This document shows positions 1-64,000 of a DNA stretch of 64,000 bases, piece by piece. Below the pieces are notes generated by a model. It saw only the letters and a program-made list of their open reading frames with translations, ran no database searches and was not told the origin of the DNA. The DNA is taken from the NCBI GenBank assembly GCA_963719505.1, contig CAVRCF010000001.1:1152001-1216000 (forward strand). Reading direction: 5' to 3'. Position 1 is the first letter of the stretch. Each line of letters starts with the position of its first letter. The position numbers and the translations under genes are program-made. Source of the stretch: Halobacteriovoraceae bacterium (GTDB taxonomy: Bacteria; Bdellovibrionota; Bacteriovoracia; Bacteriovoracales; Bacteriovoracaceae).

Positions 1-576
1 TGAGTTGGTTGAGTCTAGGTTCGTAATGTAGTTTCCATAGGCATGAACGTTTTCAAAGACTCGGTCAGAGTCAAACATTTGTGTTAAGGCTTTGAAGCGA
101 TAACCAAGACCGACACCAATAAGAGTCATGGACTGCTCGTTCGTTCCTCTTCTTAAGAAACCATCGGCATCGGGGTCATCACTTGATTCTAGCTCATCGG
201 CCAAGGTTGAATAAGCTCCAACAACACTTTGGAGTTGGAAAGCTAGCCATTGATCTTTATAAGAAGGCATCTTTTTCATCAATTGAATATTTAGAACTCT
301 AAGCTTGGCAAAGTCTTCTAAGCTTAAGGAAGTTTGGTAGCCAATAGACATCTTAAAAGAATCTTTTTTGGTATAATAGGTGTCTGTATAAATGCCGCCT
401 TCACCTTCGCTGTCTCTGATGAGACTTTCATTGTTAAGGTATATTTCCGGATTCTCTTTTATTTCAGAAGGGCCTAGTCTTTTAAGAGACTCTTGCTTAA
501 ATAGAAAAGCCGTCTCATTTGCATCGTTTGCAAAAACCAACGGACAAAATAAGGTTAAAAAAATCAAAAATCTCAT
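1..576 (-). CDS. Exported hypothetical protein (partial, runs off window start)
   Basis: ATG at 576 overlaps the TolC-gene stop (ATGA); translation MRFLIFLTLFCPLVFANDANE... has a signal peptide; frame stays open to position 1. Confidence 0.7.
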   Translation of the reverse strand, partial: MRFLIFLTLFCPLVFANDANETAFLFKQESLKRLGPSEIKENPEIYLNNESLIRDSEGEGGIYTDTYYTKKDSFKMSIGYQTSLSLEDFAKLRVLNIQLMKKMPSYKDQWLAFQLQSVVGAYSTLADELESSDDPDADGFLRRGTNEQSMTLIGVGLGYRFKALTQMFDSDRVFENVHAYGNYITNLDSTNS

Positions 577-2030
577 CGCACCACCAACCCTTCGAATCTT
601 TCTCCTGGAAAGTCGTCAACGCCCATCAAACGAGCTAGCTGTAGCTTGAAGAATAGATGTTCATATTTAGCGTTTTCAAATTCGATCAAAGAATTTGTCA
701 TAAGTTCTAAGGTCAGCTTTGTGTCTGCAAAACTTGATTTACTGCCGATATAGTTGTCGAGCGTCTTATCAAAAGTTTTCCGAATGCTTTTGACAAGCGC
801 AGCACTTGCTTCATACTTCTTTTCTAAAAACCTTATTTTTCTATGGAGTGTATTCACAGAGACTTTAATTTCTCTTTTTGATTCACGGTACTCAATCTCT
901 GAGATTCTTTTTCTGAGATAGGCTTTTTTATCTCTGTTGGTATTAAATAATCCACCGGCACCAAAGATTGTCCATCTCATATTTATTGAGGCGACAAGTT
1001 CAATGTTTTTATTGCCCGGACTTGTTTCAAAAGTATCTTGAGCTCCAGCATCAGAAAAATTGTGACGTAAAGCCCCAAACCTAACGTCAAACTTTGGTAG
1101 AGGCATGTTTTCTTTTAAGGCTTTTTGGAATGATCTATTAGCGTTATTGAGCCTGGTTTTGGCCGTTAAAAACTCGGGGTTTCTTTCTTGGGCAAACTGA
1201 TAAGATGTACCCGGAAGATTAGTTAGAGTCTTAAATTTTAATTCTTCGATAGGGGTGTAGGTTGTCTCAAGGTCATCTCCCACTGATTTCGCTAGAACTT
1301 GCTCAGCTTCTGTGACGAAGAACAATGAGTTCTGATACTCTTGGTGAGCTTTTAAAAACTCTGATTTTGCCTGAAAAAACTGCTGAGAATTAATTTTTTT
1401 CAAAGAAAGTTTCTCTTTTGCCAGTCTATAAATAAATGAATTTTGTCTGAGTTGATTCCTATTTGCTCTTGCAATCTTTTTAAACCGTATGAGATTGAAG
1501 TAATTGGCGATAATCTCAAAGCGAAGAGCTCTTCTTTGTTCTGTTAAAATCTGTTTTTGTCTTTTGTAGGTTTCTTTATTATTTTGATAGTCGAGGTAGT
1601 CTTTTCCCCAATTAAAAACAGTATAGTTTTCAATCTCTAAGCCCACGTACCCACTTGGAGTCTTGGATGTACCATCGCTATCATCAACGTCACCGTAAAG
1701 ATTATCGACGAGTGTTTCATCTGAATTGATTGTAAGGTTTAGCCTTGGAAACCAGAACTCTTTATAATCGTCGCTCCAATTTATGTCTAGAATTTCGCTT
1801 CTAAAGCGCCGTTCCTGTTGAAGAGCATTTCTTCTTAGGCCCTCTTCCAGGATGTCCTTTAGAGAAATGAGTTTTGATTCATTTTTCAAGTTGGCCGAAG
1901 GTTTTGTCTCGGTGCTTATTTTCTCGATATCTTCTAAATCGGCTTCAATTATATTTTGTGCGTAACCGATTGATGATACGAGAGTCACTAAAGCAACGAG
2001 GTGTAGTCTCCAAGTTGTTTTGAGTCTCAT
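573..2030 (-). CDS. TolC-family outer membrane efflux protein
   Basis: Signal peptide; two OEP-like repeats (WFPRLNL, MPLPKFDV); helical coiled segments; C-terminal LARLMG. Confidence 0.8.
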   Translation of the reverse strand: MRLKTTWRLHLVALVTLVSSIGYAQNIIEADLEDIEKISTETKPSANLKNESKLISLKDILEEGLRRNALQQERRFRSEILDINWSDDYKEFWFPRLNLTINSDETLVDNLYGDVDDSDGTSKTPSGYVGLEIENYTVFNWGKDYLDYQNNKETYKRQKQILTEQRRALRFEIIANYFNLIRFKKIARANRNQLRQNSFIYRLAKEKLSLKKINSQQFFQAKSEFLKAHQEYQNSLFFVTEAEQVLAKSVGDDLETTYTPIEELKFKTLTNLPGTSYQFAQERNPEFLTAKTRLNNANRSFQKALKENMPLPKFDVRFGALRHNFSDAGAQDTFETSPGNKNIELVASINMRWTIFGAGGLFNTNRDKKAYLRKRISEIEYRESKREIKVSVNTLHRKIRFLEKKYEASAALVKSIRKTFDKTLDNYIGSKSSFADTKLTLELMTNSLIEFENAKYEHLFFKLQLARLMGVDDFPGERFEGLVVR

Positions 2031-2095
2031 ATTGTGTGTTTCCCTTATTTGTCTCTAAGGGAAATACTAACATCACCAACAACGGCTCGTAAAAT

Positions 2096-2434
2096 TTATA
2101 ATGAAATTCCTGGGCAGCCTTTTCGAACGATATTCTCTTCCATGGACTTAATTCTAAACTTGGTTAGTCTAAGGTTGTTTTCTAAGGAGATTTTCGTGAT
2201 TTCAAGCTTTTTGCCAACCAATTTTTGATTTACTTTTACATCAGCTAGTAGCTTCTTATTTCTTCTCAATAGTGAGGTTAGCTTTTGTTTCGTTTCAATT
2301 TTCTGGTTTCGTTCTGAAATTAAGGCCTTGCATCTTTTACTAACCGCTGGATCCTTGATGACGTCTCTAATATTGTCTAGATTTGACGCGTATAGACCTA
2401 GGGAAAAAGTAAAAATTATAAATACAGCTTTCAT
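2096..2434 (-). CDS. Exported coiled-coil hypothetical protein
   Basis: 112 aa with signal peptide and paired Cys. Confidence 0.65.
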   Translation of the reverse strand: MKAVFIIFTFSLGLYASNLDNIRDVIKDPAVSKRCKALISERNQKIETKQKLTSLLRRNKKLLADVKVNQKLVGKKLEITKISLENNLRLTKFRIKSMEENIVRKGCPGISL

Positions 2435-2550
2435 GGGTATATTTTATCAGATTTTATGAGTTTTTATAGGAGAGGAAATAATGCTTCTTGTTAGACATTT
2501 GAGGTGGAAAAAATGGCCATAAAGTACCGAAATGGGTTAATATTCGCCCT

Positions 2551-3285
2551 ATGTCCAATAGTATAATTTTAATTCCAGCTCGATTTGCCTCCTCTCGTTT
2601 TCCGGGAAAGCCACTGGCGGCGATTAATGGCAAACCAATGATTCAACATGTGATTGAAAACTGTAAAGAGACAGGTTTGGACTATTGTGTGGTGACTGAC
2701 GATCAAAGAATCGAAGACTTTATAAAAAGCATAAATGAGAAAGTTGTTAGAGTCGATGATGATGTGGCTACTGGGTCAGAACGAATCGCTTTGGCTTATG
2801 AGCGTTTTTTTAAAAACAGAAACTATGAACTTGTTGTCAATGTTCAAGGTGATGAACCACTGTTAAAAGCCAAAACAATCCTAGAAGTCACTTCTTCTCA
2901 TTTGGAATCAACGGCAGATATTTTCACAGGATTAAATGAAAGAAGTTCCACTGAACCTGACTTTGATAATCCTAATATTGTTAAATGTATTTTTAATAGA
3001 AAGACCGGTTCGTGTTATTACTTCTCCAGAGCAAAAGTTCCATTTTCACGAGAAAGAGAACCTTATTCATGGTATCAGCATATTGGTATTTATTCCTACC
3101 GGCCACAGGCACTTTTAAAGTTTGTCTCTCTAGATGCTTCTTATCATGAAAATTTAGAAAAATTAGAGCAGCTCAGAGCACTCGATAATAATATGACGAT
3201 TAACGCCAAAATAATAAATGTAAAACTCATCGGTGTCGATGTTGAAGAAGATATTAAAAAAGTTGAGGGAGTTTTCTGTGAGTAA
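2551..3285 (+). CDS. kdsB: 3-deoxy-manno-octulosonate cytidylyltransferase
   Basis: IPARFASSRFPGKPL, NVQGDEP, HIGIY, EKLEQLR motifs. Confidence 0.97.
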   Translation: MSNSIILIPARFASSRFPGKPLAAINGKPMIQHVIENCKETGLDYCVVTDDQRIEDFIKSINEKVVRVDDDVATGSERIALAYERFFKNRNYELVVNVQGDEPLLKAKTILEVTSSHLESTADIFTGLNERSSTEPDFDNPNIVKCIFNRKTGSCYYFSRAKVPFSREREPYSWYQHIGIYSYRPQALLKFVSLDASYHENLEKLEQLRALDNNMTINAKIINVKLIGVDVEEDIKKVEGVFCE

Positions 3286-4900
3286 GAAGTCCAAAAAATA
3301 TATTTTTGTCACAGGCGGAGTTTCTAGTTCTCTGGGAAAAGGTCTTGCTGCTGCTAGTATTGCAAGCCTAGTTGAAAGACGAGGCATCAAGGTCAATATG
3401 TTAAAGATGGATCCCTATATTAACGTAGATCCTGGAACAATGAGCCCCACTCAACACGGAGAAGTTTTTGTCACTGACGATGGTGCTGAAACTGATCTTG
3501 ACCTCGGTCACTACGAGAGATTTACCACTTTGACGTTGAAAAAGAAAAACAACTTCACTTCTGGTCAAGTTTATTTACAAGTCATTGAAAATGAAAGAGA
3601 AGGAAAGTATTTGGGAAAAACCGTTCAGGTTGTTCCGCATATTACAAACGAAATAAAAAGAAGGATTCATTCCGCTGCGGAAGAGTCGGATGTCTTATTG
3701 GCAGAAATCGGTGGAACTGTTGGCGATATAGAATCGGGTCCCTTTATGGAATCGATTAGACAGTTTGCTCACGACGTTGGAAGTGAAAACGTTTTATTTG
3801 TCCACCTTGTGCTAATACCTTACCTACATGCAGCTGGGGAGTTGAAATCAAAACCCGCTCAGCATTCGGTAAAAGAGCTTCGAAGTATTGGGCTTTTCCC
3901 CAATATTATTATTTGTCGGGCCGATAGAGAAGTTGATGCTGATATTTTAGACAAAATCTCACTTTTTTGTAACGTCCCAAGGGCAAATGTTTTCCAATCA
4001 ATAGATCTGGATTCTATTTATAAAGTTCCACTGTCTTTTCATAAACAAGGTTTGGATACAAAGATCGCTGAGCTTCTTGGTATTTGGGCAAGTGAACCTG
4101 ACATCAAAGACATCGTGAAAGTTGTCTATAATATCGATAACCCTAAATCGTCTGTGAAAATTGGTATCGTTGGAAAGTATACCGATTTAACAGAGTCCTA
4201 TAAGTCTTTAGATGAAGCCCTAAGACATGGTGCCATTGCTAATCAGGTCGAATTAGAGATGATTTATATTGATGCTGAAGATATAGAAAAAGGCAAGACA
4301 CAAGAGCTTTTAAGTGTTGACGGTATTCTTGTTCCAGGAGGCTTTGGCCAAAGAGGAACTGAAGGGAAGATTGAAGCGATTCGAATCGCCAGAGAGACTA
4401 AAATTCCTTTTTTTGGAATCTGTCTGGGGATGCAATTGGCCATGATCGAGTATGCGAGAAATATGGCCGGAATAAAAAATGCCACAAGTATGGAGTTTGA
4501 TAAAGGTGGAGAATTCATCATCCACTATATGGAAGGACAGACTAAAGAAGGTAACAAAGGTGGAAGTATGCGCCTTGGGGCTTATGATTGCTCTCTTTCA
4601 AAAGGGAGTCTTGCCCATAAGATTTATAATAGTGAATTGATTTCGGAAAGACACAGACATCGTCTCGAAGTGAATAACGCCTACACTGAAAAACTTACCG
4701 AAAAGGGAATGATTGTCTCGGGTGTAAATGAGAAATTAAATTTGGTAGAAGTCGTTGAGTTGGGAGATCATCCTTTTTTCATAGCGTGCCAGTATCATCC
4801 CGAATTTAAGTCCAGCCCTTTTAAGCCTCACCCTCTTTTTGAGACATTCATAACGGCGAGCTTAAAAAGAAAGGGTGAGCGAGCTGATCACAAAAGTTAA
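3278..4900 (+). CDS. pyrG: CTP synthase
   Basis: FVTGGVSSSLGKG, DPGTMSP, GICLGMQ, RHRHR, QYHPEF; likely GTG start at 3278. Confidence 0.99.
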   Translation: MSKKSKKYIFVTGGVSSSLGKGLAAASIASLVERRGIKVNMLKMDPYINVDPGTMSPTQHGEVFVTDDGAETDLDLGHYERFTTLTLKKKNNFTSGQVYLQVIENEREGKYLGKTVQVVPHITNEIKRRIHSAAEESDVLLAEIGGTVGDIESGPFMESIRQFAHDVGSENVLFVHLVLIPYLHAAGELKSKPAQHSVKELRSIGLFPNIIICRADREVDADILDKISLFCNVPRANVFQSIDLDSIYKVPLSFHKQGLDTKIAELLGIWASEPDIKDIVKVVYNIDNPKSSVKIGIVGKYTDLTESYKSLDEALRHGAIANQVELEMIYIDAEDIEKGKTQELLSVDGILVPGGFGQRGTEGKIEAIRIARETKIPFFGICLGMQLAMIEYARNMAGIKNATSMEFDKGGEFIIHYMEGQTKEGNKGGSMRLGAYDCSLSKGSLAHKIYNSELISERHRHRLEVNNAYTEKLTEKGMIVSGVNEKLNLVEVVELGDHPFFIACQYHPEFKSSPFKPHPLFETFITASLKRKGERADHKS

Positions 4901-4928
4901 ATATATAATAAAAATTTGAGGAGATAGA

Positions 4929-5732
4929 ATGAAAAAGATGGATTTATTTATTGGGCCTTGTGTCCTCGAGAGTGAAGCTCTCGCGATGCAAGTGTGCGAG
5001 ACAATTTTAAAAGATCTTGAGCCGTTTAAAGATCAACTTAATATCTCCTTTAAGGGAAGTTTCGATAAAGCTAATCGTTCCGCAATAGACTCTTATAGAG
5101 GACCTGGAATTGATGAGGGGCTTAGAATTTTAGAAAAAGTTTCAGATACCTTTAAGATAAAAACAATAACAGACTTTCATTCACCCGCTCAGGCTGACCT
5201 TGTCGCAAGCGTTGTTGATACTCTACAGGTTCCAGCTTTTTTATGTCGTCAAACCGATATGATCCTAGAAGGGGCAAAAGCTTGTAAGAGATATGGAGGA
5301 CAACTGAAAGTTAAAAAAGGTCAGTTTTTATCTCCTGAAGATACAAAAAATATTGTTGAAAAAGCTCTTAACTACTTATCTCTCGATAATATTCTTCTCA
5401 CTGAGAGGGGAACGAGTTTTGGATATAATAATTTAGTTGTCGACATGGCCAGTTTTCAAATCATGAAAAGTTTTGGTGTGAGAACAATTCACGATGCCAC
5501 TCACTGTGTTCAAAGACCGGGGGGATTAGGTAAGTCTACGGGTGGAAAAAGAGAGCAGATTGAAACCCTTGCTAAAGCCGCTATTGCGGCAGGTGCCGAT
5601 GGTATTTTTATGGAAGCTCATCCAAACCCAGAAAAAGCTTTATCAGATGCTACCAGTCAGTTACCACTGACTTCAGTAAAACCGCTAATAGAAAAGCTTT
5701 TAAGAGTAAGACAAGCAGTACAGGAACAATAA
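4929..5732 (+). CDS. kdsA: KDO8P synthase
   Basis: GPCVLES, SFDKANRS, KKGQF, DATHCVQRPG. Confidence 0.97.
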   Translation: MKKMDLFIGPCVLESEALAMQVCETILKDLEPFKDQLNISFKGSFDKANRSAIDSYRGPGIDEGLRILEKVSDTFKIKTITDFHSPAQADLVASVVDTLQVPAFLCRQTDMILEGAKACKRYGGQLKVKKGQFLSPEDTKNIVEKALNYLSLDNILLTERGTSFGYNNLVVDMASFQIMKSFGVRTIHDATHCVQRPGGLGKSTGGKREQIETLAKAAIAAGADGIFMEAHPNPEKALSDATSQLPLTSVKPLIEKLLRVRQAVQEQ

Positions 5733-5733
5733 A

Positions 5734-6273
5734 ATGAAAAGAGACCTAAGAGCAGAAAGTAAGAAGTATCAAGATAAACTTTCAAAAATAAAGATTGCAC
5801 TTTTTGATGTTGATGGGATTTTAACAGACAGTAAAGTTTATTGGGATGGTGAAGAGAATGGTTTTAATAGATGCTTTAACACCTATGATGGCTACGGACT
5901 CAAAACACTACAAAGAGCAGGCTTGAAAGTTGGAATCATCACCGGAGGAGATAGTCTTGGAGTTAAGAAAAGATTTGAAGGACTCGGTGTTGACTATTTA
6001 AAAATGGGAAAGACAGATAAAAGAGAAGGCTTTGAAGAAATTATGGCCGATTGTGGTTTTGACAAAAGTGAAGCTCTCTACATGGGGGATGAATTTTTTG
6101 ACCTTCCTATTTTAAAGCAAGTTGGTTTTTCAGCAACCGTGCCTCATGCAAGTCATGAAATCCAAGAAGAGGTTGATTATATCTCCCAGCGAGAGGGTGG
6201 CGACGGATGTGTGAGAGAGGTTATCGATATGGTTCGCTATGCTCAAAATATCGTTCCCAAAATAGAATACTAA
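5734..6273 (+). CDS. kdsC: KDO8P phosphatase (HAD family)
   Basis: FDVDGILTD, DGYG, GDEFFD, GGDGCVREV; in kds operon. Confidence 0.93.
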   Translation: MKRDLRAESKKYQDKLSKIKIALFDVDGILTDSKVYWDGEENGFNRCFNTYDGYGLKTLQRAGLKVGIITGGDSLGVKKRFEGLGVDYLKMGKTDKREGFEEIMADCGFDKSEALYMGDEFFDLPILKQVGFSATVPHASHEIQEEVDYISQREGGDGCVREVIDMVRYAQNIVPKIEY

Positions 6274-6878
6274 TGAAAGATTTTAAAATCGGAAAAAGAT
6301 TATACCGGTCAACAGCACTTCTTGAATTTAAAGCTATCTTTCTTTTGATAGCGACATGGGTTCTTGTTAACCTTTATTTTAAAACATATTCCGACCCAGA
6401 CTTCATTGCTAAAGGTTATGACTCATTTGAGGATGTTATTGAGTTTCATTCAATTTATCCGGCACAAGCACTGGGTTTTTTTATTGGGACACTTATCCCG
6501 ACTCTTTATTATTCTTTTTTCAGGGGGATTGTTTTCTTTGAAAAAGGAATGGTTATAAATCGTGGAATTCCATTTTTTAACCAAAGTTTAAAGTACTGCG
6601 ATATTGATTCATTTCGAATTGTTCATCCAAGGTTTCTAATTTCAATTAAAAGAAAAGAAACTGAAGAAGAGACACTTTTTACTATTAGAGATTTAGATAG
6701 GGTTGTCGCTATTTTTGATCAGCATGGAATTGAAGCTGATCTAGGAGCTGCACCTGACGAAGCCAAAAAAACGGTTAGTCGAAAGCTTATTTGGGGATTT
6801 ATTATTTTTGGGACTGTCGTAAGTATATTACAATACACGGGAATCATGATTGAAATAAATCGCTATTTATTTAGATAA
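6273..6878 (+). CDS. Membrane protein, hypothetical
   Basis: Three hydrophobic segments; ATG at 6273 overlaps the kdsC stop. Confidence 0.7.
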   Translation: MKDFKIGKRLYRSTALLEFKAIFLLIATWVLVNLYFKTYSDPDFIAKGYDSFEDVIEFHSIYPAQALGFFIGTLIPTLYYSFFRGIVFFEKGMVINRGIPFFNQSLKYCDIDSFRIVHPRFLISIKRKETEEETLFTIRDLDRVVAIFDQHGIEADLGAAPDEAKKTVSRKLIWGFIIFGTVVSILQYTGIMIEINRYLFR

Positions 6879-7779
6879 AATAGTGGTCGACCGTCTTGGC
6901 CTTATCGAGACGGTTTAATAAGCCTTTAAAATTCTCATTGTCTTTAAAACTTTCATTTAAAACAATTGTAATTGAATTTGTTTGTTCTCGATCCATCTCA
7001 CGAAGTTTTGAGTATAATTCTCGTGATGCCAAAGTTGGATCATCTGGTACAATCCAAGTCGATATGCTGGGGTCTCTAGAGAGGGACCTTTTCTCTAATG
7101 TAATAGGTTTCTTTGGCATGTAATGGTGCTTGAGTGCTCCAGGGGAAACTGGGCTCTCTCCTTCTTTTACACACAAATCAATATTTGCATCCTTGAGCGC
7201 TTTTTCTAGTTCACTTTTTGTGACAGCTCCTGGTCGATAAATTTGAATCCGATCGGGCAATACACCTATGACTGTTGATTCAATACCAACACTGCAAGGC
7301 CCGTCATCTAGAATGTACACACTTTCACCAAATTCATCTTTAACATGAGAGGCTTTCGTCGGTGAAATTTTCGTGAATTTATTTGCTGACGGCGCGGCTA
7401 GTGGAGTTTTTGTTTTTGCAATCAATTCTAGAGTGACTTTATTATTTGGGCATCTTAAGCCAACATCTGGGAGGCCACTTGTAATAAGATCATTAATCTT
7501 TTCATTTTTTGGTATGACCAAAGTTAGAGGGCCTGGCCAAAATTTAGTGGCAAGAACGTCACAAGTTTTGTCCCAACGAGTTGTAAGACTTCTGGCCATT
7601 TCAATAGAGGAGACATGAACGATAAGGGGATCAAAAAATGGTCTTTCTTTAGTTTTAAAGATTTTTCTTATAGCGACTTCACTGTAGATTGATCCCGCTA
7701 GACCGTAAACTGTTTCTGTTGGAATGGCGACCAGTTCTTCTTGCTTTATTAATTGGCAGGCTTTTTCTAATTCATTCAT
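6871..7779 (-). CDS. sua5: L-threonylcarbamoyladenylate synthase (Sua5/TsaC)
   Basis: PTETVYGL, FWPGPLT, AAPSAN, GIEST, SPG..HY. Confidence 0.95.
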   Translation of the reverse strand: MNELEKACQLIKQEELVAIPTETVYGLAGSIYSEVAIRKIFKTKERPFFDPLIVHVSSIEMARSLTTRWDKTCDVLATKFWPGPLTLVIPKNEKINDLITSGLPDVGLRCPNNKVTLELIAKTKTPLAAPSANKFTKISPTKASHVKDEFGESVYILDDGPCSVGIESTVIGVLPDRIQIYRPGAVTKSELEKALKDANIDLCVKEGESPVSPGALKHHYMPKKPITLEKRSLSRDPSISTWIVPDDPTLASRELYSKLREMDREQTNSITIVLNESFKDNENFKGLLNRLDKAKTVDHYFI

Positions 7780-9764
7780 TGTACTGGTACGGTCGTTCCT
7801 ATTTCTCTTGTAAAGTTATCAATTACACCAAGCCCTCTAAATTGACCAGTCTTAAAAAAGGTCGAAAAAGGTGCGCCAGTATTTGTTTGTGCTGTCATGG
7901 TGCCATGGACAAAAACATTCTGTTCACCAAAGATATTATAGAGGTCTATCAGGTGATCTGTTTTAGAAAAATATTTTCCTACAAACCTTCTTAGTTTCGT
8001 CAGGTTTCTCTGACCAGTCTCCTCGACATGCTCTTTGTAATCAAAATACCTCGCAGTAAGAGTCTTCACACAGGCATTTCGACCAATTTGAGGACGACGA
8101 AGCATTTTTGATCTTTTTCTTGAATTTAACCAATCTTTTAATCGTCTACTATTACAGGTTCTCACGATTGCTGTAACAATATGTTCGGTAGAAAGGCCAT
8201 GGAAGTAGGTAAGTCCAGTTTTTTCGACTTCAATTTGGCTTTCAAAATTTAATGGTCCTTTCAGTTTTTCATCTGAAACTAAGGAAGCCACCTCTCTATT
8301 AAGATTTGACCAAGCTTTTATTCTTTGTACCGCATTTCGTTTTAATTTTCTGTCAAACCAGCGGTGAGTTTTATTCGCCTGATATTTTTGGGTGAAACGT
8401 AGTGAAAATTCTTCATCAGTATTCACAGTTTCTTTTTCTAAATCACTTTTACTCTCATACTCAAGCTTCATCTTTTGAGAGGACTCAGCATAATTGGCAA
8501 CACCGGTGTCAAAGTCAAAGATTCTAACGACAACGATATTAATGAGACGACTTAATAGATTTTGAATGTATTTTGTCGACTGAGAGTAGTGGGTATAAAA
8601 AAGGCTTTCGACACCATCTTTTATGATTCTTACCTGTTGAGTTTGTTTTTTTCTAATCTTTCCAAAAAGTAAAACACTATATCTTGAGTTGAAATTTTCT
8701 TTCACTCTATCTTCTAGAGAAATAATATTTTGTTTCCATGAATTAATAGTGTCTGTTTGTCCTTTTATAATCTTTTTAAATTCCCCGTGGTGGGCTTCGG
8801 AGTTCATCATAAGGCTTATGTCTCTTTCAAAAAAAGAGAGATTTTGTTTATTGGTCTGCCCATAGGAATACTCAAGCTCTCCTTCAAGCAAAGTAAGTTT
8901 AAGAAGATTAAAGAAATCGAGTTGAACTGAAACTGCAGCCGTCGCTGTTATATTCCAGGACTTCTCCCTAGAGACTCTTAAAATCTCATCCTCTTTCTTT
9001 ACATCTGATTGACCCAGACTTTGTAAGATGACTTCGTTTTGAAAAGCGACATCGACTAAAACACCAGCTGATGCAGATATTCCTGATCCTGGAGAGGTAA
9101 ACTTTCCGCCTGCATTAAAGTAGAATGAATCTTCTTTTTTTAGAATTTGATAGGGATCCATATTGATGACATGGTCGACATTAAATTTACTAAAAGAGAG
9201 AAAGAGCTTTGAGTAGTCTGCTCCAACACCTTGGCTATACGTTTCAGCAAAGTGATAGTAGTGATAGACCCTTTTAAAGCCAACACCAACGAAGGCGCCA
9301 ATGTCTGCTTGCGATATCTCTACAACACCATCTTCTTTTAATTGTGACAGGTAGCTAGAAGCATCGATACTAACAGTTAAAGTATCGTGGACGATAAACT
9401 TGTTCGAAAACATATCTGGAGTAATTTCTCTGTTTGCGTATAGTTTTATATTTCCGGCAGGCTTTCTCCAACTGAAGCCAGAAAAGTTTAGAACTCCTCC
9501 GCCAATATCGTGATTTAAAATAAGTGGGCGAGATTCATTCTCGCCAATTTGGTTATAATTGTGACCGACAATCTCATTGATTCTTTCGATCAGTGGCGAT
9601 TGAGAATCTGGAGCAATATTTTTTAATTGAGAAGACTTAGAAGTCCTAAGATTCTTGGCCGCCAGATCTCCCTTAATTGAGAAATGTTTGAATTCATAGG
9701 AGAAGGATGAAAAGCAAAAAAGTGTGCTGACCAAAAGAACTATGCTTGAATAAGAATTCGTCAT
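7776..9764 (-). CDS. Large exported hypothetical protein
   Basis: Long ORF; AGGAG RBS before ATG 9764; signal peptide. Confidence 0.75.
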   Translation of the reverse strand: MTNSYSSIVLLVSTLFCFSSFSYEFKHFSIKGDLAAKNLRTSKSSQLKNIAPDSQSPLIERINEIVGHNYNQIGENESRPLILNHDIGGGVLNFSGFSWRKPAGNIKLYANREITPDMFSNKFIVHDTLTVSIDASSYLSQLKEDGVVEISQADIGAFVGVGFKRVYHYYHFAETYSQGVGADYSKLFLSFSKFNVDHVINMDPYQILKKEDSFYFNAGGKFTSPGSGISASAGVLVDVAFQNEVILQSLGQSDVKKEDEILRVSREKSWNITATAAVSVQLDFFNLLKLTLLEGELEYSYGQTNKQNLSFFERDISLMMNSEAHHGEFKKIIKGQTDTINSWKQNIISLEDRVKENFNSRYSVLLFGKIRKKQTQQVRIIKDGVESLFYTHYSQSTKYIQNLLSRLINIVVVRIFDFDTGVANYAESSQKMKLEYESKSDLEKETVNTDEEFSLRFTQKYQANKTHRWFDRKLKRNAVQRIKAWSNLNREVASLVSDEKLKGPLNFESQIEVEKTGLTYFHGLSTEHIVTAIVRTCNSRRLKDWLNSRKRSKMLRRPQIGRNACVKTLTARYFDYKEHVEETGQRNLTKLRRFVGKYFSKTDHLIDLYNIFGEQNVFVHGTMTAQTNTGAPFSTFFKTGQFRGLGVIDNFTREIGTTVPVQ

Positions 9765-9866
9765 AATTCTCCTTGTGCGACGCGTTACAACTATACAAAC
9801 TGTATCTTTTTCGGTTATACTCATTCACTTCTTTACTTCTATAGTGCGTTATAATCGGAGAAAACG

Positions 9867-10121
9867 ATGGATGTAACTAAATTCAAGGCTTTATTAGATG
9901 AACAGAATTCTTGGCCAGAATACTATACTTTTAAGTTTGTCGTTTTAGCTGACAAGAAGGATCAGGTTCTTGAGCATCTTGCTGGTCATAAAGTTACGGT
10001 CAGAGAGTCTAGTGGTGGAAAGTATCTTAGTTTTTCAAGCCGTTTATTAGTGAACTCTTCTGAGGAGGTTGTTGCCGTCTATGCTAGCCTCAAAGATGTT
10101 GAGGGTATAATGTCTCTATAA
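9867..10121 (+). CDS. DUF493/YbeD-like protein
   Basis: WP..YTFKFV, RESSGGKYLS pattern. Confidence 0.85.
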   Translation: MDVTKFKALLDEQNSWPEYYTFKFVVLADKKDQVLEHLAGHKVTVRESSGGKYLSFSSRLLVNSSEEVVAVYASLKDVEGIMSL

Positions 10122-10136
10122 AGATCAGGAGTCATA

Positions 10137-11165
10137 ATGAATTATAAAACAGCAATTATTTTTGGTGCAGGAGCTTTTGGAACATCTATCGCTTCAGTCC
10201 TTTCTGAAAACTTTGAGCAAGTCATTGTCAAAGTGAGATCTCAAGATATCTATGACTCTATTAAAAACGGTGAGAATGCAATTTATCTACCTGGGCAAAA
10301 ACTCGCTGATAATATTGTTCCCGCTCTAGACTGGGATGAGGTTGATAAATTAACTAAAAGTTCGAAAGTTGAACTTCTCGTTAATGGTTTGCCAACAAGT
10401 GCTATCTGCCCTTTTTATTCTGAAAATAAAGATCGTTTTTTGAAATACTTTGAGGCAAATATCCCTTTTGTTTCGCTCTCAAAAGGAATTGATCCAGACA
10501 CTTTAGAGTTACCTGATGACTTATTTAATCATTACTTCTCAGCTCATCACGATAAATTGACTTATTTGTCAGGACCCTCTTTTGCTAAAGAGATTCTAGA
10601 TAAACAAGTCACTATCGTCTCTCTCGCTGGTAAAAGTCCAGACGTACTTCTTAATGTCAGCTCAATGCTTCAGACCAATTATTTTAAAGCCTTTCCCACG
10701 TATGATGTGAAGGGTGTGCTGTTGGGCGGTGCTTTAAAGAATATCTTAGCTATTGCAGGAGGTATCTTAGAGGGAATGGGCTATAATCATAATACTAGAG
10801 CGGCGATGATCACTCGAGGTATTACTGAAATGCTACGATTTGGTAAGGTTTATAACGCAAGACCTGAGACTTTTTATTCTTTCGCTGGAATGGGAGATTT
10901 AATCCTCACGACGACAAGTAATTTATCGAGAAATAAAACTTTCGGTTTAGAAATTGCTAAAGGAAGAAAACCCTCAGAGATTATAGCCTCTCAAAGAAGT
11001 GTCGTTGAGGGCTATAAAACGACAGCGGCTGCTCATAAACTTGCGAGCAAGTACCATATAAGAACGAGTTTGTTTGATGGTATTTACCAGATACTCTATA
11101 ACGATACGACTCCAGAGGAAGTTATCACAAAACTCATGGAGCAACCGGTTTCAACTATTGATTAG
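10137..11165 (+). CDS. gpsA: NAD(P)H-dependent glycerol-3-phosphate dehydrogenase
   Basis: GAGAFGT, SKG, SGPSFA, GGALKN, GDLILT, SRN. Confidence 0.96.
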   Translation: MNYKTAIIFGAGAFGTSIASVLSENFEQVIVKVRSQDIYDSIKNGENAIYLPGQKLADNIVPALDWDEVDKLTKSSKVELLVNGLPTSAICPFYSENKDRFLKYFEANIPFVSLSKGIDPDTLELPDDLFNHYFSAHHDKLTYLSGPSFAKEILDKQVTIVSLAGKSPDVLLNVSSMLQTNYFKAFPTYDVKGVLLGGALKNILAIAGGILEGMGYNHNTRAAMITRGITEMLRFGKVYNARPETFYSFAGMGDLILTTTSNLSRNKTFGLEIAKGRKPSEIIASQRSVVEGYKTTAAAHKLASKYHIRTSLFDGIYQILYNDTTPEEVITKLMEQPVSTID

Positions 11166-13317
11166 CTTTTATTGTATCCCTTATTTTTGAGATGGATACA
11201 GTCTCTCCTAAATGAATAATCTTACCGCTTGGTGTTTGCATAAAATAAGCTGGAACACCAACGATATGATATTTGTTTAGGAAAGAAGTAATATAATCAT
11301 CCCTTTTGGTCCAGTCTGCGAGAAGCAGCTTCATATCATTTTTTTCTACAAGCTCAGTAAAAGAATCTGTATTTAGAACAAGCTTTTTATTCACTTTACA
11401 TGTCAGACACCATTTTGCGGTAAAATCAACAAAGACCCATTTTGATTCTTTAGCGATTTCAGACATTGACTCTTCTGACCAACGGTTCCAAGTGACATCC
11501 GCTTGAGAATTTATTTTAGCTTTTGCTTCGCCAATCTCAAGACCATTATTGGAAATTGTTGATATGGTTAATCCAATTGGAATAAGAAAAATCAGAAGAT
11601 TCCAAAAAAAGACTTTTGATATTTTTTTTCTAAAGTAGAAAGCCATAAAAAGAGAGATGAAAATGGTGTTGTAGTAGATACCAAAATAATTGAAATCGAC
11701 CAAGGCCATAAAGACATCGTAGAGCCAAACGAAAGTCAAAAGAAGAGTGAAACCTAAAATATTTTTTAATTTATCCATCCAAGCACCTGGTTTCGGAAGG
11801 AATGAAATAAGGGCAGGGAAAAGACCCGTTAGGATAAAGGGAAATGAGAGTCCAAGTCCTACGAAGAAGAAGATCAGAAAAATACCTGATGTTCCTGTTG
11901 TAAAAGCAAACGTGAGAGCTGTGCCTAGGAATGGAGCAGAACAGGGAGTTGATAAGATTGTTGCTAAAACACCGTTAAAGAAATCTCCACCCATACCTTC
12001 TTTAAGCTTGGTATTTCCAAGTTTTCTTCCGCCTGGAGTTAAAAATTCAAAGAGCCCAAGCATATTCATGGCCATAACTAGAAGAATAATCATCATTGTA
12101 AAAACAAAACCAGGAGATTGAAGTTGAAAGCCCCAGCCAATTTTTTCACCTGTGGACTTCAAGAAGATAATGACAACTCCAAAGATCATAAATGTGGCAA
12201 TGACCCCCGCTGTATAGGCCAGGTTATGTTTTAAAATCTTTTTCTTAGACTGCTCAGAATGTGATATTAAACTAAAGAGCTTTAAAGAGATAACAGGGAG
12301 TACACATGGCATTAGATTCAAAATCAATCCACCAAGAAAAGCAAACAGAATAAATGTAAGAAGACTTGTACTACTGTCGGGGTTAGCAAAAGTGAGATCT
12401 TTTAGAGGTGTTAGCTTATCTAAAATTTTATTAAAAGAGCTATCTCCGGTTGCTGAGAACTCATAGAGAGGAACATCAATAATAGAGGCATTTTTTGTTT
12501 TATCATATTGCAACAGAAACTTTACATTCAAAGGCTTATCGAATCGACCCGTTTTTGGAAGTGGAATAGCTGGTTCTTCATAGATTCCATTCCAGTCAAT
12601 ATAGATTCTTCCATAAAGAGTTTTGTTTTTTTCGTCATAGAAAAGCTTCTCATGTTTGTAATCAAAAAGATTAATAAGGTAGGGGGTTAGAAGATTACTT
12701 TTGCTATCAAATTTCTCTATTTGAATATCCGAAAAACTATATTGTAAGACGAGAGTATTCTCCTCTTCACCCTTAGAGAGAAAAACTTCTAAATTATTGG
12801 GCTTTGGTTCCATACTTGGAAGTGCTTCAAAAGCTTTTACAATTTCACCAATATCAAAACTATGATTTGCCGTTTTACCTAAAAGGTTATCAAAGACTTT
12901 TATTTTTACATCACCATCGCCTGGGATACAGATGTCTTTACACACAAGCCATTGTCCTTTTATACCCAATGTTTTATTTTTTAAGGAGTCCGGTAGCTTA
13001 AAGAAGTAATGTTGTGTATATCCGTATCCAAACGCTAAAATATCTCCCGCTTCCATATATTTCTTTGGCGTCGGCCACGGAAATGGTTCAAGCTTAATTT
13101 CTTTTTCGTTAGCACTAAATTTAAACTTTGTCGTCAATCCGGCATCGCCTGGATTTTTCCAGTAGGTGTGCCAATCTTTGTCATGAACAAGACTGACTGC
13201 GAGAAGATTTTGCTCACCCATTTTAAATGCAATGGCACTCATGTCGACGTGTTTCTCTGCATTTAGAGTCAATGCGAAGAGATTTAGTGAGAAAAGGAGT
13301 GTTACAATTTTATACAT
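11155..13317 (-). CDS. DsbD-family thiol:disulfide interchange protein
   Basis: WHTYWKNPGDAG, LNLMPCVLPV, TPCSAP, thioredoxin WCLTC. Confidence 0.92.
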   Translation of the reverse strand: MYKIVTLLFSLNLFALTLNAEKHVDMSAIAFKMGEQNLLAVSLVHDKDWHTYWKNPGDAGLTTKFKFSANEKEIKLEPFPWPTPKKYMEAGDILAFGYGYTQHYFFKLPDSLKNKTLGIKGQWLVCKDICIPGDGDVKIKVFDNLLGKTANHSFDIGEIVKAFEALPSMEPKPNNLEVFLSKGEEENTLVLQYSFSDIQIEKFDSKSNLLTPYLINLFDYKHEKLFYDEKNKTLYGRIYIDWNGIYEEPAIPLPKTGRFDKPLNVKFLLQYDKTKNASIIDVPLYEFSATGDSSFNKILDKLTPLKDLTFANPDSSTSLLTFILFAFLGGLILNLMPCVLPVISLKLFSLISHSEQSKKKILKHNLAYTAGVIATFMIFGVVIIFLKSTGEKIGWGFQLQSPGFVFTMMIILLVMAMNMLGLFEFLTPGGRKLGNTKLKEGMGGDFFNGVLATILSTPCSAPFLGTALTFAFTTGTSGIFLIFFFVGLGLSFPFILTGLFPALISFLPKPGAWMDKLKNILGFTLLLTFVWLYDVFMALVDFNYFGIYYNTIFISLFMAFYFRKKISKVFFWNLLIFLIPIGLTISTISNNGLEIGEAKAKINSQADVTWNRWSEESMSEIAKESKWVFVDFTAKWCLTCKVNKKLVLNTDSFTELVEKNDMKLLLADWTKRDDYITSFLNKYHIVGVPAYFMQTPSGKIIHLGETVSISKIRDTIKANQ

Positions 13318-13361
13318 TTTATGACCTTTTAAAATATTCAAATTTTCATTACTATATGTGT

Positions 13362-14162
13362 ATGGATTATACACCAAATTACAATAAACCTCTTAGAATT
13401 ATCTGTTTAACAGAAGAATCTGTAGAAACACTTTTTGAAATTGGAGCGGGTGATCAAATCATTGGCGTCTCGCAATTTGTGAAGAGACCACCTGAAGCTT
13501 TAAAAATTCCCAAAGTTTCAATGTTCACAAGTTCTAATATAAAAAAGATAATAGATCTGCAACCAGATCTAGTTTTAGGGTTTTCAGATATCCAAAAAGA
13601 TATCGCAAAAGATCTAATTGAAGCGGGTATTGACGTTTGGATCGCTAATCATAGGTCGGTAGACGACCTTTTAAAGTACATCTCTACTTTATCCATGATG
13701 GTTGACAGAAAAGATCAAGGTCAGAGACTTATTCAAAAAATTCTTCTCAAAATTTCTCATGCACAAGAATTTTCAAAAAGCTTAGAGAAAAGACCCAAAG
13801 TATACTTTGAAGAGTGGGACGATCCCCTGATAAGTGCGATTACCTGGGTGAGTGAAATTATTGAAATCTGTGGCGGAATTAATGTCTTTAAGGACAAAGC
13901 TTATGGCAACCTAGCAAGTGAGAGGTTTGTCTCGCATGATAAAATTATAGAAGCCAACCCCGACATTATGTTTGCCTGCCACTGTGGAAAGAGAGTAAAT
14001 ATTCAAAAAATTAAAGAAAGAAAAGACTACGCAAACCTTGCTTTTATCAAAAACGATCATATCTTTGAGTTAGAACCGGAGATCTTTTTGCAGCCGGGTC
14101 CGGCAGCTGTGCTGGATGGTATCGATCAGCTATTGGAAATCTTTGAAAAATGGAGAGAGTAG
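13362..14162 (+). CDS. BtuF-like cobalamin/Fe-siderophore binding protein
   Basis: RIICLTEE, PDLV, FEEWDDP, QPGP. Confidence 0.85.
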   Translation: MDYTPNYNKPLRIICLTEESVETLFEIGAGDQIIGVSQFVKRPPEALKIPKVSMFTSSNIKKIIDLQPDLVLGFSDIQKDIAKDLIEAGIDVWIANHRSVDDLLKYISTLSMMVDRKDQGQRLIQKILLKISHAQEFSKSLEKRPKVYFEEWDDPLISAITWVSEIIEICGGINVFKDKAYGNLASERFVSHDKIIEANPDIMFACHCGKRVNIQKIKERKDYANLAFIKNDHIFELEPEIFLQPGPAAVLDGIDQLLEIFEKWRE

Positions 14163-14735
14163 ATGAAGGCTTTGTTTTTGATATTATTTTTAGCGACTAA
14201 TTCTTTATACGCTCAAGATGAAATGAGCCAGCGAGAAAAAATTCTACAGGAGTTCATGGAAAGTCGAAAAGCCATGATGGACAAGATGCTTGATGCATTT
14301 GGAGAGGATGATTTCTTCCAAGATGATATGGACGATGACTTTTTTAAGTCGATCATAGGTGACAGATTCCAAAAATTTCAAAGTAGTAAAATGGTAAGCG
14401 TTGAAAGCTTAACAAATAATGATGGAAGTATTGATGTCTTTATTAGGCCTATTGATAAGACGGTAAAGTTAGATATTGAAACCAAAAGTGATGCTATTGT
14501 TGTTAAGGCAAAGCAAGTTGAAAAGATTGAAAATGAAAGTAAATCTGGGCTCTCTTTTCGCTCTAGTAACCAAAGTATGACTCAGACCGTTCCGATCCCT
14601 TTTGGATATATTGCTAAAGCGCCCCGAGAAGTCGACGGAAAAATTTTAATATCTCTTGTCAAAAAAGGTCGTGGGGCAGTCAAAGATTTAGACAAAGTTC
14701 CTCTTCCAAAAAGAGAAGGTGAAGATACAATCTAG
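14163..14735 (+). CDS. Exported hypothetical protein (possible Hsp20-like fold)
   Basis: Signal peptide, Met/Phe/Asp-rich N-terminus, beta-rich C-terminus. Confidence 0.55.
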   Translation: MKALFLILFLATNSLYAQDEMSQREKILQEFMESRKAMMDKMLDAFGEDDFFQDDMDDDFFKSIIGDRFQKFQSSKMVSVESLTNNDGSIDVFIRPIDKTVKLDIETKSDAIVVKAKQVEKIENESKSGLSFRSSNQSMTQTVPIPFGYIAKAPREVDGKILISLVKKGRGAVKDLDKVPLPKREGEDTI

Positions 14736-15680
14736 CTATTTTTCCCACTCGGGAATGGATTCAATTTCTTCTTTAAGTTTTAAATACGAATAGAGTCTAT
14801 TGAGATGGATTCTCTCCTCAAGGATATCTTCATCTAAGCTGTGAAAGAAACAGCCTTTAGAGTTGTCTTCATGCTTGCAGTCTTTAAATTTACATCTCCC
14901 AAATAACGGTGCTAGGTCAGGAAAGAGATTGGGAAGATCTTCAGCTGCGATATCGAGTAAGCTTAAAGTTCTTACTCCTGGAGAGTCGATCATAAGAAAG
15001 TTTTTACAATCGACAACTTCGGCCCATGTTGTGGTGTGAGCTCCCTTATTAACTTTTTTGGCCAAACGAGAGCTCAATAGATTGACCTTGCCGTCACTTA
15101 GACTTGAGATAAGTTTACTTTTTCCAACACCTGACTGGCCTAAGCAAATGGCAGTTTTATCTTTCAGAAGTGACTGGAGTTCTAAAAAGTCGTCTCTAAA
15201 TCTTGGATCATTAGGATCCTCGGAATTGAGCAGAAATACTCTCACTCCTAGGGACTTAAATTTTTCGAGCTCAAATTCTAATTCGAAGTCATCTTCATAC
15301 TCGTCCATCTTATTCAATATGATGGCCGCCGGCACGTCCCACTGAACAGCTCTGGTTAAATATCGATCGAGTAAAAAAGGTTTGTACTTGGGGTTTGATA
15401 CACTAGACATGATAAGAATGACATCGACATTGCTGGCAATAACTTTCTTTTTATTTGTTCTGACTATTTTTCTGAAAATCTCGTTCTCTCGCGGCTCGAT
15501 TTCAATAATGTCGTAGTCATCAGAGTCTAAGCCTTGTTTGAGGATGACATTGTCACCAACGACCGGATGATCCTTTTTCATGACTTCTCGAAGAACCGTC
15601 GCCGGGACAATATCGTCTGCGCCATCAATTTTGCAGTCGAAAACTCTCTTGGCGGATCTAAAGATTTTGGCTTTTATCAT
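14736..15680 (-). CDS. rsgA: Ribosome small subunit-dependent GTPase A
   Basis: VVGD, NKMD, GQSGVGKS, HTTT, DSPG, CKFKDCKH zinc finger. Confidence 0.95.
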   Translation of the reverse strand: MIKAKIFRSAKRVFDCKIDGADDIVPATVLREVMKKDHPVVGDNVILKQGLDSDDYDIIEIEPRENEIFRKIVRTNKKKVIASNVDVILIMSSVSNPKYKPFLLDRYLTRAVQWDVPAAIILNKMDEYEDDFELEFELEKFKSLGVRVFLLNSEDPNDPRFRDDFLELQSLLKDKTAICLGQSGVGKSKLISSLSDGKVNLLSSRLAKKVNKGAHTTTWAEVVDCKNFLMIDSPGVRTLSLLDIAAEDLPNLFPDLAPLFGRCKFKDCKHEDNSKGCFFHSLDEDILEERIHLNRLYSYLKLKEEIESIPEWEK

Positions 15681-15834
15681 TCCAAGAGAATACAAGTATT
15701 TACCGAGAATAAAAAGTGACAAAAATACTCTTATAAATTTTATTTCCTTTGTTGACAGACAAGGCAAAAGGGCTTAAATTTTACAGCCTATCTACATTAA
15801 TTCTCTGTAATTAGAGGTATTTAGATTATCCAAT

Positions 15835-15911
<77 letters not shown>

Positions 15912-16009
15912 TTTTAAGTCATTTCAAGTACTTGCAATCATTATGTTTTAAGCCCTAAAGTCGAACCCGTAAAGGTTCGATAAACCTATGAGCTTAAAAT
16001 GAGGTTTTT

Positions 16010-17251
16010 ATGCAAGTGAGAAAAGTAAAAAACAGTGATGGGTCTGTGCGTTATCGGTACAGGTACTATGAGAAAGGTAAATTAAAGTCTGTTCTCAACA
16101 GTGACCTCCCTTATCATCCAAAAACTGATGAACAAGCAGAAGTACTAAGGAAGAGATTAGAGTCAACCTATGAGGCTGCCAAGTTAGAAACGAAGAGCCA
16201 AGAAGAATGGCACGAGAAATACTACAGCTATAACTCCCTATTTGAGACTTTCGCAAAGTACCGCAAAAAAAAAGCTAAGAACTCCTATAAAGACAAGCTT
16301 TCATATTTTAGAAACTATGTTCTTCTCTACTTTTTAGAAATCCAAAAGCTTGAGAATCTTGAGACCTGGAAAGAAAGGCGGTACGACTTCGTATTGTGGC
16401 TAAGAGAAAGAGATAAGATGCGAGGAGAAGGTAAATTAGCTTCTCAGACTATCAATCATATAATCACAGAGTTTAATGTATTTATTGATTTAATGGCTCA
16501 GACAGGCAAAATAGAAGCTCCTTTTACTATAAATTTACTGCACAAGGATGAACTCAACAAAAGAGGAGCTGAGGCGGTCCTTTCCGATGAAGAAAGTGAA
16601 CTTCTTTTAGAGGAGCTAGCAAAATTTGATGTAAAAAGCTCTGAAATCTTCAGGGTGCTTCTAAATACAGGTATGAGATACAACGAATTGTTAAGCCTTG
16701 AGAGATCTAGTATTAAAAAGGGTGAAATCCCCGAAAAATCACTGACCAAAGCACTCAACTACGGAATGGCTAATAAAACAATGTATTGTTATATTGTTCT
16801 AAGCTCTCAAATAGATAAATCCACAGGTAAAAGAAAGCCTCTTAAGTCAAAGAAGCAAATCTCTATCGCTGACTCAAGGTTTGTTCCTATTTATGATAAA
16901 GAAACATTCAATATTTTAGTTAGGGCCTTAAAAGAATCTAAAGCTAAAGAAGAAGAAACTTTATTTCACTACTTTTACAAGTATTCTCGATTAAATAGAG
17001 CTTTGAAGAAAGCTTATGATCAAATTGGTCAGTACACAAAAAAGTATTCTTATAAGTCTTCTCACTCTGCAAGGCACACGTATGCTACTTATTTATCTCA
17101 AATTGATCCATCATCTTATTTAGCGACGACTATCTTAGGGCATAACTATCAAACATCGGCTCGGTATAATCACACTCACGCAATATTAATGAAAAAGCTA
17201 ATTAATGAAGCTAATACGGTTGATATAGATGACTGGGAAGAAGTTGCATGA
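16010..17251 (+). CDS. Tyrosine recombinase / integrase
   Basis: TGMRYNEL, HSARHTYAT, LGH...Y catalytic residues; adjacent to attL. Confidence 0.93.
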   Translation: MQVRKVKNSDGSVRYRYRYYEKGKLKSVLNSDLPYHPKTDEQAEVLRKRLESTYEAAKLETKSQEEWHEKYYSYNSLFETFAKYRKKKAKNSYKDKLSYFRNYVLLYFLEIQKLENLETWKERRYDFVLWLRERDKMRGEGKLASQTINHIITEFNVFIDLMAQTGKIEAPFTINLLHKDELNKRGAEAVLSDEESELLLEELAKFDVKSSEIFRVLLNTGMRYNELLSLERSSIKKGEIPEKSLTKALNYGMANKTMYCYIVLSSQIDKSTGKRKPLKSKKQISIADSRFVPIYDKETFNILVRALKESKAKEEETLFHYFYKYSRLNRALKKAYDQIGQYTKKYSYKSSHSARHTYATYLSQIDPSSYLATTILGHNYQTSARYNHTHAILMKKLINEANTVDIDDWEEVA

Positions 17252-17520
17252 CAATTACGCAAGCTAAAATTAAAGAATATAACGCAGATCTAATTAGAGT
17301 TAGAAATACAAGGCGCGATAGGTTTTTGGATACTTACCCAGACTACAAGAGCTTCTATCATTTTTTAATAAAGAAAGGTGATTCAAACATATGTTTTCGC
17401 ATTTTGACGGAGTTTATAGATAGAGATCTTAAAAATTTCCATTCCCCCAATTTTGAAGATTGGATATTTGAAGTAATAGCCAAAGAAGCAGAAAATCTTT
17501 TTTGTCTACCTTACTTTTGA
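17248..17520 (+). CDS. Hypothetical protein coupled to the integrase
   Basis: ATGA overlap with the integrase stop. Confidence 0.6.
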   Translation: MTITQAKIKEYNADLIRVRNTRRDRFLDTYPDYKSFYHFLIKKGDSNICFRILTEFIDRDLKNFHSPNFEDWIFEVIAKEAENLFCLPYF

Positions 17521-17680
17521 GATCGTAACTAGTTTTAGAAAATTTAGTCGAAAATTATGACACCTTATTAATGTCTGGACCCGGAATTATTAACTCTTAA
17601 GCCTTCTTGGAATAATTAAGAGATCTTAACTCATGGCAAATTCAACAATGACGATAAGGGATAGTGACCAAGGAGAATCT

Positions 17681-18052
17681 ATGAAGTTTTTGTTATTGAA
17701 CATTATTTTAATGACATCGTTTAATTTGATGGCCTGTAGGGTTAGAGTTACTAATGGAGTAACGAATGAATCTAAAACATTTCAAGCTACTAAATTTCCT
17801 TTCAAACTAAGTTTAGGAAACTCTAATTGGGTCTGTTTTTTAGATAAAGGTACTTATTCGAAGGAAAGCTATTATGGATTTAAATGTTCCATAGGGTCCA
17901 ATGCATCCTTTCTTTCTTCAACTATTGATAAACATAGTAGCGACTATATAAGTTCGATTCTTGTAGAGAAAAATCCAAAAACTCAATTTGTTATAGAAGC
18001 AGATAGATGTGACTTGAAAAAATCAAAAACAAAAAAGAGTCCTGCCTCATAA
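17681..18052 (+). CDS. Small secreted Cys-containing protein (paralog of 18191)
   Basis: AAGGAG RBS, signal peptide, AC-x-V...FPF...W-x-C pattern. Confidence 0.75.
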   Translation: MKFLLLNIILMTSFNLMACRVRVTNGVTNESKTFQATKFPFKLSLGNSNWVCFLDKGTYSKESYYGFKCSIGSNASFLSSTIDKHSSDYISSILVEKNPKTQFVIEADRCDLKKSKTKKSPAS

Positions 18053-18190
18053 GAAATGATTCTTAAACTCTTTAATGATTAAAGTTCATGCTGTTAAACT
18101 CTCTCAGGAAAAGTGTAAAACAGGATTAGATGATAAAGATTTGTGTGAAATTATTTAATAGTAAGATTAGTTTAATTAAAAGGATGATTT

Positions 18191-18529
18191 ATGAAAAATT
18201 TATTATTAGGGATATGTTTCTTCGGTTCATTTTACTCTTATGCCTGTCAAGTTGAAATAAAAAATTTAAATAATACTAATGACGTTATAAAAAGTAAGGT
18301 GGACAGCTATCCCTTCAATATATCTCTTCCTGGTACAAAATGGACTTGTGCAATTATGAAGTCTCCTGGGGAGCCCATTTATTACCAAACTTTATGCACT
18401 ATTGGTGATGAATATAGTGTCATATCTACAGCTGTTCATCGAGAAACAAAGTTCGCAGAAATTGGTCTTGCTGAAAAAAAGACAAAGAAAATGTACCAAA
18501 TTTTACTAAAAGAGTGTCATGTAAATTGA
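18191..18529 (+). CDS. Small secreted Cys-containing protein (paralog of 17681)
   Basis: AAGGA RBS, signal peptide, ACQV...YPF...WTC. Confidence 0.75.
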   Translation: MKNLLLGICFFGSFYSYACQVEIKNLNNTNDVIKSKVDSYPFNISLPGTKWTCAIMKSPGEPIYYQTLCTIGDEYSVISTAVHRETKFAEIGLAEKKTKKMYQILLKECHVN

Positions 18530-18532
18530 GGA

Positions 18533-18560
18533 CGTAGCCACTACGATTGTAATGGCTACG
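18533..18560. terminator. Hairpin between convergent genes
   Basis: CGTAGCCA...TGGCTACG inverted repeat. Confidence 0.55.
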
Positions 18561-18603
18561 AGAGATTAATTAATCCTTAGAGTTTGAGAGAACTTAAGAT
18601 GAA

Positions 18604-18837
18604 TTATTTATCCCAATCACATACTAATTCAGCAGTACAAGTTGTATTTCCTCTAAAGTCTGTAGTGCATCTTGTAACTGTCCTACAAGCTTTTGGTATC
18701 TCATCCATGATTTCATATGATTCTTCATTATAAGCTTTAGTATGAGCAACTAGATCTTGAAGTGTTAATACAGATCCCGTTCCTGCGATTGATGCGAATG
18801 ATAACGTTAATCCAACTACCATAATAATTTCTTTCAT
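18604..18837 (-). CDS. Small secreted four-Cys protein
   Basis: GGGG RBS, signal peptide, CRTVTRC...CTAELVC. Confidence 0.7.
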   Translation of the reverse strand: MKEIIMVVGLTLSFASIAGTGSVLTLQDLVAHTKAYNEESYEIMDEIPKACRTVTRCTTDFRGNTTCTAELVCDWDK

Positions 18838-19101
18838 AATTTTCCCCTATGTATAATTGCTTAATTGCAACTGACGTTCATAAAGCAACAGGTGGGCCAT
18901 TATATGATCTATATAGGTTATTGAAATATCGTTAACGACGTTCCGAAAATGGATTTTATTGTTCTGAATATAGAATCTTTTTAGAATATTCCATATTTCA
19001 TGAGAGACTTCTTCTGTGAGTGATATTTAATTTATCCTCTCTAATGATTCGGTTCTTGATTATATTCATTACTATTTTCTTCAACACTGTAATCTATTTG
19101 T

Positions 19102-19719
19102 TTAGTACGGCGATCGAATAGTATTCAGAAAGGAAATATACTCCAAGATAATTCTAACTTCTCTTTTAAAGGTCCTACTAAAATCGTTCAGCTTTTGAAG
19201 ATCTAAAAAGCGTTCATGATATATATCTATTGCTTTATGAAAAGCTTCTGAATGAGGTGTTCCTCCGTTCTTGAGAAGATCAATAAGTGACCTTTCCTTA
19301 CTGTACATTTTTACATTATGCTTCTTATCGATTCTGTAATCTTCTATACCGATTAACTTGGATCGACCTACTCTAGTAGCAATAAATAGGTCATTCTCGG
19401 TCAGGGTTGAGTTTCTCGGAATATCAACAGAAAGGGGGCTGGGGAATTGCTCTCCCAATCCGTGATAATATAGCGAGGAAGTACCAGACACAACAGCATT
19501 AGGGTGAGTCTTAGCTAAAGCGATTAGATTCTCGTTGGCCGGGTTATGTATATCTTCGCCTACAATATAGAGACCTCTGCTTATCTGCTTCAAAACTCCG
19601 GCCTTTTTAAAACGTGATATTTCTGTTCTATTACCTAGAAGCTTCAATAGCTCTTTAGTTGAGTACATCTCGCCTTCGTGTCGTTTTAAAAAATCAGTAT
19701 ATTTCTTAGATTTAAGCAT
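19102..19719 (-). CDS. AbiEi-like (type IV TA antitoxin) wHTH transcriptional regulator
   Basis: GVLKQISRGLY, VVSGTSSLYYHGL, YSKERSLID motifs; TACAAT 6 nt before ATG 19719 suggests a leaderless mRNA. Confidence 0.8.
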   Translation of the reverse strand: MLKSKKYTDFLKRHEGEMYSTKELLKLLGNRTEISRFKKAGVLKQISRGLYIVGEDIHNPANENLIALAKTHPNAVVSGTSSLYYHGLGEQFPSPLSVDIPRNSTLTENDLFIATRVGRSKLIGIEDYRIDKKHNVKMYSKERSLIDLLKNGGTPHSEAFHKAIDIYHERFLDLQKLNDFSRTFKREVRIILEYISFLNTIRSPY

Positions 19720-19993
19720 TGTTATATTGTACACCACTTATTGTATTATTGGTATAGAATGTAACAAAGCCAAAGAAGAAAAGGGATATATCACCACAAG
19801 TGATTGATTTTACTCGGTTTCTCATACCAACATCCCTTAACCACTATACCGATGGTTTTTCAAAAAATTGCAGATATATCGAAAATAGCCTATAATGAGC
19901 CATATAGTGCATCTTGTAACAAGCTGATCACTTACTTGCGTTTATGCTTACGATAGCTTGGCGAGGCTAATAAGGTATTATTAGAGGATATTT

Positions 19994-20692
19994 ATGAAGA
20001 CATATACAATTAGAGATTATGAGTTCGAAGAAGGGCTCTATAAGGCAGATTTCCTTAGAGTTGTCTTAAACGGTGGTCAGGATATAAAAGAAGGTACTGA
20101 TGAGTACAAAGAGCTTATTAAGAATGGGATGAACCTTCACAGAGCAGTTGGTCAGCATAGCGATTATCTACACAAACTTAGAAGAGGTTTTTACTATATC
20201 GGTCCCAAGAATAAAGCTCAGAGAAAAACATTTGATTGGGAGATCATCCACGAGTTTTATCCAGATTTTGTTGTTTCTAGAATCCATGCTTTATATCTCT
20301 GAAAGCTCATTGATAAAGAAGATATTGATCAAGATTCAATTTCTCTAGACTATTCCAGTGAATCGAAAAGAAATACGGGTAAAGAGTTAGATATCAAGTT
20401 GTTAGTTGATGAGCGCTTTAAGCCATACATGTACGACATATATAAATTCAAAAATGGAGCCCAGGTTAAGTGCTACACAAAAGAGAGAGCTCTAATTGAT
20501 GCATTTCTAATAGGGAATAAAGACAATCGAAATATCTACTTTAAGGCTATCAGTCGCTATTTCAAGTCAGAAGGCTTCTCTCCTGAGGTTCTCGAACGGT
20601 TTTCTAAGCTTAAGAAAGTCTTTAAGAGAGAATGCAAGGATATCATTGGCAAATTAGAGCATTTAAACTTTCTGAAGAAGAATAAGCTCTAA
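19994..20692 (+). pseudogene. Second AbiEi-like gene interrupted by in-frame TGA at 20300-20302
   Basis: ORFs 19994-20302 and 20399-20692 share one frame with no other stop; LHKLRRGFY, VVSRIHALYL*KL, YTKERALID align with the 19102 paralog. Confidence 0.75.
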
Positions 20693-20778
20693 AGACTTAT
20701 ACCTAGTTTTTCTTTAGCTTACTAATACTATTGCTAAACATGCTTCACAGGAGAGCTTGGTAGAGTAGGTATCTCCTA

Positions 20779-21393
20779 TTAAGACGATTTCCTCAAAAAC
20801 AGTTCTCTCATGGTTTTCTTTTCGTCGACATGAGAATAATTCTGGACCATTTTTAAACTCATCTTTAAAGTTTGAGCTATCTGTAAATCTGATAGATTCG
20901 AATTCAGAAGAAGTGAAACGTTACTATGTCTGAGACTATGTAGATCTAGGTCATCGCCTAGGTCTTTCCTTATACATCTGTAACAGAGGTTTCTAGAGAT
21001 TCGGCCATCTTTATTCTTGAAGATAAACTCCTGAGGTTTAAGCCTCTTAAAGATTCTTTCCAGTAAAGGGTTTATAGATGGATCAATAGTAATATATCTC
21101 TCAGTATCAAAGTCCTTTTTCTTCTTTAGAACCTTCATCTTTGCTGTGTAGAACCCATCCTCTAAAACGAAGTCTTTCTTCTTTAAAGATAGGGATTCAG
21201 AGATTCGTGCCCCTGAGCAGTAGATAACTGAATAAAGAAGCCTAAAAATTTCATCGATTTCCTCGTCTTGAATAAGAGTATCTAAGAAAGCACTCAGCTT
21301 AGAATCTTTGACAACACAGACCTTTTTACCTTTAGAAGAGGTTGCTCTAACGGATTCGTAGAAAAAGTCTTTATATCTGTCATTAATTTCCAT
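20779..21393 (-). CDS. Small tyrosine recombinase (catalytic domain only)
   Basis: GARISESLSL, HSLRH, C-terminal Y (VQNYSH); AGGAG RBS. Confidence 0.88.
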   Translation of the reverse strand: MEINDRYKDFFYESVRATSSKGKKVCVVKDSKLSAFLDTLIQDEEIDEIFRLLYSVIYCSGARISESLSLKKKDFVLEDGFYTAKMKVLKKKKDFDTERYITIDPSINPLLERIFKRLKPQEFIFKNKDGRISRNLCYRCIRKDLGDDLDLHSLRHSNVSLLLNSNLSDLQIAQTLKMSLKMVQNYSHVDEKKTMRELFLRKSS

Positions 21394-21576
21394 TGATTGC
21401 TCCTATGTCTGAATAAAGAATATCACGTATTGACGCGGCACGCAACAAAATACTCCATATTGTTGCATCGTCTATGAAAAACTTAGTTAAATCGGTAGTT
21501 TAGATGGTTTCAGTCTATTAAAGTTCTCCACAGCTATTTCGATAACTTACAACTGTGGAGGATTGAACTAATAAGA

Positions 21577-21855
21577 TTATTCGTTTAAGGCAAGGTTTTC
21601 TAAATCTCTCTGAACATATTCTAGATTTTGCTCAGCTATTTCGAATGTAATAGTATTTTCTAACTCTCTCTCTATAGATTCTCTCAAACTCGGTCCAACT
21701 TTTCCGCTCTCGTATTCTTTTTGATAATAAGCTTCTTTATCGAACTCACTCATAGTAAAGTGCTTGTATTCAGCAAGTGTTTCTATATACTGCTCAACTA
21801 CTTTGTTTTCGTACCTGTCTCTTTTAATATTTTCATACTCTTGCATATCCAACAA
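21577..21855 (-). CDS. Hypothetical acidic protein
   Basis: ORF overlapping the upstream gene end. Confidence 0.55.
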   Translation of the reverse strand: MLDMQEYENIKRDRYENKVVEQYIETLAEYKHFTMSEFDKEAYYQKEYESGKVGPSLRESIERELENTITFEIAEQNLEYVQRDLENLALNE

Positions 21856-22519
21856 ATCTCTTGAATTGTCGAAAAACTCTTTCGAGTAACGGCTCTGTTT
21901 CTATGTTTTCAGCTACAACATTATAAAACACATCCCTATTTCGTTCGTCGTCAATCACTCTCAACATCTCTCGGCCAATATCCGTGAAATTTTCTCTGAC
22001 TACTTTGTCTTCATTCGCTAGAAGCTTAAGGGCTTCTACTATCTTTGGTTCTAGTTTTTTCGAAAAGGGATTGTAAACGGCGTACTCATTGACTAGCGCT
22101 TCAGACAAAAGCGAAAAGTTGTTTAAAATAAATTTGAAGGATTTTATATCTAGGCTTTTTAGTTTGTGAAGAAGGGTTGGGTGCCTTTCTTTAAGGAGCT
22201 TTGAAAATTTCTCCAGATTCTTTTTTGAGAGAGGAAGCATAGAGACAATACTGTCGAAAAGCTTGTTAGTGATGTCATTTACGAATGTTTCTTCTTCAAT
22301 TTTTTTAGCTGTCTTCTTTTTATCTTTAGCTTTAGTTTTAGCTTTTTTATTAAGCTTCTTGCTAGTTTTTTTACTATCTATAACTTCTTTCTTAGTTATC
22401 TGTGTATTTCCAGATTTATCATTGAAATGGTAGTATGCTCCACCAAAACAAAGAACGGTAACGATTAAAGAAATTCCAATTGCTCCAATTATAATACTAA
22501 TTATTATTCTTAACATCAT
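21833..22519 (-). CDS. Membrane-anchored protein with Lys-rich linker
   Basis: N-terminal TM helix, KKAKTKAKDKKK linker, AAGGAG RBS. Confidence 0.7.
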   Translation of the reverse strand: MMLRIIISIIIGAIGISLIVTVLCFGGAYYHFNDKSGNTQITKKEVIDSKKTSKKLNKKAKTKAKDKKKTAKKIEEETFVNDITNKLFDSIVSMLPLSKKNLEKFSKLLKERHPTLLHKLKSLDIKSFKFILNNFSLLSEALVNEYAVYNPFSKKLEPKIVEALKLLANEDKVVRENFTDIGREMLRVIDDERNRDVFYNVVAENIETEPLLERVFRQFKRFVGYARV

Positions 22520-22593
22520 CCTTCTCCTTGTTGTTTTTCATTTAATATACCTTTCCTGCTTATCTACTTACTCTCTTGTTGTGTTTTCAAATC

Positions 22594-23781
22594 CTAAAAC
22601 TTAGAGATCAGCTGAGCTGTTCCATTTGGATAGATAATTACAATTGAAACCGTCCAAGAAGATGCCCCGCCCCTGGCATAGTTTTGCTTCGAGATATCAG
22701 TTAAATGACCTACGGAGAAGTTCTCTCCTGAATATCCCCCAGCGTGATTATGACCTGTACACGATTTTGGTATGTATTTCTCAGCTGATCTATAATTAAA
22801 GCGAGCCCCGTTACTGCCTTTGTGACCATGGAGACTCATTTCGAACCCACACTCTTGAACCGGAGTATCATCCATAAAATTAATGTTTCTGTTTATTTTA
22901 TGGTATTTTTTCAGTGCTATTTCTATAGTAGGAACTGACTGATTAAGAGATAATGTATTTCTCATAAGTTCTGCTTTTAACTCATGAAGAATAATTTTAT
23001 CAATTTCTGCCGCCTTTCTAAACTTCTCGTCGTCTTTTAGAAAGCGATCTAAAAAGTCATCATGATTTGACTCAACGATATTGAGTGTTTTAAATTTAGA
23101 AGAAATCTTATTAAGAGTTTTGGCTAGGGAAGCAAGTTCTTTTTCTAATGAAACCCCATAAGCTATCTTATTTGTTATATACATAGAGGAGTTAACCTCG
23201 TGCGGGTTTAAACTGATGCCGTCGAAGACATCTCCAACATAAATATTCTTAACTCCTACTTTTTGAGCGTAGTTAGTTGCCCAAGCTAACGATTTCTTAT
23301 CATGAGTAAATTCGTGTAGATCTCCGAACAGACAAGCTTTTGCGTTGCCTTTTTTCCATCCATTCTTTGTAAATAATATTCCGTTATCATAGACTTTATT
23401 GTCTCTTTGAGTGAGATTTCTGATTTCAAACTTAGTATCGTTTTTAACCGAGACTAATAGGGCATATGGCCCAACACCTAAACCAACCATAGCTCTTGTC
23501 GATCTGTTTACTGTCGGTATATGACTTAAGTAGTTCTTATTAGATGACATATAGATAGCGCTGGACCCTTGAGATGCTCTACAGGCAGCCATTTCGCTGA
23601 TCTGAGCACAAGGAAAGACAACAAGATTCTTATTAAACTCTATAGTTACGTACTTATTCTTATTGTTCTTAACAAGTAAGCAGAGCTTAGCCTTATATCT
23701 CTTCTTGATCTGAGCTAAAATCTCAGAACTAAATTCACCAAGGTTCTCTTCTCGAATAATAATATAGTTGGTTGCCTTCAT
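22594..23781 (-). CDS. Calcineurin-like metallophosphoesterase, phage T5 A1-like
   Basis: GDLH, GDVFD, SNHD, HGHKGSNGAR, GHNH, Y..G.SSW...IIYPNG. Confidence 0.75.
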   Translation of the reverse strand: MKATNYIIIREENLGEFSSEILAQIKKRYKAKLCLLVKNNKNKYVTIEFNKNLVVFPCAQISEMAACRASQGSSAIYMSSNKNYLSHIPTVNRSTRAMVGLGVGPYALLVSVKNDTKFEIRNLTQRDNKVYDNGILFTKNGWKKGNAKACLFGDLHEFTHDKKSLAWATNYAQKVGVKNIYVGDVFDGISLNPHEVNSSMYITNKIAYGVSLEKELASLAKTLNKISSKFKTLNIVESNHDDFLDRFLKDDEKFRKAAEIDKIILHELKAELMRNTLSLNQSVPTIEIALKKYHKINRNINFMDDTPVQECGFEMSLHGHKGSNGARFNYRSAEKYIPKSCTGHNHAGGYSGENFSVGHLTDISKQNYARGGASSWTVSIVIIYPNGTAQLISKF

Positions 23782-23790
23782 AGCTCCCCC

Positions 23791-24321
23791 TTAAGCCGCC
23801 AGCTTCGTTGATGCTTTTTTTTGTTTCTTGTTCTCTCTTGCTCTTTTATTATTTTCTGCACTTGTGACAACTTCCAAGTTCTCGGCTCTATTATCTGACC
23901 TAATCTTATTACCGTGATCAACTTGGCATTTGGTGCCCAAAATTAGACCAGTAAAGCATTCGATCATTAATCTATGCACATACATGTTATTCGATTTTCC
24001 TTTACCGATTCCATGGGTAATGTAGCGATATTCATTAGGCTTAGCGGTTAGCTTTCTCTTTTTCCTGGGACCAAATACTTCACCTTTGATATTTATCGAG
24101 AGTGGCAAGTATGGGTGAGCTATCAATTTCTCTTTGAAATTCTTCTTTTTAAACGCCTTAGCCTTAGCAATAGCTTCTTTGAATTTCTTATTGACTAAAT
24201 CAATCTTCTCGACGCCAATCGGTGTCATCGTCTGAGCTTTGATCTTTCTGTCGTTCATCATTTTTTGTGTTTGTGTCATTTTCTTTGCTTTTGCTTTCAT
24301 CTTCTTTGCTTTTGTTTTCAT
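23791..24321 (-). CDS. HNH endonuclease (homing-type) with Lys-rich N-terminus
   Basis: YVHRLMIECF, VDHGNKIRSDNRAENLEVVTSAENN. Confidence 0.88.
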   Translation of the reverse strand: MKTKAKKMKAKAKKMTQTQKMMNDRKIKAQTMTPIGVEKIDLVNKKFKEAIAKAKAFKKKNFKEKLIAHPYLPLSINIKGEVFGPRKKRKLTAKPNEYRYITHGIGKGKSNNMYVHRLMIECFTGLILGTKCQVDHGNKIRSDNRAENLEVVTSAENNKRARENKKQKKASTKLAA

Positions 24322-24549
24322 CTCGCCTCCCAGGCTATTACGTTCTTTAGAGCATTTGCCCGTTCTGGAAAGTAATATACCTTTGTTGAAAAAAAGTGCT
24401 TTTTTAGGGGGTTTAGAATCGAACCATTTGTTACAAACTGTTGTTTTTGTTGGTTTTTTACTGCTTTCGCCATTTTGAGGGTGATTTAAAATAAAACGAA
24501 AGGGAGCTATTTTTTTTTGAGAGGTATATTGTTAAAAACGGACCAAGCG

Positions 24550-24675
24550 ATGGAGCTAATTGTGTTTAAAAGAGAGCCTAGTATTTTAGAGAAGACGATA
24601 GAATCAACAATCGATGTCTTTGTCGTTGGATTTAAAGCTACTCTGTATTTAATAATTCAAATGCTAAGAGAATAA
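24550..24675 (+). CDS. Putative 41-aa peptide
   Basis: MELIVFKREP...QMLRE, just after a promoter-like motif; weak RBS. Confidence 0.4.
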   Translation: MELIVFKREPSILEKTIESTIDVFVVGFKATLYLIIQMLRE

Positions 24676-24698
24676 ATTAAATCACTTCGGAGAGACTC

Positions 24699-24827
24699 AT
24701 GGAAAATAATGAATTTACAATATCTAAGATATGTTTTTTGACCATAGTTTCAGGATTATTCCTTGGAATTCTGGTCACTTATTGGTCTGTTAACGAGATT
24801 ATTCTAGTTATCGAATCACTCCGCTAG
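24699..24827 (+). CDS. 42-aa single-TM peptide
   Basis: GGAGAG RBS; MENNEFTISKICFLTIVSGLFLGILVTYWSV... Confidence 0.6.
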   Translation: MENNEFTISKICFLTIVSGLFLGILVTYWSVNEIILVIESLR

Positions 24828-24893
24828 ACCAAGCGAGGCCCTCTTGAATCTAAAAGGTATATTAAGCAAAACAACAACAACAAGGAGAGGATA

Positions 24894-25388
24894 ATGGAGA
24901 AAGAATTCAACACTACTGTAGAAGACAAGTTTAGAGACGCTCAAAACCTGTTTAAGCAACAACTAAGGAGTAACAACAAGGCTGAGAAAGCTATTGGTCT
25001 AGTATTTTTCTCCCTAACTACTTCGTGGACTCTAGTCCTTATTCATAGCTATCTCTTTTCTACTTATTTCGATAAAAGCTTTAAGGATCTTTATATTCTA
25101 ACTGTTTTCATCTCCATACTTTTTTCTGGAGGCTTGGATTATTCCCTATTTGCTCTCTTCAGATTTACAACGAGCAAAGTGGTATTAATCGTCAATATCG
25201 TACTTTTCTCATATCTATATTATGTAGTTGGAACTCATTCGCTTTTAATTGGACTGGCTATCAACATTGCTCTTCTGTTTTATAGATTCTTAGCACCCAG
25301 TAAGTACTTGATGTTCAGTAATGAATTTATAGATGAGCAGCAAGCTAACCTTAATATCAAATCAACAGATTTATGTAAAAGACACTAG
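24894..25388 (+). CDS. Multi-pass membrane protein
   Basis: About four TM segments, AAGGAGAGG RBS. Confidence 0.75.
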   Translation: MEKEFNTTVEDKFRDAQNLFKQQLRSNNKAEKAIGLVFFSLTTSWTLVLIHSYLFSTYFDKSFKDLYILTVFISILFSGGLDYSLFALFRFTTSKVVLIVNIVLFSYLYYVVGTHSLLIGLAINIALLFYRFLAPSKYLMFSNEFIDEQQANLNIKSTDLCKRH

Positions 25389-25397
25389 GAGGTCATA

Positions 25398-25868
25398 ATG
25401 CATCTTAATAAATTAATATCAGCACAACGATTAGCGGCATCAGAGCAAAATAGCTTTCCGGCTACAGTATCTCCTAAGGCTGATTACGTAATTAAATTTT
25501 TGTTTGCTGTTTTGCTATATCCTCTTTATTTACTATTCAAAGTTAAAGAGAGTATTTTAAATTCTTTTAAAAATAGAAGAACCACCAAGGTATGGGATGA
25601 CGAAGATCAAGAGTTTAAAAACACTCAAGCCGCCAGTGAAACTATCGCCTACGATACAAACCTTCTTCATAGCATAAGAATTATCTTTTCTTCTTTTATG
25701 ATGATTGATGATGATAACAAAGAAAGAAGGTTTTATCACCAATACTACAACGTCACCGAGCTAATCGCTTATGTATCATCACTATATAGACATGTGGACT
25801 ATATTTTACTTTGCGTGTTTTATACAGGGTTCTTGGTAAGATTCATGAAATTCGTATTGGAGTCGTAA
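25398..25868 (+). CDS. Membrane protein
   Basis: AGGAGG RBS, two hydrophobic segments, TAATG coupling to the next gene. Confidence 0.7.
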   Translation: MHLNKLISAQRLAASEQNSFPATVSPKADYVIKFLFAVLLYPLYLLFKVKESILNSFKNRRTTKVWDDEDQEFKNTQAASETIAYDTNLLHSIRIIFSSFMMIDDDNKERRFYHQYYNVTELIAYVSSLYRHVDYILLCVFYTGFLVRFMKFVLES

Positions 25869-28465
25869 TGGAAGATAAATATATGTATTTAATTATTGCC
25901 GTTTGCCTTTTATTTGTAATCCCGGTAATAAAGTTACTTGGTTGGCTTTTAAGTAAGATTATTCGTGTTAATCCAATTCATGATAAGAATTATTATGACA
26001 AGATTAATAGAGAGAATAATAACGGGGGAGAGACTCCATATGGGGAGTTACTTACCTTAAGAGATCTTACTGTTATACAAAAGACTCGAAAGGTTTATAA
26101 CTATACAGATAATCTTGGATACCAAAGAAGAGAAGAGAGGGAGATTGAAGAGACTATTTATCCATCTGTTAAGAAGATAAAAAATGGTGTCCAAATCCAT
26201 TTCAGCGAAGAGTTAAGGAATACTGAGTTTACAAAAGATAGCTATACTCGATATATCGCTGATGTTTTTAACCAGAATTCTGTTACTGAGACTAAGAAGC
26301 TCCTAATGGTGAGAACTCCAAATCCATATATTGTTAATTACTTCCAAGTACATCCAGTTAATTACATGTTTAAGACGCCAATTGATGAGGATAGTGAGTT
26401 TAAAGCCAAACTCGATAAAGTATTAGATAAAGACAGCGCAGAACTTCTATTTGGAGAACCTCAAGTTGAATTAAACGTTCCGGATCAGATAGTTTGGCCA
26501 TTAACAGCTTCTCCTCATGTATTAGTTGCTGGTCAGACAAGATCCGGTAAGACTAAGACTATACTTAGTTTTATAACTCAAATTGCTACTGTCTATCCAG
26601 AGTCTAAATTTTTCTTCGCTGATGGTAAGAGTTCACCTGACTATGATCATTCTGCGGAATTTTTATCATCTCTACCTGTAGCAAAACCCCACCATAGTGA
26701 AGATCCATTAGTGAATCTCGCTTACATGGTTGATAAGGTGTGGGCAGAATATGAGAATCGTAAGAGATTATTTGAAGAACTAGCAGTTAAAGGAAATTCA
26801 TGTAGTACCTATATTGAGTATAATAATTATGTAGATGAAAAGCTCCCTCGTGTGTTTTTATTTATTGATGAATTTGCAGCGTTTTGTTTACTTGCCCCAG
26901 ATAAGGTAGCCTCTCTATTAACAGTCAAAGGTACTCTATTTAACAAGATTAGAAGATTGCTCGCAGAATCGGCTTCATATGGGTTTAGTATTATAATAGC
27001 TTCTCAAAGGGTACAAAATACGGATTTCCCAACTGCAATTCGTGATAATCTAACTACGTGGCTTATCCATTCAGTAAATGAGAAAGCTGCTGAATTTCTT
27101 GATCTTAAAGGGAAGGTGGGGAAACTTAAGCCTGGAGCGTTCATATTGAAGATACAAGGTTTAAGGTGTGAAAACTCTGGCGAAGCTAATATCGAATCAA
27201 GATTGCCTTATGTCGGTAACGAGCCTCAAAAGGTTAAGACCTTAAAGAAGGATATAGTTAAAGAATCTTTTGATGAAGATTACATTTATACTACTGGACT
27301 TGATACTGATTATTCCAAGCTTCCTCCTAATTCATTAAAGAAATATGTAAAGAACCTATTTTGTGTAAGAGAAGGTTTTGAAGTTATCAAGAATGAAGAT
27401 GCTGAACATGATCACCTTTCTCTGTTTGTTAAGAAAGGTAATAAGCAATATGCAATTGGTTTCGTTGAAGTAGATGAGCTTATAGATGAAACATTCTATA
27501 CTCGTTTAAATCGATTTCTTTCAGATGAAGAGAAGCTAATGCAGAAGATTTTTTTTGTAAGAGGTAATATTACCTCAAAAGCTAAAGAAACAAATATCTC
27601 TGAACTAGTTGATATGAACGGTGATATCGCCCTAATACAGCAGGATTATGTGCGTAGGCTTAAGAAGGCTAAGAAGCTGTATGATGATGGGGATAGTGAA
27701 GAGATCTTCTCTGCATTACTTGTTGGTATCAAAGCAGATGAGAAGAAAGAAGCTCTTTTAATCGACAAGAAGGATGCTGAGCTAGGAAGTGTTGAGATCT
27801 CTATTAACGAATTAGAAAGGATCAATAATCTCTCAGGATCTTCTGATGCCCAAAAGATAGCTAAAGGGGAGCAGTTTGAGAGATTCGTTCACGCTCTATT
27901 TAGACAAATTGGTTGGACTACATACACCCCAGAACTGCTATTCGCTAAGAGGATCTATAAAAGACCTGGCGATGTTGGGGATTTAGGGCTGGATATGTTA
28001 TTAGCTAAAACAGATACGGATCTCAGAGAACTATCGCAAGAAGAAGCTGATAATAGAGTTGCTGTACAGATCAAGAATTGGAACTCAGCAATTCCGGCAA
28101 AGGTTCTTGGTGAAGTATTGAGATCCTACCACAATTTTAAATGTCTCAAGAATGGAACTCCTATCAAAAAAGGGATGGTTGTCTCAACGTCCACATACAC
28201 CCAATATACAAAGTTAGAGGCTTCAAATCAAGGAATAGAGCTCATAGGATACAATGACCTAAGAAAGCTCGTTATAGACGCTGTGAGGGACGCTCAGAGC
28301 GCAGGAGAAGCACATCAGGCTATCCCTTTTGCTGAGATGGATAGAGATGAGCAAATCCTTCATTTAAACGAGCAAGGACTAAGTTTGAGAGATATCGCTA
28401 CTAGAGTAGGGGTTAAGTCTCCATCTACTGTTAGGAACGTATTGAAAAAAGCGGAGGCTGCATGA
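25868..28465 (+). CDS. FtsK/SpoIIIE-family ATPase fused to Mrr-like restriction endonuclease and C-terminal HTH
   Basis: N-terminal TM; PHVLVAGQTRSGKT Walker A; FIDEF Walker B; ASQR; GEQFE...GDLGLD...AVQIK; GLSLRDIATRVGVKSPSTV. Confidence 0.88.
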   Translation: MEDKYMYLIIAVCLLFVIPVIKLLGWLLSKIIRVNPIHDKNYYDKINRENNNGGETPYGELLTLRDLTVIQKTRKVYNYTDNLGYQRREEREIEETIYPSVKKIKNGVQIHFSEELRNTEFTKDSYTRYIADVFNQNSVTETKKLLMVRTPNPYIVNYFQVHPVNYMFKTPIDEDSEFKAKLDKVLDKDSAELLFGEPQVELNVPDQIVWPLTASPHVLVAGQTRSGKTKTILSFITQIATVYPESKFFFADGKSSPDYDHSAEFLSSLPVAKPHHSEDPLVNLAYMVDKVWAEYENRKRLFEELAVKGNSCSTYIEYNNYVDEKLPRVFLFIDEFAAFCLLAPDKVASLLTVKGTLFNKIRRLLAESASYGFSIIIASQRVQNTDFPTAIRDNLTTWLIHSVNEKAAEFLDLKGKVGKLKPGAFILKIQGLRCENSGEANIESRLPYVGNEPQKVKTLKKDIVKESFDEDYIYTTGLDTDYSKLPPNSLKKYVKNLFCVREGFEVIKNEDAEHDHLSLFVKKGNKQYAIGFVEVDELIDETFYTRLNRFLSDEEKLMQKIFFVRGNITSKAKETNISELVDMNGDIALIQQDYVRRLKKAKKLYDDGDSEEIFSALLVGIKADEKKEALLIDKKDAELGSVEISINELERINNLSGSSDAQKIAKGEQFERFVHALFRQIGWTTYTPELLFAKRIYKRPGDVGDLGLDMLLAKTDTDLRELSQEEADNRVAVQIKNWNSAIPAKVLGEVLRSYHNFKCLKNGTPIKKGMVVSTSTYTQYTKLEASNQGIELIGYNDLRKLVIDAVRDAQSAGEAHQAIPFAEMDRDEQILHLNEQGLSLRDIATRVGVKSPSTVRNVLKKAEAA

Positions 28466-28875
28466 ACAAATCAGATATAATTGAGAAGATCGAAACTCTT
28501 AAGAGTATGCCTGTTTTTAAGAAAAGGTTCTTGTCTAAAGATGGGTATCTAATTCCCATTAGGCTCACAATCATCAAATCGAACAAGATTAATGCCTGCG
28601 TATACAAACAAGGATCAAGAAGGGATGTCGCCAATATGAACGTTAATTCGTCATATTTTGGTTTAACTGAGAATCAGAAACTTTTCATTATAGCGCATGA
28701 GATGACCCATATTTTACATAGGGACTATTCTTTCATAGGGGCTCATTTACCTATAGTTTCTCGCATTAAAGAGAAAAGGGCAGATATAACAGCCGCCAAA
28801 GTATGTCGAGATATGGGTATTGATATGGGTGAAATTATAGAACTATTTAAGGGGCCACAAAAGAGGAATATTTAG
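28462..28875 (+). CDS. HEXXH zinc metallopeptidase-like protein (ImmA/IrrE/M48-like)
   Basis: FIIAHEMTH...EKRAD; ATGA overlap with the FtsK gene. Confidence 0.75.
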   Translation: MNKSDIIEKIETLKSMPVFKKRFLSKDGYLIPIRLTIIKSNKINACVYKQGSRRDVANMNVNSSYFGLTENQKLFIIAHEMTHILHRDYSFIGAHLPIVSRIKEKRADITAAKVCRDMGIDMGEIIELFKGPQKRNI

Positions 28876-28940
28876 CAGGATAGCTTCGTTTCTTGAGGAC
28901 TCCCATCCATCTCATTATGATCGATTTCAATACCTCAAGG

Positions 28941-29123
28941 TGTTCATTCAAGTGTCCATTTAGCTGTTCATATCTGTCCAATCCAGATTGAACGGCCGTT
29001 CATTTCAAATTCTAAATTGCTGTAATTACATGAGAATGAACACTTAACAGGTGAAATGAACAGGTTTCAGAGAATATTTGTGTGTGACGGAATATATTGA
29101 TAATTATCGATATATTTTGAACA
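28941..29123. repeat. TGT(T/C)CA direct/inverted repeat array
   Basis: Direct copies at 28941, 28953, 28965, 28975; palindrome TGAACGGCCGTTCA at 28989-29002; inverted TGAACA at 29037, 29057, 29118. Confidence 0.65.
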
Positions 29124-29296
29124 GCAGATGTTGGATGAGGGAGAGGAGAGCCTCATATATTAAGCCCTTAGATTATATACATATAAATATTATTTAATTA
29201 GTTGTTTAGTTAGTTGCTTAATGAGCTTACGTAGATCACTGACTCCTATGATCTTTATGTAAGCTCACTAACTTCATACTTACACAACCTTTTGGA

Positions 29297-29893
29297 CTAT
29301 CTTGATTTATCTAGATCAACTCTGTATTCAGTCCCTAGTTTGCCTTCGATCTCGTGATAAGTTAGCACAAAATCTTTTGTCATTATGACCTCTCCAGCTT
29401 GGATTACTTTAGGATTATTAAATCCCTCATTTATAGCTTTCTCTAGTTCTAAAGCATTCTTCCTCTTAACCTTATTGCGCTTCATCCCAAGGCAGTGAAA
29501 ACCAGAACAATCCCATTTCATAAGAGCTTTTTTAGCTTGTTGTTTAAGTGCTTCAACATCAGAAGAATTGTCTATGTAAAGAGAATAGTCATCCAAGGTT
29601 TTATATTCAATATGTTTCACATCTTTATCATGGGTGTAGGTAACTTTCACATTGAATTTCTTTGTTATAACTTCTAACCCAGATCTGATAATTTTGATCT
29701 CCTCTTTGCCTACTTGATCAAGAACTTCTATTTTGTGATTGAGAGTCGTTCTATTTTCATTGTTTATTGTCTCGTAATATCTATCTCTGATCTTCTCATT
29801 TAATGAGTTGCTTACTTCCTCTGGTAGAGAAGAGGTACAACTAGCAAAAAATAGAATTGATATTACACTAAGTAGGTTTCCGATTTTGATCAT
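29297..29893 (-). CDS. Lipoprotein, hypothetical
   Basis: Lipobox FASC; AAGGAG RBS. Confidence 0.75.
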   Translation of the reverse strand: MIKIGNLLSVISILFFASCTSSLPEEVSNSLNEKIRDRYYETINNENRTTLNHKIEVLDQVGKEEIKIIRSGLEVITKKFNVKVTYTHDKDVKHIEYKTLDDYSLYIDNSSDVEALKQQAKKALMKWDCSGFHCLGMKRNKVKRKNALELEKAINEGFNNPKVIQAGEVIMTKDFVLTYHEIEGKLGTEYRVDLDKSR

Positions 29894-30013
29894 TTATTCT
29901 CCTTTTTGGTTTCGTTATGAAGTGTTGCCTTTTAGTATTATAGCACAGTATGTAACGATGCGTTAGTGTTAATTTAAAATGGTTCTAGTTTCATTATTTG
30001 GAGATAATCAATG

Positions 30014-30288
30014 AAAAGCGACCACCAATAAATTTTATATAAAAAAGCGACCACCAATAAATTTTATATAAAAAAGCGACCACCATTAAATTGTTTAAAA
30101 GCGACCACCTCAAGTGTTTGAAATATCGATCAGGTGATCCATTTTAAAAAGCGACCACTAGTTTTGCTAAGTATTTGATACTACATAAAAGCGACCACCT
30201 TTAATTGGATCTGGTCCGAAAAAAGGACGTAAATAGCCGTAAATATGCTGGATTAGGTGGTCTCACTAATAATTAATAAAAGCGACCA
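30014..30288 (+). repeat. Iteron-like array AAAAGCGACCA(CC) x7
   Basis: Copies at 30014, 30043, 30072, 30097, 30147, 30187, 30278; inverted GGTGGTC at 30256; IHF consensus at 30168-30180. Confidence 0.9.
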
Positions 30289-30304
30289 TTAAGAAGAAAT
30301 CTTA

Positions 30305-30829
30305 TTAGAATCTTGGGGGTGGAGAACAAAGAAGTTTTCTTTCCTGATTATCTCCAACACATTCTTTTACATATTTATCGTTATGAAGATTTGGTGTTCT
30401 AGAGCAGTCCCACTCTTGAAGTTGTTTGAAAGCGTAACTTTCATCCAATTTCCAAAAAGTCGTATGAACAGCAAGAGAATATTCGCTCTGATTTTTTTCT
30501 ATTACATAAGTAAACATCTGTTTCTTTGGGTCCACTTTTGTGATCTTATAGAACAATCCTCTTTTTTGATCGATCAAACATTTTCCTACGCTGATTTGAT
30601 TCCACTTCAACATGTCATAAGTATTCTGATACGGTCTATTTGGAAGCTTGTCACCGTCAGTTAGTTTAACTGGGGCGACTCTCGCTTTTTGCTCTTCACT
30701 AGCTCCTAAGAGCGCTGAACCTTCTGGCATATTAACAACTGAAATTTCTGTACACTTACCATCTCGACAAACAATTTCACCGAAAGCAATTGTAGAAGTA
30801 AGTAAGCTAATTAAAATTAATAGTCTCAT
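30305..30829 (-). CDS. Secreted Cys-containing hypothetical protein
   Basis: Signal peptide, six Cys, AAGGAG RBS. Confidence 0.75.
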   Translation of the reverse strand: MRLLILISLLTSTIAFGEIVCRDGKCTEISVVNMPEGSALLGASEEQKARVAPVKLTDGDKLPNRPYQNTYDMLKWNQISVGKCLIDQKRGLFYKITKVDPKKQMFTYVIEKNQSEYSLAVHTTFWKLDESYAFKQLQEWDCSRTPNLHNDKYVKECVGDNQERKLLCSPPPRF

Positions 30830-30904
30830 TTGATCTCCTTGTTTCTAGTATATCACAGAAATGTTACAATATGCGTAGTTTTATGTGTTTTTAGCAGTTT
30901 GTAA

Positions 30905-31459
30905 CTAAGCTACAGAACGTTGCCATTCCTCATCTTCGTCATCAAAGTGAGAATCAAGTAAAGTCCCTCTGTAAAAAAGCTCAGGAAAAGCATCCACAAC
31001 GGAATCGATCTCCTCAATTGTAGTGTCTAGGGCAATGATCATGTGATTCAAATCCATTTCAGTCTGTAGTAGCTGGAAAATTTGTCTTTGTTTCGAATTC
31101 AAACGACTAAGGCCTTCTACTGGTATCTCGACAGCTACATCTTTAAACTGTACTGAAGAGAGCGGTGGAACTATCCCTGTTGTTATTGCTATCCTGGAAT
31201 CCCAATCAATGATTCTTTTTATAGCTTCTTCATTAATTAAACTGTTAATAGAAGCGGTGATATGAGTTTCGAGATCAGATTCTTCCGAATCCCAAGTTCT
31301 CAAGCCTAGCCAAATAGCGATATTTCCTAATTGTGAAACTTCTTCTCGATAGAAAGAGTCCTCAATCATAATTGAGTCAGCAATTTTCTGAATCAACGGT
31401 CTAAATTTAGCTAATTGGTTTTTAAAAGTCTCTTTTTCGCTTTTCTTTGAGTTTTTCAC
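30905..31459 (-). CDS. Degenerate sigma-70-family-like protein
   Basis: FRPLIQKIA...EEVSQLGNIAIWLGLRTWD...LETHITASI resembles region 2; LSRLNSKQRQIFQL resembles the start of region 4; GGAG RBS plus GTG. Confidence 0.6.
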   Translation of the reverse strand: MKNSKKSEKETFKNQLAKFRPLIQKIADSIMIEDSFYREEVSQLGNIAIWLGLRTWDSEESDLETHITASINSLINEEAIKRIIDWDSRIAITTGIVPPLSSVQFKDVAVEIPVEGLSRLNSKQRQIFQLLQTEMDLNHMIIALDTTIEEIDSVVDAFPELFYRGTLLDSHFDDEDEEWQRSVA

Positions 31460-31805
31460 ATCTATTCTCCATTAGTTGTATAAAGCCTTATGCTTCGTAT
31501 CCGTAATATACCTTTCAAGTTGAAGATCTGTTCAGAGGCTCGTACAGATGCTTCTCATATCAATATACATGCTCTGAAAGCTCCATATCGGCTTATACAG
31601 GCCTTTCAGAGGCTTTCTTTGTGTTTGGGCTTGGACTAAGGCTCTAAAAGGCTTATATATAGCTTCTAGAGATGATTTGATGTTGCTCTTTCGTTTTATG
31701 ATATTATCTCTAAATTAGAGGTAATTTTTTGGGTTGATCGGGAGAATGTTGGAGATACTCAGAAAATGCTCGTTTTTGAGCTAAGTTATTGAAAATATTC
31801 GTTGT

Positions 31806-31833
31806 CTTTAACATAATGATACTTATCTAATAA
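31806..31833 (-). other. dif-like XerC/XerD recombination site
   Basis: Minus strand TTATTAGATAA-GTATCA-TTATGTTAAAG: 11-6-11 layout; XerD arm matches TTATGTTAAAT at 10/11. Confidence 0.75.
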
Positions 31834-31943
31834 TACACTCACTTTAATCTTATTATTACACCTCATCTCTAATTTATTATTCCTCATTTATATATCTACC
31901 ACTAAACCTTTTTTTTCAGGGATTTTCACTTTTGACGATAAAT

Positions 31944-33125
31944 TTACGCTACTAATTTGTAGCTAGAATCTATATCGTAAAGAGCTCTCATTGTATCTAC
32001 CATTATGATGTATAATTCGTCTCGATGCTGCTTTTTTACGATTATCGAATCATGTACAGTCAGACAAGCGATCTCTTTACTATTTAGCACCTTTATACAC
32101 TCTATCATGATGCTAGAATCTTCTTTCTGTAGTCTAGTTCCTTCTTGTCTGTAGAAGAACTCAGAAATGGCTTTATGCTTATCTTCAATCGCTGCAACAA
32201 GAGCTACAACCTTCTTTCTAACCCTCTTTAGGTTAAATTCATCAAATCCTTCTTGAAGCTTATTAAAAATCGAATTCACAGCAACCCCGTAAGATTTAGA
32301 ATTTAACATTATTAAAAGGGCTATTTTGATATCATCTCTCGAGAATCCATGGATGTTATAAATATCTTCAGGTCTTTTAACATCCTTTGCTAGATACAGA
32401 AGGGTTGGGTGCAGAGCTTTAAAATCGATTTCTACCGTTGCTTCGTTGTCAAATGTGATCGTTTCTCTTTCGGATTTTGATAAATTCGTGCAGCTATTAT
32501 AGATTCGGCCGCCTAAATTCAAATCGGAAGAACTATAGACAATGCTGAGTTCCAGAGAACATAAAGGCCTGAAGGCTGTATCAATGATAGTGTTGTTTAG
32601 AAGCTCTACGTGTTTGCTCATTATCGAGTCTCGGTACTGGATCTCAGTTTTTTTATCAGCATCTATTTGGACTTGGACCTTAGTCTTTATACCTTTTTTG
32701 GATTTGTCTTTTTCCTGAGCCCGGGCTCCTCTCCAAATCACCGTCCTAACTAACACCTTATCTATCTCATCCTTATTTTCAGCAAATATCTTTTCGAGTT
32801 TCTGGGTACGCTTTATTCTTGTTGGTATCTTTTGCTTCTCACTTACTGAATGCATCACTAGAGTCACATAGGCATTATTATGAAGCCACTCTATAATAGG
32901 CGATACTGTATACTGATTAAAACTTAATGTCCTGAATTTAGACACTCCAACCAATTCATGCTCGAGATAAAGATTGATTAAAGTTAAGTGAAGGAAATCG
33001 CGGTGCTTATGCCCTCTAAGCTTTTTACCTAAAGATTTGATGTATTCATCGTAAATCAAATCTGTAACTATCCCTGAAAAAGGCTTGATATAATCTCTGA
33101 ATTTCTTGTAATCAACTTGATACAT
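31944..33125 (-). CDS. Stand-alone family-A polymerase-like palm-domain protein
   Basis: GGRIY; motif A EIDFKALHP; motif B-like RDDIK; LQKEDS; motif C TVHDSII; GGAGAG RBS before ATG 33125. Confidence 0.7.
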   Translation of the reverse strand: MYQVDYKKFRDYIKPFSGIVTDLIYDEYIKSLGKKLRGHKHRDFLHLTLINLYLEHELVGVSKFRTLSFNQYTVSPIIEWLHNNAYVTLVMHSVSEKQKIPTRIKRTQKLEKIFAENKDEIDKVLVRTVIWRGARAQEKDKSKKGIKTKVQVQIDADKKTEIQYRDSIMSKHVELLNNTIIDTAFRPLCSLELSIVYSSSDLNLGGRIYNSCTNLSKSERETITFDNEATVEIDFKALHPTLLYLAKDVKRPEDIYNIHGFSRDDIKIALLIMLNSKSYGVAVNSIFNKLQEGFDEFNLKRVRKKVVALVAAIEDKHKAISEFFYRQEGTRLQKEDSSIMIECIKVLNSKEIACLTVHDSIIVKKQHRDELYIIMVDTMRALYDIDSSYKLVA

Positions 33126-33413
33126 TATTCTCTCCATTTGAAGTTTCAAAAAATGTTGAAACTTGGCCATAGCTCCATTATACCTTCGAAGATTTTTTCT
33201 CTCGATGCCCCATAAACATTGGTCTTCAGAGTCTTTTTAAGTGATTGATTTCCCTTCCTTAAATTACAAAGTGTCAAATAGCTGAACAGCTTCACCATTC
33301 AAAGTGTTTAGTTTGAATACAAAGCCTTGAGCTCTGAGTTTTTGATTATTTTCGTCTCGAACTAAAAAGGTATATTTACAGAAACAGAGAAGAAAGAAAC
33401 AAAAGGAGTTCAG

Positions 33414-33905
33414 ATGAGGTTGATATGTATGATAATTTTATTTTTTGCTAGTTTAGAGGTTTTTTGCCAAAGCCATATTGTGAGGCAAGGTGAGAAACTT
33501 GAAAACATTGTTTCTGAGAGATCCGGGCTTAGTGGATATGATCTGATTCTTGAGGTAGGTAGAATTTCTGCTCTCAATGAGCTTGGCAACCCTCATCATA
33601 TTGAACCTGGCCAGATTATCTCGTTCGATCCTGAAGAAAAATCAAAGAGAACTATTAAAACGATCGTTAAAAAAGTCTATATCGTCACCCCAGAAAAACT
33701 AAACACCCTTTCAACTTCATTCGGTCTATCTCGAACCCAAGCTAACTGGAGGGTCGATGCAAATCAAAGAGATGTGAATATAAGTTATGAGTGGGAAACA
33801 AATGTTCGTCTTAATTACATACGTCATTTTAAAAATTCTGACTTCAATGCTGGAGGTTATATCGGAAACTCTGAATTTGGAGCATCTATCGGTTGGGATT
33901 TCTAA
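33414..33905 (+). CDS. LysM-domain exported protein with C-terminal beta-signal
   Basis: HIVRQGEKLENI...LNELGNPHHIEPGQII; ends FGASIGWDF. Confidence 0.75.
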   Translation: MRLICMIILFFASLEVFCQSHIVRQGEKLENIVSERSGLSGYDLILEVGRISALNELGNPHHIEPGQIISFDPEEKSKRTIKTIVKKVYIVTPEKLNTLSTSFGLSRTQANWRVDANQRDVNISYEWETNVRLNYIRHFKNSDFNAGGYIGNSEFGASIGWDF

Positions 33906-33970
33906 TAAAGGTATATTTTACTTGTGAATAATACACGCACAATGCCTGAGTAGGCAAAGAGAGGTTTTTT

Positions 33971-34636
33971 ATGTTTAAGTTATTGAAAAAGGGAATCAAG
34001 ATTATTGTTCTAACTGTCATCGCACTGATTTTAGGTTTTAAAATGTGCTCCGGTCCAGACAAAGAAGTTATTAAAAAAACACCACAACCAGAAGAATCAT
34101 TGTCTTTTAAGATTCCCAAAAGCTTGGTTGGTAAGCAAATTTATACATGCGATATTCAATCTTTGTACAATGTAGAAGTGACTGCTGAATGTGCATGTAC
34201 TCAAAGCGAGTGCAATTTCAAAGTTAAGCCTATCGATTTGTTTTGGAGTGCTGATTTAAAATTAAATATTGGAGATGGAAATACAATCTATCGCTCTTAC
34301 AAAAGAGATAGGGATTATTCAGGAAGTTGTACTGGATCTAGTTTTAGCGGGTGCGATAATTGGGAAAAAAGAAAAGAAGAAGTTATAGATAGTAAAGAAA
34401 CTATTCATAAACTAAAAGTTAATAGATGGATTGAAAGATATGCACAGAGAGAAAAAGAGAAAACCTGTGAAATTTCTGAGCAAATCAACGCTGAAGTGAC
34501 TACTGAATGTGCATGTACCAAAACAGAGTGTCTTGTCGGGATCACTCCAACGTATGATAAATGGGATGTAGAGCTCAAAATCAGTACCAAAGATAAAAAG
34601 CCCAAGTTCTACCGATTACATTCAAAAAGAAAATAA
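33971..34636 (+). CDS. Membrane-anchored Cys-rich protein with internal duplication
   Basis: TC..EVT.ECACT..EC motif occurs twice. Confidence 0.7.
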   Translation: MFKLLKKGIKIIVLTVIALILGFKMCSGPDKEVIKKTPQPEESLSFKIPKSLVGKQIYTCDIQSLYNVEVTAECACTQSECNFKVKPIDLFWSADLKLNIGDGNTIYRSYKRDRDYSGSCTGSSFSGCDNWEKRKEEVIDSKETIHKLKVNRWIERYAQREKEKTCEISEQINAEVTTECACTKTECLVGITPTYDKWDVELKISTKDKKPKFYRLHSKRK

Positions 34637-34697
34637 AGAGCACGTCTTAAATAAATTGTATTAGGCCCTACGGGGCTTAATTCCTTAAGGAGGAAAG

Positions 34698-35951
34698 ATG
34701 AAAAAAATATTTTTTTTACTATTAACAATATCTAGTTTGATCTCGTGTAGCAAAAAGGAAGACACGAAATTAGTTGATGCATTCGACATTCCACCAGTTA
34801 AGCAAACTAATAATACGCCTGTGAGTTCTAATGATTCAGTTCTAACGAGGTTCAATAGAGTTTATAATGACTCTCTACAAGCTTCTGATAGCGATTCTGA
34901 CCCACTTGTGTATTCATTGGTGACTAATGCCTCAAATGGAGTTGTTGTAATTACAGATAGCTCTTCAGGCTCTTATACATATACTCCCAATACTGGTCAT
35001 GTAGGAGCTGATAGTTTTGAGTTTAAAGTAAACGATGGAACAGAAGACTCTAACACTTCTCTTGTGAACATTGACGTTAAAAACCCCGAAACAATCTATG
35101 TCGGCACTAGCAATGGACTATCAATTTCTACTGATGGCGGTTTAACTTTTGTAAATAGACTGGAGACTTTAGATGTTAAAGATATTCAAATAACGGAGTC
35201 GGGCGATATCTATGTCGGAACAAACTTCGACATTTATATTTCTACTGATGGAGGTTCAACCTTTACTTCAAGATACTATGGTAGTGATGATTTCGTTAGT
35301 ATGTATATTGACAGCTCAGGCGCTATCTTTGTTGCGACAGACTGGGAACTGCTAAAGTCTACAAATAACGGACTGTCATTCAATTCTTTACTCTCTTCTT
35401 CATTGTTACAATCGGTAGATGGCGATGATTCAGGAAATATTTATGTTAGTTATGAGCTCTTTGGTTTTTCTATCTCTACTGATGGAGGAAGCAACTTTAC
35501 TAATTATTCAACAGCAAATGGACTTGGAAGTGATGATTTGTTTTCTTCTTTTGTAGATACTAACGGAACAATCTATGCATCAACCTTTAACGGTTTATCA
35601 ATTTCGACTGATGGAGGAAGTAACTTTACTAACTATACAACTGTAAATGGACTTGGAAGTGATGATTTGTTTTCTTCTTTTGTAGATACTAACGGAACAA
35701 TCTATGCATCAACCTTTAACGGTTTATCAATTTCGACTGATGGAGGAAGTAACTTTACTAACTATACAACTGTAAATGGACTTGGATCTAATCAAATAAC
35801 TTCAGTTTTTGCTGATGGCTTTGGTGGTGTTTACGTAGGAACTGTTAATAGTTTCAATATATCATTCGATAGTGGAGAGACTTTCATTAATTTAACAACA
35901 GCTGCCGGTTTAGCCGGTAATGGCGTCAGTGAATTAGTAGTAATAGAGTAG
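34698..35951 (+). CDS. Lipoprotein with Ig/cadherin-like domain and Asp-box (BNR) beta-propeller repeats
   Basis: Lipobox LISC; YTYTPN..G.DSFEFKVNDG; repeated STDGG.F. Confidence 0.85.
   Translation: MKKIFFLLLTISSLISCSKKEDTKLVDAFDIPPVKQTNNTPVSSNDSVLTRFNRVYNDSLQASDSDSDPLVYSLVTNASNGVVVITDSSSGSYTYTPNTGHVGADSFEFKVNDGTEDSNTSLVNIDVKNPETIYVGTSNGLSISTDGGLTFVNRLETLDVKDIQITESGDIYVGTNFDIYISTDGGSTFTSRYYGSDDFVSMYIDSSGAIFVATDWELLKSTNNGLSFNSLLSSSLLQSVDGDDSGNIYVSYELFGFSISTDGGSNFTNYSTANGLGSDDLFSSFVDTNGTIYASTFNGLSISTDGGSNFTNYTTVNGLGSDDLFSSFVDTNGTIYASTFNGLSISTDGGSNFTNYTTVNGLGSNQITSVFADGFGGVYVGTVNSFNISFDSGETFINLTTAAGLAGNGVSELVVIE
35516..35786 (+). repeat. Exact 129-bp intragenic tandem duplication
   Basis: AAATGGACTTGGA... 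recurs at 35516, 35645, 35774 with identical intervening sequence. Confidence 0.9.
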
Positions 35952-35974
35952 AAGTGTAAATTTCCAGATTTGAT

Positions 35975-36175
35975 CTATCTTATGACTTGAACTGGAACCG
36001 CATATCTCTCATTATTCGATATCTGGGATTCAACAGTCCCAGATATATTAACATGACTGTAATCAATTACTTTTTCTATTCTTGAATACATAATCACATT
36101 AATGATTAAAATAAATAAAAGTAGGACGTTTGATCGTTCTGTCCAGATTTGTTGTACAATTTTGTTATCTTTCAT
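35975..36175 (-). CDS. Small single-TM protein
   Basis: GGGAG RBS; one hydrophobic helix. Confidence 0.55.
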   Translation of the reverse strand: MKDNKIVQQIWTERSNVLLLFILIINVIMYSRIEKVIDYSHVNISGTVESQISNNERYAVPVQVIR

Positions 36176-36341
36176 TTTTAACTCCCATTACTCACTAATT
36201 TTAACATGAATTCTCTTATTCAGAGTGAGACTTTGTCTTAATTTATATTAAGCCTCAAGTCGTTAATCCAATATCTTCATATTAAGATGAAATTAATCCC
36301 GTTTTATTGTATAGTATCTATATCAAGTACTAAAGGAACTT

Positions 36342-37010
36342 ATGAAACTCGTTTTCATTTCGGACACTCATTCTAAACATCGTGAGCTAGGCAAGCTTGC
36401 TGGAGACATCCTTATTCACTCGGGTGACTTCACCACGAAGGGAGAACTAGAACAAGTTATAGACTTCGTTGATTATCTCTCCAGTTTAGAATTTAAAAAC
36501 ATCATAGTCATCTCCGGTAATCATGATTTCTGCATGGAATCAAATAGCGATATTAGAGAAGAGTGTGAAAAGATATTTAAAGATGCGGGAATAATATATC
36601 TCAATGATAGTGGAGTTACGATAGAAGGCCTTAAGTTTTTTGGATCTCCAGTATCTCCGCATTTTGCAGGATGGGGGTTCGAAAAGACTCGCGGTACTGA
36701 TATTAAGAAGCATTGGGATTTAATACCAGCTGATACTGATATTCTAATAACTCATGGTCCAGCGTTCGGTCTTTTAGACAGAACTCTCGACGGAACAAAC
36801 GTAGGCTGTGAGGACCTCAGAGAGCGTATTCACGAAATTAAGCCCTTAATCCATGGTTGCGGCCATATACATGAAGCATACGGCGAATTGGAGTCTGAGG
36901 GGACATTGTTTATAAACGCTTCTTCCTTAGATATTTTTTATCGCTGTATAAATGATCCAATCGTCGTTGATCTTAAAAAAGACAAGGACGGAAAATACTC
37001 ATACAGATAG
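36342..37010 (+). CDS. Metallophosphoesterase (MPPED/239FB-like)
   Basis: SDTH, HSGD, GNHD, THGP, GHIHE. Confidence 0.92.
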   Translation: MKLVFISDTHSKHRELGKLAGDILIHSGDFTTKGELEQVIDFVDYLSSLEFKNIIVISGNHDFCMESNSDIREECEKIFKDAGIIYLNDSGVTIEGLKFFGSPVSPHFAGWGFEKTRGTDIKKHWDLIPADTDILITHGPAFGLLDRTLDGTNVGCEDLRERIHEIKPLIHGCGHIHEAYGELESEGTLFINASSLDIFYRCINDPIVVDLKKDKDGKYSYR

Positions 37011-37051
37011 TAACGACTAGCAAAGAAATAGATTTAACAACTCTGATAGGA

Positions 37052-37285
37052 ATGACTGTCACGGTGAGTGATGAACATGAAAAGTTAACCACTGACGAGA
37101 AAACTGAAATCGTAATACTTTTAAGGGAAATTGGTCATATGTATGACTTTGCTGAAGAGGGGACCGAAATAGTTACCAAGATCTATGAAGATATTTACTT
37201 CTCTTATATTAAAATATCTCAAAACTCTGATATTTCCAAAGGTGAACTAAATATGCTAATTTCTAAGCTTGCTTCAGTTAAGTAG
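37052..37285 (+). CDS. Hypothetical protein
   Basis: 77-aa ORF. Confidence 0.5.
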   Translation: MTVTVSDEHEKLTTDEKTEIVILLREIGHMYDFAEEGTEIVTKIYEDIYFSYIKISQNSDISKGELNMLISKLASVK

Positions 37286-37305
37286 TTCCACTAAACTTGA
37301 GCAAC

Positions 37306-37701
37306 CTATTTATCTTCACTAGATATAGTCTGAATCTTATCGATATTCATTAATAATATAAGCTCTATATTAAAGCTCTGATGTACAAGGCAACGGAACT
37401 CCTCAAATGAATCTGAGTGTTTGATGGCAAAATCAATAAGTGTCTGATTATCTGGTCTTTTGAGACATGTATTGATGGTTAATCCGTCAGACTTAATGAT
37501 ATGTAAAATCCCTCGCATAAATTTAGGGAAATAACCTTCTCCACAGTATTCCAATACAAGTTTGTATTCATCGGTATTCAGAACATCTGCAATCGCTTCC
37601 CTGGATAGGGAAGTGTAAAAATTCAAAATATTTGAGATGTCTAAAGCTTTATTGTAAGCCTGGTTATTGTAAAAAAGCTCACCTTGATCATATAGTTTCA
37701 T
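37306..37701 (-). CDS. Hypothetical protein (paralog of 37688)
   Basis: GGAGG RBS before MKLYDQ; ILNFY motif shared with neighbour. Confidence 0.7.
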   Translation of the reverse strand: MKLYDQGELFYNNQAYNKALDISNILNFYTSLSREAIADVLNTDEYKLVLEYCGEGYFPKFMRGILHIIKSDGLTINTCLKRPDNQTLIDFAIKHSDSFEEFRCLVHQSFNIELILLMNIDKIQTISSEDK

Positions 37702-38086
37702 GACTCTTATCCTCCGAATTTTTTGTAATAAATGTTTTAAGTACATCTACAAAAGCAAAAGCTAACAGAACTCGGAATGATGCAAAGGACTTAGAATTTT
37801 TCGCACAGTAATCCACAATCATATCTTTTGTTTTGTTAGACAAAGTCGTTTCTGTCTTAGCTCCGTCATCTGTAATGATTGTTATTAGCCCTTTGTAGTG
37901 AATTATCTGGAAGTGACCATACATTTCAAGTAACTCCTCTCCAACTGATTTATTCAATTCATCTACTATTGTTTCGTTTGTTGTAGGGATTGGCATATAG
38001 AAATTGAGGACTATAACTTTATCTGCCGCAGCGGATATGTTTCCGTTGTCATAATCTTCCTTTGCTTGATTATACAATATTTGCAT
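37688..38086 (-). CDS. Hypothetical protein (paralog of 37306)
   Basis: AAGGA RBS before MQILYNQ; VLNFY motif. Confidence 0.7.
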   Translation of the reverse strand: MQILYNQAKEDYDNGNISAAADKVIVLNFYMPIPTTNETIVDELNKSVGEELLEMYGHFQIIHYKGLITIITDDGAKTETTLSNKTKDMIVDYCAKNSKSFASFRVLLAFAFVDVLKTFITKNSEDKSHETI

Positions 38087-38609
38087 CAGCTTTTTCCTTG
38101 TTATATTGTGTGCAAAATTCACTTTACAATATAGATTGTAACACACTGCGCTGGAGTTTGCAACGCTTCTTGTCAGATTTATAGTTTTCAACCTCCAAAA
38201 ATTCAAAAAACCTCATAAAATTACTAAATACCTAAATTTATCCTCATAAAACTCATCAAAATCTCTAAATACCCTAATAAAGATATTTCAAACTCTCTTG
38301 ATGCCTTGCTGTAGGAGCTCTCAGTCTATCTGGTTTTTTTCTGTGCGGTATAATTAGAGCTATGGGCAAGATTTGAAGAATTTCTTCAGAGTTCTGAAAG
38401 TCTGTATTGGATTACTAATGCTGATCTCAATCATTGGAAGAGATCAAAAGGCCAAGGATGGTCAATATCCAATCAAAAACTCAAAGCAAACTAGCAATTT
38501 AGTCCGGCATTGTTAGAGCTATGGCCAAGATTTGAAGGTTTTATAAGTCCCTAAAAACCCACTTTATTGACACTTTAATGAGTAAAATCTATTATTTAGG
38601 CAACTTTAG

Positions 38610-38637
38610 GGTTCGAATCCTGCTGGTTGCGCCATTT
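38610..38637 (+). repeat. attR core (duplicated tRNA-Arg 3' end)
   Basis: Identical to 15887-15914. Confidence 0.97.
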
Positions 38638-38894
38638 ATCTTATAACTTCTCCAAAATGACCGATTTACCCATTATGACACGCTAAAGTTGTGTAGATAA
38701 AAACAATGTTCGTCGCGTTATATCCTACCAAATGTTAAATACTATAGTTTTAAATCTTGATAGGATACTCAATCGGTAAGGCATAAAAATTATCCTTGCT
38801 AGGTAAGTTTTGATACCCTTTAACGGTGTAGGACTAAAAATGATAAAATCTAACGAGTTAAGGACTTAATCATTTTTAGAAAAACAGGGACGTA

Positions 38895-41453
38895 ATGCAA
38901 AAAAGAATTTTAGCACTTCTTACATTCATAGCTGTCATGACCACTTCATGTGGAGATCTTTTCATGACGGACAAAAATAAAAGCTCACTTGGAAGTAATA
39001 TATTAGGAGCGAATTGTGCTTTTGATTCAAAGGCTTTCTCAAGAATTTTAGAAGAAAATATAAAAGGCGATATTCTTTGCCTTGAAGAAAAAATAGATAT
39101 GTTTATCAAGTTCGTTAGAACAGATAGGCCAGGCTTTGTTTCTAAGAAGACCTTATTAGAAGTTCTCGACACAGATATTGTTGATCTAGGGGATGAAGAT
39201 ATCACTCCTTTAATTGACTCAATTTTTGATTTAAGTTTTGTCATTTTTGGAGGTGACAATGGTTACATATCAGAAGGTGATGTCGATAAAATATTTGATC
39301 TCATGATCTACTTCAATGAAAAAATTTACCTTAATGTTTATAAGTACTTTGTAAATGAGGATCAAGTCAACTTCGAGAGACATGAGTATGCAAGAAACCA
39401 AGTCTATAATGGGATGGCCCTTATTTCTGATCGACTTAAGACACTGACTGACGGTGGCTCTTTGTCGAGGTTAGATACGATAAACTCTGAAGAATTTTTA
39501 CAGAACTTCTTTGGAGAAGATGAAGATCGTCTCTCTAAAGTTAAATCTTTTATGTTCTTAAAGAAAGTTTTTCTCGGTGGTGAAAAGTACTCACTAACAA
39601 ACAGAGAGATGCTCGACGCTATAGAGAAGCTTCCTGAGTTAACGCTTGTTGCGCTAGACTTGAGCCAAGCGACCAATTTCATTTTTAAAGATGATCTTCG
39701 TCAAATGCTTATGGTTTATAATAACGATGCAAAATTAGTTAGAAACAATCTTTTCTATGATCAAAATAGTACTCAGAAACTTTTTTCATTGTATGATCTT
39801 TTTGATTCTATAGAAAAAATTCTTCCTGAATTTGGTAACCCCGATGAGCAATTGCCAGATGTAGATTATGCCTTTCACTTGAGAAAGTATCCTCTAGAAA
39901 TTGTTGAAATAAAAAGAATACTCATGGGAAATACGACAGGGTCGGGGAACTTTAGTACTCAAGATATCTCAAAGCTTTTAACTCACGCTGAAAATGTTTT
40001 TGATGAGTCTGAATTCTTCTTCAAAATGTATGATTTTTATAAAGCTGACCTCAATTCATCAAGACCTGTATCAAGAGACTTTAGTGAATTCCCAACCAAT
40101 AGCGAAAGAGAGAGAGTCTATAGAGATCACTTTGCAAGCATCGCTTACAATTACAAATATTTTAAAGGAAATCGAAAAGCTCCCGTTTTTGGACACGAAT
40201 ATAAGAGAAATGCTTCAGGTCTTGTAGAGATTAGAGCGCTTGAATATCTTGTTACTGAAATTATGAAGACCTATGGTAAACAAGACGATGCTGCTCGTGG
40301 TGGCTATCATATGGAACTCATTCCGCATGTTAAGCCTCTAATTGATAATTTAAAACGACTGCTTCGCGACATTGGTCTGACTAAAGTTGGAAGAAGTTAC
40401 AAAAGAGATAGAGATGGAAATATTCTACCTTTCCCTGAAGGTGGCTTTGCACCAGAAGTAACAAGTACAGCTGAAAACCTTGTTCTAATGTCGACTTTGT
40501 TTCAAAACCAATCTGACGGATGTGACAGTAAGAATAATGGACCTTGTATGGAGGTTCCAGAAATAACAGAGTTTTTTGTAGGTGTGTTAACGGCCCTCAG
40601 TGTAAAAGAGTCTTTCAATAAGCTAATGCACGAAGAATGTGGCAACGATGTTGACGAATTTGGAAGATTTCATGTGAGATGTTTTAGAGAGAAATTTATT
40701 ACGGTTCTGAATAAACCTTACGATAATGAAGGAAATAAACTCTCTGATTCTATGCCTCTTTTATATTCATTTACTCAGGAGCTAACAGATAGTCTTCCAG
40801 ACGGTGCGAGTCCAACTGAGTCTACAAGTTACTTAAAGTTTATTAATGAAACAGATGCCTTCACACGGACTTGTAATTTTACTAAAGATGAAGATGGACA
40901 ACAGATCGATATTCCAATGACTGAAGATGATGCCTTTGGATTTTTTGCTGGCCTATTAAATGTTGAATCAACTCTTTTGAGATTCGATGTGAATGAGAAT
41001 AATAAAATGGATGATGGTTGTGATGATCGAATCTTAAGAAAATATAGAATCTGTAAGAAGACCTCATCAGAGGTGAATGAAGTTAATAATGCTTATTATG
41101 AAGTCTACGAAAGTGCGATTCAGGGCTTAGTTGCTCCAAATGGTGGATTCATGACAAAGCTGTCAAAATCAATTTTTCAATACCTTATAAAGTATGGAAA
41201 GGTTCCTGACACATCTAATTTTGGAAGTCTTTGGGCTTACGCTAAATTCCTTGTACGAATTAATAAGAAGGCTGATGCAAGTAGAACAACAATTGCAACC
41301 GTTTTGAAAACTCTTGGTGAAGAGTCCGCAAATGCGAAAGACTATCCTTTCAAGTGTGAAGAGTGCGTTGTTGGTGATCCATCTATCAAGTGTGAACCAG
41401 ATGATGGTGTTTCTTGGGATTATGACTGGAATAGCCAAGATATTTCTCTTTAA
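38895..41453 (+). CDS. Large lipoprotein, hypothetical
   Basis: Lipobox TTSC; 852 aa. Confidence 0.8.
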   Translation: MQKRILALLTFIAVMTTSCGDLFMTDKNKSSLGSNILGANCAFDSKAFSRILEENIKGDILCLEEKIDMFIKFVRTDRPGFVSKKTLLEVLDTDIVDLGDEDITPLIDSIFDLSFVIFGGDNGYISEGDVDKIFDLMIYFNEKIYLNVYKYFVNEDQVNFERHEYARNQVYNGMALISDRLKTLTDGGSLSRLDTINSEEFLQNFFGEDEDRLSKVKSFMFLKKVFLGGEKYSLTNREMLDAIEKLPELTLVALDLSQATNFIFKDDLRQMLMVYNNDAKLVRNNLFYDQNSTQKLFSLYDLFDSIEKILPEFGNPDEQLPDVDYAFHLRKYPLEIVEIKRILMGNTTGSGNFSTQDISKLLTHAENVFDESEFFFKMYDFYKADLNSSRPVSRDFSEFPTNSERERVYRDHFASIAYNYKYFKGNRKAPVFGHEYKRNASGLVEIRALEYLVTEIMKTYGKQDDAARGGYHMELIPHVKPLIDNLKRLLRDIGLTKVGRSYKRDRDGNILPFPEGGFAPEVTSTAENLVLMSTLFQNQSDGCDSKNNGPCMEVPEITEFFVGVLTALSVKESFNKLMHEECGNDVDEFGRFHVRCFREKFITVLNKPYDNEGNKLSDSMPLLYSFTQELTDSLPDGASPTESTSYLKFINETDAFTRTCNFTKDEDGQQIDIPMTEDDAFGFFAGLLNVESTLLRFDVNENNKMDDGCDDRILRKYRICKKTSSEVNEVNNAYYEVYESAIQGLVAPNGGFMTKLSKSIFQYLIKYGKVPDTSNFGSLWAYAKFLVRINKKADASRTTIATVLKTLGEESANAKDYPFKCEECVVGDPSIKCEPDDGVSWDYDWNSQDISL

Positions 41454-41477
41454 ATTGAGTATAATATAAAAAATAAC

Positions 41478-41502
41478 AAGCCCCAGTCGATGGGGCTTTT
41501 TT
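41478..41502 (+). terminator. Rho-independent terminator
   Basis: AAGCCCCA-gtcga-TGGGGCTT followed by a T run. Confidence 0.75.
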
Positions 41503-41515
41503 AATGAGGTAAGAG

Positions 41516-42112
41516 ATGAAAAATTTATTAGTATTAGGAGTTGTTGCTCTAGCGTTTTCTTGTTCTTCAAGAAAGCTTCAAAAAGACTATAAAGTAGTAG
41601 ATGCAAGTCAAATGGAGATTCCTGAGTGGATTTCAGAGTACGAAGAATACCTTGAGGATGTCGATACAAAAAAATTCAATTTTTATAAGTACGAGACAGA
41701 GCCTAAAAATAATAGAGAGATGGCTTGTAAAATTGCTAAGGCTGAAGCTTCAAGTCATGTTGCTGGAGAGCTTAAGACAAAGATCAAGGATGTTCTAACA
41801 AAGTCTACTGAAGGTGATGCTACGGAGCTAGGTGGGAAGTTAGACGAGTATGTTAGCAACACGATGGTTATGGATATTGAAAGTAGTTTGAGTGGTTTAA
41901 AGATTGCAAAGACATACTGGGAAAAAAGAGCATATTCAAAAGAGCTTGGGGCAACGAACGACTATAGAGCTTGGTCTTGTTCAGTGCTTTTAAAGATTTC
42001 TAAAAAAGACTTAAAAAACTCACTTGCTAAAGTTGAAGCAAAAGCTGTTGAGCTTGCACCAAATAAAGCCAAAGAGAATGTTAAAAATATGATCGATAAG
42101 ATTGTTGAATAA
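41516..42112 (+). CDS. LPP20-like lipoprotein
   Basis: Lipobox AFSC, PEWI, A..A...A...VA pattern. Confidence 0.65.
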   Translation: MKNLLVLGVVALAFSCSSRKLQKDYKVVDASQMEIPEWISEYEEYLEDVDTKKFNFYKYETEPKNNREMACKIAKAEASSHVAGELKTKIKDVLTKSTEGDATELGGKLDEYVSNTMVMDIESSLSGLKIAKTYWEKRAYSKELGATNDYRAWSCSVLLKISKKDLKNSLAKVEAKAVELAPNKAKENVKNMIDKIVE

Positions 42113-42738
42113 TGAATGAGCTAAGTCGTGTTCCAACCTATAGTGAACTCAAAGAAGAGGGGATTAAGTCTCTTATTTTTGATATGGATGGAACGCTTCT
42201 AAACTCTGAGGTTCTTCATGAAAAAGCTCTTATTGAACTTTTAGGAAAGAAAAAAGAGCCAACGAGAGAGCTTCTAGATCTCTTTGTTGGAGTTGCAGAA
42301 CCTTACGTTCACAAAACTTTACTAACTAAAGAAATTATTGATCCCATCTCTTTTACCGACTTTGTAAAACTCAAAAATGAAAAGTTTGTTGAATTTTTAA
42401 AGGACAAAGAAGTCTTCGATCAAGTTCTTAATCCTAAGGTGGTTGAGCTCATTGACGAGGCAAGATCCGATGGGCTTAAAGTTGCACTTGTCACGGCCAG
42501 CGAAAAAAATACGACTGATATTTTTTTAGACTCGTTGAACTTGAAAGGTAAATTCGATTTGATCTTAACCAGAGAAGATACAGAAAAAACAAAACCCAAT
42601 CCAATGCCTTATCTTGAGGCATTCAAAAGACTTGGCTTCAATGCTTCTGAATGTATCATATTTGAAGATTCAATTATTGGCTTGCAGGCTGCAATGGAGT
42701 CTAAAGCTAATGTTTATAAAGTTTCTTGGTATTACTGA
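42112..42738 (+). CDS. HAD-family phosphatase
   Basis: FDMDGTL, KPNP, FEDS..G. Confidence 0.92.
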   Translation: MNELSRVPTYSELKEEGIKSLIFDMDGTLLNSEVLHEKALIELLGKKKEPTRELLDLFVGVAEPYVHKTLLTKEIIDPISFTDFVKLKNEKFVEFLKDKEVFDQVLNPKVVELIDEARSDGLKVALVTASEKNTTDIFLDSLNLKGKFDLILTREDTEKTKPNPMPYLEAFKRLGFNASECIIFEDSIIGLQAAMESKANVYKVSWYY

Positions 42739-43010
42739 AGATTATTTTCGTGAAAGTCTTTTTCATTAATTTTCACTTTGGGAAGTTCTTCATTAAATGA
42801 ATCTTTAATACTTATCGGTATCTGAATCGCTTTATACTTTTTGCCATTACTAAGTCTGATCCAATAACCATCAATCACATCTCTTTCAACCGTTGTCATC
42901 TTTATAGGTTTAATACTTATAATATGATCCGTGTTGATAAGGATGCTGGTGACTTCTTCAACTCGTTGAGCTTCATTGTGATTAATAATTTTAAAACGTG
43001 CTAGCTTCAT
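42732..43010 (-). CDS. Hypothetical protein
   Basis: GGAG RBS, 92 aa. Confidence 0.65.
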   Translation of the reverse strand: MKLARFKIINHNEAQRVEEVTSILINTDHIISIKPIKMTTVERDVIDGYWIRLSNGKKYKAIQIPISIKDSFNEELPKVKINEKDFHENNLQ

Positions 43011-43112
43011 ACTTTTCTCCGATAACTCACTGTATCAAAGAAAAGCTAAGTTTTTGATAGTCTTGAAAAAGTTACACTACTGTCAGGCCAGAGGTGGCAG
43101 AATCAAGAGATA

Positions 43113-43133
43113 AAGCCCCAATAATTGGGGCTT
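43113..43133 (-). terminator. Terminator-like hairpin
   Basis: AAGCCCCAAT-a-ATTGGGGCTT downstream of the 43141 gene. Confidence 0.55.
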
Positions 43134-43140
43134 AGAGGCA

Positions 43141-43809
43141 TTACTTATAGAATTGATCAGCGATATCTTTTACGATGTAACCAATGGCATAGGGGACGGT
43201 AAAAGGCCTGTCGTCATTATGATTGTAAGCGTGACCATAGCCCATCTTATGAACCCATTCATGGGCCATATTAGCTGCAACGTCTTTGGGCGTCCATGAG
43301 GACAGTCTAAAGAACTTGGTATTAATCCAAATTCTCATTGTATCAGGGAGAGTATAACCTTTAACTTTGGACCACGGGTTTTTGCTTTTGTAGAGAGTTA
43401 AGTCAAAATTCATCACTCCAGGGCTTCCTGGCATGAGAACTTCCGCCCCTGTCATGAGATGATCATAAATCTCTTGATTCGTTTTTCCATTGTTTTCATT
43501 GAATTGTTTTTGTCCTTTGAAAGTGAAGTTTAGGACTCTTTCTTTAAACTCTTGGGAGTTCATTATCTTTAGCAAAAGGGTATTAGCTTGTTCTATTTTT
43601 TCCTTGTCAGCATTTCTCGTGAAATTTCTAAGATAGATATCAGTGGTTAGAGTCCCTCTCGCTGAGAGATCGAACTTTTTTAAATGTTCAGTAGACATGT
43701 CACTTGGACTTGAAGTTGCATCTATTTCAATAAAGTCGGCATAGCCGCTTGAGTAGGCTCCTTGAGATATAAAAACACTTAAAAATATAGTGAGTAGTGA
43801 CTTTTTCAT
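43141..43809 (-). CDS. Secreted zinc metallopeptidase-like protein
   Basis: Signal peptide; AHEWVHKMGYGH. Confidence 0.8.
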   Translation of the reverse strand: MKKSLLTIFLSVFISQGAYSSGYADFIEIDATSSPSDMSTEHLKKFDLSARGTLTTDIYLRNFTRNADKEKIEQANTLLLKIMNSQEFKERVLNFTFKGQKQFNENNGKTNQEIYDHLMTGAEVLMPGSPGVMNFDLTLYKSKNPWSKVKGYTLPDTMRIWINTKFFRLSSWTPKDVAANMAHEWVHKMGYGHAYNHNDDRPFTVPYAIGYIVKDIADQFYK

Positions 43810-43915
43810 TGTCTTTCCTTTTTGATCTGTGATTGTGTGTGTTTAATTTTCGGAATTTGATGGATTTGAAATTAAGCTTATTACCAAAGAGGAAATTTTT
43901 GCTTAGGAAGTTACA

Positions 43916-44512
43916 ATGAATTTAGACAGTGTGTTGGAGTCTACTTATCAAAACTTTGAGCTCGATGGGCCAAAGCTGAGAAGAGAGTCTCTCAATAAAA
44001 GAATGCAAGCACTAAATGAGCAGGGTAAAGACTGTTCTAATTGCTCGGGATTCTGCTGTACTTCTGCCCACAACTCAATGCTCATCACTCCGCTGGAGGC
44101 CCTTGAGCTTTACTCCTACCTAAACAGAAAAAACCGTGTCACCGAAGAATTAGTGGATCGTTTAAAGCAAAATATATCTGAGTTTAGGTTAGATAAAGAA
44201 TTACTTGTGGGCTCTGGTAGAGTCTTTCGCCGCAATTATACTTGTCCATTTTATAGGCATGAAGGTTTTGGTTGCTCTATTTCACCCAAGCACAAACCTT
44301 ATGGCTGTCTCAGCTTCAATTCGACTGCCAGTGGTGTCAACTCCTCTGGGCACTGTAAAGTTTATGGAGAGGTAATAGAGGAGAGAGAAGCCATTTATAA
44401 AAAGAAAGAAGATAGTGCCAATGAGTATTTAAAGACGAAATTGGGACTTTACTGGGACAAGAAAAATATAAGTTCAGCCCTTATCGAATTGATCAATTTA
44501 ATCAAGCAATAA
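43916..44512 (+). CDS. YkgJ/CxxCxxCC zinc/iron-chelating family protein
   Basis: CSNCSGFCC, CPF, CSI...KPYGC. Confidence 0.75.
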   Translation: MNLDSVLESTYQNFELDGPKLRRESLNKRMQALNEQGKDCSNCSGFCCTSAHNSMLITPLEALELYSYLNRKNRVTEELVDRLKQNISEFRLDKELLVGSGRVFRRNYTCPFYRHEGFGCSISPKHKPYGCLSFNSTASGVNSSGHCKVYGEVIEEREAIYKKKEDSANEYLKTKLGLYWDKKNISSALIELINLIKQ

Positions 44513-44604
44513 AAATAAAAATTTGTCTTTTGTTAATTCTAATTTCCTCTATAATTGTAGTGATTTAACTATATATTTGTTTGCTTTTTTAAGAGGAGAA
44601 ATCA

Positions 44605-46809
44605 ATGACTAAGCAAGTTCGTTTTCAGGCTAAATTAAACGCCTATAAAACCCAAACAAGAAAGTTTAATGTTCCATCAGATGTGAATGGAAAACCTCTT
44701 AGAGTAAGTGACTATTACGGGGAAAATGTTTTTAACTACGAAAATTCAGATATCCTAACAAAAAATGATAAAAAAGATATTTCTGATATTATTGGAAAGC
44801 GTAGAGATTTTGATCGAGACATTGCTGAGAAAATGGCAAATGCAGTATTGAGCTGGGCTCTGAGTAAAGGTGCAACACACTTCACTCACTGGTTCCAACC
44901 CCTCACTGGATCAACAGCTGAAAAGCACGATGCATTTTTAACTATTGAAGGTGGAAAACCAATTGAAAAACTATCTGCTTCTCAACTTATTCAAGGTGAA
45001 CCGGATGCTTCTTCTTTTCCAAATGGTGGATCGAGATCAACATTTGAAGCTAGAGGGTATACGTCTTGGGACTTAACTTCTCCTATCTTTTTAAGAATTG
45101 CCGAAAACGGTAAAACACTTTGTATCCCAACAGCTTTTGTTTCTTACTTAGGTGACGCTCTAGATATTAAAACTCCACTTTTAAGATCGATCACTAAGCT
45201 TTCAAAGGCTGCTATTGAGTTTTGTAATTTAACGAATTCCTCTTCACGTGAGTCTGACAAAATCGATGCTATTGATATTACAATCGGCTGTGAGCAAGAA
45301 TATTTTTTAGTTGATAAATCTCTCTATTTTGAAAGACCTGACCTTGTTATGGGCGGGCGAACAGTTTTTGGTGCATCTACTTCTAGAAACCAGCAACTAG
45401 ATGATCACTACTTTGGTACGGTTCCTGATAGAATTTTGGCTTTTATGCAAGAGGTTGAGGTTGAGTTATATAGACTAGGGATTCCTGCTAAAACTAGGCA
45501 TAACGAAGTTGCTCCTGGGCAATTTGAACTTGCACCTATTTTTTCAAGCGCAAACGTAGCTGTCGATCAAAATCAAATTATTATGGCCATACTGCAATCA
45601 GTTGCACTAAAGCACGACTTTGTTTGTTTGCTTCACGAGAAACCTTTTCAAGGAATTAATGGTTCAGGGAAACACTTGAACTGGGCCATGGGTGGTAAAG
45701 GGGTTGGAAATCTTCTAGAACCAACAGAGACTCCTCATACGAACTATAGATTTTTGGCCATGATTGCGATCATTTGTGAAGCGGTTTATCGCCACGGCGG
45801 ACCTTTGAGAACAGCGATTGCAAGTCATTCAAATGATCACCGTCTCGGTGCCAATGAAGCACCTCCTAGTATTATTTCCGTTTTCTTGGGAGATACTTTA
45901 ACGGCAATTTTAGATGCTTACTCTTCTGGGGAAAAATATGACGATAAGAGTGAAACTTTCCTCGATCTAAAAGCTGAGCAACTGGCAAGACTTGTCAAAG
46001 ATAACACCGACAGGAACAGAACTTCGCCATTTGCCTTTACCGGAAATAAGTTTGAGTTTAGAGCCGTTGGATCTTCGCAGAATGTTGGTATTCCAGCGAC
46101 AGTTTTAAACGGAGCAGTTGCTTCTGTTTTAACTGAGATGAATGTTCGAATAAAAAAAGAAAAAGAAGAAGGAAAATCAATTGATGATGTTTTAATGGGT
46201 ATTACAAAAGACCTTTACAACAACTCAAAAAATGTTGTCTTCAACGGTGATGGATACTCTCAAGCTTGGCAAGATGAAGCGGCTAAAAGAGGACTTCCAA
46301 ACCTTAAGACATCACCAGATGCCCTAAGAGTTATGAAAGACGCAAAAGCTAATGAATTTCTTATAAACCAAGGAATCTATACAGCATCAGAAATTGAAAC
46401 AAGATACAATGTAAGAGTTGAGCGCTACTGTAAATGTAGAGAGATTGAATTTTCAACTCTTATTTCAATGATTCAAAAAGATGTATTGCCAGCGGCAATA
46501 AAATATAAAAATGAAATTGCCAGCTCTATTGTGAACCAAAAAGCTGCTGGGGTCGAAGCTAAAGCTGACCTGCAGATTCTAAAACTTATCAACACGCATG
46601 TTGAAGATCTTATGAACAATACTCAAAAGCTTCATAAAATGCTTGAAGAGAATGAAGGTCAAGATGATATCAACTATGCAGATAAGATAGCTAAAGAGAT
46701 GTTCCCATTATCTGAAAAGATTGGTCTCATTGTCTCTGAGCTCGAAGAAAACGTGTCAGAAGAGATTTGGCCACTACCAACATACTTTGATTTACTTTTT
46801 ATACGATAA
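44605..46809 (+). CDS. glnA: Glutamine synthetase type III
   Basis: THFTHWFQPLTG, EPDASSFP, HNEVAPGQFE, NGSGKH, DRNRTSPFAFTGNKFEFR. Confidence 0.96.
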   Translation: MTKQVRFQAKLNAYKTQTRKFNVPSDVNGKPLRVSDYYGENVFNYENSDILTKNDKKDISDIIGKRRDFDRDIAEKMANAVLSWALSKGATHFTHWFQPLTGSTAEKHDAFLTIEGGKPIEKLSASQLIQGEPDASSFPNGGSRSTFEARGYTSWDLTSPIFLRIAENGKTLCIPTAFVSYLGDALDIKTPLLRSITKLSKAAIEFCNLTNSSSRESDKIDAIDITIGCEQEYFLVDKSLYFERPDLVMGGRTVFGASTSRNQQLDDHYFGTVPDRILAFMQEVEVELYRLGIPAKTRHNEVAPGQFELAPIFSSANVAVDQNQIIMAILQSVALKHDFVCLLHEKPFQGINGSGKHLNWAMGGKGVGNLLEPTETPHTNYRFLAMIAIICEAVYRHGGPLRTAIASHSNDHRLGANEAPPSIISVFLGDTLTAILDAYSSGEKYDDKSETFLDLKAEQLARLVKDNTDRNRTSPFAFTGNKFEFRAVGSSQNVGIPATVLNGAVASVLTEMNVRIKKEKEEGKSIDDVLMGITKDLYNNSKNVVFNGDGYSQAWQDEAAKRGLPNLKTSPDALRVMKDAKANEFLINQGIYTASEIETRYNVRVERYCKCREIEFSTLISMIQKDVLPAAIKYKNEIASSIVNQKAAGVEAKADLQILKLINTHVEDLMNNTQKLHKMLEENEGQDDINYADKIAKEMFPLSEKIGLIVSELEENVSEEIWPLPTYFDLLFIR

Positions 46810-46907
46810 TTGTGTTTTTTTGACCACAAACAGCATTGTGATTAAGTATTGATTTACATTCCCCTTTAGTTTTTCTATAAAAAGGAAAATTTAAAGGGGG
46901 AGTATTC

Positions 46908-47786
46908 ATGAGATCATTTTTGTCAGTCGCGTGTCTTTTGCTGTCATTCCAGGCAGTTGCAGGTCTAAAAGTTAAAATTATCGATATTATAGCTGAAGAA
47001 GAGTTTCTTTTATTAGCAGACAATGGTCTTGTTTACGAATTGACTAGTGATGACCCAGAAGTTCTCGACTTCGCTTTTTATGCAAAAGAGCATAATTTGG
47101 AAGTCGAAATTGTAAAGCCTCTCCTTAGCTTAGATGCTGTTTTTGATAATAGAGAGTCTGTAAGAACTCTTAAATTAGACTACACACCGAACTCTCAAAC
47201 TTCTCCAAAATTAAATGACAAGAATGTTTTAAATATCCCAACTCCACTTGATAATTATGAGGTGTCTAGCGTCTCAGAAGAAAAGGCAACAGAGCTATTT
47301 TCTTCAATGAGAACTGATACTAGAAGAAGGTCTCAGTGCTATAACCGAGCTCATGTTTGGACCTATGAACTAAGTAAAAAAGTTGTTAACGGTAAGAAGT
47401 TAGATCTTGGTAAAACTTGGCTATTTTTTACAAGAAAATACATTAGAGAATATAGATATAAGTGGTGGTTCCACATTGCTCCCTATATTAAGGCTGATTC
47501 ACAGGTAAGGGTTTTAGATAGAAAGTTTACAAAATCACCTCTTCCACTTCAAGAGTGGACGGACGAATTCATGCACAACAATGCAAAATGTAAGGTTATT
47601 GAATATTATAACGATTACAGAGAGAACCAAGAGGTAGAGTCATGCTTTATTATCAATTCTAGCATGTACTACTGGCAACCACTTCATATAGAGGGTTTAG
47701 CCGATGGTGATGCTGAACCGACAAGTTATAGTGAGTACTCTATTGAAAAAGCCTATAGAGATGCAATCAGAAGATGGAAAGAGTAG
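46908..47786 (+). CDS. Exported protein-glutamine glutaminase-like protein
   Basis: QCYNRAH, WWFHIAP, VLD Cys-His-Asp triad pattern. Confidence 0.7.
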   Translation: MRSFLSVACLLLSFQAVAGLKVKIIDIIAEEEFLLLADNGLVYELTSDDPEVLDFAFYAKEHNLEVEIVKPLLSLDAVFDNRESVRTLKLDYTPNSQTSPKLNDKNVLNIPTPLDNYEVSSVSEEKATELFSSMRTDTRRRSQCYNRAHVWTYELSKKVVNGKKLDLGKTWLFFTRKYIREYRYKWWFHIAPYIKADSQVRVLDRKFTKSPLPLQEWTDEFMHNNAKCKVIEYYNDYRENQEVESCFIINSSMYYWQPLHIEGLADGDAEPTSYSEYSIEKAYRDAIRRWKE

Positions 47787-48400
47787 TGTTTAAAAAAAGC
47801 TTACTCTTTTTAGCCGTGAGCTTAGTTATATCTTGTGGAGGGCCTTCGGCCAGTGGAGAGCCAGATGGGGTCGATGCTGTTGACCACAGGCTCTTTGTCT
47901 CAAGTACGACAAATACTGGAAAATTTGAAGATGGATCCTTAGAGGGTTTAGCCGCAGCCGATAAGTTTTGTAATGATCTTGCTGAAGATGTGAATCTAAC
48001 GAGAGATTATAAAGCCGTAATGAGTGATAGCATCACTGACGCTAAGACAAGACTCTTTATAACAGGAGCAATCTATACAGTTGCAGGATCAGAAAAAACT
48101 TTAATTGCCGAGTCTGCAACTGATTTTTGGAACGCGAGTGCTACTGATTTAAAAAATAATATCTCAAGGGATGAAACAGGCGCCTTTTTGTCTGGAAACG
48201 ATCAAGTCTGGACTGGCTCAAGCTCAGCTGGAACGAAAAACACCACTCACTGTAGCGACTGGAAAGTCGAAGAAGCCGGTGTTAACGATCCAAATAAGGG
48301 TACGGTGGGAGAACTAAGCAGAATTGATGGCCTTTGGATTGATAATACAACTGAGGTTAATTGTAATCTCTCGCTGCGAGTCTATTGTATCTCCCAATAA
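47774..48400 (+). CDS. DUF1554-like (endostatin/C-type lectin fold) lipoprotein
   Basis: Lipobox VISC, GLAAADKFC, VWTG, C.DW, VYCISQ. Confidence 0.8.
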   Translation: MERVVFKKSLLFLAVSLVISCGGPSASGEPDGVDAVDHRLFVSSTTNTGKFEDGSLEGLAAADKFCNDLAEDVNLTRDYKAVMSDSITDAKTRLFITGAIYTVAGSEKTLIAESATDFWNASATDLKNNISRDETGAFLSGNDQVWTGSSSAGTKNTTHCSDWKVEEAGVNDPNKGTVGELSRIDGLWIDNTTEVNCNLSLRVYCISQ

Positions 48401-48594
48401 GGACTTGAAAATATTACATTTTTTTCTTTAATTTAAAAAAAAGATTTACAGATATAAAATCAAATTATAAAAGCTGAAAAAAATAATTAATTAACGATAA
48501 AAATGAGCTCATTTTTTGAAGGTTTTGAACTTAACTTGTATCTTATCAAGTTTAATAGAATCGGCCCTCGAGATGATGTCTCAAACGGTTTTGT

Positions 48595-48622
48595 AGGGCT
48601 CCTTAGGGAGCCCTTTTTTTTT
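48595..48622 (+). terminator. Rho-independent terminator
   Basis: AGGGCTCC-ttag-GGAGCCCT followed by a T run. Confidence 0.75.
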
Positions 48623-48635
48623 GGAAAAGATCGCA

Positions 48636-49217
48636 ATGGAAACAATTATCAATGATGAAAGAGGATCACAGGTTCTCTTAGAGCAAAATTTCCTTTCAAA
48701 AGAAGTCTCCTCAAAGTTACTTGAAGAGATGGAAGGTCTGGAGTGGTCTAACCATTCCATTTTTATTTTTGGTAAGTGGGTTAAAGAGCCTCGCTCTGTG
48801 GCTTTTCTTGGTGATACTGGAGTAAGCTATACTTATTCCAAGCAAAACCTAGAGGCAAAAAATTGGACGCCACAGCTTTTAAGATTAAAAAATAAAATTA
48901 ATAAAGAATTTAACCTGGATGTTAACTCTGTCCTTATCAATAGCTATGAAAATGGCGAACAGTATATGGGCTGGCACTGTGACAATGAAAAAGAGCTCGG
49001 GAAAAGTCCAAGTATCTGTTCAATAAGTTTAGGTGCATCTCGAGACTTCCTCTTTCGAGATAAAAGTGACCACACTAAAAAAGTTAAAGTCGTTCTTGAA
49101 AATGGTGATCTACTTTTAATGGAAGGAAAAACTCAAGAGTTTTGGGACCACGCGCTTCCTAAAAGATTGAAAATTAAAAAGAGAAGAGTTAATCTGACTT
49201 TTCGACAGATTCTATAA
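48636..49217 (+). CDS. AlkB-family 2OG-Fe(II) dioxygenase
   Basis: MGWHCD, H..P, RVNLTFR. Confidence 0.92.
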   Translation: METIINDERGSQVLLEQNFLSKEVSSKLLEEMEGLEWSNHSIFIFGKWVKEPRSVAFLGDTGVSYTYSKQNLEAKNWTPQLLRLKNKINKEFNLDVNSVLINSYENGEQYMGWHCDNEKELGKSPSICSISLGASRDFLFRDKSDHTKKVKVVLENGDLLLMEGKTQEFWDHALPKRLKIKKRRVNLTFRQIL

Positions 49218-50187
49218 CTTTGCGTATATCGATTGTTTCAGAGCATTTAAAATGACCTAGAGGGCAGGCTTTTTTTCCGTGCAGACCACAGGGACGACAT
49301 TCAAGGTCTTCATCAGTATGAATCACGCAGCTATTATCACTTAGAGGGTAGTAGCCAAAGTCTTTAATTGTTGAACAAAAAATAGCCGTTGTACGAGCGT
49401 TGACTGAACTGGCAAGGTGCAGAGGAGCTGAATCGTTGACGATCACTCTTTTTGAATTTTGCATTAAGTAAGCTGACTCCGTTAGGGATAAGACGCCACA
49501 AAGATTTGTCCCAGTATCTTCTCTAATTGAATCAATATACTCTTTGTCATCAGGGCCACCAATAAAGTAGATATGATAAGTCTTTTCTAGCTCTTTAGTC
49601 AGCTGCATCCACTTGTGCTTTGACCACTGCTTTGTAAACCATACACTTGAAGGGGCCATAACGAGATAAGACTTTTTATCATTAGTAAGAGTGTCAACTT
49701 TGTTGATCTCTTCTTGAGAGAAGTAAAGCTTTGGTCTCACTGGAGAGTGGAGAGACTCATTGAGTAGAAGAGCATTTCTTTGAACTTCATGTTGAATGCG
49801 ACCATCTTTAAGAAAAGGAATTTGATGCTTTATTTTTTTTGTAAAAAAGAAAGACAGGGGGTTTTTATCAAAGCCCACTGTGACTTTCGCTCCGGCAATA
49901 AGACAAAAGATTCCAGAGCTGGTAAATCTTTGGATATTCAAGATGAGGTCATAATTTTCTTTTCTTGCGTTCAAAGCGAGCTTTATAAGAGAGGAATATT
50001 TATTTTTCTTCTTATTCCAGACAATGATATTCGTAATATGAGGATTGTGCATTAAGAGCGATTGATTTCCTTGGCGTAGCAAAAAATCAATACTTGAGTT
50101 TGGATACATCGCCTTTGTTTGCTCGACAAGGGATGTCGCAAGGACAACATCTCCAATAAAAGCTGTTTGCATGATGAGTATTTTCAT
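49189..50187 (-). CDS. Glycosyltransferase family 9 (heptosyltransferase)
   Basis: IGDVVL, KQW, NDSAPLHLA, CRPC. Confidence 0.92.
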   Translation of the reverse strand: MKILIMQTAFIGDVVLATSLVEQTKAMYPNSSIDFLLRQGNQSLLMHNPHITNIIVWNKKKNKYSSLIKLALNARKENYDLILNIQRFTSSGIFCLIAGAKVTVGFDKNPLSFFFTKKIKHQIPFLKDGRIQHEVQRNALLLNESLHSPVRPKLYFSQEEINKVDTLTNDKKSYLVMAPSSVWFTKQWSKHKWMQLTKELEKTYHIYFIGGPDDKEYIDSIREDTGTNLCGVLSLTESAYLMQNSKRVIVNDSAPLHLASSVNARTTAIFCSTIKDFGYYPLSDNSCVIHTDEDLECRPCGLHGKKACPLGHFKCSETIDIRKVIESVEKSD

Positions 50188-51236
50188 GAGACGAGCTCTA
50201 TTAACTGCTGTGTTGTTTTATTGCGATCAAAAGTCTTCTTTAATTTCTCCAAACCATTTTGTTGAATTTTTTCTATCTCTTTTGAATCTTTTGCCACTTC
50301 TACTATTTTTCTTGCCATGCTATCAATCTCATTAACGTTGAAAAGAAAGCCACTAGAAGAGTGATCAATGACCTCTCTATTGCTTGAAACATCGTATGCA
50401 AAAATACATTTTCTATTGAGTAAAGCCTCTAGTAGGGCATTTGATAAACCCTCAAATCGAGAGGGAAAAATAAAGAAATCGATACGCTTAAAAAATAAAT
50501 GAGAGTCTGTGTGGCCAATAAGCTTCACCTCATTTTCTAAACCACGAGACTTAATATCGGCATCAAGAACCTCTTGAAGAGGACCTGTTCCGGCGATTAA
50601 GATCTCAAAGTTAAAGTCCTGTTCTTTTAAAACCACAGCAAGCTCTATTAGATCTGTTTGGCCTTTTTGTTCAACGAGTCTCCCGAGGTTTCCAAGCACC
50701 AATTTGTCGTTTCTTTTCTTTGGAGGTGGTACTTCAAGAAGAGAGACACTGTTGTAGATGACGTGGATCCTATCTTCCAGCTCCGGAAAATTCTTTGTAA
50801 TTGAACTTGCAACGTTTTTAGAGTTCGCTATGAAATGAGTGAGACAGTTTATATAAATATTTTTATTAATCCAATTTCTTTTAATAGGGTGGTCCATTCC
50901 TCGGCGGTAAATAATTTTTGAAATCCCAAGTTTTTTAGCAATTGGAGCCACAAGTTTAACATCTTGAGGGAGATTGAGAATAACTGTTTTGGGCTGGGCT
51001 TGATAAAGAAATGATTTAACTTTTGCTTTTTTTCGAGGATTAAGAAAACTAAGCTTTCCTGATTTTATGGTAAAGATTGTATAGGGTTTATTTTTTATCT
51101 TTTTGTAAAGTTCACTATTCTCATCGCAAATAAAACTTATCATAAAACCAGCAGTGTAGAGAAGGGCTGCTTGTTCATAGTGCCATTTTTCACCGCCGCC
51201 CCATGCTTTATTGGTGTTAGCGAAGCATACTTTCAT
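50184..51236 (-). CDS. Glycosyltransferase family 4
   Basis: WGGGE, GRLVEQKG, PSRFEGLSNALLEA. Confidence 0.92.
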   Translation of the reverse strand: MKVCFANTNKAWGGGEKWHYEQAALLYTAGFMISFICDENSELYKKIKNKPYTIFTIKSGKLSFLNPRKKAKVKSFLYQAQPKTVILNLPQDVKLVAPIAKKLGISKIIYRRGMDHPIKRNWINKNIYINCLTHFIANSKNVASSITKNFPELEDRIHVIYNSVSLLEVPPPKKRNDKLVLGNLGRLVEQKGQTDLIELAVVLKEQDFNFEILIAGTGPLQEVLDADIKSRGLENEVKLIGHTDSHLFFKRIDFFIFPSRFEGLSNALLEALLNRKCIFAYDVSSNREVIDHSSSGFLFNVNEIDSMARKIVEVAKDSKEIEKIQQNGLEKLKKTFDRNKTTQQLIELVS

Positions 51237-52012
51237 TTTCTTTCGAACTTTTCACCGTTATGCATACGCCAAACTTTCACGTTTCTTATGAAAACATTCC
51301 AAGCTCCCATGCTAGAGATAATAAGCCCGGCTTTTCCGTCTAATATTCCTCTTTCCATAATAAAGCGCTTAAAAAAAGCAAACATTGGTTTTACTACCAG
51401 ATGATAACTGGTTACTTTTTTGATTTTATCAACCCGATCTAGCGCGGCCCAAGTCGTGTAGCGATCACCTTTTTGTAAGTGAGCCGTTAGACCTTTGCCA
51501 GAATAGGTATCGTGTTTCAATTTACCTTTTAATCTTCCCACCGTACCTTCTGCTTCGATCTCTGCATGGACGTGCTTGTCCTGATAGCGACATTTACTTT
51601 TTCTAAAAAGCCTAATGACAGCATCTCCTGACCAGATATGGTTGAGTTTTTGATCCATAAAGTAATTATCTCTTCCAATCCAGTAAGCAACATGACTTGG
51701 GTTATTGATAGTCTCTTTAATTTCTTTCACTAATTGCTCGTTTGTTCTCTCATCAGCATCGAGAAGAAAGATCCAGTCGTTTTGAGCTTGGGGGATAGTC
51801 CAATTCTTCTGCGCCGCAGAGTGAACATATTCATGTTCTAAGAGTTTAATCTTGTCATGACTTTTCATCTGCTCTTTGACAATGGCAGTTGTATTGTCAG
51901 TACTAAAAGAGTCAACAACGATGACCTCATCAGCAAAAAGACAGGACTCAATGGCCCCAAGAATATTAAACTCTTCATTGAAGCTGGGAATGATTGCAGT
52001 TATTTTTTCCAT
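51233..52012 (-). CDS. Glycosyltransferase family 2
   Basis: IIPSFNEE, VVDSFSTD, LDADE, VHA; true start MEKITA at 52012. Confidence 0.92.
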   Translation of the reverse strand: MEKITAIIPSFNEEFNILGAIESCLFADEVIVVDSFSTDNTTAIVKEQMKSHDKIKLLEHEYVHSAAQKNWTIPQAQNDWIFLLDADERTNEQLVKEIKETINNPSHVAYWIGRDNYFMDQKLNHIWSGDAVIRLFRKSKCRYQDKHVHAEIEAEGTVGRLKGKLKHDTYSGKGLTAHLQKGDRYTTWAALDRVDKIKKVTSYHLVVKPMFAFFKRFIMERGILDGKAGLIISSMGAWNVFIRNVKVWRMHNGEKFERK

Positions 52013-52140
52013 AGTACCTTTATAAAACGAATAAAGCCTAAAGCCAATCTTTTTGATGCACAATGCAAAGTGTCTAATTTTTAAGGGGGATATACTTTTA
52101 TTATAGCATTTTAAGTGATTTAATAAGGGAGAAAAAATAT

Positions 52141-52227
52141 TGGTGCTCGAGGCGAGACTTGAACTCGCACAGCCATAAGGCCGAGGGATTTTAAATCCCT
52201 TGTGTCTACCGATTCCACCACTCAAGC
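52141..52227 (-). tRNA. tRNA-Leu(TAA)
   Basis: GCTTGAG/CTCGAGC acceptor stem, anticodon stem AGGGA-TT-TAA-AA-TCCCT, long variable arm, GTTCAAG, CCA. Confidence 0.96.
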
Positions 52228-52276
52228 ATAGGATGAATTGGTATATTGAGATAATAACAAGGATTAGTCAATAAAA

Positions 52277-53800
52277 ATGAAACAATTATCTAAGAAATTC
52301 GCATTCGTAATTTTGGTTTCAAGCCTCTTGGGTGGCTGTGCTTTTTTCAAAAAGGAAAACTCACAAGTTGTTTTTGGCAATAAAGAATATGCCGATGCAT
52401 TTGTTTCTTCTATTGAACCAAAGTGGTTTAAAGGTGCTGAGAGATTCGCCATTATAGATCAGCAGAAGAAACCTGTCGTTCATCGATTTTTTGATGTTAA
52501 TCCCTTTAAAAATATAGAAAGTGGAAAAGTTAATGTTGTTATAACGACTCCAGCTGACTCAGAGTTTTTAAATCAAATTGATCTCACTTCAGGGCAGATT
52601 TTTATCGATGAAAAATTTTGTTCTCAAAAAGATGAATTTGCTCAGCTTGATGGTGATGTTGAAAATAATAAATTCTTTAGTCTGGGTGTCTTACCAAGAG
52701 TACTCGACCAATTAAATGACCCTCAAAAAGTGGTTGTTTTTGGTGGAGAAGAATACATTAAAAAACACTATAAAAGTCACAGCTTTGATGTACGGGTGAT
52801 CGGTGGTTTTGTCGAGCAAGTATGTCCATTTGGTGGATGTTTTAAGGCTGACCAGTGGCTTTCTCGAATTGTTTTAGTTGCGATTCAAAATGGCGATGAG
52901 AAATTAAAAGATGTTGTGGATATCGTTGATCTTCAAAACAAGGTCGATTGGAATTATTTCCGAGCCTTTATTCAAAATGGGCAGGGAAAAAATAAAATTT
53001 CAGGAAAATATTTTGCTCGAAATAGAATGGGAGCCATTGTTTCAGCTAAACAAGCTCTCTCATACATCAATAAAAACTCTACAATTTTCTCTATAGATAA
53101 ACTAAAGCAGATGCGTCTTTCTTGCTACAAGCTCTACGACTATCTGTGGAAAGATTTAAGCTATGAAAGCACCAGTTCTATGGAAGCAAAAAACCTGGCC
53201 CAAGTCAGAGAAAAAGCAATCTTACTAAATCAAAAAAGAAAAGAAGGAATGAAAGACGATCCTTTTTGGAGGCGATTTGCTAAGAATAATAAAAAATTTG
53301 GAAAGCAATATAATACCTGTGTCCAATATGTGAATCCTACTAATATAAATGATGATCCGAAAAGACACTGGTTCTTCTCTTATCTTACGGCTTTTCACAG
53401 CCTGCAAAATCTTGGCTACGCTTTTAACTGCAATCGAAAGGTATGGGAAGTTAACCCCGTAGTGATTGAAGGGAAGAGGGTTAAGTCATTACAGGAACAA
53501 TTTCGAAACTGTTCAGATAAGGACTTGGATAGAGCCTTTGAGTATGCGCCCAGTATGTTCGACACTTTGAGAAAAGGCAATAGAGTCTCTTATCGATATA
53601 TTGATTATGACAGTGGCTCAAAGGGGACTCACCACAAAATATATAATTGGGTAAAACTCTCTCCTGGTTCAATGTCTTGTCGTGAAGAAAGTGAGCGAAA
53701 TTTTTCTTTGGAGAGATCTATTTTTCCAAAAGATGTTGTTTGGGAAAAAAGAGGAAAGAGTAAAAAAATAAACTCCGCAGAAAGTGGAGTTATCTATTAA
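52277..53800 (+). CDS. Lipoprotein, hypothetical
   Basis: Lipobox LGGC; Cys pairs. Confidence 0.75.
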   Translation: MKQLSKKFAFVILVSSLLGGCAFFKKENSQVVFGNKEYADAFVSSIEPKWFKGAERFAIIDQQKKPVVHRFFDVNPFKNIESGKVNVVITTPADSEFLNQIDLTSGQIFIDEKFCSQKDEFAQLDGDVENNKFFSLGVLPRVLDQLNDPQKVVVFGGEEYIKKHYKSHSFDVRVIGGFVEQVCPFGGCFKADQWLSRIVLVAIQNGDEKLKDVVDIVDLQNKVDWNYFRAFIQNGQGKNKISGKYFARNRMGAIVSAKQALSYINKNSTIFSIDKLKQMRLSCYKLYDYLWKDLSYESTSSMEAKNLAQVREKAILLNQKRKEGMKDDPFWRRFAKNNKKFGKQYNTCVQYVNPTNINDDPKRHWFFSYLTAFHSLQNLGYAFNCNRKVWEVNPVVIEGKRVKSLQEQFRNCSDKDLDRAFEYAPSMFDTLRKGNRVSYRYIDYDSGSKGTHHKIYNWVKLSPGSMSCREESERNFSLERSIFPKDVVWEKRGKSKKINSAESGVIY

Positions 53801-54225
53801 TGTTTACATCAATTAAAGAGGGCCTTTTATCTTGGGCCGAAAAAGATCTATATATCACAACAAGTTTCACTGGAACTGATATTGTGACGGACTTAATTTC
53901 ACACCTAAACTCTCAGATGGAAAAAGAAGACTTTATCATCAGCGACGGAGACAATAATGATATCGGAGCTAATCTCATTATTATCTGTGGGTTTATAAAT
54001 TTAAAAAATATTGAACTTCTCAAAATAAAGATGAAGTCACTCAGTGGACCAAAGTATGTCATTACAGCCGGACAGATGATCAATAACTCTTTAAAGTTTC
54101 CCGACTATAATTTTTCTTCTATCCGAGGAATCATAAAAGTTGATCAACATGTCTATGGACCTAAGCCTAGTCGCCGAGACATTGTGAATGCGATTTTGAG
54201 ATTGGGTGAGCGGGAACAGGTATGA
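53800..54225 (+). CDS. Degenerate NuoB-like protein
   Basis: ANLIIICG, GPKYVITAG, VDQHVYGPKP align with NuoB, but the Fe-S cysteines are missing. Confidence 0.65.
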   Translation: MFTSIKEGLLSWAEKDLYITTSFTGTDIVTDLISHLNSQMEKEDFIISDGDNNDIGANLIIICGFINLKNIELLKIKMKSLSGPKYVITAGQMINNSLKFPDYNFSSIRGIIKVDQHVYGPKPSRRDIVNAILRLGEREQV

Positions 54226-55751
54226 ACTTAAATCAAATCCTTTCTGAGTTAGAGCCTCATCAACCACAAATTTCTCAAAAGACGATTATTATAAAATCCG
54301 AGAAATCAAATATTCTTGCTCTGGCTCTCTTGATAAAAGAGAATCTTGGATTTATCCACTTTCTAAACTTCCACGTGATTGAATGTGACGATGATAAATT
54401 TAACTTCCACTATACTGTCTACAATCAACAACTCGAATTATTTATCCGAGTTGACCTCCTAGACCAGGAGCCTGAGGATTGCCTCAGTATTAGTGGTATT
54501 TGGACCAATGCTCTTTATTTTGAGAATGAAACTCACGAACTTTTTGGGGTTGAATTTGATTCTCTTAATAGCCAAAGAAGGTTTTTATTTCCAGAGAACT
54601 TAGACGGGTTTCCTCTGCGTAAAAGCTTTAAATCCTTTACTGAGAAAAAAGTTATAAACAGTCCCAGAAGACTCAATGGAGTAGTTAAGACTCCCAGTGC
54701 AGAACAATCATCTGATGAGATCATCTTTGATCTCAGCTTGGATGAGAAAGTCGTCAGTCAGTTTGACTTTGAGATGGGCTTTCGTCATTTTGGTTTGGAA
54801 AAGGATGCAAGGGGAAAGGATATAGATCAAGTGCTTGGAAGGATTGGCTTTTTAAATGCACGGTCTTCTTCAAATTGGACTCTTCTACTGGCCGATGCCA
54901 TTGAGAAAGAATTTAAAATCGCTGTTCCCGAAAAGGGCCAGGCAATAAGAATGATCTTGATGGAACTCACAAGGATTAGAGAGCATCTTTACACCTTGCT
55001 AAAGTTGGCCAAGGTTGCTGGCTATACAGATTTTTATGTCAACCTCTCTCTTTGGTACCAGCAAACCTCCGATCAGATGCGAGAGCTGCTAGGTCATCGA
55101 AACCCTCTTTACATGAATTGTATTGGCGGAGTGACTCAGAATATACCCGGGGGCTGGACTACATCTTGTTTGAGCTATATTACGAAATTGGAAAAGGACT
55201 TGGCTTTTGAGTACAAAGCCATGGTCTCCTCTAAGCTTTGGACAGAAAAATTAAGTTGTGGAAAACTTGAACGAGAGGATATTCTTAGCTACAGCATTTC
55301 TGGACCTGTTATGAGAGCAGGCGGTTTGAATCATGACTTAAGGAAAAGTGGATCTATGTATTTTTATCCTGATGTTACTTTTGACGTTCCGCTTGGAATA
55401 AAAAGTAAGTCTTTCGATAGGTATTTGGTTCTCGTTGAAGAAATTTTTCAATCGGTTAAAATTCTTTTTCAAGTCTTAGATAATATCCCAGGCGGTGGAT
55501 TTAGAGCTGATGGACTGTCTAAAGACTCTCTTCTTGGAGAGCGCTTAATTCAAAATTCAATTGAGGGAGCAAATGGAATTATCAGTCTTAGCGCTTTAAT
55601 AAATGATGGAAAGATGAAGTCATTGAAGCTCAGTTCAAACTCACAAAATACACTTCAATCGATAAAAGAAGTTATGATCGGGAGTGACTATGATGACATT
55701 GATCTTATATGGCATTCACTTCAAATTAATATGAGTGAGGTAGAGAAGTGA
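54222..55751 (+). CDS. NuoC/D-like fusion (divergent)
   Basis: W.NA..FE.E..ELFG, GFPLRK; GFRHFGLEK, ELTRI..HL, SGPVMRAGG..DLRK. Confidence 0.8.
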   Translation: MNLNQILSELEPHQPQISQKTIIIKSEKSNILALALLIKENLGFIHFLNFHVIECDDDKFNFHYTVYNQQLELFIRVDLLDQEPEDCLSISGIWTNALYFENETHELFGVEFDSLNSQRRFLFPENLDGFPLRKSFKSFTEKKVINSPRRLNGVVKTPSAEQSSDEIIFDLSLDEKVVSQFDFEMGFRHFGLEKDARGKDIDQVLGRIGFLNARSSSNWTLLLADAIEKEFKIAVPEKGQAIRMILMELTRIREHLYTLLKLAKVAGYTDFYVNLSLWYQQTSDQMRELLGHRNPLYMNCIGGVTQNIPGGWTTSCLSYITKLEKDLAFEYKAMVSSKLWTEKLSCGKLEREDILSYSISGPVMRAGGLNHDLRKSGSMYFYPDVTFDVPLGIKSKSFDRYLVLVEEIFQSVKILFQVLDNIPGGGFRADGLSKDSLLGERLIQNSIEGANGIISLSALINDGKMKSLKLSSNSQNTLQSIKEVMIGSDYDDIDLIWHSLQINMSEVEK

Positions 55752-56197
55752 TAATAAATCTAAAAAGATATAAAGAAAGTAGTATTAATAAAGGTCTTTT
55801 GGGAATTCTGAAAAAGATGTTTTTATCTTTAAATCAACCCCTCGTTTTAGATCTTTTCTCTACAATGAGAAAGACGCGGGCGTATCAAGGATATCCAAAG
55901 TATCTAGTTGACCCTTTAAGTGGAGTCGACCTGTGCACCACCTGTAGGATTTGTGAGTCAATATGTCCCTCAGGCTCAATAGAGATCACAAAGTCTAACG
56001 ATGGTTTTAACGGGCCCATAAACAAGGCACCAAAGGAATTTAAGCTAGATCTTTTGAGCTGCGTGAAGTGTGGGTTTTGTATCAGTGACTGTCCCGAAGG
56101 TGCATTGTCAGGTAATGGAGAGTTTGAGCAGAGTGATTTCGAGCAAAAAGTTATCGATTTAAAAAGAAAAGTTTCAGACACAGGTATAAGTACCTAA
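55748..56197 (+). CDS. NuoI-like 2x[4Fe-4S] ferredoxin subunit
   Basis: CTTCRICESICP and CVKCGFCISDCP. Confidence 0.85.
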   Translation: MIINLKRYKESSINKGLLGILKKMFLSLNQPLVLDLFSTMRKTRAYQGYPKYLVDPLSGVDLCTTCRICESICPSGSIEITKSNDGFNGPINKAPKEFKLDLLSCVKCGFCISDCPEGALSGNGEFEQSDFEQKVIDLKRKVSDTGIST

Positions 56198-56287
56198 AAT
56201 CTCTTCTCATTAAGATTTTTTACAGTTGTTCCAGTTCTAGGATTAAGCTAAAATGAATGAGAGAGTAAATAGACACGAGGCAATAAA

Positions 56288-57376
56288 ATGATTAAATCAA
56301 TTCTAAAAACAGCAGGACCACTAGTTGGTATCTATGCTTTAGCACTATTCCTAATTTCAACCTTCATTGGCGATCAGGGATTTATAGGTGAGATATTTCA
56401 AGAGAATACAGCTCTTAAATTTATCGTCTATGCGATTTTTATCACTCATGTCACGATTAGTTCTATGAGTTTGTCTTTTCATCGTTTTCATACCCACAAA
56501 GGTGTGGTGATCAACAAGACCCTAGATATGATCATGCAAATCAATCTTTGGATGGTTGGTGGAATGTCAAAGTTGGATTGGGTATCAGTTCATATTTATC
56601 ATCATGCTCACTCAGATAAAGAAAAAGATCCCCATTCACCAGTTCAAAAAGGACTTTTTCATGTTCTTTTTTTAGGGATCTTTGATTATGCCAAAGCACG
56701 GGTAAGCGATCCAGTAGTTCGAATTAGAAAAACAATAAAAAGAAATAAGCTTGAGCAGTTTATGGCCGATCATACGTTGTTGGGTGCTATTATTCTTTCT
56801 GCCATAAATCTTATTTTACTTGGTCCAGTCTATGGAACAATTTTATCTCTGATAAACTTTTCTGTTTCACCTATTTTCGCAGTTGGTGGAGTCAATGGTT
56901 TTGCTCATTGGTGGGGCTATAAAAACCATAACTACCATGACAATAGTAGAAATTTAGGCTTTCTCTTCCCCCTTAACTTCTTGATCTGTGGAGAGCTCGA
57001 TCATAATAATCATCACGCTCATCCAAAGTCATGTTCTTTCAGACATCGATGGTTTGAATTTGATTGGGGATATTTCTACATCAATATTTTGGCGAAGCTT
57101 GAACTTGCGAAAGTTAAAAATGCTTATACGACTAAGAGTTTAAAAGAAGAGATGAGTAAGAATATTACTCATCTTCTTGAAAATGATTTTCGCTTTCAAA
57201 AACGTATGGAAGAAATAGCTAGAGACCTTAATACGACTTATTCTGAATTAATAAAAATGATTGATGACTATATAAAGGGTAAAAAAGTGAAGCTCAATTA
57301 TGAGATGAAAGAACTCATTTCAGAAGCAAAGAGAACTTTTTATGCTAATTATAGACTTGGCTTGAGATACAATTAA
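56288..57376 (+). CDS. Delta-9-type fatty acid desaturase
   Basis: His boxes HRFHTH, HIYHH, DHNNHH; DPHSP. Confidence 0.9.
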   Translation: MIKSILKTAGPLVGIYALALFLISTFIGDQGFIGEIFQENTALKFIVYAIFITHVTISSMSLSFHRFHTHKGVVINKTLDMIMQINLWMVGGMSKLDWVSVHIYHHAHSDKEKDPHSPVQKGLFHVLFLGIFDYAKARVSDPVVRIRKTIKRNKLEQFMADHTLLGAIILSAINLILLGPVYGTILSLINFSVSPIFAVGGVNGFAHWWGYKNHNYHDNSRNLGFLFPLNFLICGELDHNNHHAHPKSCSFRHRWFEFDWGYFYINILAKLELAKVKNAYTTKSLKEEMSKNITHLLENDFRFQKRMEEIARDLNTTYSELIKMIDDYIKGKKVKLNYEMKELISEAKRTFYANYRLGLRYN

Positions 57377-58032
57377 TAAAATATAGAGTCGCGTGAAACT
57401 TCTTTATTTAGTGAATGGAGAAGTTTCATGTAGATCTTCCTGTCAACGAGTTCCCCCCCAAAAGATTCAACTATAGGTGTAACCATTTGAGTGTCAACAA
57501 AAGGTATTTTCGCCCTCTCAACGGCTTTTAATAGGTAGTAAAGAGCGACCTTCGATGCATTATCCTTTTTGTAAAACATTGATTCTCCGGATATGATTTC
57601 TCCAAAACAGGCTCCATATAATCCACCGACGAGGTGACCTTCGTGATAGACACTGACACAATAGGCTTTACCGACATCAAAAAGATTTGAGTAGCCTTCA
57701 ATAATATTTTCGTAGATCCATGTACCGTACTCGTGCTTTCTTTTGGTCATTGCACATTCGGTAATGACTCGTCTAAAGTCAGTGTTAAACTTAACTTCGT
57801 AATCCATCTTTTTTATGAATTTTAAAAGAGATTTAGAGAATTTACAGTTTTCAACTTTGATCATTCCTCGAGGGTCAGGGGCGAACCATGTAAGAGGATA
57901 TCCTTCTTCAACCGGCCAAGGAAAAATTCCTCTTGAGTAGGCGTCAGTTAATGTTTGAATATCAAGATGACCACCAACAGCTAATAAGCCGTCCTCTGAG
58001 GCCATCTCGACGTCGGGAAATATACTTTTCAT
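57373..58032 (-). CDS. aat: Leucyl/phenylalanyl-tRNA--protein transferase
   Basis: GLLAVGG, AYSRGIFPW, GGLYG, GESMF, ASKVA. Confidence 0.96.
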   Translation of the reverse strand: MKSIFPDVEMASEDGLLAVGGHLDIQTLTDAYSRGIFPWPVEEGYPLTWFAPDPRGMIKVENCKFSKSLLKFIKKMDYEVKFNTDFRRVITECAMTKRKHEYGTWIYENIIEGYSNLFDVGKAYCVSVYHEGHLVGGLYGACFGEIISGESMFYKKDNASKVALYYLLKAVERAKIPFVDTQMVTPIVESFGGELVDRKIYMKLLHSLNKEVSRDSIFY

Positions 58033-59111
58033 TTACTCATAACTTCTAAAATTTTTCGGGCTATAAGACTCGCGCTTTCAACCGTTGTATCTGGCTCAGG
58101 AGCTAATTTACTCTTTAGAGCACTGTGGACAAATGGGGCAACTTCAACAACATCGCCACCTGTGACGTGACACACTTGTGAAATTCTCTCTATAAGTTCT
58201 ATACACCGGTGTGGCTCAAGACCATCGATTTCAGGAGTTCCTGTTGAACTGGCATATTGGGCATCGAGAGCATCAATATCAAAGCTTATATAAACCTCAT
58301 CTATTTTTTCATCTTTTAAATATTTAATCGTTTGATCTTCAACACTAGAGGTTCCAAACTCGGATGCCCAAAATTGCTGAACACCTAGCTTTGATTCCCA
58401 ATATTCTTTTGGTTGTCCACTCGAGCGAATTCCAAACTGAAGAAGGTGGGATGGTTTTTCTAAAAGTTCAATCATATGAAAAGCCCAAGAGGCAAAGCAG
58501 ATGTCAATCCCTAGTCTTTTGGGCATAAGATCGGTGTGGGCATCAAAGTGAATAACAGCAACTTTTTTACCGGCAGCTCTTCGTCCTTTAATCCAAGATT
58601 TTACAACGGGATAGCTTACTGAATGGTCTCCCCCGAGAGAAAAAACTTTTTTATTCTGACTGATAAGAATATCACTAACTTCCTCTGCGATGCTAAGACC
58701 ACTTACCTTGAGATCCTCACCATTGTAGAGTGCTTCTTGGCATGAGCGAATAGTAGCTTCATTGAGGTACTTGTCATGGAGAAGGTGAGGGATAACTCTT
58801 ACGTCTCCAATATCAAAGTAGTGGGGATGACCGATAGATTTTTGAATATGTTCTCTTATAAATAATGGACCCCAGTTCGCCCCTCTTTGAATTCCGCCAC
58901 CTGTGTCAATACACAAGCCCATCATGATAGGGAGCTGAGTCGATTTATAGTCGGCAAGGTTCTCTCTCCATTTGCTTTCGACCTCACTTGGCTCGGTCGT
59001 ACTAAATTGAATTCTATGGAGTGACTCTTTATTTTCTTTAGCCGTATGAACAGTGTAGACGCCATTTCCGGGAGGGCATAAGTAGTGTCCAAGTTTTTCT
59101 ATCTCTTTCAT
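58029..59111 (-). CDS. Arginase/agmatinase family ureohydrolase
   Basis: GGDHS, DAHTD, SFDIDALD, TGTP. Confidence 0.9.
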   Translation of the reverse strand: MKEIEKLGHYLCPPGNGVYTVHTAKENKESLHRIQFSTTEPSEVESKWRENLADYKSTQLPIMMGLCIDTGGGIQRGANWGPLFIREHIQKSIGHPHYFDIGDVRVIPHLLHDKYLNEATIRSCQEALYNGEDLKVSGLSIAEEVSDILISQNKKVFSLGGDHSVSYPVVKSWIKGRRAAGKKVAVIHFDAHTDLMPKRLGIDICFASWAFHMIELLEKPSHLLQFGIRSSGQPKEYWESKLGVQQFWASEFGTSSVEDQTIKYLKDEKIDEVYISFDIDALDAQYASSTGTPEIDGLEPHRCIELIERISQVCHVTGGDVVEVAPFVHSALKSKLAPEPDTTVESASLIARKILEVMSK

Positions 59112-60091
59112 AAAAGCATTCCTTCGTGAACTTTATTTTTTAAATTAAGTTGAGAGTAATCATCTATAAATTTATCAAACCTTTTCGATGCAAAAGCTTT
59201 TAAAGCTTCACTCACAAGATGGTATTCGTATTGGATGATATCATCGCCAAGCTTATTTGAGACTCCAGCGATATGTGATGTTTTATTTATATTTGAGACG
59301 CTATTGAGATCACTTGGAAGAAAAGGTTCTTTTTCAAAAACATCCAAATAAGCAAAAGCTTCATTATTATTGAGCAGAAATTCCTCTAAATCTTTTTGAA
59401 CGATAAGACCGCCTCGAGCAGCATTAATAATGAGGACTTTTTGGGAAAGACTATCTAGGAATTCCTTATCAATCATTCCAGCACTTTTTGGATTAAGGCT
59501 GCTGGCCAAGATAACGACATCAAACCTTGTCGATTCAATCTTTTTTATTTGCCTTTTGATTTTAATAAACTCTTCTTCATTATAAGGGTCGTAAAACTTA
59601 ATATTAGGGCAAAGAGCACAAAGGGTATTCATGAGAATTTTGCCGATCATTCCGGCGCCAATAATTAAAACTTTTTGATCTCTTAAGAGAGGCCTATTCC
59701 ACGAGCGATCTTCCTGCCAATGTCTCTGGTTTGGAACCTGACACAGATGACCAAGAAGACAGGAGAGTATATACTCAGCGACAGCGTGGGCGCGAATTGG
59801 ATTCCCTACTAAGATCGGAAATTTTGAATTTTCACAAAAATCGACTCCAAAGTTATCATAACCAGAGTTTGGGTGAATCATGAGAATGGTTTTATCTATA
59901 ATTTCTTGGGGAATCTCTTCGGGAATAGTGTGAGTGTTTGAAATAAGGATAAAGGGAGAGTCCCTATCAATCTCAGAGACCGAGGTTAAGTAGACAACAT
60001 CAGGAATTCTCTCGAGCGCCTCTTTCTCCTTGGCAAAGAAGTTTGATTGCTGATAAGATGATGCGTTGAGTCTGTATATTTGCACGGTCAT
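59108..60091 (-). CDS. D-isomer 2-hydroxyacid dehydrogenase family
   Basis: GAGMIG, INAARG, LDVFEKEP, SHIAG. Confidence 0.88.
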   Translation of the reverse strand: MTVQIYRLNASSYQQSNFFAKEKEALERIPDVVYLTSVSEIDRDSPFILISNTHTIPEEIPQEIIDKTILMIHPNSGYDNFGVDFCENSKFPILVGNPIRAHAVAEYILSCLLGHLCQVPNQRHWQEDRSWNRPLLRDQKVLIIGAGMIGKILMNTLCALCPNIKFYDPYNEEEFIKIKRQIKKIESTRFDVVILASSLNPKSAGMIDKEFLDSLSQKVLIINAARGGLIVQKDLEEFLLNNNEAFAYLDVFEKEPFLPSDLNSVSNINKTSHIAGVSNKLGDDIIQYEYHLVSEALKAFASKRFDKFIDDYSQLNLKNKVHEGMLL

Positions 60092-60185
60092 GACTCATTT
60101 TAGTTGATTTGACCTAGTCAGACTAGGGAAAATCTGACTGGCGAAAAAGGGATTTCCCGTGTACTATGCGTGCAAAAGAGGTCAT

Positions 60186-60962
60186 ATGATATCAATAAAG
60201 TCGAACAGAGAAATAGAAATTATGAAAGAGTCTTGCCAGCTAGCCGCAAAAACTCTGAATTATATTGAAGATAAGTTAGAAATTGGGATGACAACAGAAG
60301 AAGTTAACGAGCTTTGTCATAATTTTATTATCGAACACGGTGCTTATCCATCACCTCTAAATTATAATGGTTTTCCAAAGTCAGTTTGTACCTCACTCAA
60401 CGAAGTAATTTGTCACGGAATTCCAAGCAAAAAAGACAAGCTAAAAGATGGAGATATTCTTAATATTGATGTCACAACATATTTTAAAAATTTTCATGGA
60501 GACACCAATAGAACGTATTATATTGGTAACGTTAAACCTGAAATCAAAGAACTCGTAAGAACAACTTATGAGTGTATGATGGAGGGAATAAAAATTTGTC
60601 GTCCAGGTGCACATCTTGGTGATGTTGGAGCGGTTATTCAACAGATCGCTGAGTCTAGAGGCTATAGCGTTGTGAGAGAGTATTGCGGTCACGGTATTGG
60701 AAGAGAGTTTCATGAAGAACCTCAGGTTCTTCATTATGGAAAGAAAGGGACAGGAGTTGAGCTTAAAGCTGGAATGACCTTTACCATCGAACCAATGATT
60801 AATCTTGGTTCTAGACATTGCAAACTTTTGAAAGATGACTGGACTGTTATTACTAAAGATAAAAAAGTGTCTGCTCAATTTGAGCATACTATATTGATAA
60901 CCGAATCTGGTTATGAAATTTTAACTCTGGATCCTGATGGAAAAACTGAACCTTCAATCTAG
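60186..60962 (+). CDS. map: Methionine aminopeptidase type I
   Basis: CHGIP, DVT, GDT, GHGIG..FHE, IEPM, AQFEHT. Confidence 0.97.
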   Translation: MISIKSNREIEIMKESCQLAAKTLNYIEDKLEIGMTTEEVNELCHNFIIEHGAYPSPLNYNGFPKSVCTSLNEVICHGIPSKKDKLKDGDILNIDVTTYFKNFHGDTNRTYYIGNVKPEIKELVRTTYECMMEGIKICRPGAHLGDVGAVIQQIAESRGYSVVREYCGHGIGREFHEEPQVLHYGKKGTGVELKAGMTFTIEPMINLGSRHCKLLKDDWTVITKDKKVSAQFEHTILITESGYEILTLDPDGKTEPSI

Positions 60963-61632
60963 TGTTTCTCTAGATATAGATAATAAAGAAAATATTGTAA
61001 AAATTGGTTCCAACAATTTAGCGGAGCCTCTAAAAAGTCGAGTCCAAAATCTATTCGAAAAACACGGCTCTGATACAATTGAGAAATGGCTAAGTATAGA
61101 GTCCGATGGGCAGCTTTTAACTGATTTGGCGTTGTTAAAAATTAGATCGGCTATCTATGACTTTAGATCAAACTACTTCCACTTAAAGCTCTTAAATAAA
61201 GACGTTGTCGATCCTCTTTTATGTCGTTGTTTAGAAATTCGTGTCTCAAAAGTGAAAGAGCTTTATCATGAGCACAAAGGCGACCGTAAAAAGATTTTAG
61301 TCAACTCCCAAGTCAGCGGTATTTGCGGTGAATGTCAGATCGACTTCAATAATCTTTTTAGTTCATTTGAAATTGAAAAAGGTTATATTAACGGAATTGA
61401 TTCAAAGGTTTGGGTTAAAAAAGTTGATCGTCTCATTGGTGAATTTTATTATGTTTGCCCACCAGAGTACTCACAAATGAAATTTACCGTCATTAGTATG
61501 GACGCATTTAATTTAAAAATAAGGTGTGACAAAGGGGAGAGTTCTCTCAACCGAAAAGAGATTACAAGCACTCTCGCAAACTTTTTTAAAAGTGAAATGA
61601 AACTTGAAGTTAAACTAAGCGTCGTTCTTTAA
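60937..61632 (+). CDS. BFD-like [2Fe-2S]-domain protein
   Basis: LCRC...GICGEC. Confidence 0.6.
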   Translation: MEKLNLQSSVSLDIDNKENIVKIGSNNLAEPLKSRVQNLFEKHGSDTIEKWLSIESDGQLLTDLALLKIRSAIYDFRSNYFHLKLLNKDVVDPLLCRCLEIRVSKVKELYHEHKGDRKKILVNSQVSGICGECQIDFNNLFSSFEIEKGYINGIDSKVWVKKVDRLIGEFYYVCPPEYSQMKFTVISMDAFNLKIRCDKGESSLNRKEITSTLANFFKSEMKLEVKLSVVL

Positions 61633-61640
61633 ATCTCTAT

Positions 61641-62210
61641 CTAAAAACAATCTGGGCCAGCAGGAAGATTTTTTAATTTCTTGAAAAAATTCTTTGAGTT
61701 TCTAATCGTGTCGAGCGTCCCTTCAATACCAACTTCAATGAGAAGATGTTGAGCGTTTTCATAAAAAGAAAGTATCTCTGGGACTCTTTTCTTTAAACAA
61801 TTAGGATCTTTGTAATTGCTTTGAAGGCGAGTGAGATAATTAATAAAAACCTTAAAGCTTCTGGCTTTTAATTCTTCTATCGATAGCTTATCCATACTTC
61901 TCAATTGGACATTACTTTTTGCAGCACTCGATACAAAAAGTAATCCGCTTTTTGCTAATATCGTTTCTAAAATCGCTAATGAAGTCATTTTTTCTGCACA
62001 AACTCTTTTCAAAATTTCAGGCTTCATATCGATCGATTCGTTTAACTGTAAAAGGTTGGAGATCATCTCTTGGTTGAGTTTATAGTATGCACCTGTTACT
62101 TTTTCTTTGTGAATCCTTGCCTCTTCTTGGCCTAGACATATCAGGTATGGTCTTGACGCAGCAAGCAGGTTTAGACTTATAAGAAAAAAAATATATGTAA
62201 AATGTCTCAT
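61641..62210 (-). CDS. Exported hypothetical protein
   Basis: Signal peptide, Cys pairs. Confidence 0.65.
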   Translation of the reverse strand: MRHFTYIFFLISLNLLAASRPYLICLGQEEARIHKEKVTGAYYKLNQEMISNLLQLNESIDMKPEILKRVCAEKMTSLAILETILAKSGLLFVSSAAKSNVQLRSMDKLSIEELKARSFKVFINYLTRLQSNYKDPNCLKKRVPEILSFYENAQHLLIEVGIEGTLDTIRNSKNFFKKLKNLPAGPDCF

Positions 62211-62258
62211 TCTTTTATTATAGTCTAAAGATCAAGAAAATAAAATACGGAGTCTTTT

Positions 62259-63041
62259 TTGAAAGATATGAGCTTAACCGACCATTTAGAAGAATTGAGA
62301 ACAAGAGTCATTCGCGTGGCTATTATTTTAATCGTCTCATTTATGGCCTGTTATGGATTTGGTGAGCAACTCCAAGAAATTTTATTATCACCTTTAAGGT
62401 CAGCACTTGGTGTAGAGGGAAAAGTTGTTTTCTTGGGACTGCTTGATAAAGTTTTAACCCAGTTTCAACTCGCTTTTTGGAGCTCCGTCATTGTGTCTTC
62501 TCCCCTTTGGTTTAGAGAGGCATGGTTATTTATTAGGCCTGGACTCTATGATAAAGAGGCAAAGCTTATCAGACCCTTCGTCTTTGTAGGCTTTATACTC
62601 TTCTGCTCTGGTATTGCTTTTGGATACTTTGTTGTTTTTCCAAATACTTTTGGCATCATTATGCAGTTTGGGGTGGGAAATGTAGAGGCAACGATTAGTC
62701 TTAGGGAATATATTGTTCTAGCGCTTAAAGTCCTCGTCTTTTTAGGTGTTCTTTTTCAACTTCCAAATCTCATGCTTATTTTAGGTTTTATGGGACTAGT
62801 CGATAAAAAGTCTCTTTCAGAATACAGAAGATATGTGATCGCGGTGTTTGCTGTTTTGTCAGCAATCCTAACACCTCCAGATGTTATTACTCAATTGGCC
62901 CTTTTGATTCCTTTAACTTTGCTCTACGAGATTGGCCTTTGGTCAGTGGCCCTTATTGTCGAGCCTTTTAAAAAGAAAAGGGACGAGGATTTTGAGGAAG
63001 AATTTGATCATGATGATAAAAATGACCAGCTAAACCCTTAG
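62259..63041 (+). CDS. tatC: Twin-arginine translocase subunit TatC
   Basis: HLEELRTR, FIRPGLY, FQLP, LTPPD. Confidence 0.96.
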   Translation: MKDMSLTDHLEELRTRVIRVAIILIVSFMACYGFGEQLQEILLSPLRSALGVEGKVVFLGLLDKVLTQFQLAFWSSVIVSSPLWFREAWLFIRPGLYDKEAKLIRPFVFVGFILFCSGIAFGYFVVFPNTFGIIMQFGVGNVEATISLREYIVLALKVLVFLGVLFQLPNLMLILGFMGLVDKKSLSEYRRYVIAVFAVLSAILTPPDVITQLALLIPLTLLYEIGLWSVALIVEPFKKKRDEDFEEEFDHDDKNDQLNP

Positions 63042-63116
63042 AATTTAAGGCAAACTCTCTTAAAATGTTCATTTCAGTTTTCTTTTCATCTCACCGATAA
63101 GGAGTTGAGGTGAATT

Positions 63117-63800
63117 ATGATTATTGAACTCATTGATGTCGACTACAAAATACCAAACGGTGATACAGTTTATGAAGGGTTAAACTTCAAGCTAGAGCTG
63201 GGTGAATTTTATGGTGTTCTAGGAAAAAACGGAGCTGGTAAGACAACTCTAATAGATCTTCTTATGGGGTATCGACCTATAACGAGTGGTTCAATAAAAG
63301 TTTTAGGCGAAGACCCTATGGGACTTACGCGAAGAAAAAAGAAAAATATCTTTGTTTTATCACACGATATTCAAATCCAAAGCTCTCACAGTATTGATAA
63401 CTACCTCGAGTTTACTCGATTTTTTTATGAGAACTACGATCGGGTGAAAGAGAAAGAGCTTCTTAAGTACTTTGGCCTGGATCCAAATTCAAAGATGGGA
63501 TCACTATCAACGGGACAAAAAGTAAAAGCTCAAATCGTTGCCGCTATTTCAGCAAGACCAAAACTTTTTCTTATGGATGAAGTCACTGCGGTTTTAGATC
63601 CGGAATCAAGAAAACAGTTTTTTAGTCTCTTGAAAGAGCTTCACGCAGAAAAAAGCTGCAGCCTTATCATGGCAACAAATATTGCAGAAGACTTAAACGG
63701 CGTAGTTAATAAGGTGCTATTCATCGATCATAAGCATGCAGATGTTCATGATGTTAGTGAGATAGAGCATCTCTTTAATCTCGATAGGGAGGCTGCTTAA
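63117..63800 (+). CDS. ABC transporter ATP-binding protein
   Basis: GKNGAGKT, LSTGQ, MDE..LD. Confidence 0.92.
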   Translation: MIIELIDVDYKIPNGDTVYEGLNFKLELGEFYGVLGKNGAGKTTLIDLLMGYRPITSGSIKVLGEDPMGLTRRKKKNIFVLSHDIQIQSSHSIDNYLEFTRFFYENYDRVKEKELLKYFGLDPNSKMGSLSTGQKVKAQIVAAISARPKLFLMDEVTAVLDPESRKQFFSLLKELHAEKSCSLIMATNIAEDLNGVVNKVLFIDHKHADVHDVSEIEHLFNLDREAA

Positions 63801-64000
63801 ATGAAAGTCTTTCTTCATTTATTCCTTTCAAACTTAAAATATAACAAACTCGAGTTGGGAATCTCATACTTTATTACTGCGGTTGTTATTGTTTTTGTTC
63901 ATATTTTTAGAGATACAAAAAGCACTGATGCAGACTTCCTTTTTTCAATTGCATTCTATGCGATGCTCTACGCCTTTTATACAAATAGAAGAAAATTCAA
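63801..64000 (+). CDS. Membrane protein, probable ABC permease (partial)
   Basis: ATG right after the ABC ATPase stop; hydrophobic segments; open to window end. Confidence 0.6.
   Translation, partial: MKVFLHLFLSNLKYNKLELGISYFITAVVIVFVHIFRDTKSTDADFLFSIAFYAMLYAFYTNRRKF

Follow-up and report, generated by a model that had tools for sequence, protein, structure and literature searches.

A 22.7-kb tRNA-Arg island that pairs a TV-Pol-type replication enzyme with a rare FtsK–Mrr fusion in a relative of Bdellovibrio

In AICEs, TraB combines a TM segment, an FtsK ATPase and a C-terminal HTH, and the general plan of phage satellites consists of an integrase, a replication module and repeats—without virion genes. 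The TV-Pol family of polymerases is defined by a β-hairpin arginine, two palm aspartates and a fingers aspartate together with an RxxxK motif, and its subset with an N-terminal helical domain is a hallmark of mobile elements, where it stands alongside a lambda-type integrase, a resolvase or a transposase (accessible text of Iyer et al. 2008, PMC2579912). One family member, the CCPol-MP of SCCmec, is a proven primase-polymerase, whereby priming by CCPol requires MP (accessible text of PMC7581432). Mobile operons linking HerA/FtsK ATPases, D5-type helicases and tyrosine recombinases have been published as well, as have defence proteins joining an REase, an HTH and HerA/FtsK—those with a sigma-like HTH being DndH variants (accessible text of PMC10853773).

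The island described here lies in a stretch of 64,000 nt—the window—from a relative of Bdellovibrio with a genome of 3.69 Mb. It measures 22,723 bp from one att copy to the other, and its backbone is a tyrosine integrase on a 28-bp tRNA-Arg att plus a winged-helix/family-A polymerase replication enzyme. We read it, with a probability of roughly 0.55, as a 22.7-kb TV-Pol-type integrative island, with a proposed life cycle in which an FtsK–Mrr protein leans toward exclusion or defence.

15835–15911, + strand: tRNA-Arg gene (anticodon TCT), the integration target (ARAGORN; Rfam tRNA, 73.8 bits)
15887–15914, + strand: attL, first copy of a perfect 28-nt direct repeat
38610–38637, + strand: attR, perfect second copy of the 28-nt repeat
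38354–38378 and 38513–38537, + strand: two-copy 25-nt repeat just inside attR (2 matches against 0.00 expected)
16010–17251, + strand: tyrosine integrase, intact, 413 aa (PF00589, 9.2e-10; phrog_1, 2e-25)
20779–21393, − strand: short Xer-like tyrosine recombinase, 204 aa, catalytic domain only (PF00589, 7.2e-11)
31944–33170, − strand: TV-Pol-type enzyme, MarR-like winged helix (~19–145) and minimal family-A core (~170–408) (phrog_4756, 7.8e-44)

The att copies are identical at 28 of 28 nt, as a preceding sequence-only reading had claimed, and attL corresponds to the 3' end of tRNA-Arg(TCT), namely its final 25 nt plus TTT. The integrase, described in that reading as intact, is indeed a 413-aa ORF (Phage_integrase, 9.2e-10); it shares 29% identity across 427 aa with the integrase of the element in genome G280, and would cut the island out as a circle. 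The 25-nt repeats inside attR are candidate arm-type recombinase sites. Comparison of the flanks with relatives showed no synteny. Searches of the 28 ORFs against Pfam, PHROGs and NCBIfam (E ≤ 0.01) recognised neither capsid, terminase or portal nor relaxase or VirB4—bearing out the claimed absence of capsid, terminase, relaxase and VirB4—and the same collections detected no helicase in the island.

The short recombinase matches the XerA/XerD models of NCBIfam at 4e-12 to 6e-11, well under their cut-offs, and has homologues in G280 (189 aa, E 5.3e-24) and near another TV-Pol gene of the phylum (L016, 204 aa). It would resolve multimers or, possibly, act in accessory recombination. A dif-like site, which the sequence-only reading had claimed without coordinates, does not rise above chance: an E. 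coli-type dif pattern has no match at ≤3 mismatches in window and genome, the XerD-arm half-site has 5 occurrences where 5.15 would be expected, and the best two-arm score in the window (15/22) falls among the maxima of 30 shuffles (15–17).

For the replication enzyme, an AlphaFold model (pLDDT 83) suggests two parts. Residues 145–408 of the model resemble family-A DNA polymerases and T7-type RNA polymerases (Z 13.5–12.2; top match 9qsc with Z 13.5, rmsd 3.4 and 223 aligned; T7 RNAP with Z 12.9), residues 19–166 resemble MarR-type winged helices (Z 8.5), and Foldseek returns apPol (E 1.4e-4). No Pfam model exists for the family, to which 4636 representative clusters belong at E ≤ 1e-3. Of the 150 matches listed, 73 were chosen for near-full length and aligned with the query; G221, R222, R235, E247, D249, Y271, K282 and H373 are invariant in this alignment, and at least 90% of the sequences retain D269, R278, N290, D374 and S375. 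The conserved residues represent the β-hairpin arginine, both palm aspartates, and the fingers aspartate with RxxxK. The PolA-like, polymerase-palm protein noted earlier is hence genuine, with a family-A fold and every TV-Pol catalytic motif. The new class of integrative element built on it does not hold: the backbone is of a known kind, since the enzyme bears the TV-Pol motifs, elements combining TV-Pol with an integrase or resolvase were predicted in 2008 (accessible text of PMC2579912) and CCPol-MP has been proven to be a primase-polymerase.

TV-Pol is present in 7 of 301 genomes of the phylum. Besides the contexts in the window and in G026, five were read; these show a 204-aa recombinase, a 411-aa integrase and SAVED/AAA genes (L016), an integrase overlapping the polymerase start (L017), two integrases and AAA_25 (L018), AAA_25, a resolvase and an integrase (L019), and a resolvase and Cap15 (L015).

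30015–30289, + strand: iteron-like array, 7 direct copies of AAAGCGACCA(C/T) with AT-rich spacers
29091–29116, no strand assigned: near-perfect 26-nt palindrome, intergenic, arms 94% complementary

The 7-copy iteron-like array was correctly noted from the sequence and is absent elsewhere in the genome. All copies lie on the + strand, the first starts being spaced by 29, 29 and 25 nt; the pattern has 8 window matches against 0.58 expected, and the exact 13-mers occur 5 times in the genome, always within the array. As a candidate origin or protein-loading site, the array—1.65 kb away—would be the best origin candidate for TV-Pol, which might find it via the winged helix and lay primers or short DNA strands there, by analogy with CCPol-MP. 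However, two genes intervene between array and polymerase gene, and iteron arrays adjoin the TV-Pol gene at 0 of 4 other loci examined, making the origin assignment a guess. No SSB- or MP-like ORF adjoins the polymerase gene of the island, so that—as CCPol needs MP—priming by TV-Pol alone is conjectural.

23791–24321, − strand: HNH endonuclease (HNH_3, 2.3e-12)
22594–23781, − strand: T5 A1-like metallophosphoesterase (phrog_1745 'DNA transfer protein', 1.8e-50)
21833–22519, − strand: TM/coiled-coil protein of the same operon
21577–21855, − strand: 92-aa protein of the same operon

This HNH/A1-like operon (21577–24321, − strand; AAAGGTATATT sites at 24374 and 22544) bears on whether the island is a phage satellite or phage-derived island, which would excise and replicate by itself and rely on a helper phage to be packaged and to spread, while A1-like/HNH, a phage-type sigma and the FtsK–Mrr nuclease hinder or exploit that helper. 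Two hallmark genes have phage relatives: TV-Pol in 235 records, mostly 120–140-kb Vibrio, Rheinheimera and Aeromonas phages, and A1-like in 1118 records matched by tblastn and annotated 'protein A1' or 'A1-like'. In G026, both genes lie next to each other in divergent orientation, with genes for a phage-type dNMP kinase and exonuclease alongside; phage clusters make up the Atlas neighbours of the sigma-like protein, and the size, the integrase with a replication module and repeats, and the absence of virion genes agree with the satellite plan. Nevertheless, PHROGs and Pfam found none of the satellite markers (small terminase, capsid-size redirector, Sid/Psu/Delta, P4 alpha-type, PICI pri-rep), no cos/pac site or helper phage is known for the island, and of 82 pattern matches to FtsK–Mrr in IMG/VR none was confirmed. 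We therefore consider a satellite unlikely.

30905–31459, − strand: small sigma-70-like protein, 184 aa, with its own motif copy upstream (NF005248 sigma-70, E 0.0024)
24852–24863, 33365–33376 and 33906–33917, + strand: AAAGGTATATT promoter-like motif
22544–22555, 24374–24385 and 31505–31516, − strand: AAAGGTATATT promoter-like motif
24523, + strand: GGTATATT, a variant of this motif
33414–35951, + strand: exported-protein operon of 163 aa, 221 aa (Cys-rich repeats) and a 417-aa lipoprotein-like Big_9/BNR-type repeat protein

At ≤1 mismatch, AAAGGTATATT has 9 window matches against 1.17 expected; 6 are in the island, all on the coding strand and 25–55 nt upstream of start codons. Hence, of the claimed sigma-like gene with a shared promoter motif, the motif stands, whereas the sigma identity is weak (E 0.0024, no PDB match and no phage tblastn match). 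Among its Atlas language-model neighbours, 20 of 30 matches are Sigma70_r2 clusters (score 0.96), so that the 184-aa protein may tentatively be called a sigma-70-like factor. Judged from sequence, the island carries a predicted private sigma regulon: the factor would read the AAAGGTATATT promoters and turn on its own gene together with three operons, four units in all: those of HNH/A1-like, of membrane proteins/FtsK–Mrr–HTH/M48 and of the exported proteins (sites at 33365 and 33906).

19102–19737, − strand: AbiEi-type antitoxin/regulator, cargo (PADLOC AbiEi, 2.8e-28)
20399–20692, + strand: C-terminal AbiEi fragment (PADLOC, 6.2e-8)
36342–37010, + strand: metallophosphoesterase, candidate defence gene PDC-S10, cargo (PADLOC, 1.6e-82; Metallophos, 1.5e-11)

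AbiEi and PDC-S10 are cargo of the island, and PADLOC detected no AbiEii partner. The orphan AbiEi and the fragmentary second one, as well as a base composition (about 0.31–0.39) equal to that of the flanks and host, would suit an immobile remnant, that is, a prophage or island that has decayed, has lost the interplay of its genes and is retained for its defence cargo only. Yet the att copies are perfect, the integrase, TV-Pol, FtsK–Mrr and the short recombinase are intact ORFs with TV-Pol catalytic, Walker and Mrr motifs present, and six promoter motifs are still in register with genes. In addition, a separate contig of 22,652 nt—near the island unit in size—holds a protein cluster 98–100% identical to island proteins. 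Such a remnant is thus highly improbable.

24894–25868, + strand: two small membrane proteins, 164 aa (4 hydrophobic segments) and 156 aa (2), first genes of the FtsK operon
25868–28465, + strand: TM–FtsK/HerA ATPase–Mrr nuclease–HTH protein, 865 aa from ATG 25868 (ORF open from TTG 25811)
28462–28875, + strand: small M48-like metallopeptidase (HExxH; Peptidase_M48, 6.3e-6), start overlapping the FtsK stop

The TM–FtsK–nuclease–HTH gene behind membrane proteins is as first described. An N-terminal hydrophobic segment is followed by FtsK_SpoIIIE (225–366, 2.2e-7; phrog_1358, 2e-21), Mrr_cat (685–820, 3.1e-12) and HTH_38 (847–880, 4.9e-5), and Walker A/B and the Mrr D...QxK are kept in 4 of 4 aligned homologues, which suggests a DNA pump that is anchored in the membrane and carries its own nuclease. 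At 25868, the FtsK ATG overlaps the stop codon of the second membrane-protein gene (TAATG); neither membrane protein has a family match in Pfam, PHROGs, NCBIfam or PADLOC. The fusion is rare—2 of 301 phylum genomes and 1 relative in a species-representative scan—and sits on three different replicon backbones, recurring in a Bdellovibrio island with a primase-helicase in place of TV-Pol and on a metagenomic element of ~15.7 kb that is circularly permuted and bears ParA. In G280, a 7-segment membrane protein precedes it and an M48 peptidase again follows.

An AICE-like element would use this protein differently: excised and replicated, its dsDNA would be exported to another cell by an FtsK–Mrr–HTH hexamer, with the HTH binding the iterons as clt, Mrr perhaps opening the circle, and exit via the two membrane proteins. 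The TM, FtsK ATPase and C-terminal HTH parallel TraB, translational coupling links the gene to polytopic membrane proteins (with the 7-segment protein upstream of it in G280), an element-specific promoter is predicted to drive its operon, and exported repeat/β-propeller proteins lie near it in the window, L034 and L035. FtsK–Mrr is also the only module that all three elements—the island here, that in G280 and the ~15.7-kb one—have in common, and neither the searches of the island nor those of the genome with PF03135 and PF03432 revealed a T4SS or relaxase. On the other side, the NCBIfam plasmid_TraB model, whose cut-off is 800 bits, gives 20.1, the protein matches phage FtsK-like and defence ATPase families best, the pump-fused nuclease has no counterpart in TraB, and a single inner-membrane pump leaves the crossing of four membranes unexplained. 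We know of no FtsK-only conjugation in two-membrane bacteria. Such an element is therefore doubtful, and the data do not favour dsDNA transfer by the FtsK protein over exclusion or defence.

For the TV-Pol-type island, it is slightly more likely that FtsK–Mrr acts on incoming or competing DNA than that it exports island DNA. Its patchy spread and its three replicon backbones point in this direction, as does the T4SS through which, to our knowledge, every known conjugation in two-membrane bacteria runs. The same leaning follows from the PADLOC matches to mad8 (7e-18) and SspH (2.7e-13), the defence cargo and the DndH-variant architecture (accessible text of PMC10853773). However, these matches are limited to the ATPase part and PADLOC detected no DndF/G, Ssp or other mad partners on the island; the element-specific promoter and the membrane proteins, in window and G280, look more like a life-cycle function, and the sharing of this one module by three otherwise different mobile elements also speaks against defence.

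The complete set of integrase, TV-Pol, FtsK–REase and A1-like genes is found in no other genome searched, while sub-sets recur: integrase, short recombinase, FtsK–Mrr and M48 in G280, and TV-Pol with A1-like in G026. The absence of the combination from other genomes, named in the sequence-only reading as grounds for its refutation, hence applies by half. Only G000 is on both phylum lists, TV-Pol and FtsK–Mrr. The earlier analogy with AICEs persists in architecture and fails in TraB family membership, and a likeness to 'HerA/FtsK capture' systems is proposed for the action of FtsK–Mrr on foreign DNA. Compared with the TV-Pol elements already described, the novelty lies in the accessories—the rare FtsK–Mrr fusion, the private sigma regulon and the T5 A1-like/HNH operon.

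The 22,723 bp between two perfect att copies at a tRNA-Arg gene make up an integrative, probably replicative element, whose GC content of about 0.31–0.39 per kb is similar to that of its flanks. Its 28 ORFs were scanned against four libraries—Pfam, PHROGs, NCBIfam, and PADLOC—and 13 of them are without a match at E ≤ 0.01 in all four; an Rfam scan of the window returned nothing besides the tRNA. The recognisable features are as follows:

15835–15911: tRNA-Arg(TCT), found by ARAGORN and Rfam
15887–15914 and 38610–38637: att repeat, perfect copies, equal to the last 25 nt of the tRNA plus TTT
First recognisable gene in map order: tyrosine integrase, 413 aa
AbiEi protein (PADLOC, 2.8e-28), with a C-terminal fragment of a second AbiEi also present
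Short tyrosine recombinase, 204 aa, catalytic domain only
Minus-strand operon: HNH endonuclease and A1-like metallophosphoesterase, the latter at 22594–23781 (−) and matching phrog_1745, 'DNA transfer protein' (1.8e-50)
Two small membrane proteins, followed by the TM-FtsK-Mrr-HTH protein (FtsK-Mrr), 25868–28465 (+), 865 aa, and a small M48-like peptidase, 28462–28875 (+)
30015–30289: seven copies of AAAGCGACCA(C/T) on one strand, iteron-like array
30905–31459 (−): sigma-like protein, 184 aa
31944–33170 (−): polymerase-like protein, 408 aa, matching phrog_4756 alone (function unknown there; 7.8e-44)
Three exported proteins, one with Big_9 and BNR-like repeats
Phosphoesterase, candidate defence gene PDC-S10 (1.6e-82)

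The sequence-only reading of this DNA was thus largely right: att repeats, integrase, polymerase, iterons, and FtsK-nuclease operon are all in place, the exception being a proposed dif-like site, for which searches gave nothing above chance. Its statement that no capsid, terminase, relaxase, or VirB4 gene can be recognised also holds in the HMM scans, where no family of these four kinds, nor of portal, tail, or coupling protein, is found among the 28 ORFs (Pfam, PHROGs, NCBIfam, E ≤ 0.01). The sole PHROGs row labelled 'terminase' comes from the FtsK domain, which matches there through its P-loop with 22 bits. A genome-wide search covering PF03135 and PF03432 gave no match for either family across the 3.69-Mb assembly (83.5% complete). 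Markers of known phage satellites (P4-like, PICI, PLE, and similar)—small terminase, capsid-size or packaging redirectors, alpha or pri-rep replicases—have no match in PHROGs or Pfam, where such markers are poorly covered; 13 of the 28 ORFs, moreover, match nothing in any of the four libraries.

Several stretches of the island carry further features. Directly after the integrase, at 17633–18837, lie small ORFs of 139, 112, and 77 aa, in all three of which Cys pairs look conserved; the first and the last have a hydrophobic N-terminal segment, and none of the three has a family match. The Big_9/BNR-type lipoprotein gene contains three tandem 129-nt repeats at 35463–35849 (100/93/67%), which suggests that it might encode a rapidly varying surface protein. 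Beside attR, two adjacent minus-strand ORFs of 146 and 172 aa (37306–38206), both without a family match, look to the eye like diverged paralogues.

On motifs, predicted fold, architecture, and context, the 408-aa protein is a member of the TV-Pol family, whose founders include CCPol, Sputnik V13, and Ma-LMM01. A structure predicted from the single sequence was unusable (AlphaFold, pLDDT 30), and the alignment-based model reached a pLDDT of 83. With this model, the top Foldseek matches in the PDB are solely family-A DNA polymerases and mitochondrial RNA polymerases (apPol, E 1.4e-4). Independently, VIA-align places residues 145–408 on apPol with a Z of 13.5 (rmsd 3.4, 223 residues aligned), on T7 RNAP, Pol nu, and Klenow with 12.9, and on T7 DNAP with 12.2; residues 19–166 resemble MarR-type winged helices (Z 8.5 to 6.5). 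Both methods point to family-A polymerases, and the polymerase palm recognised from the sequence alone was called correctly. At the sequence level, a PDB search with the single polymerase sequence gave no match, and a profile search with the polymerase alignment gave weak PadR/MarR matches (E 0.012–0.25). Full-length look-alikes of about 430 aa are found in BFVD for Aeromonas and Rheinheimera phages (TM 0.6–0.7).

Four features describe the family: a thumb module, a β-hairpin whose Arg is absolutely conserved, two Asp in the palm, and, in the fingers module, one Asp plus an RxxxK motif (Iyer, Abhiman & Aravind 2008, Biol Direct 3:39; PMC2579912). In an alignment of the island protein with 73 of 150 listed matches, picked for near-full length, eight residues are invariant in all 74 sequences (G221, R222, R235, E247, D249, Y271, K282, H373), and those kept in at least 90% include D269, R278, N290, D374, and S375, with D374 lying within H373-D374-S375. 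This set fits the described features one for one—G221/R222 between model strands E209–212 and E220–224 for the hairpin Arg, D249 and D374 as the two predicted metal-binding Asp of the palm, D269 as the Asp of the fingers, and R278 and K282 as RxxxK. Its architecture is a minimal family-A core of thumb, palm, and fingers that lacks an exonuclease domain and is preceded by the MarR-like winged helix. An integrase and a short recombinase in the window provide the corresponding mobile-island neighbourhood. Iyer et al. describe a subset of TV-Pols with an N-terminal all-helical domain, whose neighbours are a γδ resolvase, a lambda-type integrase, or a transposase, and propose that these constitute novel replicative mobile elements (PMC2579912).

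The family is very large, since an exhaustive HMMER search matched 4636 representative clusters at E ≤ 1e-3, and it has no Pfam model. Homologues were found by tblastn in 235 phage records, mostly of 120–140-kb Vibrio and Rheinheimera phages; in the two phage neighbourhoods inspected, nearly everything is annotated as 'hypothetical protein'. The characterised member is CCPol of SCCmec, which together with the small protein MP acts as a primase-polymerase starting at the putative origin of the element; apart from it, no TV-Pol had been characterised biochemically according to the same eLife 2020 paper (PMC7581432). Pol-SSB pairs related to CCPol/MP are common on elements of Bacillota (Rice 2023, PMC10061031). 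For such a huge family with one biochemically characterised member, the island offers a compact, apparently intact case of a polymerase with a fused DNA-binding domain, encoded close to a unique repeat array. With it, one could test directly whether proteins of this kind work as origin-specific primase-polymerases on their own.

Within the phylum, the TV-Pol profile matches in 7 of 301 genomes. Five contexts (L015–L019) were inspected besides those of the window and of genome G026, and all five are mobile DNA in which an integrase, a resolvase, or both lie no farther than 8 kb away. In L016, the polymerase is accompanied by a 204-aa recombinase, a 411-aa integrase, and SAVED/AAA genes; in L017, the start of the polymerase gene is overlapped by the stop of an integrase gene; L018 and L019 bear an AAA_25 ATPase, integrases, and a resolvase, and L015 a resolvase and Cap15. 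The G026 context contains transposases and a broken recombinase. In this genome of the same family (region L006, G026:C104:150000-169999), a 402-aa TV-Pol and a 750-aa A1-like gene are divergent neighbours at about 12121–15983. The genes around them comprise a dNMP kinase broken into fragments, an exonuclease of the RNase_T type, two rve transposases, and a tyrosine recombinase whose catalytic domain is matched in part; the region looks like decayed, phage-derived DNA.

The iteron-like array proposed from the sequence alone is present and pronounced: the window holds eight matches to AAAGCGACCA(C/T) in total against 0.58 expected, and the exact 13-mer occurs five times in the genome, with 5/5 occurrences in the array. 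It is located between two minus-strand genes, 1.65 kb away from the polymerase gene, and is a candidate replication origin—a role that we infer rather than read off directly, because comparable arrays are found beside other TV-Pol genes at 0 of 4 loci.

A second signal, the promoter-like motif AAAGGTATATT, matches nine times in the window at ≤1 mismatch against 1.17 expected. Six of these matches fall within the island, all on the coding strand and 25–55 nt 5′ of a start codon with a Shine-Dalgarno sequence. Two of them stand before the HNH gene and the gene that follows A1, one before the leading membrane-protein gene of the FtsK operon, one before the sigma-like gene, and two before genes 1 and 2 of the operon for exported proteins. 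The earlier proposal of a sigma-like gene with a shared promoter motif thus stands for the motif, and the identification of the 184-aa protein as a sigma factor is weak: NCBIfam gives E 0.0024, Atlas neighbours at 0.96 belong to Sigma70_r2 clusters in 20/30 cases, many of them phage-derived, and neither a PDB search nor tblastn against phage records lent support. Sigma-70-type promoter-like sites between 20500 and 38700 are fewer than expected (47 against 62.7 in shuffles, sd 8.4) in a scan that we rate as uninformative, and their scarcity fits an island that would be transcribed mainly from its own promoter type. The terminator scan found 9 sites against 9.4 expected. A private sigma-like factor together with six identical AAAGGTATATT promoter motifs makes for a switch that is simple enough to be studied. 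Close to attR, on its island side, a 25-nt repeat is present in two copies, at 38354–38378 and 38513–38537, 159 nt apart and with 0.00 expected; the pair may represent arm-type recombinase sites or excisionase sites. In the 420-nt spacer 3′ of the M48-like gene lies a 26-nt near-perfect palindrome, AATATATTGATAATTATCGATATATT (29091–29116).

The target locus differs between relatives. The genes that flank the island on its left and right have their homologues on separate contigs or about 90 kb apart, and the flanks are not syntenic. In genomes G001 and G004, tRNA-Arg(tct) adjoins the left-flank gene, and the 16 kb beyond this tRNA hold neither an island homologue nor a second copy of the tRNA 3′ end; the island is absent at that site in both. 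No ORF is common to the 64-kb window and these 16-kb stretches (L122/L123) at E < 1e-8, and the locus is therefore variable across the family. In the databases, proteins 98–100% identical to the island TV-Pol and FtsK proteins (P0001, P0008, P0157) are recorded from one contig of 22,652 nt, which is 71 nt below the island unit length. Its gene calls are truncated—the polymerase to 249 aa plus 121 aa, FtsK to 506 aa—which suggests an indel-rich assembly. This contig may represent either the excised circular form or just a second copy that was assembled separately.

Besides the polymerase, the island carries the FtsK-Mrr operon. FtsK-Mrr probably starts with the ATG at 25868, in overlap with the stop codon of the membrane-protein gene before it (TAATG), and the M48-like gene in turn begins within the stop codon of FtsK. 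In 4/4 aligned FtsK-Mrr proteins, Walker A/B and the Mrr D...QxK residues are kept. The fusion is rare. It occurs in 2 of 301 phylum genomes; a scan of species representatives confirmed one relative among 300 pattern matches; and a word-indexed search of 5.8 billion proteins (8000 candidates scored) gave three matches: a fragment of 506 aa with the same sequence as the protein of the window, and two proteins that combine FtsK and Mrr, 1130 and 966 aa long. A search of IMG/VR gave no relatives, and 181 PLSDB records match in the ATPase part only, none of them reaching ≥80% coverage. In metagenomes, 125 relatives were confirmed and 80 kept, of which only four extend beyond the ATPase domain. Protein-atlas neighbours score ≤0.84 and are leads only.

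The single genomic relative is G280, with Bdellovibrio sp. HCB209 as the matching record. The integrase (E 4.1e-41) and the short recombinase (E 5.3e-24) of the window likewise have homologues in this region of G280, where a 7-segment membrane protein lies directly 5′ of the fusion and an M48 peptidase 3′ of it, accompanied by two phosphoesterases and a free-standing Mrr protein. Where TV-Pol would be, G280 carries a divergent primase and a VapE/D5-type helicase. Non-homologous swaps of this kind are taken as evidence of equivalent function by Iyer et al. (PMC2579912). A search of the G280 and L033–L035 ORFs with the TV-Pol profile matched the window's own protein alone. Att repeats were sought at the G280 element and not found; a tRNA-Asp lies 2 kb past the integrase (L030/L031), the ends were not found, and GATAGCTATCAAAG is repeated at four places, which may be regulatory sites of the element's own.

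A third carrier comes from metagenomes, where L033, L034, and L036 are the same sequence from three assemblies. L033 has the block order A-X-B and L034 the order B-Y-A, and this permutation, together with the length of L033 (15,712 nt = A+X+B+Y), indicates a putative circle or tandem array of about 15.7 kb. This element encodes a ParA-like ATPase, a full-length Xer-like recombinase, a 1104-aa Ig/Kelch-type protein, and an FtsK-Mrr gene (35% identity). In L034, the 2.4 kb after block A differ from block X, and hence a second junction or a variant of the element exists. As FtsK-Mrr is found in the island, in G280, and in the ~15.7-kb element, the module rides on three different replicon types; the three replicons with the TM-FtsK-Mrr-HTH/M48 module are unrelated and come from Bdellovibrio-like and low-GC uncultured organisms.

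What this protein does for the island can be read in several ways. A role in defence or exclusion is the leading reading, at a probability of roughly 0.4. PADLOC matches to mad8 (7e-18) and SspH (2.7e-13), both confined to the ATPase at residues 231–429, argue for it, as do the defence cargo of the island, the patchy distribution of FtsK-Mrr, and the consideration that FtsK-only conjugation would lack a precedent in two-membrane bacteria, none being known to us. [quoted passage not shown] Self-transfer of the island by an FtsK-Mrr export machine appears rather unlikely to us, even though the membrane anchor, the coupled membrane proteins in both the window and G280 islands, the element-specific promoter of the operon, the status of the module as the core common to three otherwise different elements, and an island devoid of any other transfer gene would all suit such a role; against it, the TraB model fails with 20 bits versus a cut-off of 800. 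The remaining weight falls on a packaging-like function or on host takeover, alongside the A1-like and HNH nucleases.

A more far-reaching reading, which we regard as quite improbable, takes the island as the integrated form of a virus-like or vesicle-borne replicon with unrecognisable particle genes, and the membrane FtsK-Mrr-HTH as a terminase-like machine. TV-Pol, an FtsK-HerA-family ATPase, and an integrase form a trio noted in Sputnik by Iyer et al. (PMC2579912). The HTH would find a site, the nuclease would cut a replicated circle or concatemer, and the ATPase would drive the DNA through the inner membrane and into a carrier bounded by membrane, which the membrane and exported proteins under the same regulation would build. 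The ~15.7-kb ParA element and the Bdellovibrio island would rely on the same machine. If true, two-membrane bacteria would have a way of exporting DNA that needs neither a T4SS nor a classical capsid. Defence or exclusion remains our leading reading, and the module would be useful whether it turns out to be a membrane-based defence against DNA of a new kind or a device that exports DNA without a T4SS. The mobile elements of predatory bacteria are little studied.

Among known systems, the AICEs of actinomycetes (pSAM2, SLP1, pMEA300), to which the sequence-only reading had likened the island, share several traits with it: a tyrosine integrase that inserts into a tRNA gene, a replication function of their own, one ATPase of the FtsK family that ends in a DNA-binding domain, a locus with repeats, small proteins of the membrane, and the lack of T4SS and relaxase. 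The analogy carries as far as the tRNA-targeting tyrosine integrase and the att repeats. It does not extend to the translocase, as the plasmid_TraB model NF041214 gives E 1.9e-4 and 20.1 bits where the cut-off is 800, and no single stretch passes, nor to the replicase, since no RepSA, RepAM, or prim-pol family is found in Pfam or NCBIfam at E ≤ 0.01 and a TV-Pol stands there instead. In addition, the host belongs to the Bdellovibrio phylum and has two membranes, and the FtsK protein bears an Mrr nuclease.

Closest in the replication module are the TV-Pol elements of Iyer et al. 2008, with which the island shares the polymerase core motifs, the N-terminal helical domain, a lambda-type integrase as neighbour, and the location on a genomic island (PMC2579912). 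These are described there as small predicted replicative transposons of few genes, whereas the island of the window spans 22.7 kb, has a tRNA target and perfect att repeats, and adds the sigma-like regulon, the iteron array, and the A1-like/HNH and TM-FtsK-Mrr-HTH operons. SCCmec with CCPol-MP-Cch2 likewise has an A-family mini-polymerase on an integrative element and proposed priming at the element's origin, but CCPol needs the OB-fold partner MP and works with the helicase Cch2 (PMC7581432, PMC10061031). Neither an MP-like partner ORF nor a helicase for TV-Pol was detected in the island, whose polymerase has a fused winged helix instead; the SCCmec recombinases, moreover, are of the serine type. 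Sputnik-type virophages differ from the island in their capsid genes, TV-Pol-D5 helicase fusion, and small packaging ATPase (PMC2579912), to which the island opposes no recognisable capsid and an 865-aa membrane ATPase. The A1-like gene belongs to the family of phage T5 protein A1 (phrog_1745), with tblastn matches in 1118 phage records, several annotated A1. Unlike the T5 gene, it is chromosomal, behind an island-specific promoter, and beside an HNH endonuclease, and no other T5 pre-early gene was recognised in the island.

HerA/FtsK capture defence proteins also unite a REase-fold nuclease, a sigma-related HTH, and a HerA/FtsK ATPase in one polypeptide, and the mobile operons of this kind combine tyrosine recombinases with primase/D5-type helicases on mobile DNA, comparable to G280 (NAR 2024, PMC10853773). 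The island protein differs in its domain order TM-ATPase-nuclease-HTH, its membrane anchor, and its operon with membrane proteins and an M48 peptidase. What had been proposed from the sequence is upheld in outline: the element is integrative, probably replicative, equipped with its own regulon and an FtsK-nuclease operon, and devoid of recognisable phage or T4SS genes. The element does not form a new class, since its backbone is the TV-Pol plus recombinase element predicted in 2008 and mobile operons of FtsK/HerA, recombinase, and primase-helicase have already been described. The novelty lies in the combination—a TV-Pol island of 22.7 kb that targets a tRNA and unites a polymerase fused to a winged helix, unique iterons, a private sigma-type regulon, a T5 A1-like/HNH operon, and the rare TM-FtsK-Mrr-HTH/M48 module—and also in the recurrence of the FtsK-Mrr module on other Bdellovibrio-type and plasmid-like elements.

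Follow-up and report, generated by a model that had tools for sequence, protein, structure and literature searches.

Group 4 (ECF) factors of the sigma-70 family use bipartite promoters, the -35 being of the AAC type and the -10 of the CGT type, and an autoregulatory layout is typical of them. The late promoters of phage T4 (gp55, TATAAATA) have no -35, only one -10-type element, and their reader is a divergent phage sigma of truncated form; T4 late transcription additionally needs gp33 and the sliding clamp. The promoters of phage phiEco32 gp36 are described as a single element, tAATGTAtA, lacking a -35 and lying 6-8 bp upstream of the transcription start (PMC8948821). In a further account (PMC12276001), the N-terminal domain of gp36 resembles sigma2 and is positioned on the clamp helices. 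Another protein family is relevant here, the TV-Pol polymerases, whose members are reported as predicted replication primase-polymerases; priming of DNA synthesis is described for one member, CcPol, with MP (PMC2579912; PMC10061031).

We analyzed an 11-base word, AAAGGTATATT, repeated in an integrated island of a bacterial genome. The island lies in a stretch of 64,000 nucleotides, called the window below. We consider it somewhat probable (roughly 0.55) that the word marks a single-element promoter regulon of the island that works like phiEco32 gp36.

The island and its repeated word

The 22.7-kb island is integrated at a tRNA-Arg (TCT) gene (15835..15911, plus strand; ARAGORN) and lies between 100% identical copies of a direct repeat of 28 bp (family D7), with attL at 15887-15914 and attR, the right island end, at 38610..38637 (+). 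A tyrosine integrase gene adjoins the tRNA (16010..17251, plus strand; Pfam Phage_integrase 9.2e-10, phrog_1 2e-25) and has no copy of the word upstream. No virion genes were recognisable in the island among the Pfam and PHROG profile matches. By our own gene list, the intergenic share of the island is about 19%.

The preliminary description had listed six exact copies and two variants of the word, and all of them are present. On the minus strand, the exact copy at 22544-22554 stands 24 nt ahead of ATG 22519 of a membrane protein gene (21833-22519), followed by ORF 21577-21855, and the exact copy at 24374-24384 stands 52 nt ahead of ATG 24321 of an HNH endonuclease gene (23791-24321; Pfam HNH_3 2.3e-12), which is accompanied by a phosphoesterase gene (22594-23781) matching a PHROG family named 'DNA transfer protein' (phrog_1745, 1.8e-50). 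Divergent from the latter copy, the variant AGAGGTATATT (one mismatch; 24520..24530, plus strand) is 19 nt ahead of ATG 24550 of a small ORF, after which comes a second small membrane ORF (24700-24828). The exact copy at 24853-24863 (+), 30 nt ahead of ATG 24894, precedes two membrane ORFs, then an FtsK/SpoIIIE-Mrr_cat-HTH protein (25811-28465; Pfam FtsK_SpoIIIE 2.2e-7, Mrr_cat 3.1e-12, HTH_38 4.9e-5) and an M48-like ORF (28462-28875; Pfam Peptidase_M48 6.3e-6). At 31505-31515 (-) an exact copy lies 45 nt ahead of GTG 31459, the start of a sigma-like ORF, itself preceded by the motif as the preliminary description had noted. The variant GAAGGTATAAT (two mismatches; 33177-33187, minus strand) precedes a TV-Pol-type polymerase gene at a distance of 51 nt if counted to ATG 33125, or 6 nt if ATG 33170 is used. 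The last two exact copies, at 33366-33376 (+) and 33907-33917 (+), are 37 nt ahead of ATG 33414 of a secreted 163-aa ORF and 53 nt ahead of ATG 33971 of a Cys-rich 221-aa ORF, which is followed by a Big_9/BNR-like lipoprotein gene (34698-35951).

All eight copies are intergenic, have the orientation of the next gene and stand 19-53 nt ahead of a start codon, in agreement with the preliminary description; the signal sits ahead of nearly all core genes of the island. Because only about 19% of the island is intergenic, the probability of 8/8 intergenic copies is approximately 2e-6. A GGAG-like ribosome site is found ahead of every motif-associated start, with the exception of the small ORF after 24520.

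Dinucleotide shuffles predict 0.08 exact copies, and six copies were reached in none of 100 shuffles. The word is also specific to the island, as computation over the whole 3.69-Mb genome demonstrates: six of the 12 exact copies are in these 22.7 kb, the outside copies are all inside open frames, and at the rate found outside the island the Poisson probability of six copies is approximately 1e-12. The six outside copies represent five independent loci, since two of them, on contig C4, are one locus that appears twice because of an inverted repeat in the assembly (90.7-94.1% identity); where the frames of this locus are intact, the motif is antisense within a 319-aa frame. Four outside copies are inside long open frames, and the genome contains no intergenic exact 11-mer outside the island. 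Counts of the word stay at background in 236 further genomes from the family. Its 8-mer core GGTATATT occurs 128 times in the host genome, versus approximately 250 reckoned by hand from base composition.

The edges of the motif are sharp, with information content at background on either side, and the word is neither palindromic nor paired. Words with two mismatches are not enriched in the island. The seven other one-mismatch matches in the window are all outside the motif cluster (22544-33917). One of these, at 16073, is inside the island integrase ORF.

A proposed -10-type element without a -35

The hexamer TATATT within the word is a 5/6 match to TATAAT, and the 33177 variant has TATAAT itself. 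The A at -11 and the T at -7 are retained in all eight copies, and none has TG at -15/-14, the bases there being AG. A TTGACA-like -35 had been reported absent from four copies; the absence extends to the whole set. With the spacing set to 15-19 nt, no site exceeds a 4/6 match, which two sites reach (31505 and 33177); the other six have at most 3/6. The 31505 copy, with the weak -35-like TGAACA at 18 nt, is a 9/12 match to the sigma-70 consensus, and the 33177 copy is a 10/12 match (TCGAGA-17-TATAAT). Neither TTGAC nor TTGACn-16..18-TAnnnT is present at any of the eight sites, versus 14/32 and 9/32, respectively, among the host tRNA upstream regions (7.5% and 0.27% in random 90-mers). The host RpoD is canonical. 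No other conserved promoter-like element was found around the motif. Position +7 past the motif is A in 6/8 sites, which fits the expected +1 there by base identity alone.

Candidate readers of the word

The proposed reader is the sigma-like ORF (30905..31459, minus strand; 184 aa). Its likeness to sigma factors is computational and comes from sub-threshold matches: Pfam Sigma70_r2 (E 0.021 over residues 18-75) and NCBIfam PRK06759 (E 0.0024) and TIGR02937 (E 0.025), all with scores below the curated cut-offs (15 bits versus 24 for Sigma70_r2; 17.6 versus 133 and 14.2 versus 42.9 for the others). In the ESM Atlas the first matches are at 0.96 and 20 of the 30 matches belong to the Sigma70_r2 set, mostly phage clusters; the C-terminal half reaches only 0.86-0.88. 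The ORF is colinear in alignment with host ECF sigmas, with weak similarity over regions 2 and 4, and hhalign against four of these sigmas gives a probability of 0.5%. PHROGs contain no match at E<=10, and a PDB sequence search returned no sigma. The protein is an orphan, with a single cluster at 99% identity as its one match among 5.8 billion proteins, and its single-sequence AlphaFold model has a pLDDT of 36.5. No anti-sigma gene is evident adjoining the ORF.

Docking of the ORF on the beta' clamp helices holds at the model level, with an ipSAE of 0.82 in 3/3 runs (best of three controls 0.01); the mark is reached by 51/78 solved complexes and 2/108 mismatched pairs. At least 55% of contacts agree between runs, and the partner pLDDT is at least 62. 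The modelled interface joins beta' 261-301 and 319-324 (the clamp helices) with ORF residues 34-50. We took beta' from a same-genus genome because rpoC of the window's own genome is frameshifted in the assembly. As sigma-beta' complexes are already solved, the pass may stem from model memory; it shows a modelled likeness to sigma, not binding.

The preliminary description had proposed a dedicated regulon read either by the sigma-like protein or by the polymerase-like one. The first option is supported in part, by island specificity, promoter placement, the lack of a -35, weak sigma-70 region 2 signals and the docking model; the second is not supported. The polymerase ORF (31944..33170, minus strand; 408 aa from ATG 33170, likely start 33125) is a TV-Pol-type minimal family-A enzyme (phrog_4756 7.8e-44) with 10,205 representatives at E<=0.001. 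R222, D249, K282 and D374 are invariant, D269 and R278 are near-invariant, and every hallmark residue published for the family is conserved. The AF2 model (pLDDT 84.7) has Foldseek matches to PolA and mitochondrial RNAP. Seven direct iterons AAAGCGACCAC (six exact, one with one mismatch; 30015..30289, plus strand) near the gene are probably a replication origin or a translocase recognition site and are outside the promoter set.

It is very improbable that this polymerase reads the word, whether as a single-subunit RNA polymerase of very small size or as a primase starting there, even with mitochondrial T7-like RNA polymerases at Foldseek ranks 30, 32 and 44 and with a motif C, VHDS (S375 at least 90% conserved), that we take to be the T7-RNAP form, unlike the HDE form of Pol I. 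A distantly related 198-kb contig speaks for such reading as well: it has a TV-Pol homologue (33% identity), its own, different word CGATTGAGWA ahead of genes and no Pfam-detectable sigma. However, 408 aa presumably leave no room for a T7-like N-terminal promoter-binding domain and specificity loop; T7-type promoters are roughly 20 nt long, unlike an 11-nt word with unconserved flanks; and co-orientation with genes and a fixed relation to ribosome sites are unexpected for priming sites. The predicted role of the family and the adjoining iterons fit replication, and for this ORF a role as replication primase-polymerase is likelier than one as motif reader. Reading by a host sigma is unlikely too, though it keeps an appreciable share of our expectation because G occupies -14 and the -10 hexamer of the word is good. 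Sigma-70 would then use TATATT with G-14 as an extended -10, or another host sigma-70-family factor would act (the host has eight Sigma70_r2 matches, two within the duplicated stretch of contig C4); AAAGG would be bound by an island activator or repressor, and the sigma-like ORF, given its sub-threshold assignment, would be otherwise employed, e.g., as an anti-sigma-like protein or an appropriator on RNA polymerase. The consensus matches at 33177 and 31505 agree with this. Against it are AG in place of TG, the poor -35 matches at six sites versus the clear TTGACA of recognisable host promoters, the lack of enrichment of the 11-mer and its core elsewhere in the host, and an exact 11-nt identity in 6/8 copies that is tighter than among host promoters. 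We also doubt that the word is mainly an operator, over unrelated weak promoters, for an island DNA-binding protein (e.g., the FtsK-Mrr protein through its C-terminal HTH, or a repressor that escaped recognition) that silences the core genes while the island is integrated. An integrated island must stay quiescent, and exact repeated words ahead of core operons fit a repressor regulon too; however, this word is non-palindromic, unpaired and co-oriented in 8/8 cases, it contains a -10-like hexamer with no other promoter-like element around it, and across most of the island (19000-38700) there are 54 sigma-70-like matches, versus 68.6 in shuffles.

In the preferred reading, the sigma-like regulon, AAAGGTATATT would be the sole element recognised in a promoter class private to the tRNA-Arg-integrated island: a -10-type element (TATATT, A at -11, T at -7) with the upstream extension AAAGG. 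Host core RNA polymerase with the 184-aa protein would read it without a sequence-specific -35, the N-terminal half of the protein taking the place of sigma region 2 on the beta' clamp helices, and we infer that transcription would start approximately 7 nt downstream. The eight copies would drive the membrane protein, the HNH endonuclease and metallophosphoesterase, the small ORF, the FtsK-like translocase operon, the sigma-like gene, the TV-Pol replication gene and two secreted or surface proteins. Since the motif is upstream of the sigma-like gene, the circuit may be autoregulated and self-amplifying. The copies at 31505 and 33177, with their weak host-type -35, could give the first, host-sigma-70-driven transcripts.

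Comparison with known systems

The polymerase-like ORF alone resembles the TV-Pol family (Iyer, Abhiman and Aravind 2008; including SCCmec CcPol) in its hallmark residues, predicted family A fold and location in an integrase-bearing mobile element; unlike in that family, neither a D5-like helicase nor an SSB-like partner could be recognised next to the putative island polymerase. The proposed promoter shares with T4 late promoters the single -10-type element without a -35. ECF factors are similar in size, in a weak, colinear resemblance across regions 2 and 4, with sub-threshold TIGR02937 and Sigma70_r2 matches, and in having a promoter on the factor's own gene. They differ in that the island has no conserved -35, a -10 resembling the housekeeping TATAAT, no evident anti-sigma gene beside the ORF, and profile scores all below cut-offs.

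The system of phiEco32 gp36 differs in its carrier, a lytic phage there and an integrated island without recognisable virion genes here. No sequence relationship to gp36 was detectable (PHROGs at E<=10, PDB sequence search), no gp79-like co-factor was identified, and the island regulon is a predicted one. As far as the published accounts describe gp36 (PMC8948821, PMC12276001), the likeness is in a small, highly divergent sigma from a mobile element (214 aa there, 184 aa here), in few promoters with one highly conserved 9-11-nt element containing GTATA and no -35 consensus, and in the beta' clamp helices, on which ORF residues 34-50 are also docked in our model.

Copies of the motif in the window and in related genomes

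The 11-mer AAAGGTATATT occurs in the window in six exact copies, at 22544-22554(-), 24374-24384(-), 24853-24863(+), 31505-31515(-), 33366-33376(+) and 33907-33917(+), with 0.08 copies expected; six copies were reached in none of 100 dinucleotide-preserving shuffles. The positions and strands are those listed in the preliminary description, and the two variants listed there, AGAGGTATATT at 24520(+) and GAAGGTATAAT at 33177(-), are present as well. The copies had also been described as intergenic and directed at nearby start codons. This holds for all eight: they lie between genes, are oriented toward the next gene and end 19-53 nt before its start codon (24, 52, 19, 30, 45, 51, 37 and 53 nt). 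According to our own gene list about 19% of the island, a mobile element at window positions 15887-38637, is intergenic, and the probability of all eight copies being intergenic is therefore about 2e-6. Given the many frameshifts and the inverted duplication in the assembly, gene boundaries in the island may be imperfect; the motif counts are independent of these boundaries.

The conserved block is exactly 11 nt long, and information content falls to background on either flank. Words with two mismatches are no commoner in the island than in the rest of the window. A GGAG-type ribosome site precedes the start codon in 7 of the 8 motif-led genes. The AAAGG within the word is not followed by a start codon at a constant short spacing, and we therefore rejected its reading as a Shine-Dalgarno site. 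A literature search for the word itself returned unrelated papers only.

Genome-wide (3.69 Mb, five contigs) there are 12 exact copies, and half of them are in the island. Four of the six copies elsewhere are inside long open frames. The remaining two, on contig C4, count as a single locus, present twice through an inverted duplication of the assembly (90.7-94.1% identity); where the frames are intact, the motif is antisense within a 319-aa frame. At the non-island rate, the Poisson probability of six copies in 22.7 kb is about 1e-12. In 236 other genomes of the same family the counts of the motif are similar to those of a reversed control word. One stretch with three copies in a genome of the same genus (G034:C86:1513-7571) was set aside, being normal chromosomal DNA without similarity to the island. 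Equal frequency of the motif at host promoters, an outcome named in the preliminary description as refuting its reading, was not seen.

The genome has a stated completeness of 83.5%, and its assembly is error-prone. Its rpoB-rpoC-rpsL-fusA region (G000:C1:219000-225600) is split into many short frames. Contig C4 (G000:C4:1-45000) contains a 19-kb inverted duplication of 91-94% identity with one copy frameshifted.

The island and its polymerase-like and sigma-like proteins

A 28-bp exact direct repeat is found at 15887-15914, the 3' end of tRNA-Arg(TCT), and at 38610-38637, and a tyrosine integrase adjoins the tRNA gene; we therefore delimit an element of 22.7 kb (unit length 22,723 bp). Its left part is free of the motif and encodes the integrase, small lipoprotein-like ORFs, AbiEi-like fragments and a second, small tyrosine recombinase. 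At 19102-20692 an AbiEi-like ORF (211 aa, AbiEi_4 E 0.0016) is followed by two shorter ORFs on the opposite strand that resemble a split second copy; the stretch may be what is left of an abortive-infection or toxin-antitoxin module.

The motif-bearing core spans 21.6-36 kb. It encodes a membrane protein; an HNH endonuclease with a metallophosphoesterase (22594-23781) matching phrog_1745 "DNA transfer protein" (1.8e-50), presumably the phage T5 A1 family; a membrane protein pair ahead of an 884-aa FtsK/SpoIIIE-Mrr_cat-HTH fusion and an M48-like ORF; two lipoprotein-like ORFs; the sigma-like ORF (30905-31459, minus strand) and the polymerase-like ORF (31944-33170, minus strand); and a secreted ORF, a Cys-rich ORF and a Big_9/BNR-like lipoprotein. 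The gap between the two lipoprotein-like genes (30015-30289) holds seven direct copies of the iteron AAAGCGACCAC, six exact and one with one mismatch (0.58 expected), all on the plus strand and several spaced by 29 bp. These are likely replication-origin iterons or recognition repeats of the FtsK-like translocase. The 430 nt between the stop of the polymerase-like ORF and the motif copy of the sigma-like gene (31516-31943) contain no convincing ORF, a repeated TATAAGCC and a stem-loop at 31599-31615.

Capsid, portal, terminase and tail families went undetected in the island, save that the FtsK-like protein weakly matches the large-terminase family phrog_2666 (E 9.8e-5). The content is therefore more like that of an integrative, replicating, translocase-bearing element than that of a prophage. 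Among viral contigs the phosphoesterase and the FtsK-like protein have no relatives. Near-identical relatives (98-99%) of the polymerase-like and sigma-like ORFs were found only on one 22,652-bp contig of another assembly, where the polymerase-like copy has 249 aa only. The length of this contig, near that of the island, is a lead that the element may be able to exist, or be assembled, on its own; the contig might be an assembly of the element in free circular form.

The polymerase-like ORF belongs to a family of 10,205 representatives (E<=0.001), which is phrog_4756 and is outside Pfam coverage. Relatives of at most 33% identity were found at 34 loci of viral contigs and 12 loci of genomes; in the loci scanned for it, a set without the 12 genome loci, the 10-mer AAGGTATATT is not repeated. 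The AlphaFold (AF2) model obtained with a 95-sequence alignment has a pLDDT of 84.7. In the Foldseek search of PDB its first matches are family-A DNA polymerases (apicoplast PolA, Taq, Klenow), followed by a mitochondrial T7-like RNA polymerase; top matches have E 2.4e-5 to 1e-3 and a TM of only about 0.3, because the target structures are larger. Phage proteins of roughly 430 aa in BFVD match over the full length at a TM of about 0.6. The modelled protein thus has the thumb, palm and fingers of the family-A polymerase fold.

Iyer, Abhiman and Aravind list as hallmarks of the TV-Pol family a beta-hairpin arginine, two palm aspartates, a fingers aspartate and RxxxK (PMC2579912). Among the 95 aligned sequences R222 (hairpin), D249 and D374 (palm) and K282 are invariant, and D269 (fingers) and R278 (of RxxxK) are at least 90% conserved, so that the full set of published residues is conserved. 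With its two tyrosine recombinases the island agrees with the setting of the family, a mobile element that has an integrase/resolvase or a D5-like helicase; no D5-like helicase was seen in it. The same source presents TV-Pol as a predicted primase-polymerase of transposons and viruses (PMC2579912), and one member, the SCCmec protein CcPol, was shown to prime DNA synthesis together with its partner MP (PMC10061031). These family traits and the adjacent iterons lead us to read the ORF as a predicted replication enzyme.

The sigma-like ORF (184 aa) is an orphan: a collection of 5.8 billion proteins holds a single cluster related to it, at 99% identity. A search of 238 genomes of the order added one match (E 0.0046), in a 578-aa frame of genome G047, which we judged to be a chance match. 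Against the 1350 ORFs of the loci compared it matches only itself (two matches) and the same frame (E 0.00075). PHROGs gave no family at E<=10, and a phmmer search of PDB sequences at the same threshold gave no sigma chain, only chance matches to ribosomal proteins. Profile matches to sigma factors occupy a consistent place (residues 10-132), all below the curated thresholds: Pfam Sigma70_r2 (E 0.021, residues 18-75, 15 bits vs cut-off 24), NCBIfam PRK06759 (E 0.0024, 17.6 vs 133) and TIGR02937 (E 0.025, 14.2 vs 42.9). By the language-model features of the ESM Atlas the protein scores 0.96 to phage clusters, and 20 of 30 matches are in the Sigma70_r2 set; residues 100-184 alone provide leads, with scores of 0.86-0.88 and some Sigma70_r4 clusters among the matches. 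Its alignment with host ECF sigmas is colinear across regions 2.2, 2.4 and 4.1, and MAFFT places its LSRLNSKQRQIF opposite their region 4.1. These profile, language-model and alignment comparisons agree in pointing to a sigma factor while staying below every threshold. The hhalign comparison with four host ECF sigmas gave an uninformative probability of 0.5%, and a single-sequence AlphaFold model has a pLDDT of 36.5.

The rpoC of the window's genome is riddled with assembly frameshifts, so for docking we took beta' (its first 350 residues) from a genome of the same genus. The ipSAE was 0.82 in three of three runs vs 0.01 for the best of three controls; 51 of 78 solved complexes attain this mark, as do 2 of 108 mismatched pairs. 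The runs showed at least 55% contact agreement and a partner pLDDT of at least 62. The confident interface is formed by residues 261-301 and 319-324 of beta', the clamp-helix coiled-coil, and residues 34-50 of the sigma-like ORF, which align with sigma region 2.2. In these models the protein therefore sits on the beta' clamp helices, as sigma2 does. The result may stem from the model's memory, because sigma-beta' complexes are abundantly solved; what the docking shows is that the model treats the protein as sigma2-like, a likeness and not demonstrated binding.

Candidate readers of the motif

Host promoters are recognizable in this genome, and region 2 of the host RpoD is canonical in sequence. 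In 90-nt stretches upstream of host tRNA genes, TTGAC is found in 14/32 and TTGACn-(16-18)-TAnnnT in 9/32, compared with 7.5% and 0.27% of random 90-mers, and neither is found in any of the eight 90-nt stretches ending at motif copies. The absence of a TTGACA-like -35, previously noted for four copies, thus extends to all eight. The bases at -15/-14 are AG in 8/8 copies, not the TG of extended -10 promoters. By its -35 and TG positions the motif is not of the host sigma-70 type. The main rival explanation, on the whole unlikely, is nevertheless that a host sigma reads the motif. Two copies resemble the sigma-70 consensus: TCGAGA-17-TATAAT at 33177 (10/12) and TGAACA-18-TATATT at 31505 (9/12). 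These two also have the best -35 match at a spacing of 15-19 nt (4/6), and the other six copies have at most 3/6. Improbable, in our view, is a role of the motif as an operator; in the region 19000-38700 sigma-70 consensus matches show no enrichment (54 vs 68.6 in shuffles). An A at -11 and a T at -7, the bases flipped out by sigma-70-family proteins, recur in 8/8 motif copies. Position +7 past the motif is A in 6/8 copies, which makes it a plausible start site. The word CTCTGAA has 14 copies in the island where the genome rate predicts 4.1, a 3.4-fold enrichment, and CTCTGA lies 16-38 nt upstream of the copies at 31505, 33177, 33366 and 33907; we did not adopt it as a -35 element, as its distance to the motif is variable and it is present in coding sequence too.

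The preliminary description had proposed a dedicated regulon read by either the sigma-like or the polymerase-like protein. The former half is the better supported: a promoter regulon with the sigma-like protein as reader, to which we assign a probability of roughly 0.55, agrees with the island specificity of the motif, the missing -35 and the sigma-like docking. The latter half found no support, and the polymerase-like protein is seen as a probable replication enzyme instead. RNA synthesis by it is conceivable, and its motif C is VHDS, which we take to be the form found in T7 RNA polymerase. In promoters of T7-type single-subunit RNA polymerases, conservation extends over about 17-23 bp across the start site; the conserved part here has only 11 nt, with flanks at background. 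An 11-nt word with unconserved flanks and a fixed relation to ribosome sites better fits a sigma-type promoter. Recognition of the motif by the polymerase-like protein is very improbable, and we give still less credence to the specific form of this idea in which the 408-aa enzyme, roughly half as large as T7 RNA polymerase, would be a minimal single-subunit RNA polymerase with promoter specificity, starting at AAAGGTATATT.

With the sigma-like protein as reader, we infer the following mechanism. Core RNA polymerase carrying this protein would recognize AAAGGTATATT and transcribe units with nuclease, translocase, replication and surface-protein genes. The word upstream of the sigma-like gene would provide positive feedback, and the copies at 33177 and 31505 might be entry points for host sigma-70.

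Comparison with similar systems

A 198-kb contig from another genus of the family (G106:C104, loci L047 and L048), a related large element, carries a TV-Pol homologue of 33% identity. Divergent beside it is the gene of a 750-aa protein whose C-terminal part matches the island phosphoesterase (31-33% identity); RecA, a helicase and SLT are also encoded. The contig has a word of its own, CGATTGAGWA/TTCGATTGAGTA, with 44 of its 62 genome copies by our count, and the reversed control of CGATTGAGWA has 27 copies genome-wide. CGATTGAGWA directly precedes ribosome sites and start codons, and its copies often form divergent pairs. No Pfam-detectable sigma was found on this contig. Elements of this sort may therefore commonly carry promoter words of their own. 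If TV-Pol were the specificity factor, each TV-Pol-bearing element should have its private word, as CGATTGAGWA would suggest.

If confirmed, the sigma-like protein and its motif would form a compact, self-contained transcription module, with an orphan 184-aa sigma and an 11-nt single-element promoter on an integrated, apparently non-viral carrier instead of a lytic phage. The whole induced regulon of the island would be simply predictable, and an orthogonal sigma/promoter pair for an AT-rich host would be available. Very divergent sigmas missed by Pfam could be flagged by a private promoter word together with docking on the beta' clamp helices. The -35-independent promoter recognition of phages phiEco32 and T4 would also be extended to chromosomal islands.

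A mobile-element sigma with a private single-element promoter would be of a known kind; an orphan sigma and a non-phage carrier would be distinctive here. The closest known system is the gp36 sigma of phage phiEco32. According to the account in PMC8948821, its six promoters have a single element in common, tAATGTAtA, lack a -35 and start transcription 6-8 bp downstream. The N-terminal domain of gp36 is described as sigma2-like and located on the clamp helices (PMC12276001). The island motif is likewise one conserved element with no -35 consensus, whereas the island ORF shows no homology to gp36 in PHROGs or PDB sequences at E<=10. Thus the island looks like phiEco32 in its working without being a member of that system, and the two may have come to the same solution with an unrelated-looking protein.

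Follow-up and report, generated by a model that had tools for sequence, protein, structure and literature searches.

TraB of Streptomyces is a membrane-associated FtsK-type motor of integrative elements at tRNA genes, and its partners are the membrane proteins Spd and clt repeats of 8 bp that are read by its C-terminal domain (accessible parts of PMC12857230 and PMC5365140); the entry of double-stranded circular DNA into the FtsK-type pore is an open problem for TraB-type transfer (accessible part of PMC12857230). The latter part also describes the MOB_C relaxases, such as TraX of pAD1, as PD-(D/E)xK enzymes that bind five direct repeats of oriT and act with no covalent intermediate. For the tRNA-integrated element ICETh1 of Thermus thermophilus, donation of DNA requires two nucleases together with a membrane-bound ATPase of the FtsK/HerA type that forms a hexamer (accessible part of PMC5365140). 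An ATPase–nuclease pair also serves immunity, since the MAD7/MAD8 module of MADS is needed for defence (accessible part of PMC13662399).

The operon described here lies on the forward strand of the window (the whole 64,000-nucleotide stretch of DNA that was analysed), inside a 22.7-kb element integrated at tRNA-Arg, and its host is probably a diderm member of the Bdellovibrionota and a probable predatory bacterium. ORF1 (24894..25388, 164 aa), ORF2 (25398..25868, 156 aa), the open frame 25811/25868-28465 and the gene of a mini M48-like zinc peptidase (28462..28875, 137 aa) form a tightly coupled operon. The 9-nt gap between ORF1 and ORF2 contains AGGAGG, the final base of the TAA of ORF2 is the A of the ATG of the third gene to give a 1-nt stop/start overlap, and the stop codon of the third gene overlaps the start of the M48-like gene as ATGA. 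The ATG at 25868 is taken as the start codon of the third gene, as suggested by a GGAG 8 nt 5' of it and by the family member P0046, which begins at the equivalent Met. The resulting protein of 865 aa (25868..28465) is a fusion of a transmembrane (TM) anchor, an FtsK-type ATPase, a restriction endonuclease (REase)-like domain, an Mrr nuclease and a helix-turn-helix (HTH). A Kyte–Doolittle scan predicts four TM helices in ORF1, two in ORF2 and one in the fusion protein (residues 6-24, 25883..25939, hydropathy 2.73), and K/R-rich residues after the latter helix suggest by the positive-inside rule that most of the fusion protein is cytoplasmic. A word-index search of 5.8 billion proteins recovered only ORF1 itself, and the word-index search with ORF2 likewise returned only the query, suggesting that these ORFans are not a conserved component of the system. 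The M48-like protein passes the Pfam test for M48 (E 6.3e-6, 26.6 bits against a cut-off of 20.3) and carries HExxH and E-x-RAD motifs, of which H79, E80, H83 and E104-x-R106-A107-D108 are invariant in an alignment with homologues from the G385 and G256 elements.

The motor domain (about residues 206-450, 26483..27217) is of the FtsK/SpoIIIE P-loop type, with Walker A at 222-229, Walker B at 334-335 and an ASQR motif at 378-381. Residues 206-347 match FtsK_SpoIIIE (PF01580; E 2.1e-7, 31 bits against a cut-off of 24). Among 22 aligned family members, on which all residue conservation given here rests, G222, K228 and [ST]229 of Walker A, [DE]334-E335 of Walker B and Q380 are kept in all 22 and R381 of the ASQR motif in 17; the fusion protein itself has G222, K228, T229, D334 and E335. 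These comparisons show it, at the level of sequence, to be a predicted inner-membrane-anchored P-loop ATPase of the FtsK/TcpA/TraB type with all motor residues intact. In PDB profile searches its nearest solved sequence relative is the conjugative coupling protein TcpA (6o1w, 2.4e-9), tied with FtsK (2iuu, 9.4e-9). The likeness to TcpA of pCW3 and Firmicute conjugative elements extends to the N-terminal TM anchoring, but TcpA has neither a nuclease nor an HTH. By bit score, the top library matches are the phage FtsK-like family phrog_1358 (E 2e-21, 76 bits) and the PADLOC models mad8 (E 6.8e-18, 63 bits) and SspH (E 2.6e-13, 46 bits), and the Streptomyces TraB equivalog NF041214 lies far lower and below threshold, with 20.2 bits against a cut-off of 800. 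A separate canonical FtsK is encoded elsewhere in the host genome (205.8 bits).

The middle domain (residues 478-618, 27299..27721) is modelled with a pLDDT of 95.4 and an alpha-beta-beta-beta-alpha-beta topology. VIA ranks AF1548 first (Z 8.1, rmsd 4.0 over 114 residues), with N.BspD6I (Z 7.1) and the nuclease domain of VC1899 (Z 7.0) next; Foldseek gave no hit at E<=1e-3, although its list consists mostly of REase-fold proteins, and family conservation revealed no D...(D/E)xK triad. A second REase-like fold is therefore probable but borderline in the model, and its catalytic degeneracy is supported by the alignment. The following domain (residues 666-801, 27863..28270) matches Mrr_cat (PF04471; E 2.9e-12, 47.2 bits against a cut-off of 21), and E671, D709 and Q734-x-K736 are kept in 22/22 members. 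VIA aligns it with AF1548 (Z 11.6, 117 residues, rmsd 2.4), the type ISP nuclease LlaBIII (Z 9.9) and AspBHI (Z 9.3), and other fold matches are MspJI, Shedu, Card1/Can2 and Avs4, so that the sequence shows an Mrr-type nuclease with an intact predicted active site, fused to the degenerate REase-like domain and to an HTH. The C-terminal segment (residues 828-861, 28349..28450) scores under the cut-off for HTH_38 (PF13936; E 4.8e-5, 23.4 bits against 27), but the fold matches resolvase, small-terminase (Z 6.0) and sigma-4 HTHs at Z 5.7-6.6, with model residues 367-414 aligning to the Tn3 resolvase HTH over 42 residues (Z 6.6, rmsd 2.7). It is therefore described as a three-helix HTH and not assigned to HTH_38. 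Domain parsing by HMMs and folds thus supports every domain call of the original prediction, namely an N-terminal TM helix, FtsK ATPase motifs, a possibly degenerate REase-like segment (REGFEVI...YAIGFVE), of which the fold remains borderline, an intact Mrr-type motif and a terminal HTH, and the overlap and gap described above bear out its proposal of translational linkage to upstream membrane proteins.

Mrr_cat is the nuclease domain classically found in type IV restriction. In the main rival reading, possible but less likely than not, the fusion protein acts in defence or exclusion as a restriction-like nuclease that is anchored in the membrane, driven by ATP and carried by the element as cargo or to keep out competitors. 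Its FtsK motor would load onto phage or plasmid DNA that enters at the inner membrane and draw it in, a modification or sequence would be recognised by the HTH or by the degenerate REase domain, and the Mrr domain would cut, in a manner likened to the type ISP and type IV enzymes and to MAD7–MAD8 of MADS. The mad8 and SspH matches of the ATPase, the combination of an FtsK-like ATPase with a nuclease as in MAD7–MAD8 and SspH, the Mrr_cat match, the fold likeness to type ISP and type IV Mrr-domain enzymes and the NCBI name "restriction endonuclease" for the family member P0012 are consistent with this. However, the PADLOC matches cover only the generic ATPase domain, PADLOC found no other MADS or Ssp gene among the 25 ORFs of the island, and no cognate methyltransferase was found in the island. 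In addition, the MADS and Ssp systems, as far as the accessible descriptions go, do not unite their parts with a TM anchor and an HTH in one polypeptide, and an unregulated membrane motor nuclease with no evident marker of self and non-self would be toxic.

The element is bounded by two copies of a 28-nt direct repeat (15887-15914 and 38610-38637; repeat family D8) that are 100% identical and 22,723 nt apart; the left copy, which with tRNA-Arg(tct) identified by ARAGORN spans 15835..15914 on the forward strand, is taken as attL and the right copy, also on the forward strand, as attR. A tyrosine integrase of 413 aa adjoins the tRNA (16010..17251, forward strand; Pfam Phage_integrase E 9.2e-10, phrog_1 integrase E 2e-25). 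A short Xer-like tyrosine recombinase of 204 aa, consisting of the catalytic domain only, is encoded on the reverse strand (20779..21393; Phage_integrase 7.2e-11); it matches the XerD, XerC and XerA profiles at 4e-12 to 1e-9, under their cut-offs, and has a homologue in the G256 element (blastp to L089 2203-2772, E 1.8e-15). The island carries the defence-type genes AbiEi and PDC-S10 (E 1.6e-82), which would suit a defence enzyme. T4SS coupling proteins are recognised by VirB4 and a relaxase on the same element, and, in contrast to the setting of TcpA, neither these nor other T4SS genes were detected among the 25 island ORFs scanned; weak VirB4-like matches occur elsewhere in the genome, outside the island.

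A third, quite unlikely alternative is that the fusion protein handles element DNA within the cell or for a virus-like particle and does not act in conjugation. It would then be either a segregation or resolution motor working with the short recombinase, as FtsK does with XerCD, or a pump that packs the replicated element into pleomorphic virions or into membrane vesicles as they bud, the Mrr domain being a terminase-like cutter. Plasmavirus L2 encodes an FtsK-like ATPase. Consistent with this alternative are the recombinase shared with the G256 element, a weak P-loop match to a PHROG large terminase (9.3e-5), the small-terminase-like HTH, a T5 A1-like phrog_1745 protein and an HNH gene close to the operon, several small island proteins that have a hydrophobic segment at the N terminus, a secreted protein with Big_9/cadherin-like repeats, the iteron-like repeats described below, and replication genes on related elements, which encode PolA and DUF3854 (G385) or a VapE-like primase-helicase (G256). 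However, a PHROGs search of the 25 island ORFs detected neither a capsid nor a portal nor any further structural hallmark, and searches of 50,697 phage records and of IMG/VR yielded no close relative.

Two repeat arrays lie near the operon. In the convergent intergenic gap 3' of the operon, a GTTCAT array of three direct and two inverted copies (28938..29063, no strand assigned) is a candidate cis site. TGTTCAT is not enriched over the window (19 copies against 13 expected), and four copies, two direct and two inverted, fall within 28941-29062; the single-stranded fold of the array has a z of -2.46, with 1 of 200 shuffles folding equally well. Seven iteron-like direct repeats, AAAAGCGACCAC(C), follow at 30009..30295 on the forward strand, three of which have a 29-nt spacing and are separated by AT-rich spacers. 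Exact copies of AGCGACCAC number 6 in 30017-30198 against 0.1 expected over the whole window, and a longer unit containing this repeat occurs in 7 copies. These iterons may be no more than an origin of replication. A sequence-specific HTH or FtsK_gamma domain with adjacent repeat arrays suits the handling of self DNA better than defence. The fusion protein resembles TraB in being a membrane-associated FtsK-type motor of an integrative element at a tRNA (PMC12857230 and PMC5365140, as far as accessible) and in having a C-terminal domain that would read DNA, an operon that also encodes small membrane proteins, and short direct repeats near the gene, its predicted HTH and nearby repeats being a putative analogue of the clt-reading domain of TraB. 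It differs in that TraB has no nuclease domain and belongs to actinomycetes, whereas the host here is probably diderm, and in that the upstream proteins are ORFans.

The FtsK–Mrr fusion defines a rare conserved family by sequence; of 1.84 billion proteins, 41 representatives reach E<=1e-30. Members with names come from Oligoflexia/Bdellovibrionales MAGs, the annotation is only "restriction endonuclease" or "hypothetical", and no description was found in the literature searched. A homologue is present in 1 of 236 other genomes of the host family, in 4 of 400 genomes of a phylum sample and in none of 3 genomes of the genus, and such a sporadic, strain-specific distribution would be expected of defence genes as well as of a transferable element. 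The genomic context was read for five loci, two pairs of which may share descent, with about 36 other representatives not placed, and all five are mobile elements. In G357 and the metagenome locus L100, a syntenic block is transcribed divergently from the FtsK–Mrr gene and encodes a VirB4-like ATPase (998/1011 aa; TIGR00929 3.4e-21/7.5e-24, TraC 2.6e-18/5.3e-21), three small proteins and a DUF2227 protein, and a TcpA-like FtsK ATPase (596/615 aa), adding a VirB4 and a second TcpA-like ATPase to the likeness with TcpA. The two blocks are similarly diverged throughout (30-41% identity), as is expected of backbone and not of cargo. Such synteny is unexpected for a defence enzyme, although the many orphan methyltransferases of the G357 element would fit one, and the VirB4 linkage also points to secretion or conjugation over intracellular or particle functions. 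In G385, separate neighbouring genes follow the domain order of the fusion protein and encode FtsK (824 aa), an M48 peptidase (222 aa), an Mrr protein (246 aa) and a protein of 206 aa with multiple HTHs. An M48 peptidase is linked in three of the five contexts (G385, G256 and the operon itself), and P0011 carries FtsK_gamma (PF09397) as the sequence-reading domain on the motor.

We tentatively favour, at slightly less than an even chance, the reading that the fusion protein serves the 22.7-kb element as the motor for processing and export of its DNA, analogous to TraB, TdtA and the MOB_C relaxases. After excision, the HTH would dock the hexameric motor at a repeated site of the element, either the GTTCAT array just downstream of the operon or the AGCGACCAC iterons, and the Mrr domain would nick or cut the element DNA. 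A tandem of an inactive and an active REase domain favours nicking, as in N.BspD6I and Can1. The ATPase would then drive the DNA across the inner membrane toward a recipient, either alone, in the style of Streptomyces TraB and Thermus TdtA, or into a type IV secretion channel. The long-form relatives encode such a channel in cis, and the host genome itself may supply one in trans. Accessory or regulatory roles would fall to the M48 peptidase and to the small membrane proteins.

The export reading is based on the tRNA-Arg element, the sporadic occurrence of the gene and the separate host FtsK; on the five mobile contexts and the VirB4/coupling-protein synteny; on the split-versus-fused pattern that links FtsK, M48, Mrr and HTH; on the ATPase and nuclease residues invariant in 22/22 members; on TcpA as the nearest solved relative; and on a DNA-reading domain placed on the motor as in FtsK and TraB (accessible parts of the sources). 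Precedents are provided, in the parts of the articles available, by TraB with clt, by ICETh1 and by the MOB_C relaxases. TraX of pAD1 and MobC of CloDF13 share the PD-(D/E)xK domain and the direct-repeat array (accessible part of PMC12857230), but MOB_C proteins are not fused to a motor, and residues 640-865 of the fusion protein have no match at E<=0.01 in 72,556 plasmid records. The transjugation module of ICETh1 (TdtA, a NurA-like nuclease and Tth111II) is by analogy the closest functional precedent for "cut and push", as it likewise belongs to a tRNA-integrated element of small size that has direct repeats and a recombinase (accessible part of PMC5365140); however, TdtA is HerA-like, its nucleases are separate and of other families, and transfer uses the competence system of the recipient. 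Arguing against export are the lack of VirB4, relaxase and T4SS genes among the 25 island ORFs, the need of a lone double-stranded DNA pump to cross the outer membrane as well if the host is diderm, the ORFan upstream proteins, the better library scores to PHROG 1358, mad8 and SspH than to TraB, the restriction-type Mrr_cat with restriction enzymes as best fold matches, the AbiEi and PDC-S10 cargo, the small number of contexts, and iterons that may be only a replication origin.

The original prediction had offered either a one-protein cut-and-pump conjugation machine or a membrane-anchored defence nuclease. Both remain the leading readings, with the tRNA-integrated element, the rare conserved family and the VirB4/coupling-protein neighbours tilting the balance toward DNA transfer or processing, but "one-protein" is too strong, because the conserved M48 partner and the T4SS module in relatives suggest helpers. 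It is conceivable, if unlikely, that the protein is a relaxase-free "dock, nick and pump" conjugation enzyme, in which a coupling motor and a restriction-fold relaxase with an oriT-reading HTH are joined in a single membrane-anchored polypeptide that exports the element DNA, the long-form VirB4-feeding relatives representing the ancestral T4SS-dependent state. To our knowledge, the mobile elements of Gram-negative predators are almost unstudied. If the fusion protein is an export motor, this natural union of motor, nuclease and DNA-reading domain would be a compact test system for "cut and pump", and FtsK-type transfer would reach beyond actinomycetes and Thermus to Gram-negative predators; if it is a defence enzyme instead, it would represent a new membrane-anchored, FtsK-driven restriction architecture.

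The region singled out in the original prediction is a tightly packed operon of four genes on the plus strand. ORF1 (24894-25388) encodes a 164-residue protein with four transmembrane (TM) segments and ORF2 (25398-25868) a 156-residue protein with two, as judged by a Kyte-Doolittle-type hydropathy scan; the 9-nt gap between them contains AGGAGG, and a protein search found no relatives of either product. The large gene (25868-28465) encodes an 865-residue protein with one TM segment at residues 6-24 (score 2.73 in the same scan), and its end overlaps the start of the M48-like gene (28462-28875, 137 aa) in ATGA. The ORF listing places the start of the large gene at TTG 25811. Since ATG 25868 has GGAG 8 nt upstream, shares its A with the last base of the ORF2 TAA and provides the methionine at which the independent gene call P0046 begins, the 865-residue protein is taken as the product. 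A K/R-rich stretch directly follows the TM segment, suggesting a mostly cytoplasmic protein. A scan for promoters and terminators over 24300-30400 returned fewer sites than shuffled sequences and was uninformative. Reading by eye upstream of ORF1 reveals an unlisted small ORF (24700-24828, plus strand) for a hydrophobic peptide of about 42 residues, possibly another small membrane protein belonging to the operon.

The fusion of a TM segment, an FtsK-type motor, a nuclease and a helix-turn-helix (HTH) in one protein, as originally proposed, proves to be real, intact and conserved according to Pfam, fold matches and a 22-member alignment. Pfam assigns FtsK_SpoIIIE to residues 206-347 (31 bits against a cut-off of 24), Mrr_cat to residues 666-801 (47.2 bits against 21) and HTH_38 to residues 828-861 at 23.4 bits, below the cut-off of 27. 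The closest PDB sequence matches of the family profile are TcpA, a conjugative coupling protein (6o1w, 2.4e-9), and FtsK (2iuu, 9.4e-9). In the AlphaFold model of residues 452-865 (pLDDT 85.1), the Mrr part resembles AF1548 (VIA Z 11.6 over 117 residues, rmsd 2.4), the LlaBIII (type ISP) nuclease domain (Z 9.9), AspBHI, N.BspD6I and FokI, in agreement with Foldseek (1y88, E 7.4e-4), and the last 45 residues resemble the HTHs of resolvases, small terminases and sigma-4 (Z 5.7-6.6).

The segment between the motor and the Mrr domain had been suspected to be a degenerate nuclease, and the fold comparisons and the alignment make this probable. Residues 478-618, folded alone (pLDDT 95.4), adopt an alpha-beta-beta-beta-alpha-beta topology, for which VIA again ranks AF1548 first (Z 8.1 over 114 residues, rmsd 4.0), followed by N.BspD6I, VC1899, R.BspD6I2, Can2 and LlaBIII (Z 6.3-7.1). 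Foldseek gives no match at E<=1e-3 for this domain, and the entries that it lists are almost all proteins of the restriction endonuclease (REase) fold. The 22-member alignment contains no conserved D...(D/E)xK triad in this domain; F498, R501, E502, G503, G531 and F563/G566 are conserved and position E537 is acidic in all 22. The fold matches together with the absence of a conserved triad suggest that residues 478-618 are probably a second REase-fold domain without a canonical active site. Flavodoxin-like folds come after the REase-fold matches (Z 5-6), and a CARF/Rossmann-like sensor was ruled out as the first choice because of the beta-meander topology and the REase-like top matches. N.BspD6I and Can1 are examples of an inactive-plus-active REase tandem acting as a nickase, and by analogy the tandem of the 865-residue protein may be a nickase as well.

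A HMMER search of all 1.84 billion representatives yields 352 relatives at E<=1e-3, 67 at E<=1e-10 and 41 at E<=1e-30, and the alignments of P0012 (862 aa) and P0013 (906 aa) reach query residues 857 and 863, thus covering the C-terminal region. Among 34 longer relatives, chosen from the first 66 entries among the best 150 of the 352 matches, 22 contain Mrr_cat and P0012 alone has a weak HTH; in P0011, FtsK_gamma (PF09397) takes the place of the HTH. Walker A G/K/[ST], Walker B [DE]E, Q380 and Mrr residues E671, D709, Q734 and K736 are retained in all 22 aligned members, indicating that selection maintains both the ATPase and the nuclease activity; R381 and R392 are each present in 17. The only names given by any source are 'restriction endonuclease [Bdellovibrionales bacterium]' for P0012 and 'hypothetical protein [Oligoflexia bacterium]' for P0005, and the ten clusters checked all have one or two members.

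Of 400 other genomes in a sample of the phylum, 4 have a homologue of the fusion (E<=1e-10); at E<=1e-15, one occurs in 1 of 236 other genomes of the family and in none of three of the genus. A canonical FtsK is present elsewhere in the window's own genome. Matches to the ATPase part alone are found in at least 80 loci of a genome-contig scan with a Walker-A pattern (25-31% identity), in all eight relatives from IMG/VR (23-29%), in 13 phage records (up to 29%) and in plasmid records (25.0-30.5%), where no match to the Mrr-HTH part was found; the best plasmid match is a gene among unannotated genes of a Bdellovibrio plasmid. A family-specific pattern picked out 63 metagenome stretches, one of which, L100, contains a relative. 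A near-identical copy of the large gene is represented by two pieces, P0001 (506 aa) and P0046 (77 aa), being broken at two short homopolymer runs (window positions 26043 and 27551; T8 in the window to T7, and an extra A after GGGG). The contig carrying P0001 is 22,652 nt long, compared with 22,723 nt for the island described next, and may be this element assembled on its own.

The operon lies inside a 22.7-kb integrated element, since 15887-15914, comprising the last 25 nt of a tRNA-Arg(tct) gene (15835-15911) and three more, is repeated exactly at 38610-38637; a gene for a 413-aa tyrosine integrase follows the tRNA. In an empty-site check of three genomes of the same genus, the tRNA and the right flank share a contig of G420 at a distance of about 1.3 kb, but their relative orientation is inverted, so that this is at most suggestive of an empty site. 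Iteron-like repeats AAAAGCGACCAC(C) are present in seven copies at 30009-30295, the AAAAGCGACCAC 9-mer occurring six times against 0.1 expected. GTTCAT motifs in both orientations form a small array in the convergent gap directly after the operon, and this array folds better as single-stranded DNA than 199 of 200 shuffles.

The cargo includes an AbiEi-like gene, PDC-S10, an HNH endonuclease, a T5-A1-like phrog_1745 protein and a short Xer-like recombinase. PDC-S10, a PADLOC candidate defence family, is matched over almost its entire length by a 222-aa metallophosphoesterase (36342-37010, plus strand; E 1.6e-82), and metallophosphoesterases are found again in the G385 and G256 elements that carry relatives of the fusion. 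The AbiEi-like antitoxin gene (19102-19737, minus strand; E 2.8e-28) is accompanied by a second AbiEi C-terminal fragment (20399-20692, plus strand), and no AbiEii toxin partner was found among the island ORFs. The gene for a 395-aa protein lies directly downstream of the HNH_3 endonuclease gene (pair at 22594-23781 and 23791-24321, minus strand); the protein matches the 'DNA transfer protein' family phrog_1745 (E 1.8e-50), presumably linked to phage T5 A1, and also a metallophosphoesterase PHROG. Neither this protein nor a 408-aa island protein (phrog_4756) has a PDB sequence relative, and in the Atlas both fall into unnamed phage and bacterial clusters only. A 417-aa secreted-looking protein (34698-35951, plus strand) has Big_9/cadherin-like and BNR-like parts, its gene containing three tandem 129-nt repeats (35463-35849). 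Apart from the fusion, only one island protein is homologous to a protein of the G357 element (L087 746-1267; 30.5% identity over 95 residues, E ~1e-7); it has 174 residues and starts with a hydrophobic segment in its N-terminal part (30305-30829, minus strand).

No match to VirB4, a relaxase, a capsid or a portal protein was found in the 25 island ORFs scanned, and a terminase is matched only weakly, through the P-loop of the large protein. Plasmavirus L2 may encode an FtsK-like ATPase, although the literature searched gave no description of one. A virus-like packaging motor, or a motor for segregation or resolution inside the cell, is an unlikely identity for the fusion. Elsewhere in the own genome, weak VirB4-family matches (G000:C5:1078762-1080024, E 3.7e-19; G000:C2:235801-236568, E 8.1e-16; both scoring under the cut-off) point to further conjugative modules that might act in trans.

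Five genomic contexts of relatives are readable. In G357, a genome of the same family, and in L100, the FtsK-Mrr genes (1073 and 1094 aa, 41.5% identity) are divergent from a syntenic block encoding a VirB4-like ATPase (998 and 1011 aa, 37% mutual identity), three small proteins, a DUF2227 protein and an FtsK-like ATPase (596 and 615 aa) whose best PDB relative is TcpA. The VirB4-like ATPases match TIGR00929 (3.4e-21 and 7.5e-24) and TraC (2.6e-18 and 5.3e-21) below the curated cut-offs and with both ends covered. The opposite flank differs, with a TnpB gene in G357 and a ribonucleotide reductase gene in L100; beyond it, the G357 element has several orphan methyltransferases, a thymidylate synthase and a prepilin-peptidase-like gene. 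The genes of this large element (L098, L087 and L099, G357:C104:38000-97999) include at least four for DNA methyltransferases, together with a PAPS-reductase-like gene, DUF1643, ApeA_NTD1, a ClpX-like AAA protein and an IS605-type TnpB; on the Bdellovibrio plasmid, the related 600-aa FtsK-like gene lies near a clpX-like gene.

G385 has a split system, in which an 824-aa FtsK-like gene is followed within 4 kb by separate genes for a phage-metallopeptidase-like protein, an M48 peptidase (222 aa), Mrr_cat (246 aa) and an HTH-repeat protein (206 aa), adjoined by PolA and a DUF3854 protein. G256 encodes a 1088-aa FtsK-Mrr fusion and, one gene away, an M48 peptidase (195 aa); a VapE-like primase-helicase, another Mrr_cat protein and a protein homologous to the short recombinase of the window are encoded nearby. 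A stand-alone Mrr-HTH protein is found in G354. The 137-aa M48-like protein aligns to the G385 and G256 peptidases with HExxH and E-x-RAD kept, and lacks their hydrophobic insert. The fusion is an accessory gene resident on mobile elements, and the fused-versus-split pattern and the repeated neighbourhood show a functional link among FtsK, Mrr, HTH and M48.

Comparative evidence from these five contexts leads us to favour, tentatively, the hypothesis that the fusion processes the element's own DNA for export: the HTH would dock the protein on DNA, the Mrr domain would nick or cut, and the motor would pump the DNA. This hypothesis is favoured because in two elements the gene is inherited, in backbone-like fashion, together with a VirB4/coupling-protein operon, and because the protein has a membrane anchor and an attached sequence-reading domain and its gene is adjoined by repeat arrays. 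It also rests on precedents: MOB_C relaxases have an REase fold, bind direct repeats and form no covalent intermediate, and TraB is partnered by Spd membrane proteins and clt repeats (both PMC12857230), while two nucleases and a membrane ATPase that forms hexamers are required for DNA donation by the tRNA-integrated ICETh1 (PMC5365140). An element-borne, membrane-anchored restriction-like motor nuclease is the main rival, possible and somewhat less probable: restriction enzymes make up Mrr_cat and its fold neighbours, further defence-type genes lie on the island, and the ATPase scores highest in PADLOC against mad8 and SspH, MAD7-MAD8 being a precedent for an ATPase-nuclease module in defence (PMC13662399). 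However, the search turned up neither a partner methyltransferase nor any other gene of such a system, and synteny with VirB4 would be unexpected for cargo.

Mobile elements with FtsK-type motors are known, as are Mrr nucleases and HTHs. No description of FtsK, Mrr and HTH combined in a single TM-anchored polypeptide, alongside a conserved M48 partner, was found in the literature searched, the scope of which ended short of supplements and Iyer et al. 2004. Export of the element's own DNA by such a protein would be a testable mechanism in a clean and rare architecture, relevant to how FtsK-type pumps engage circular DNA.
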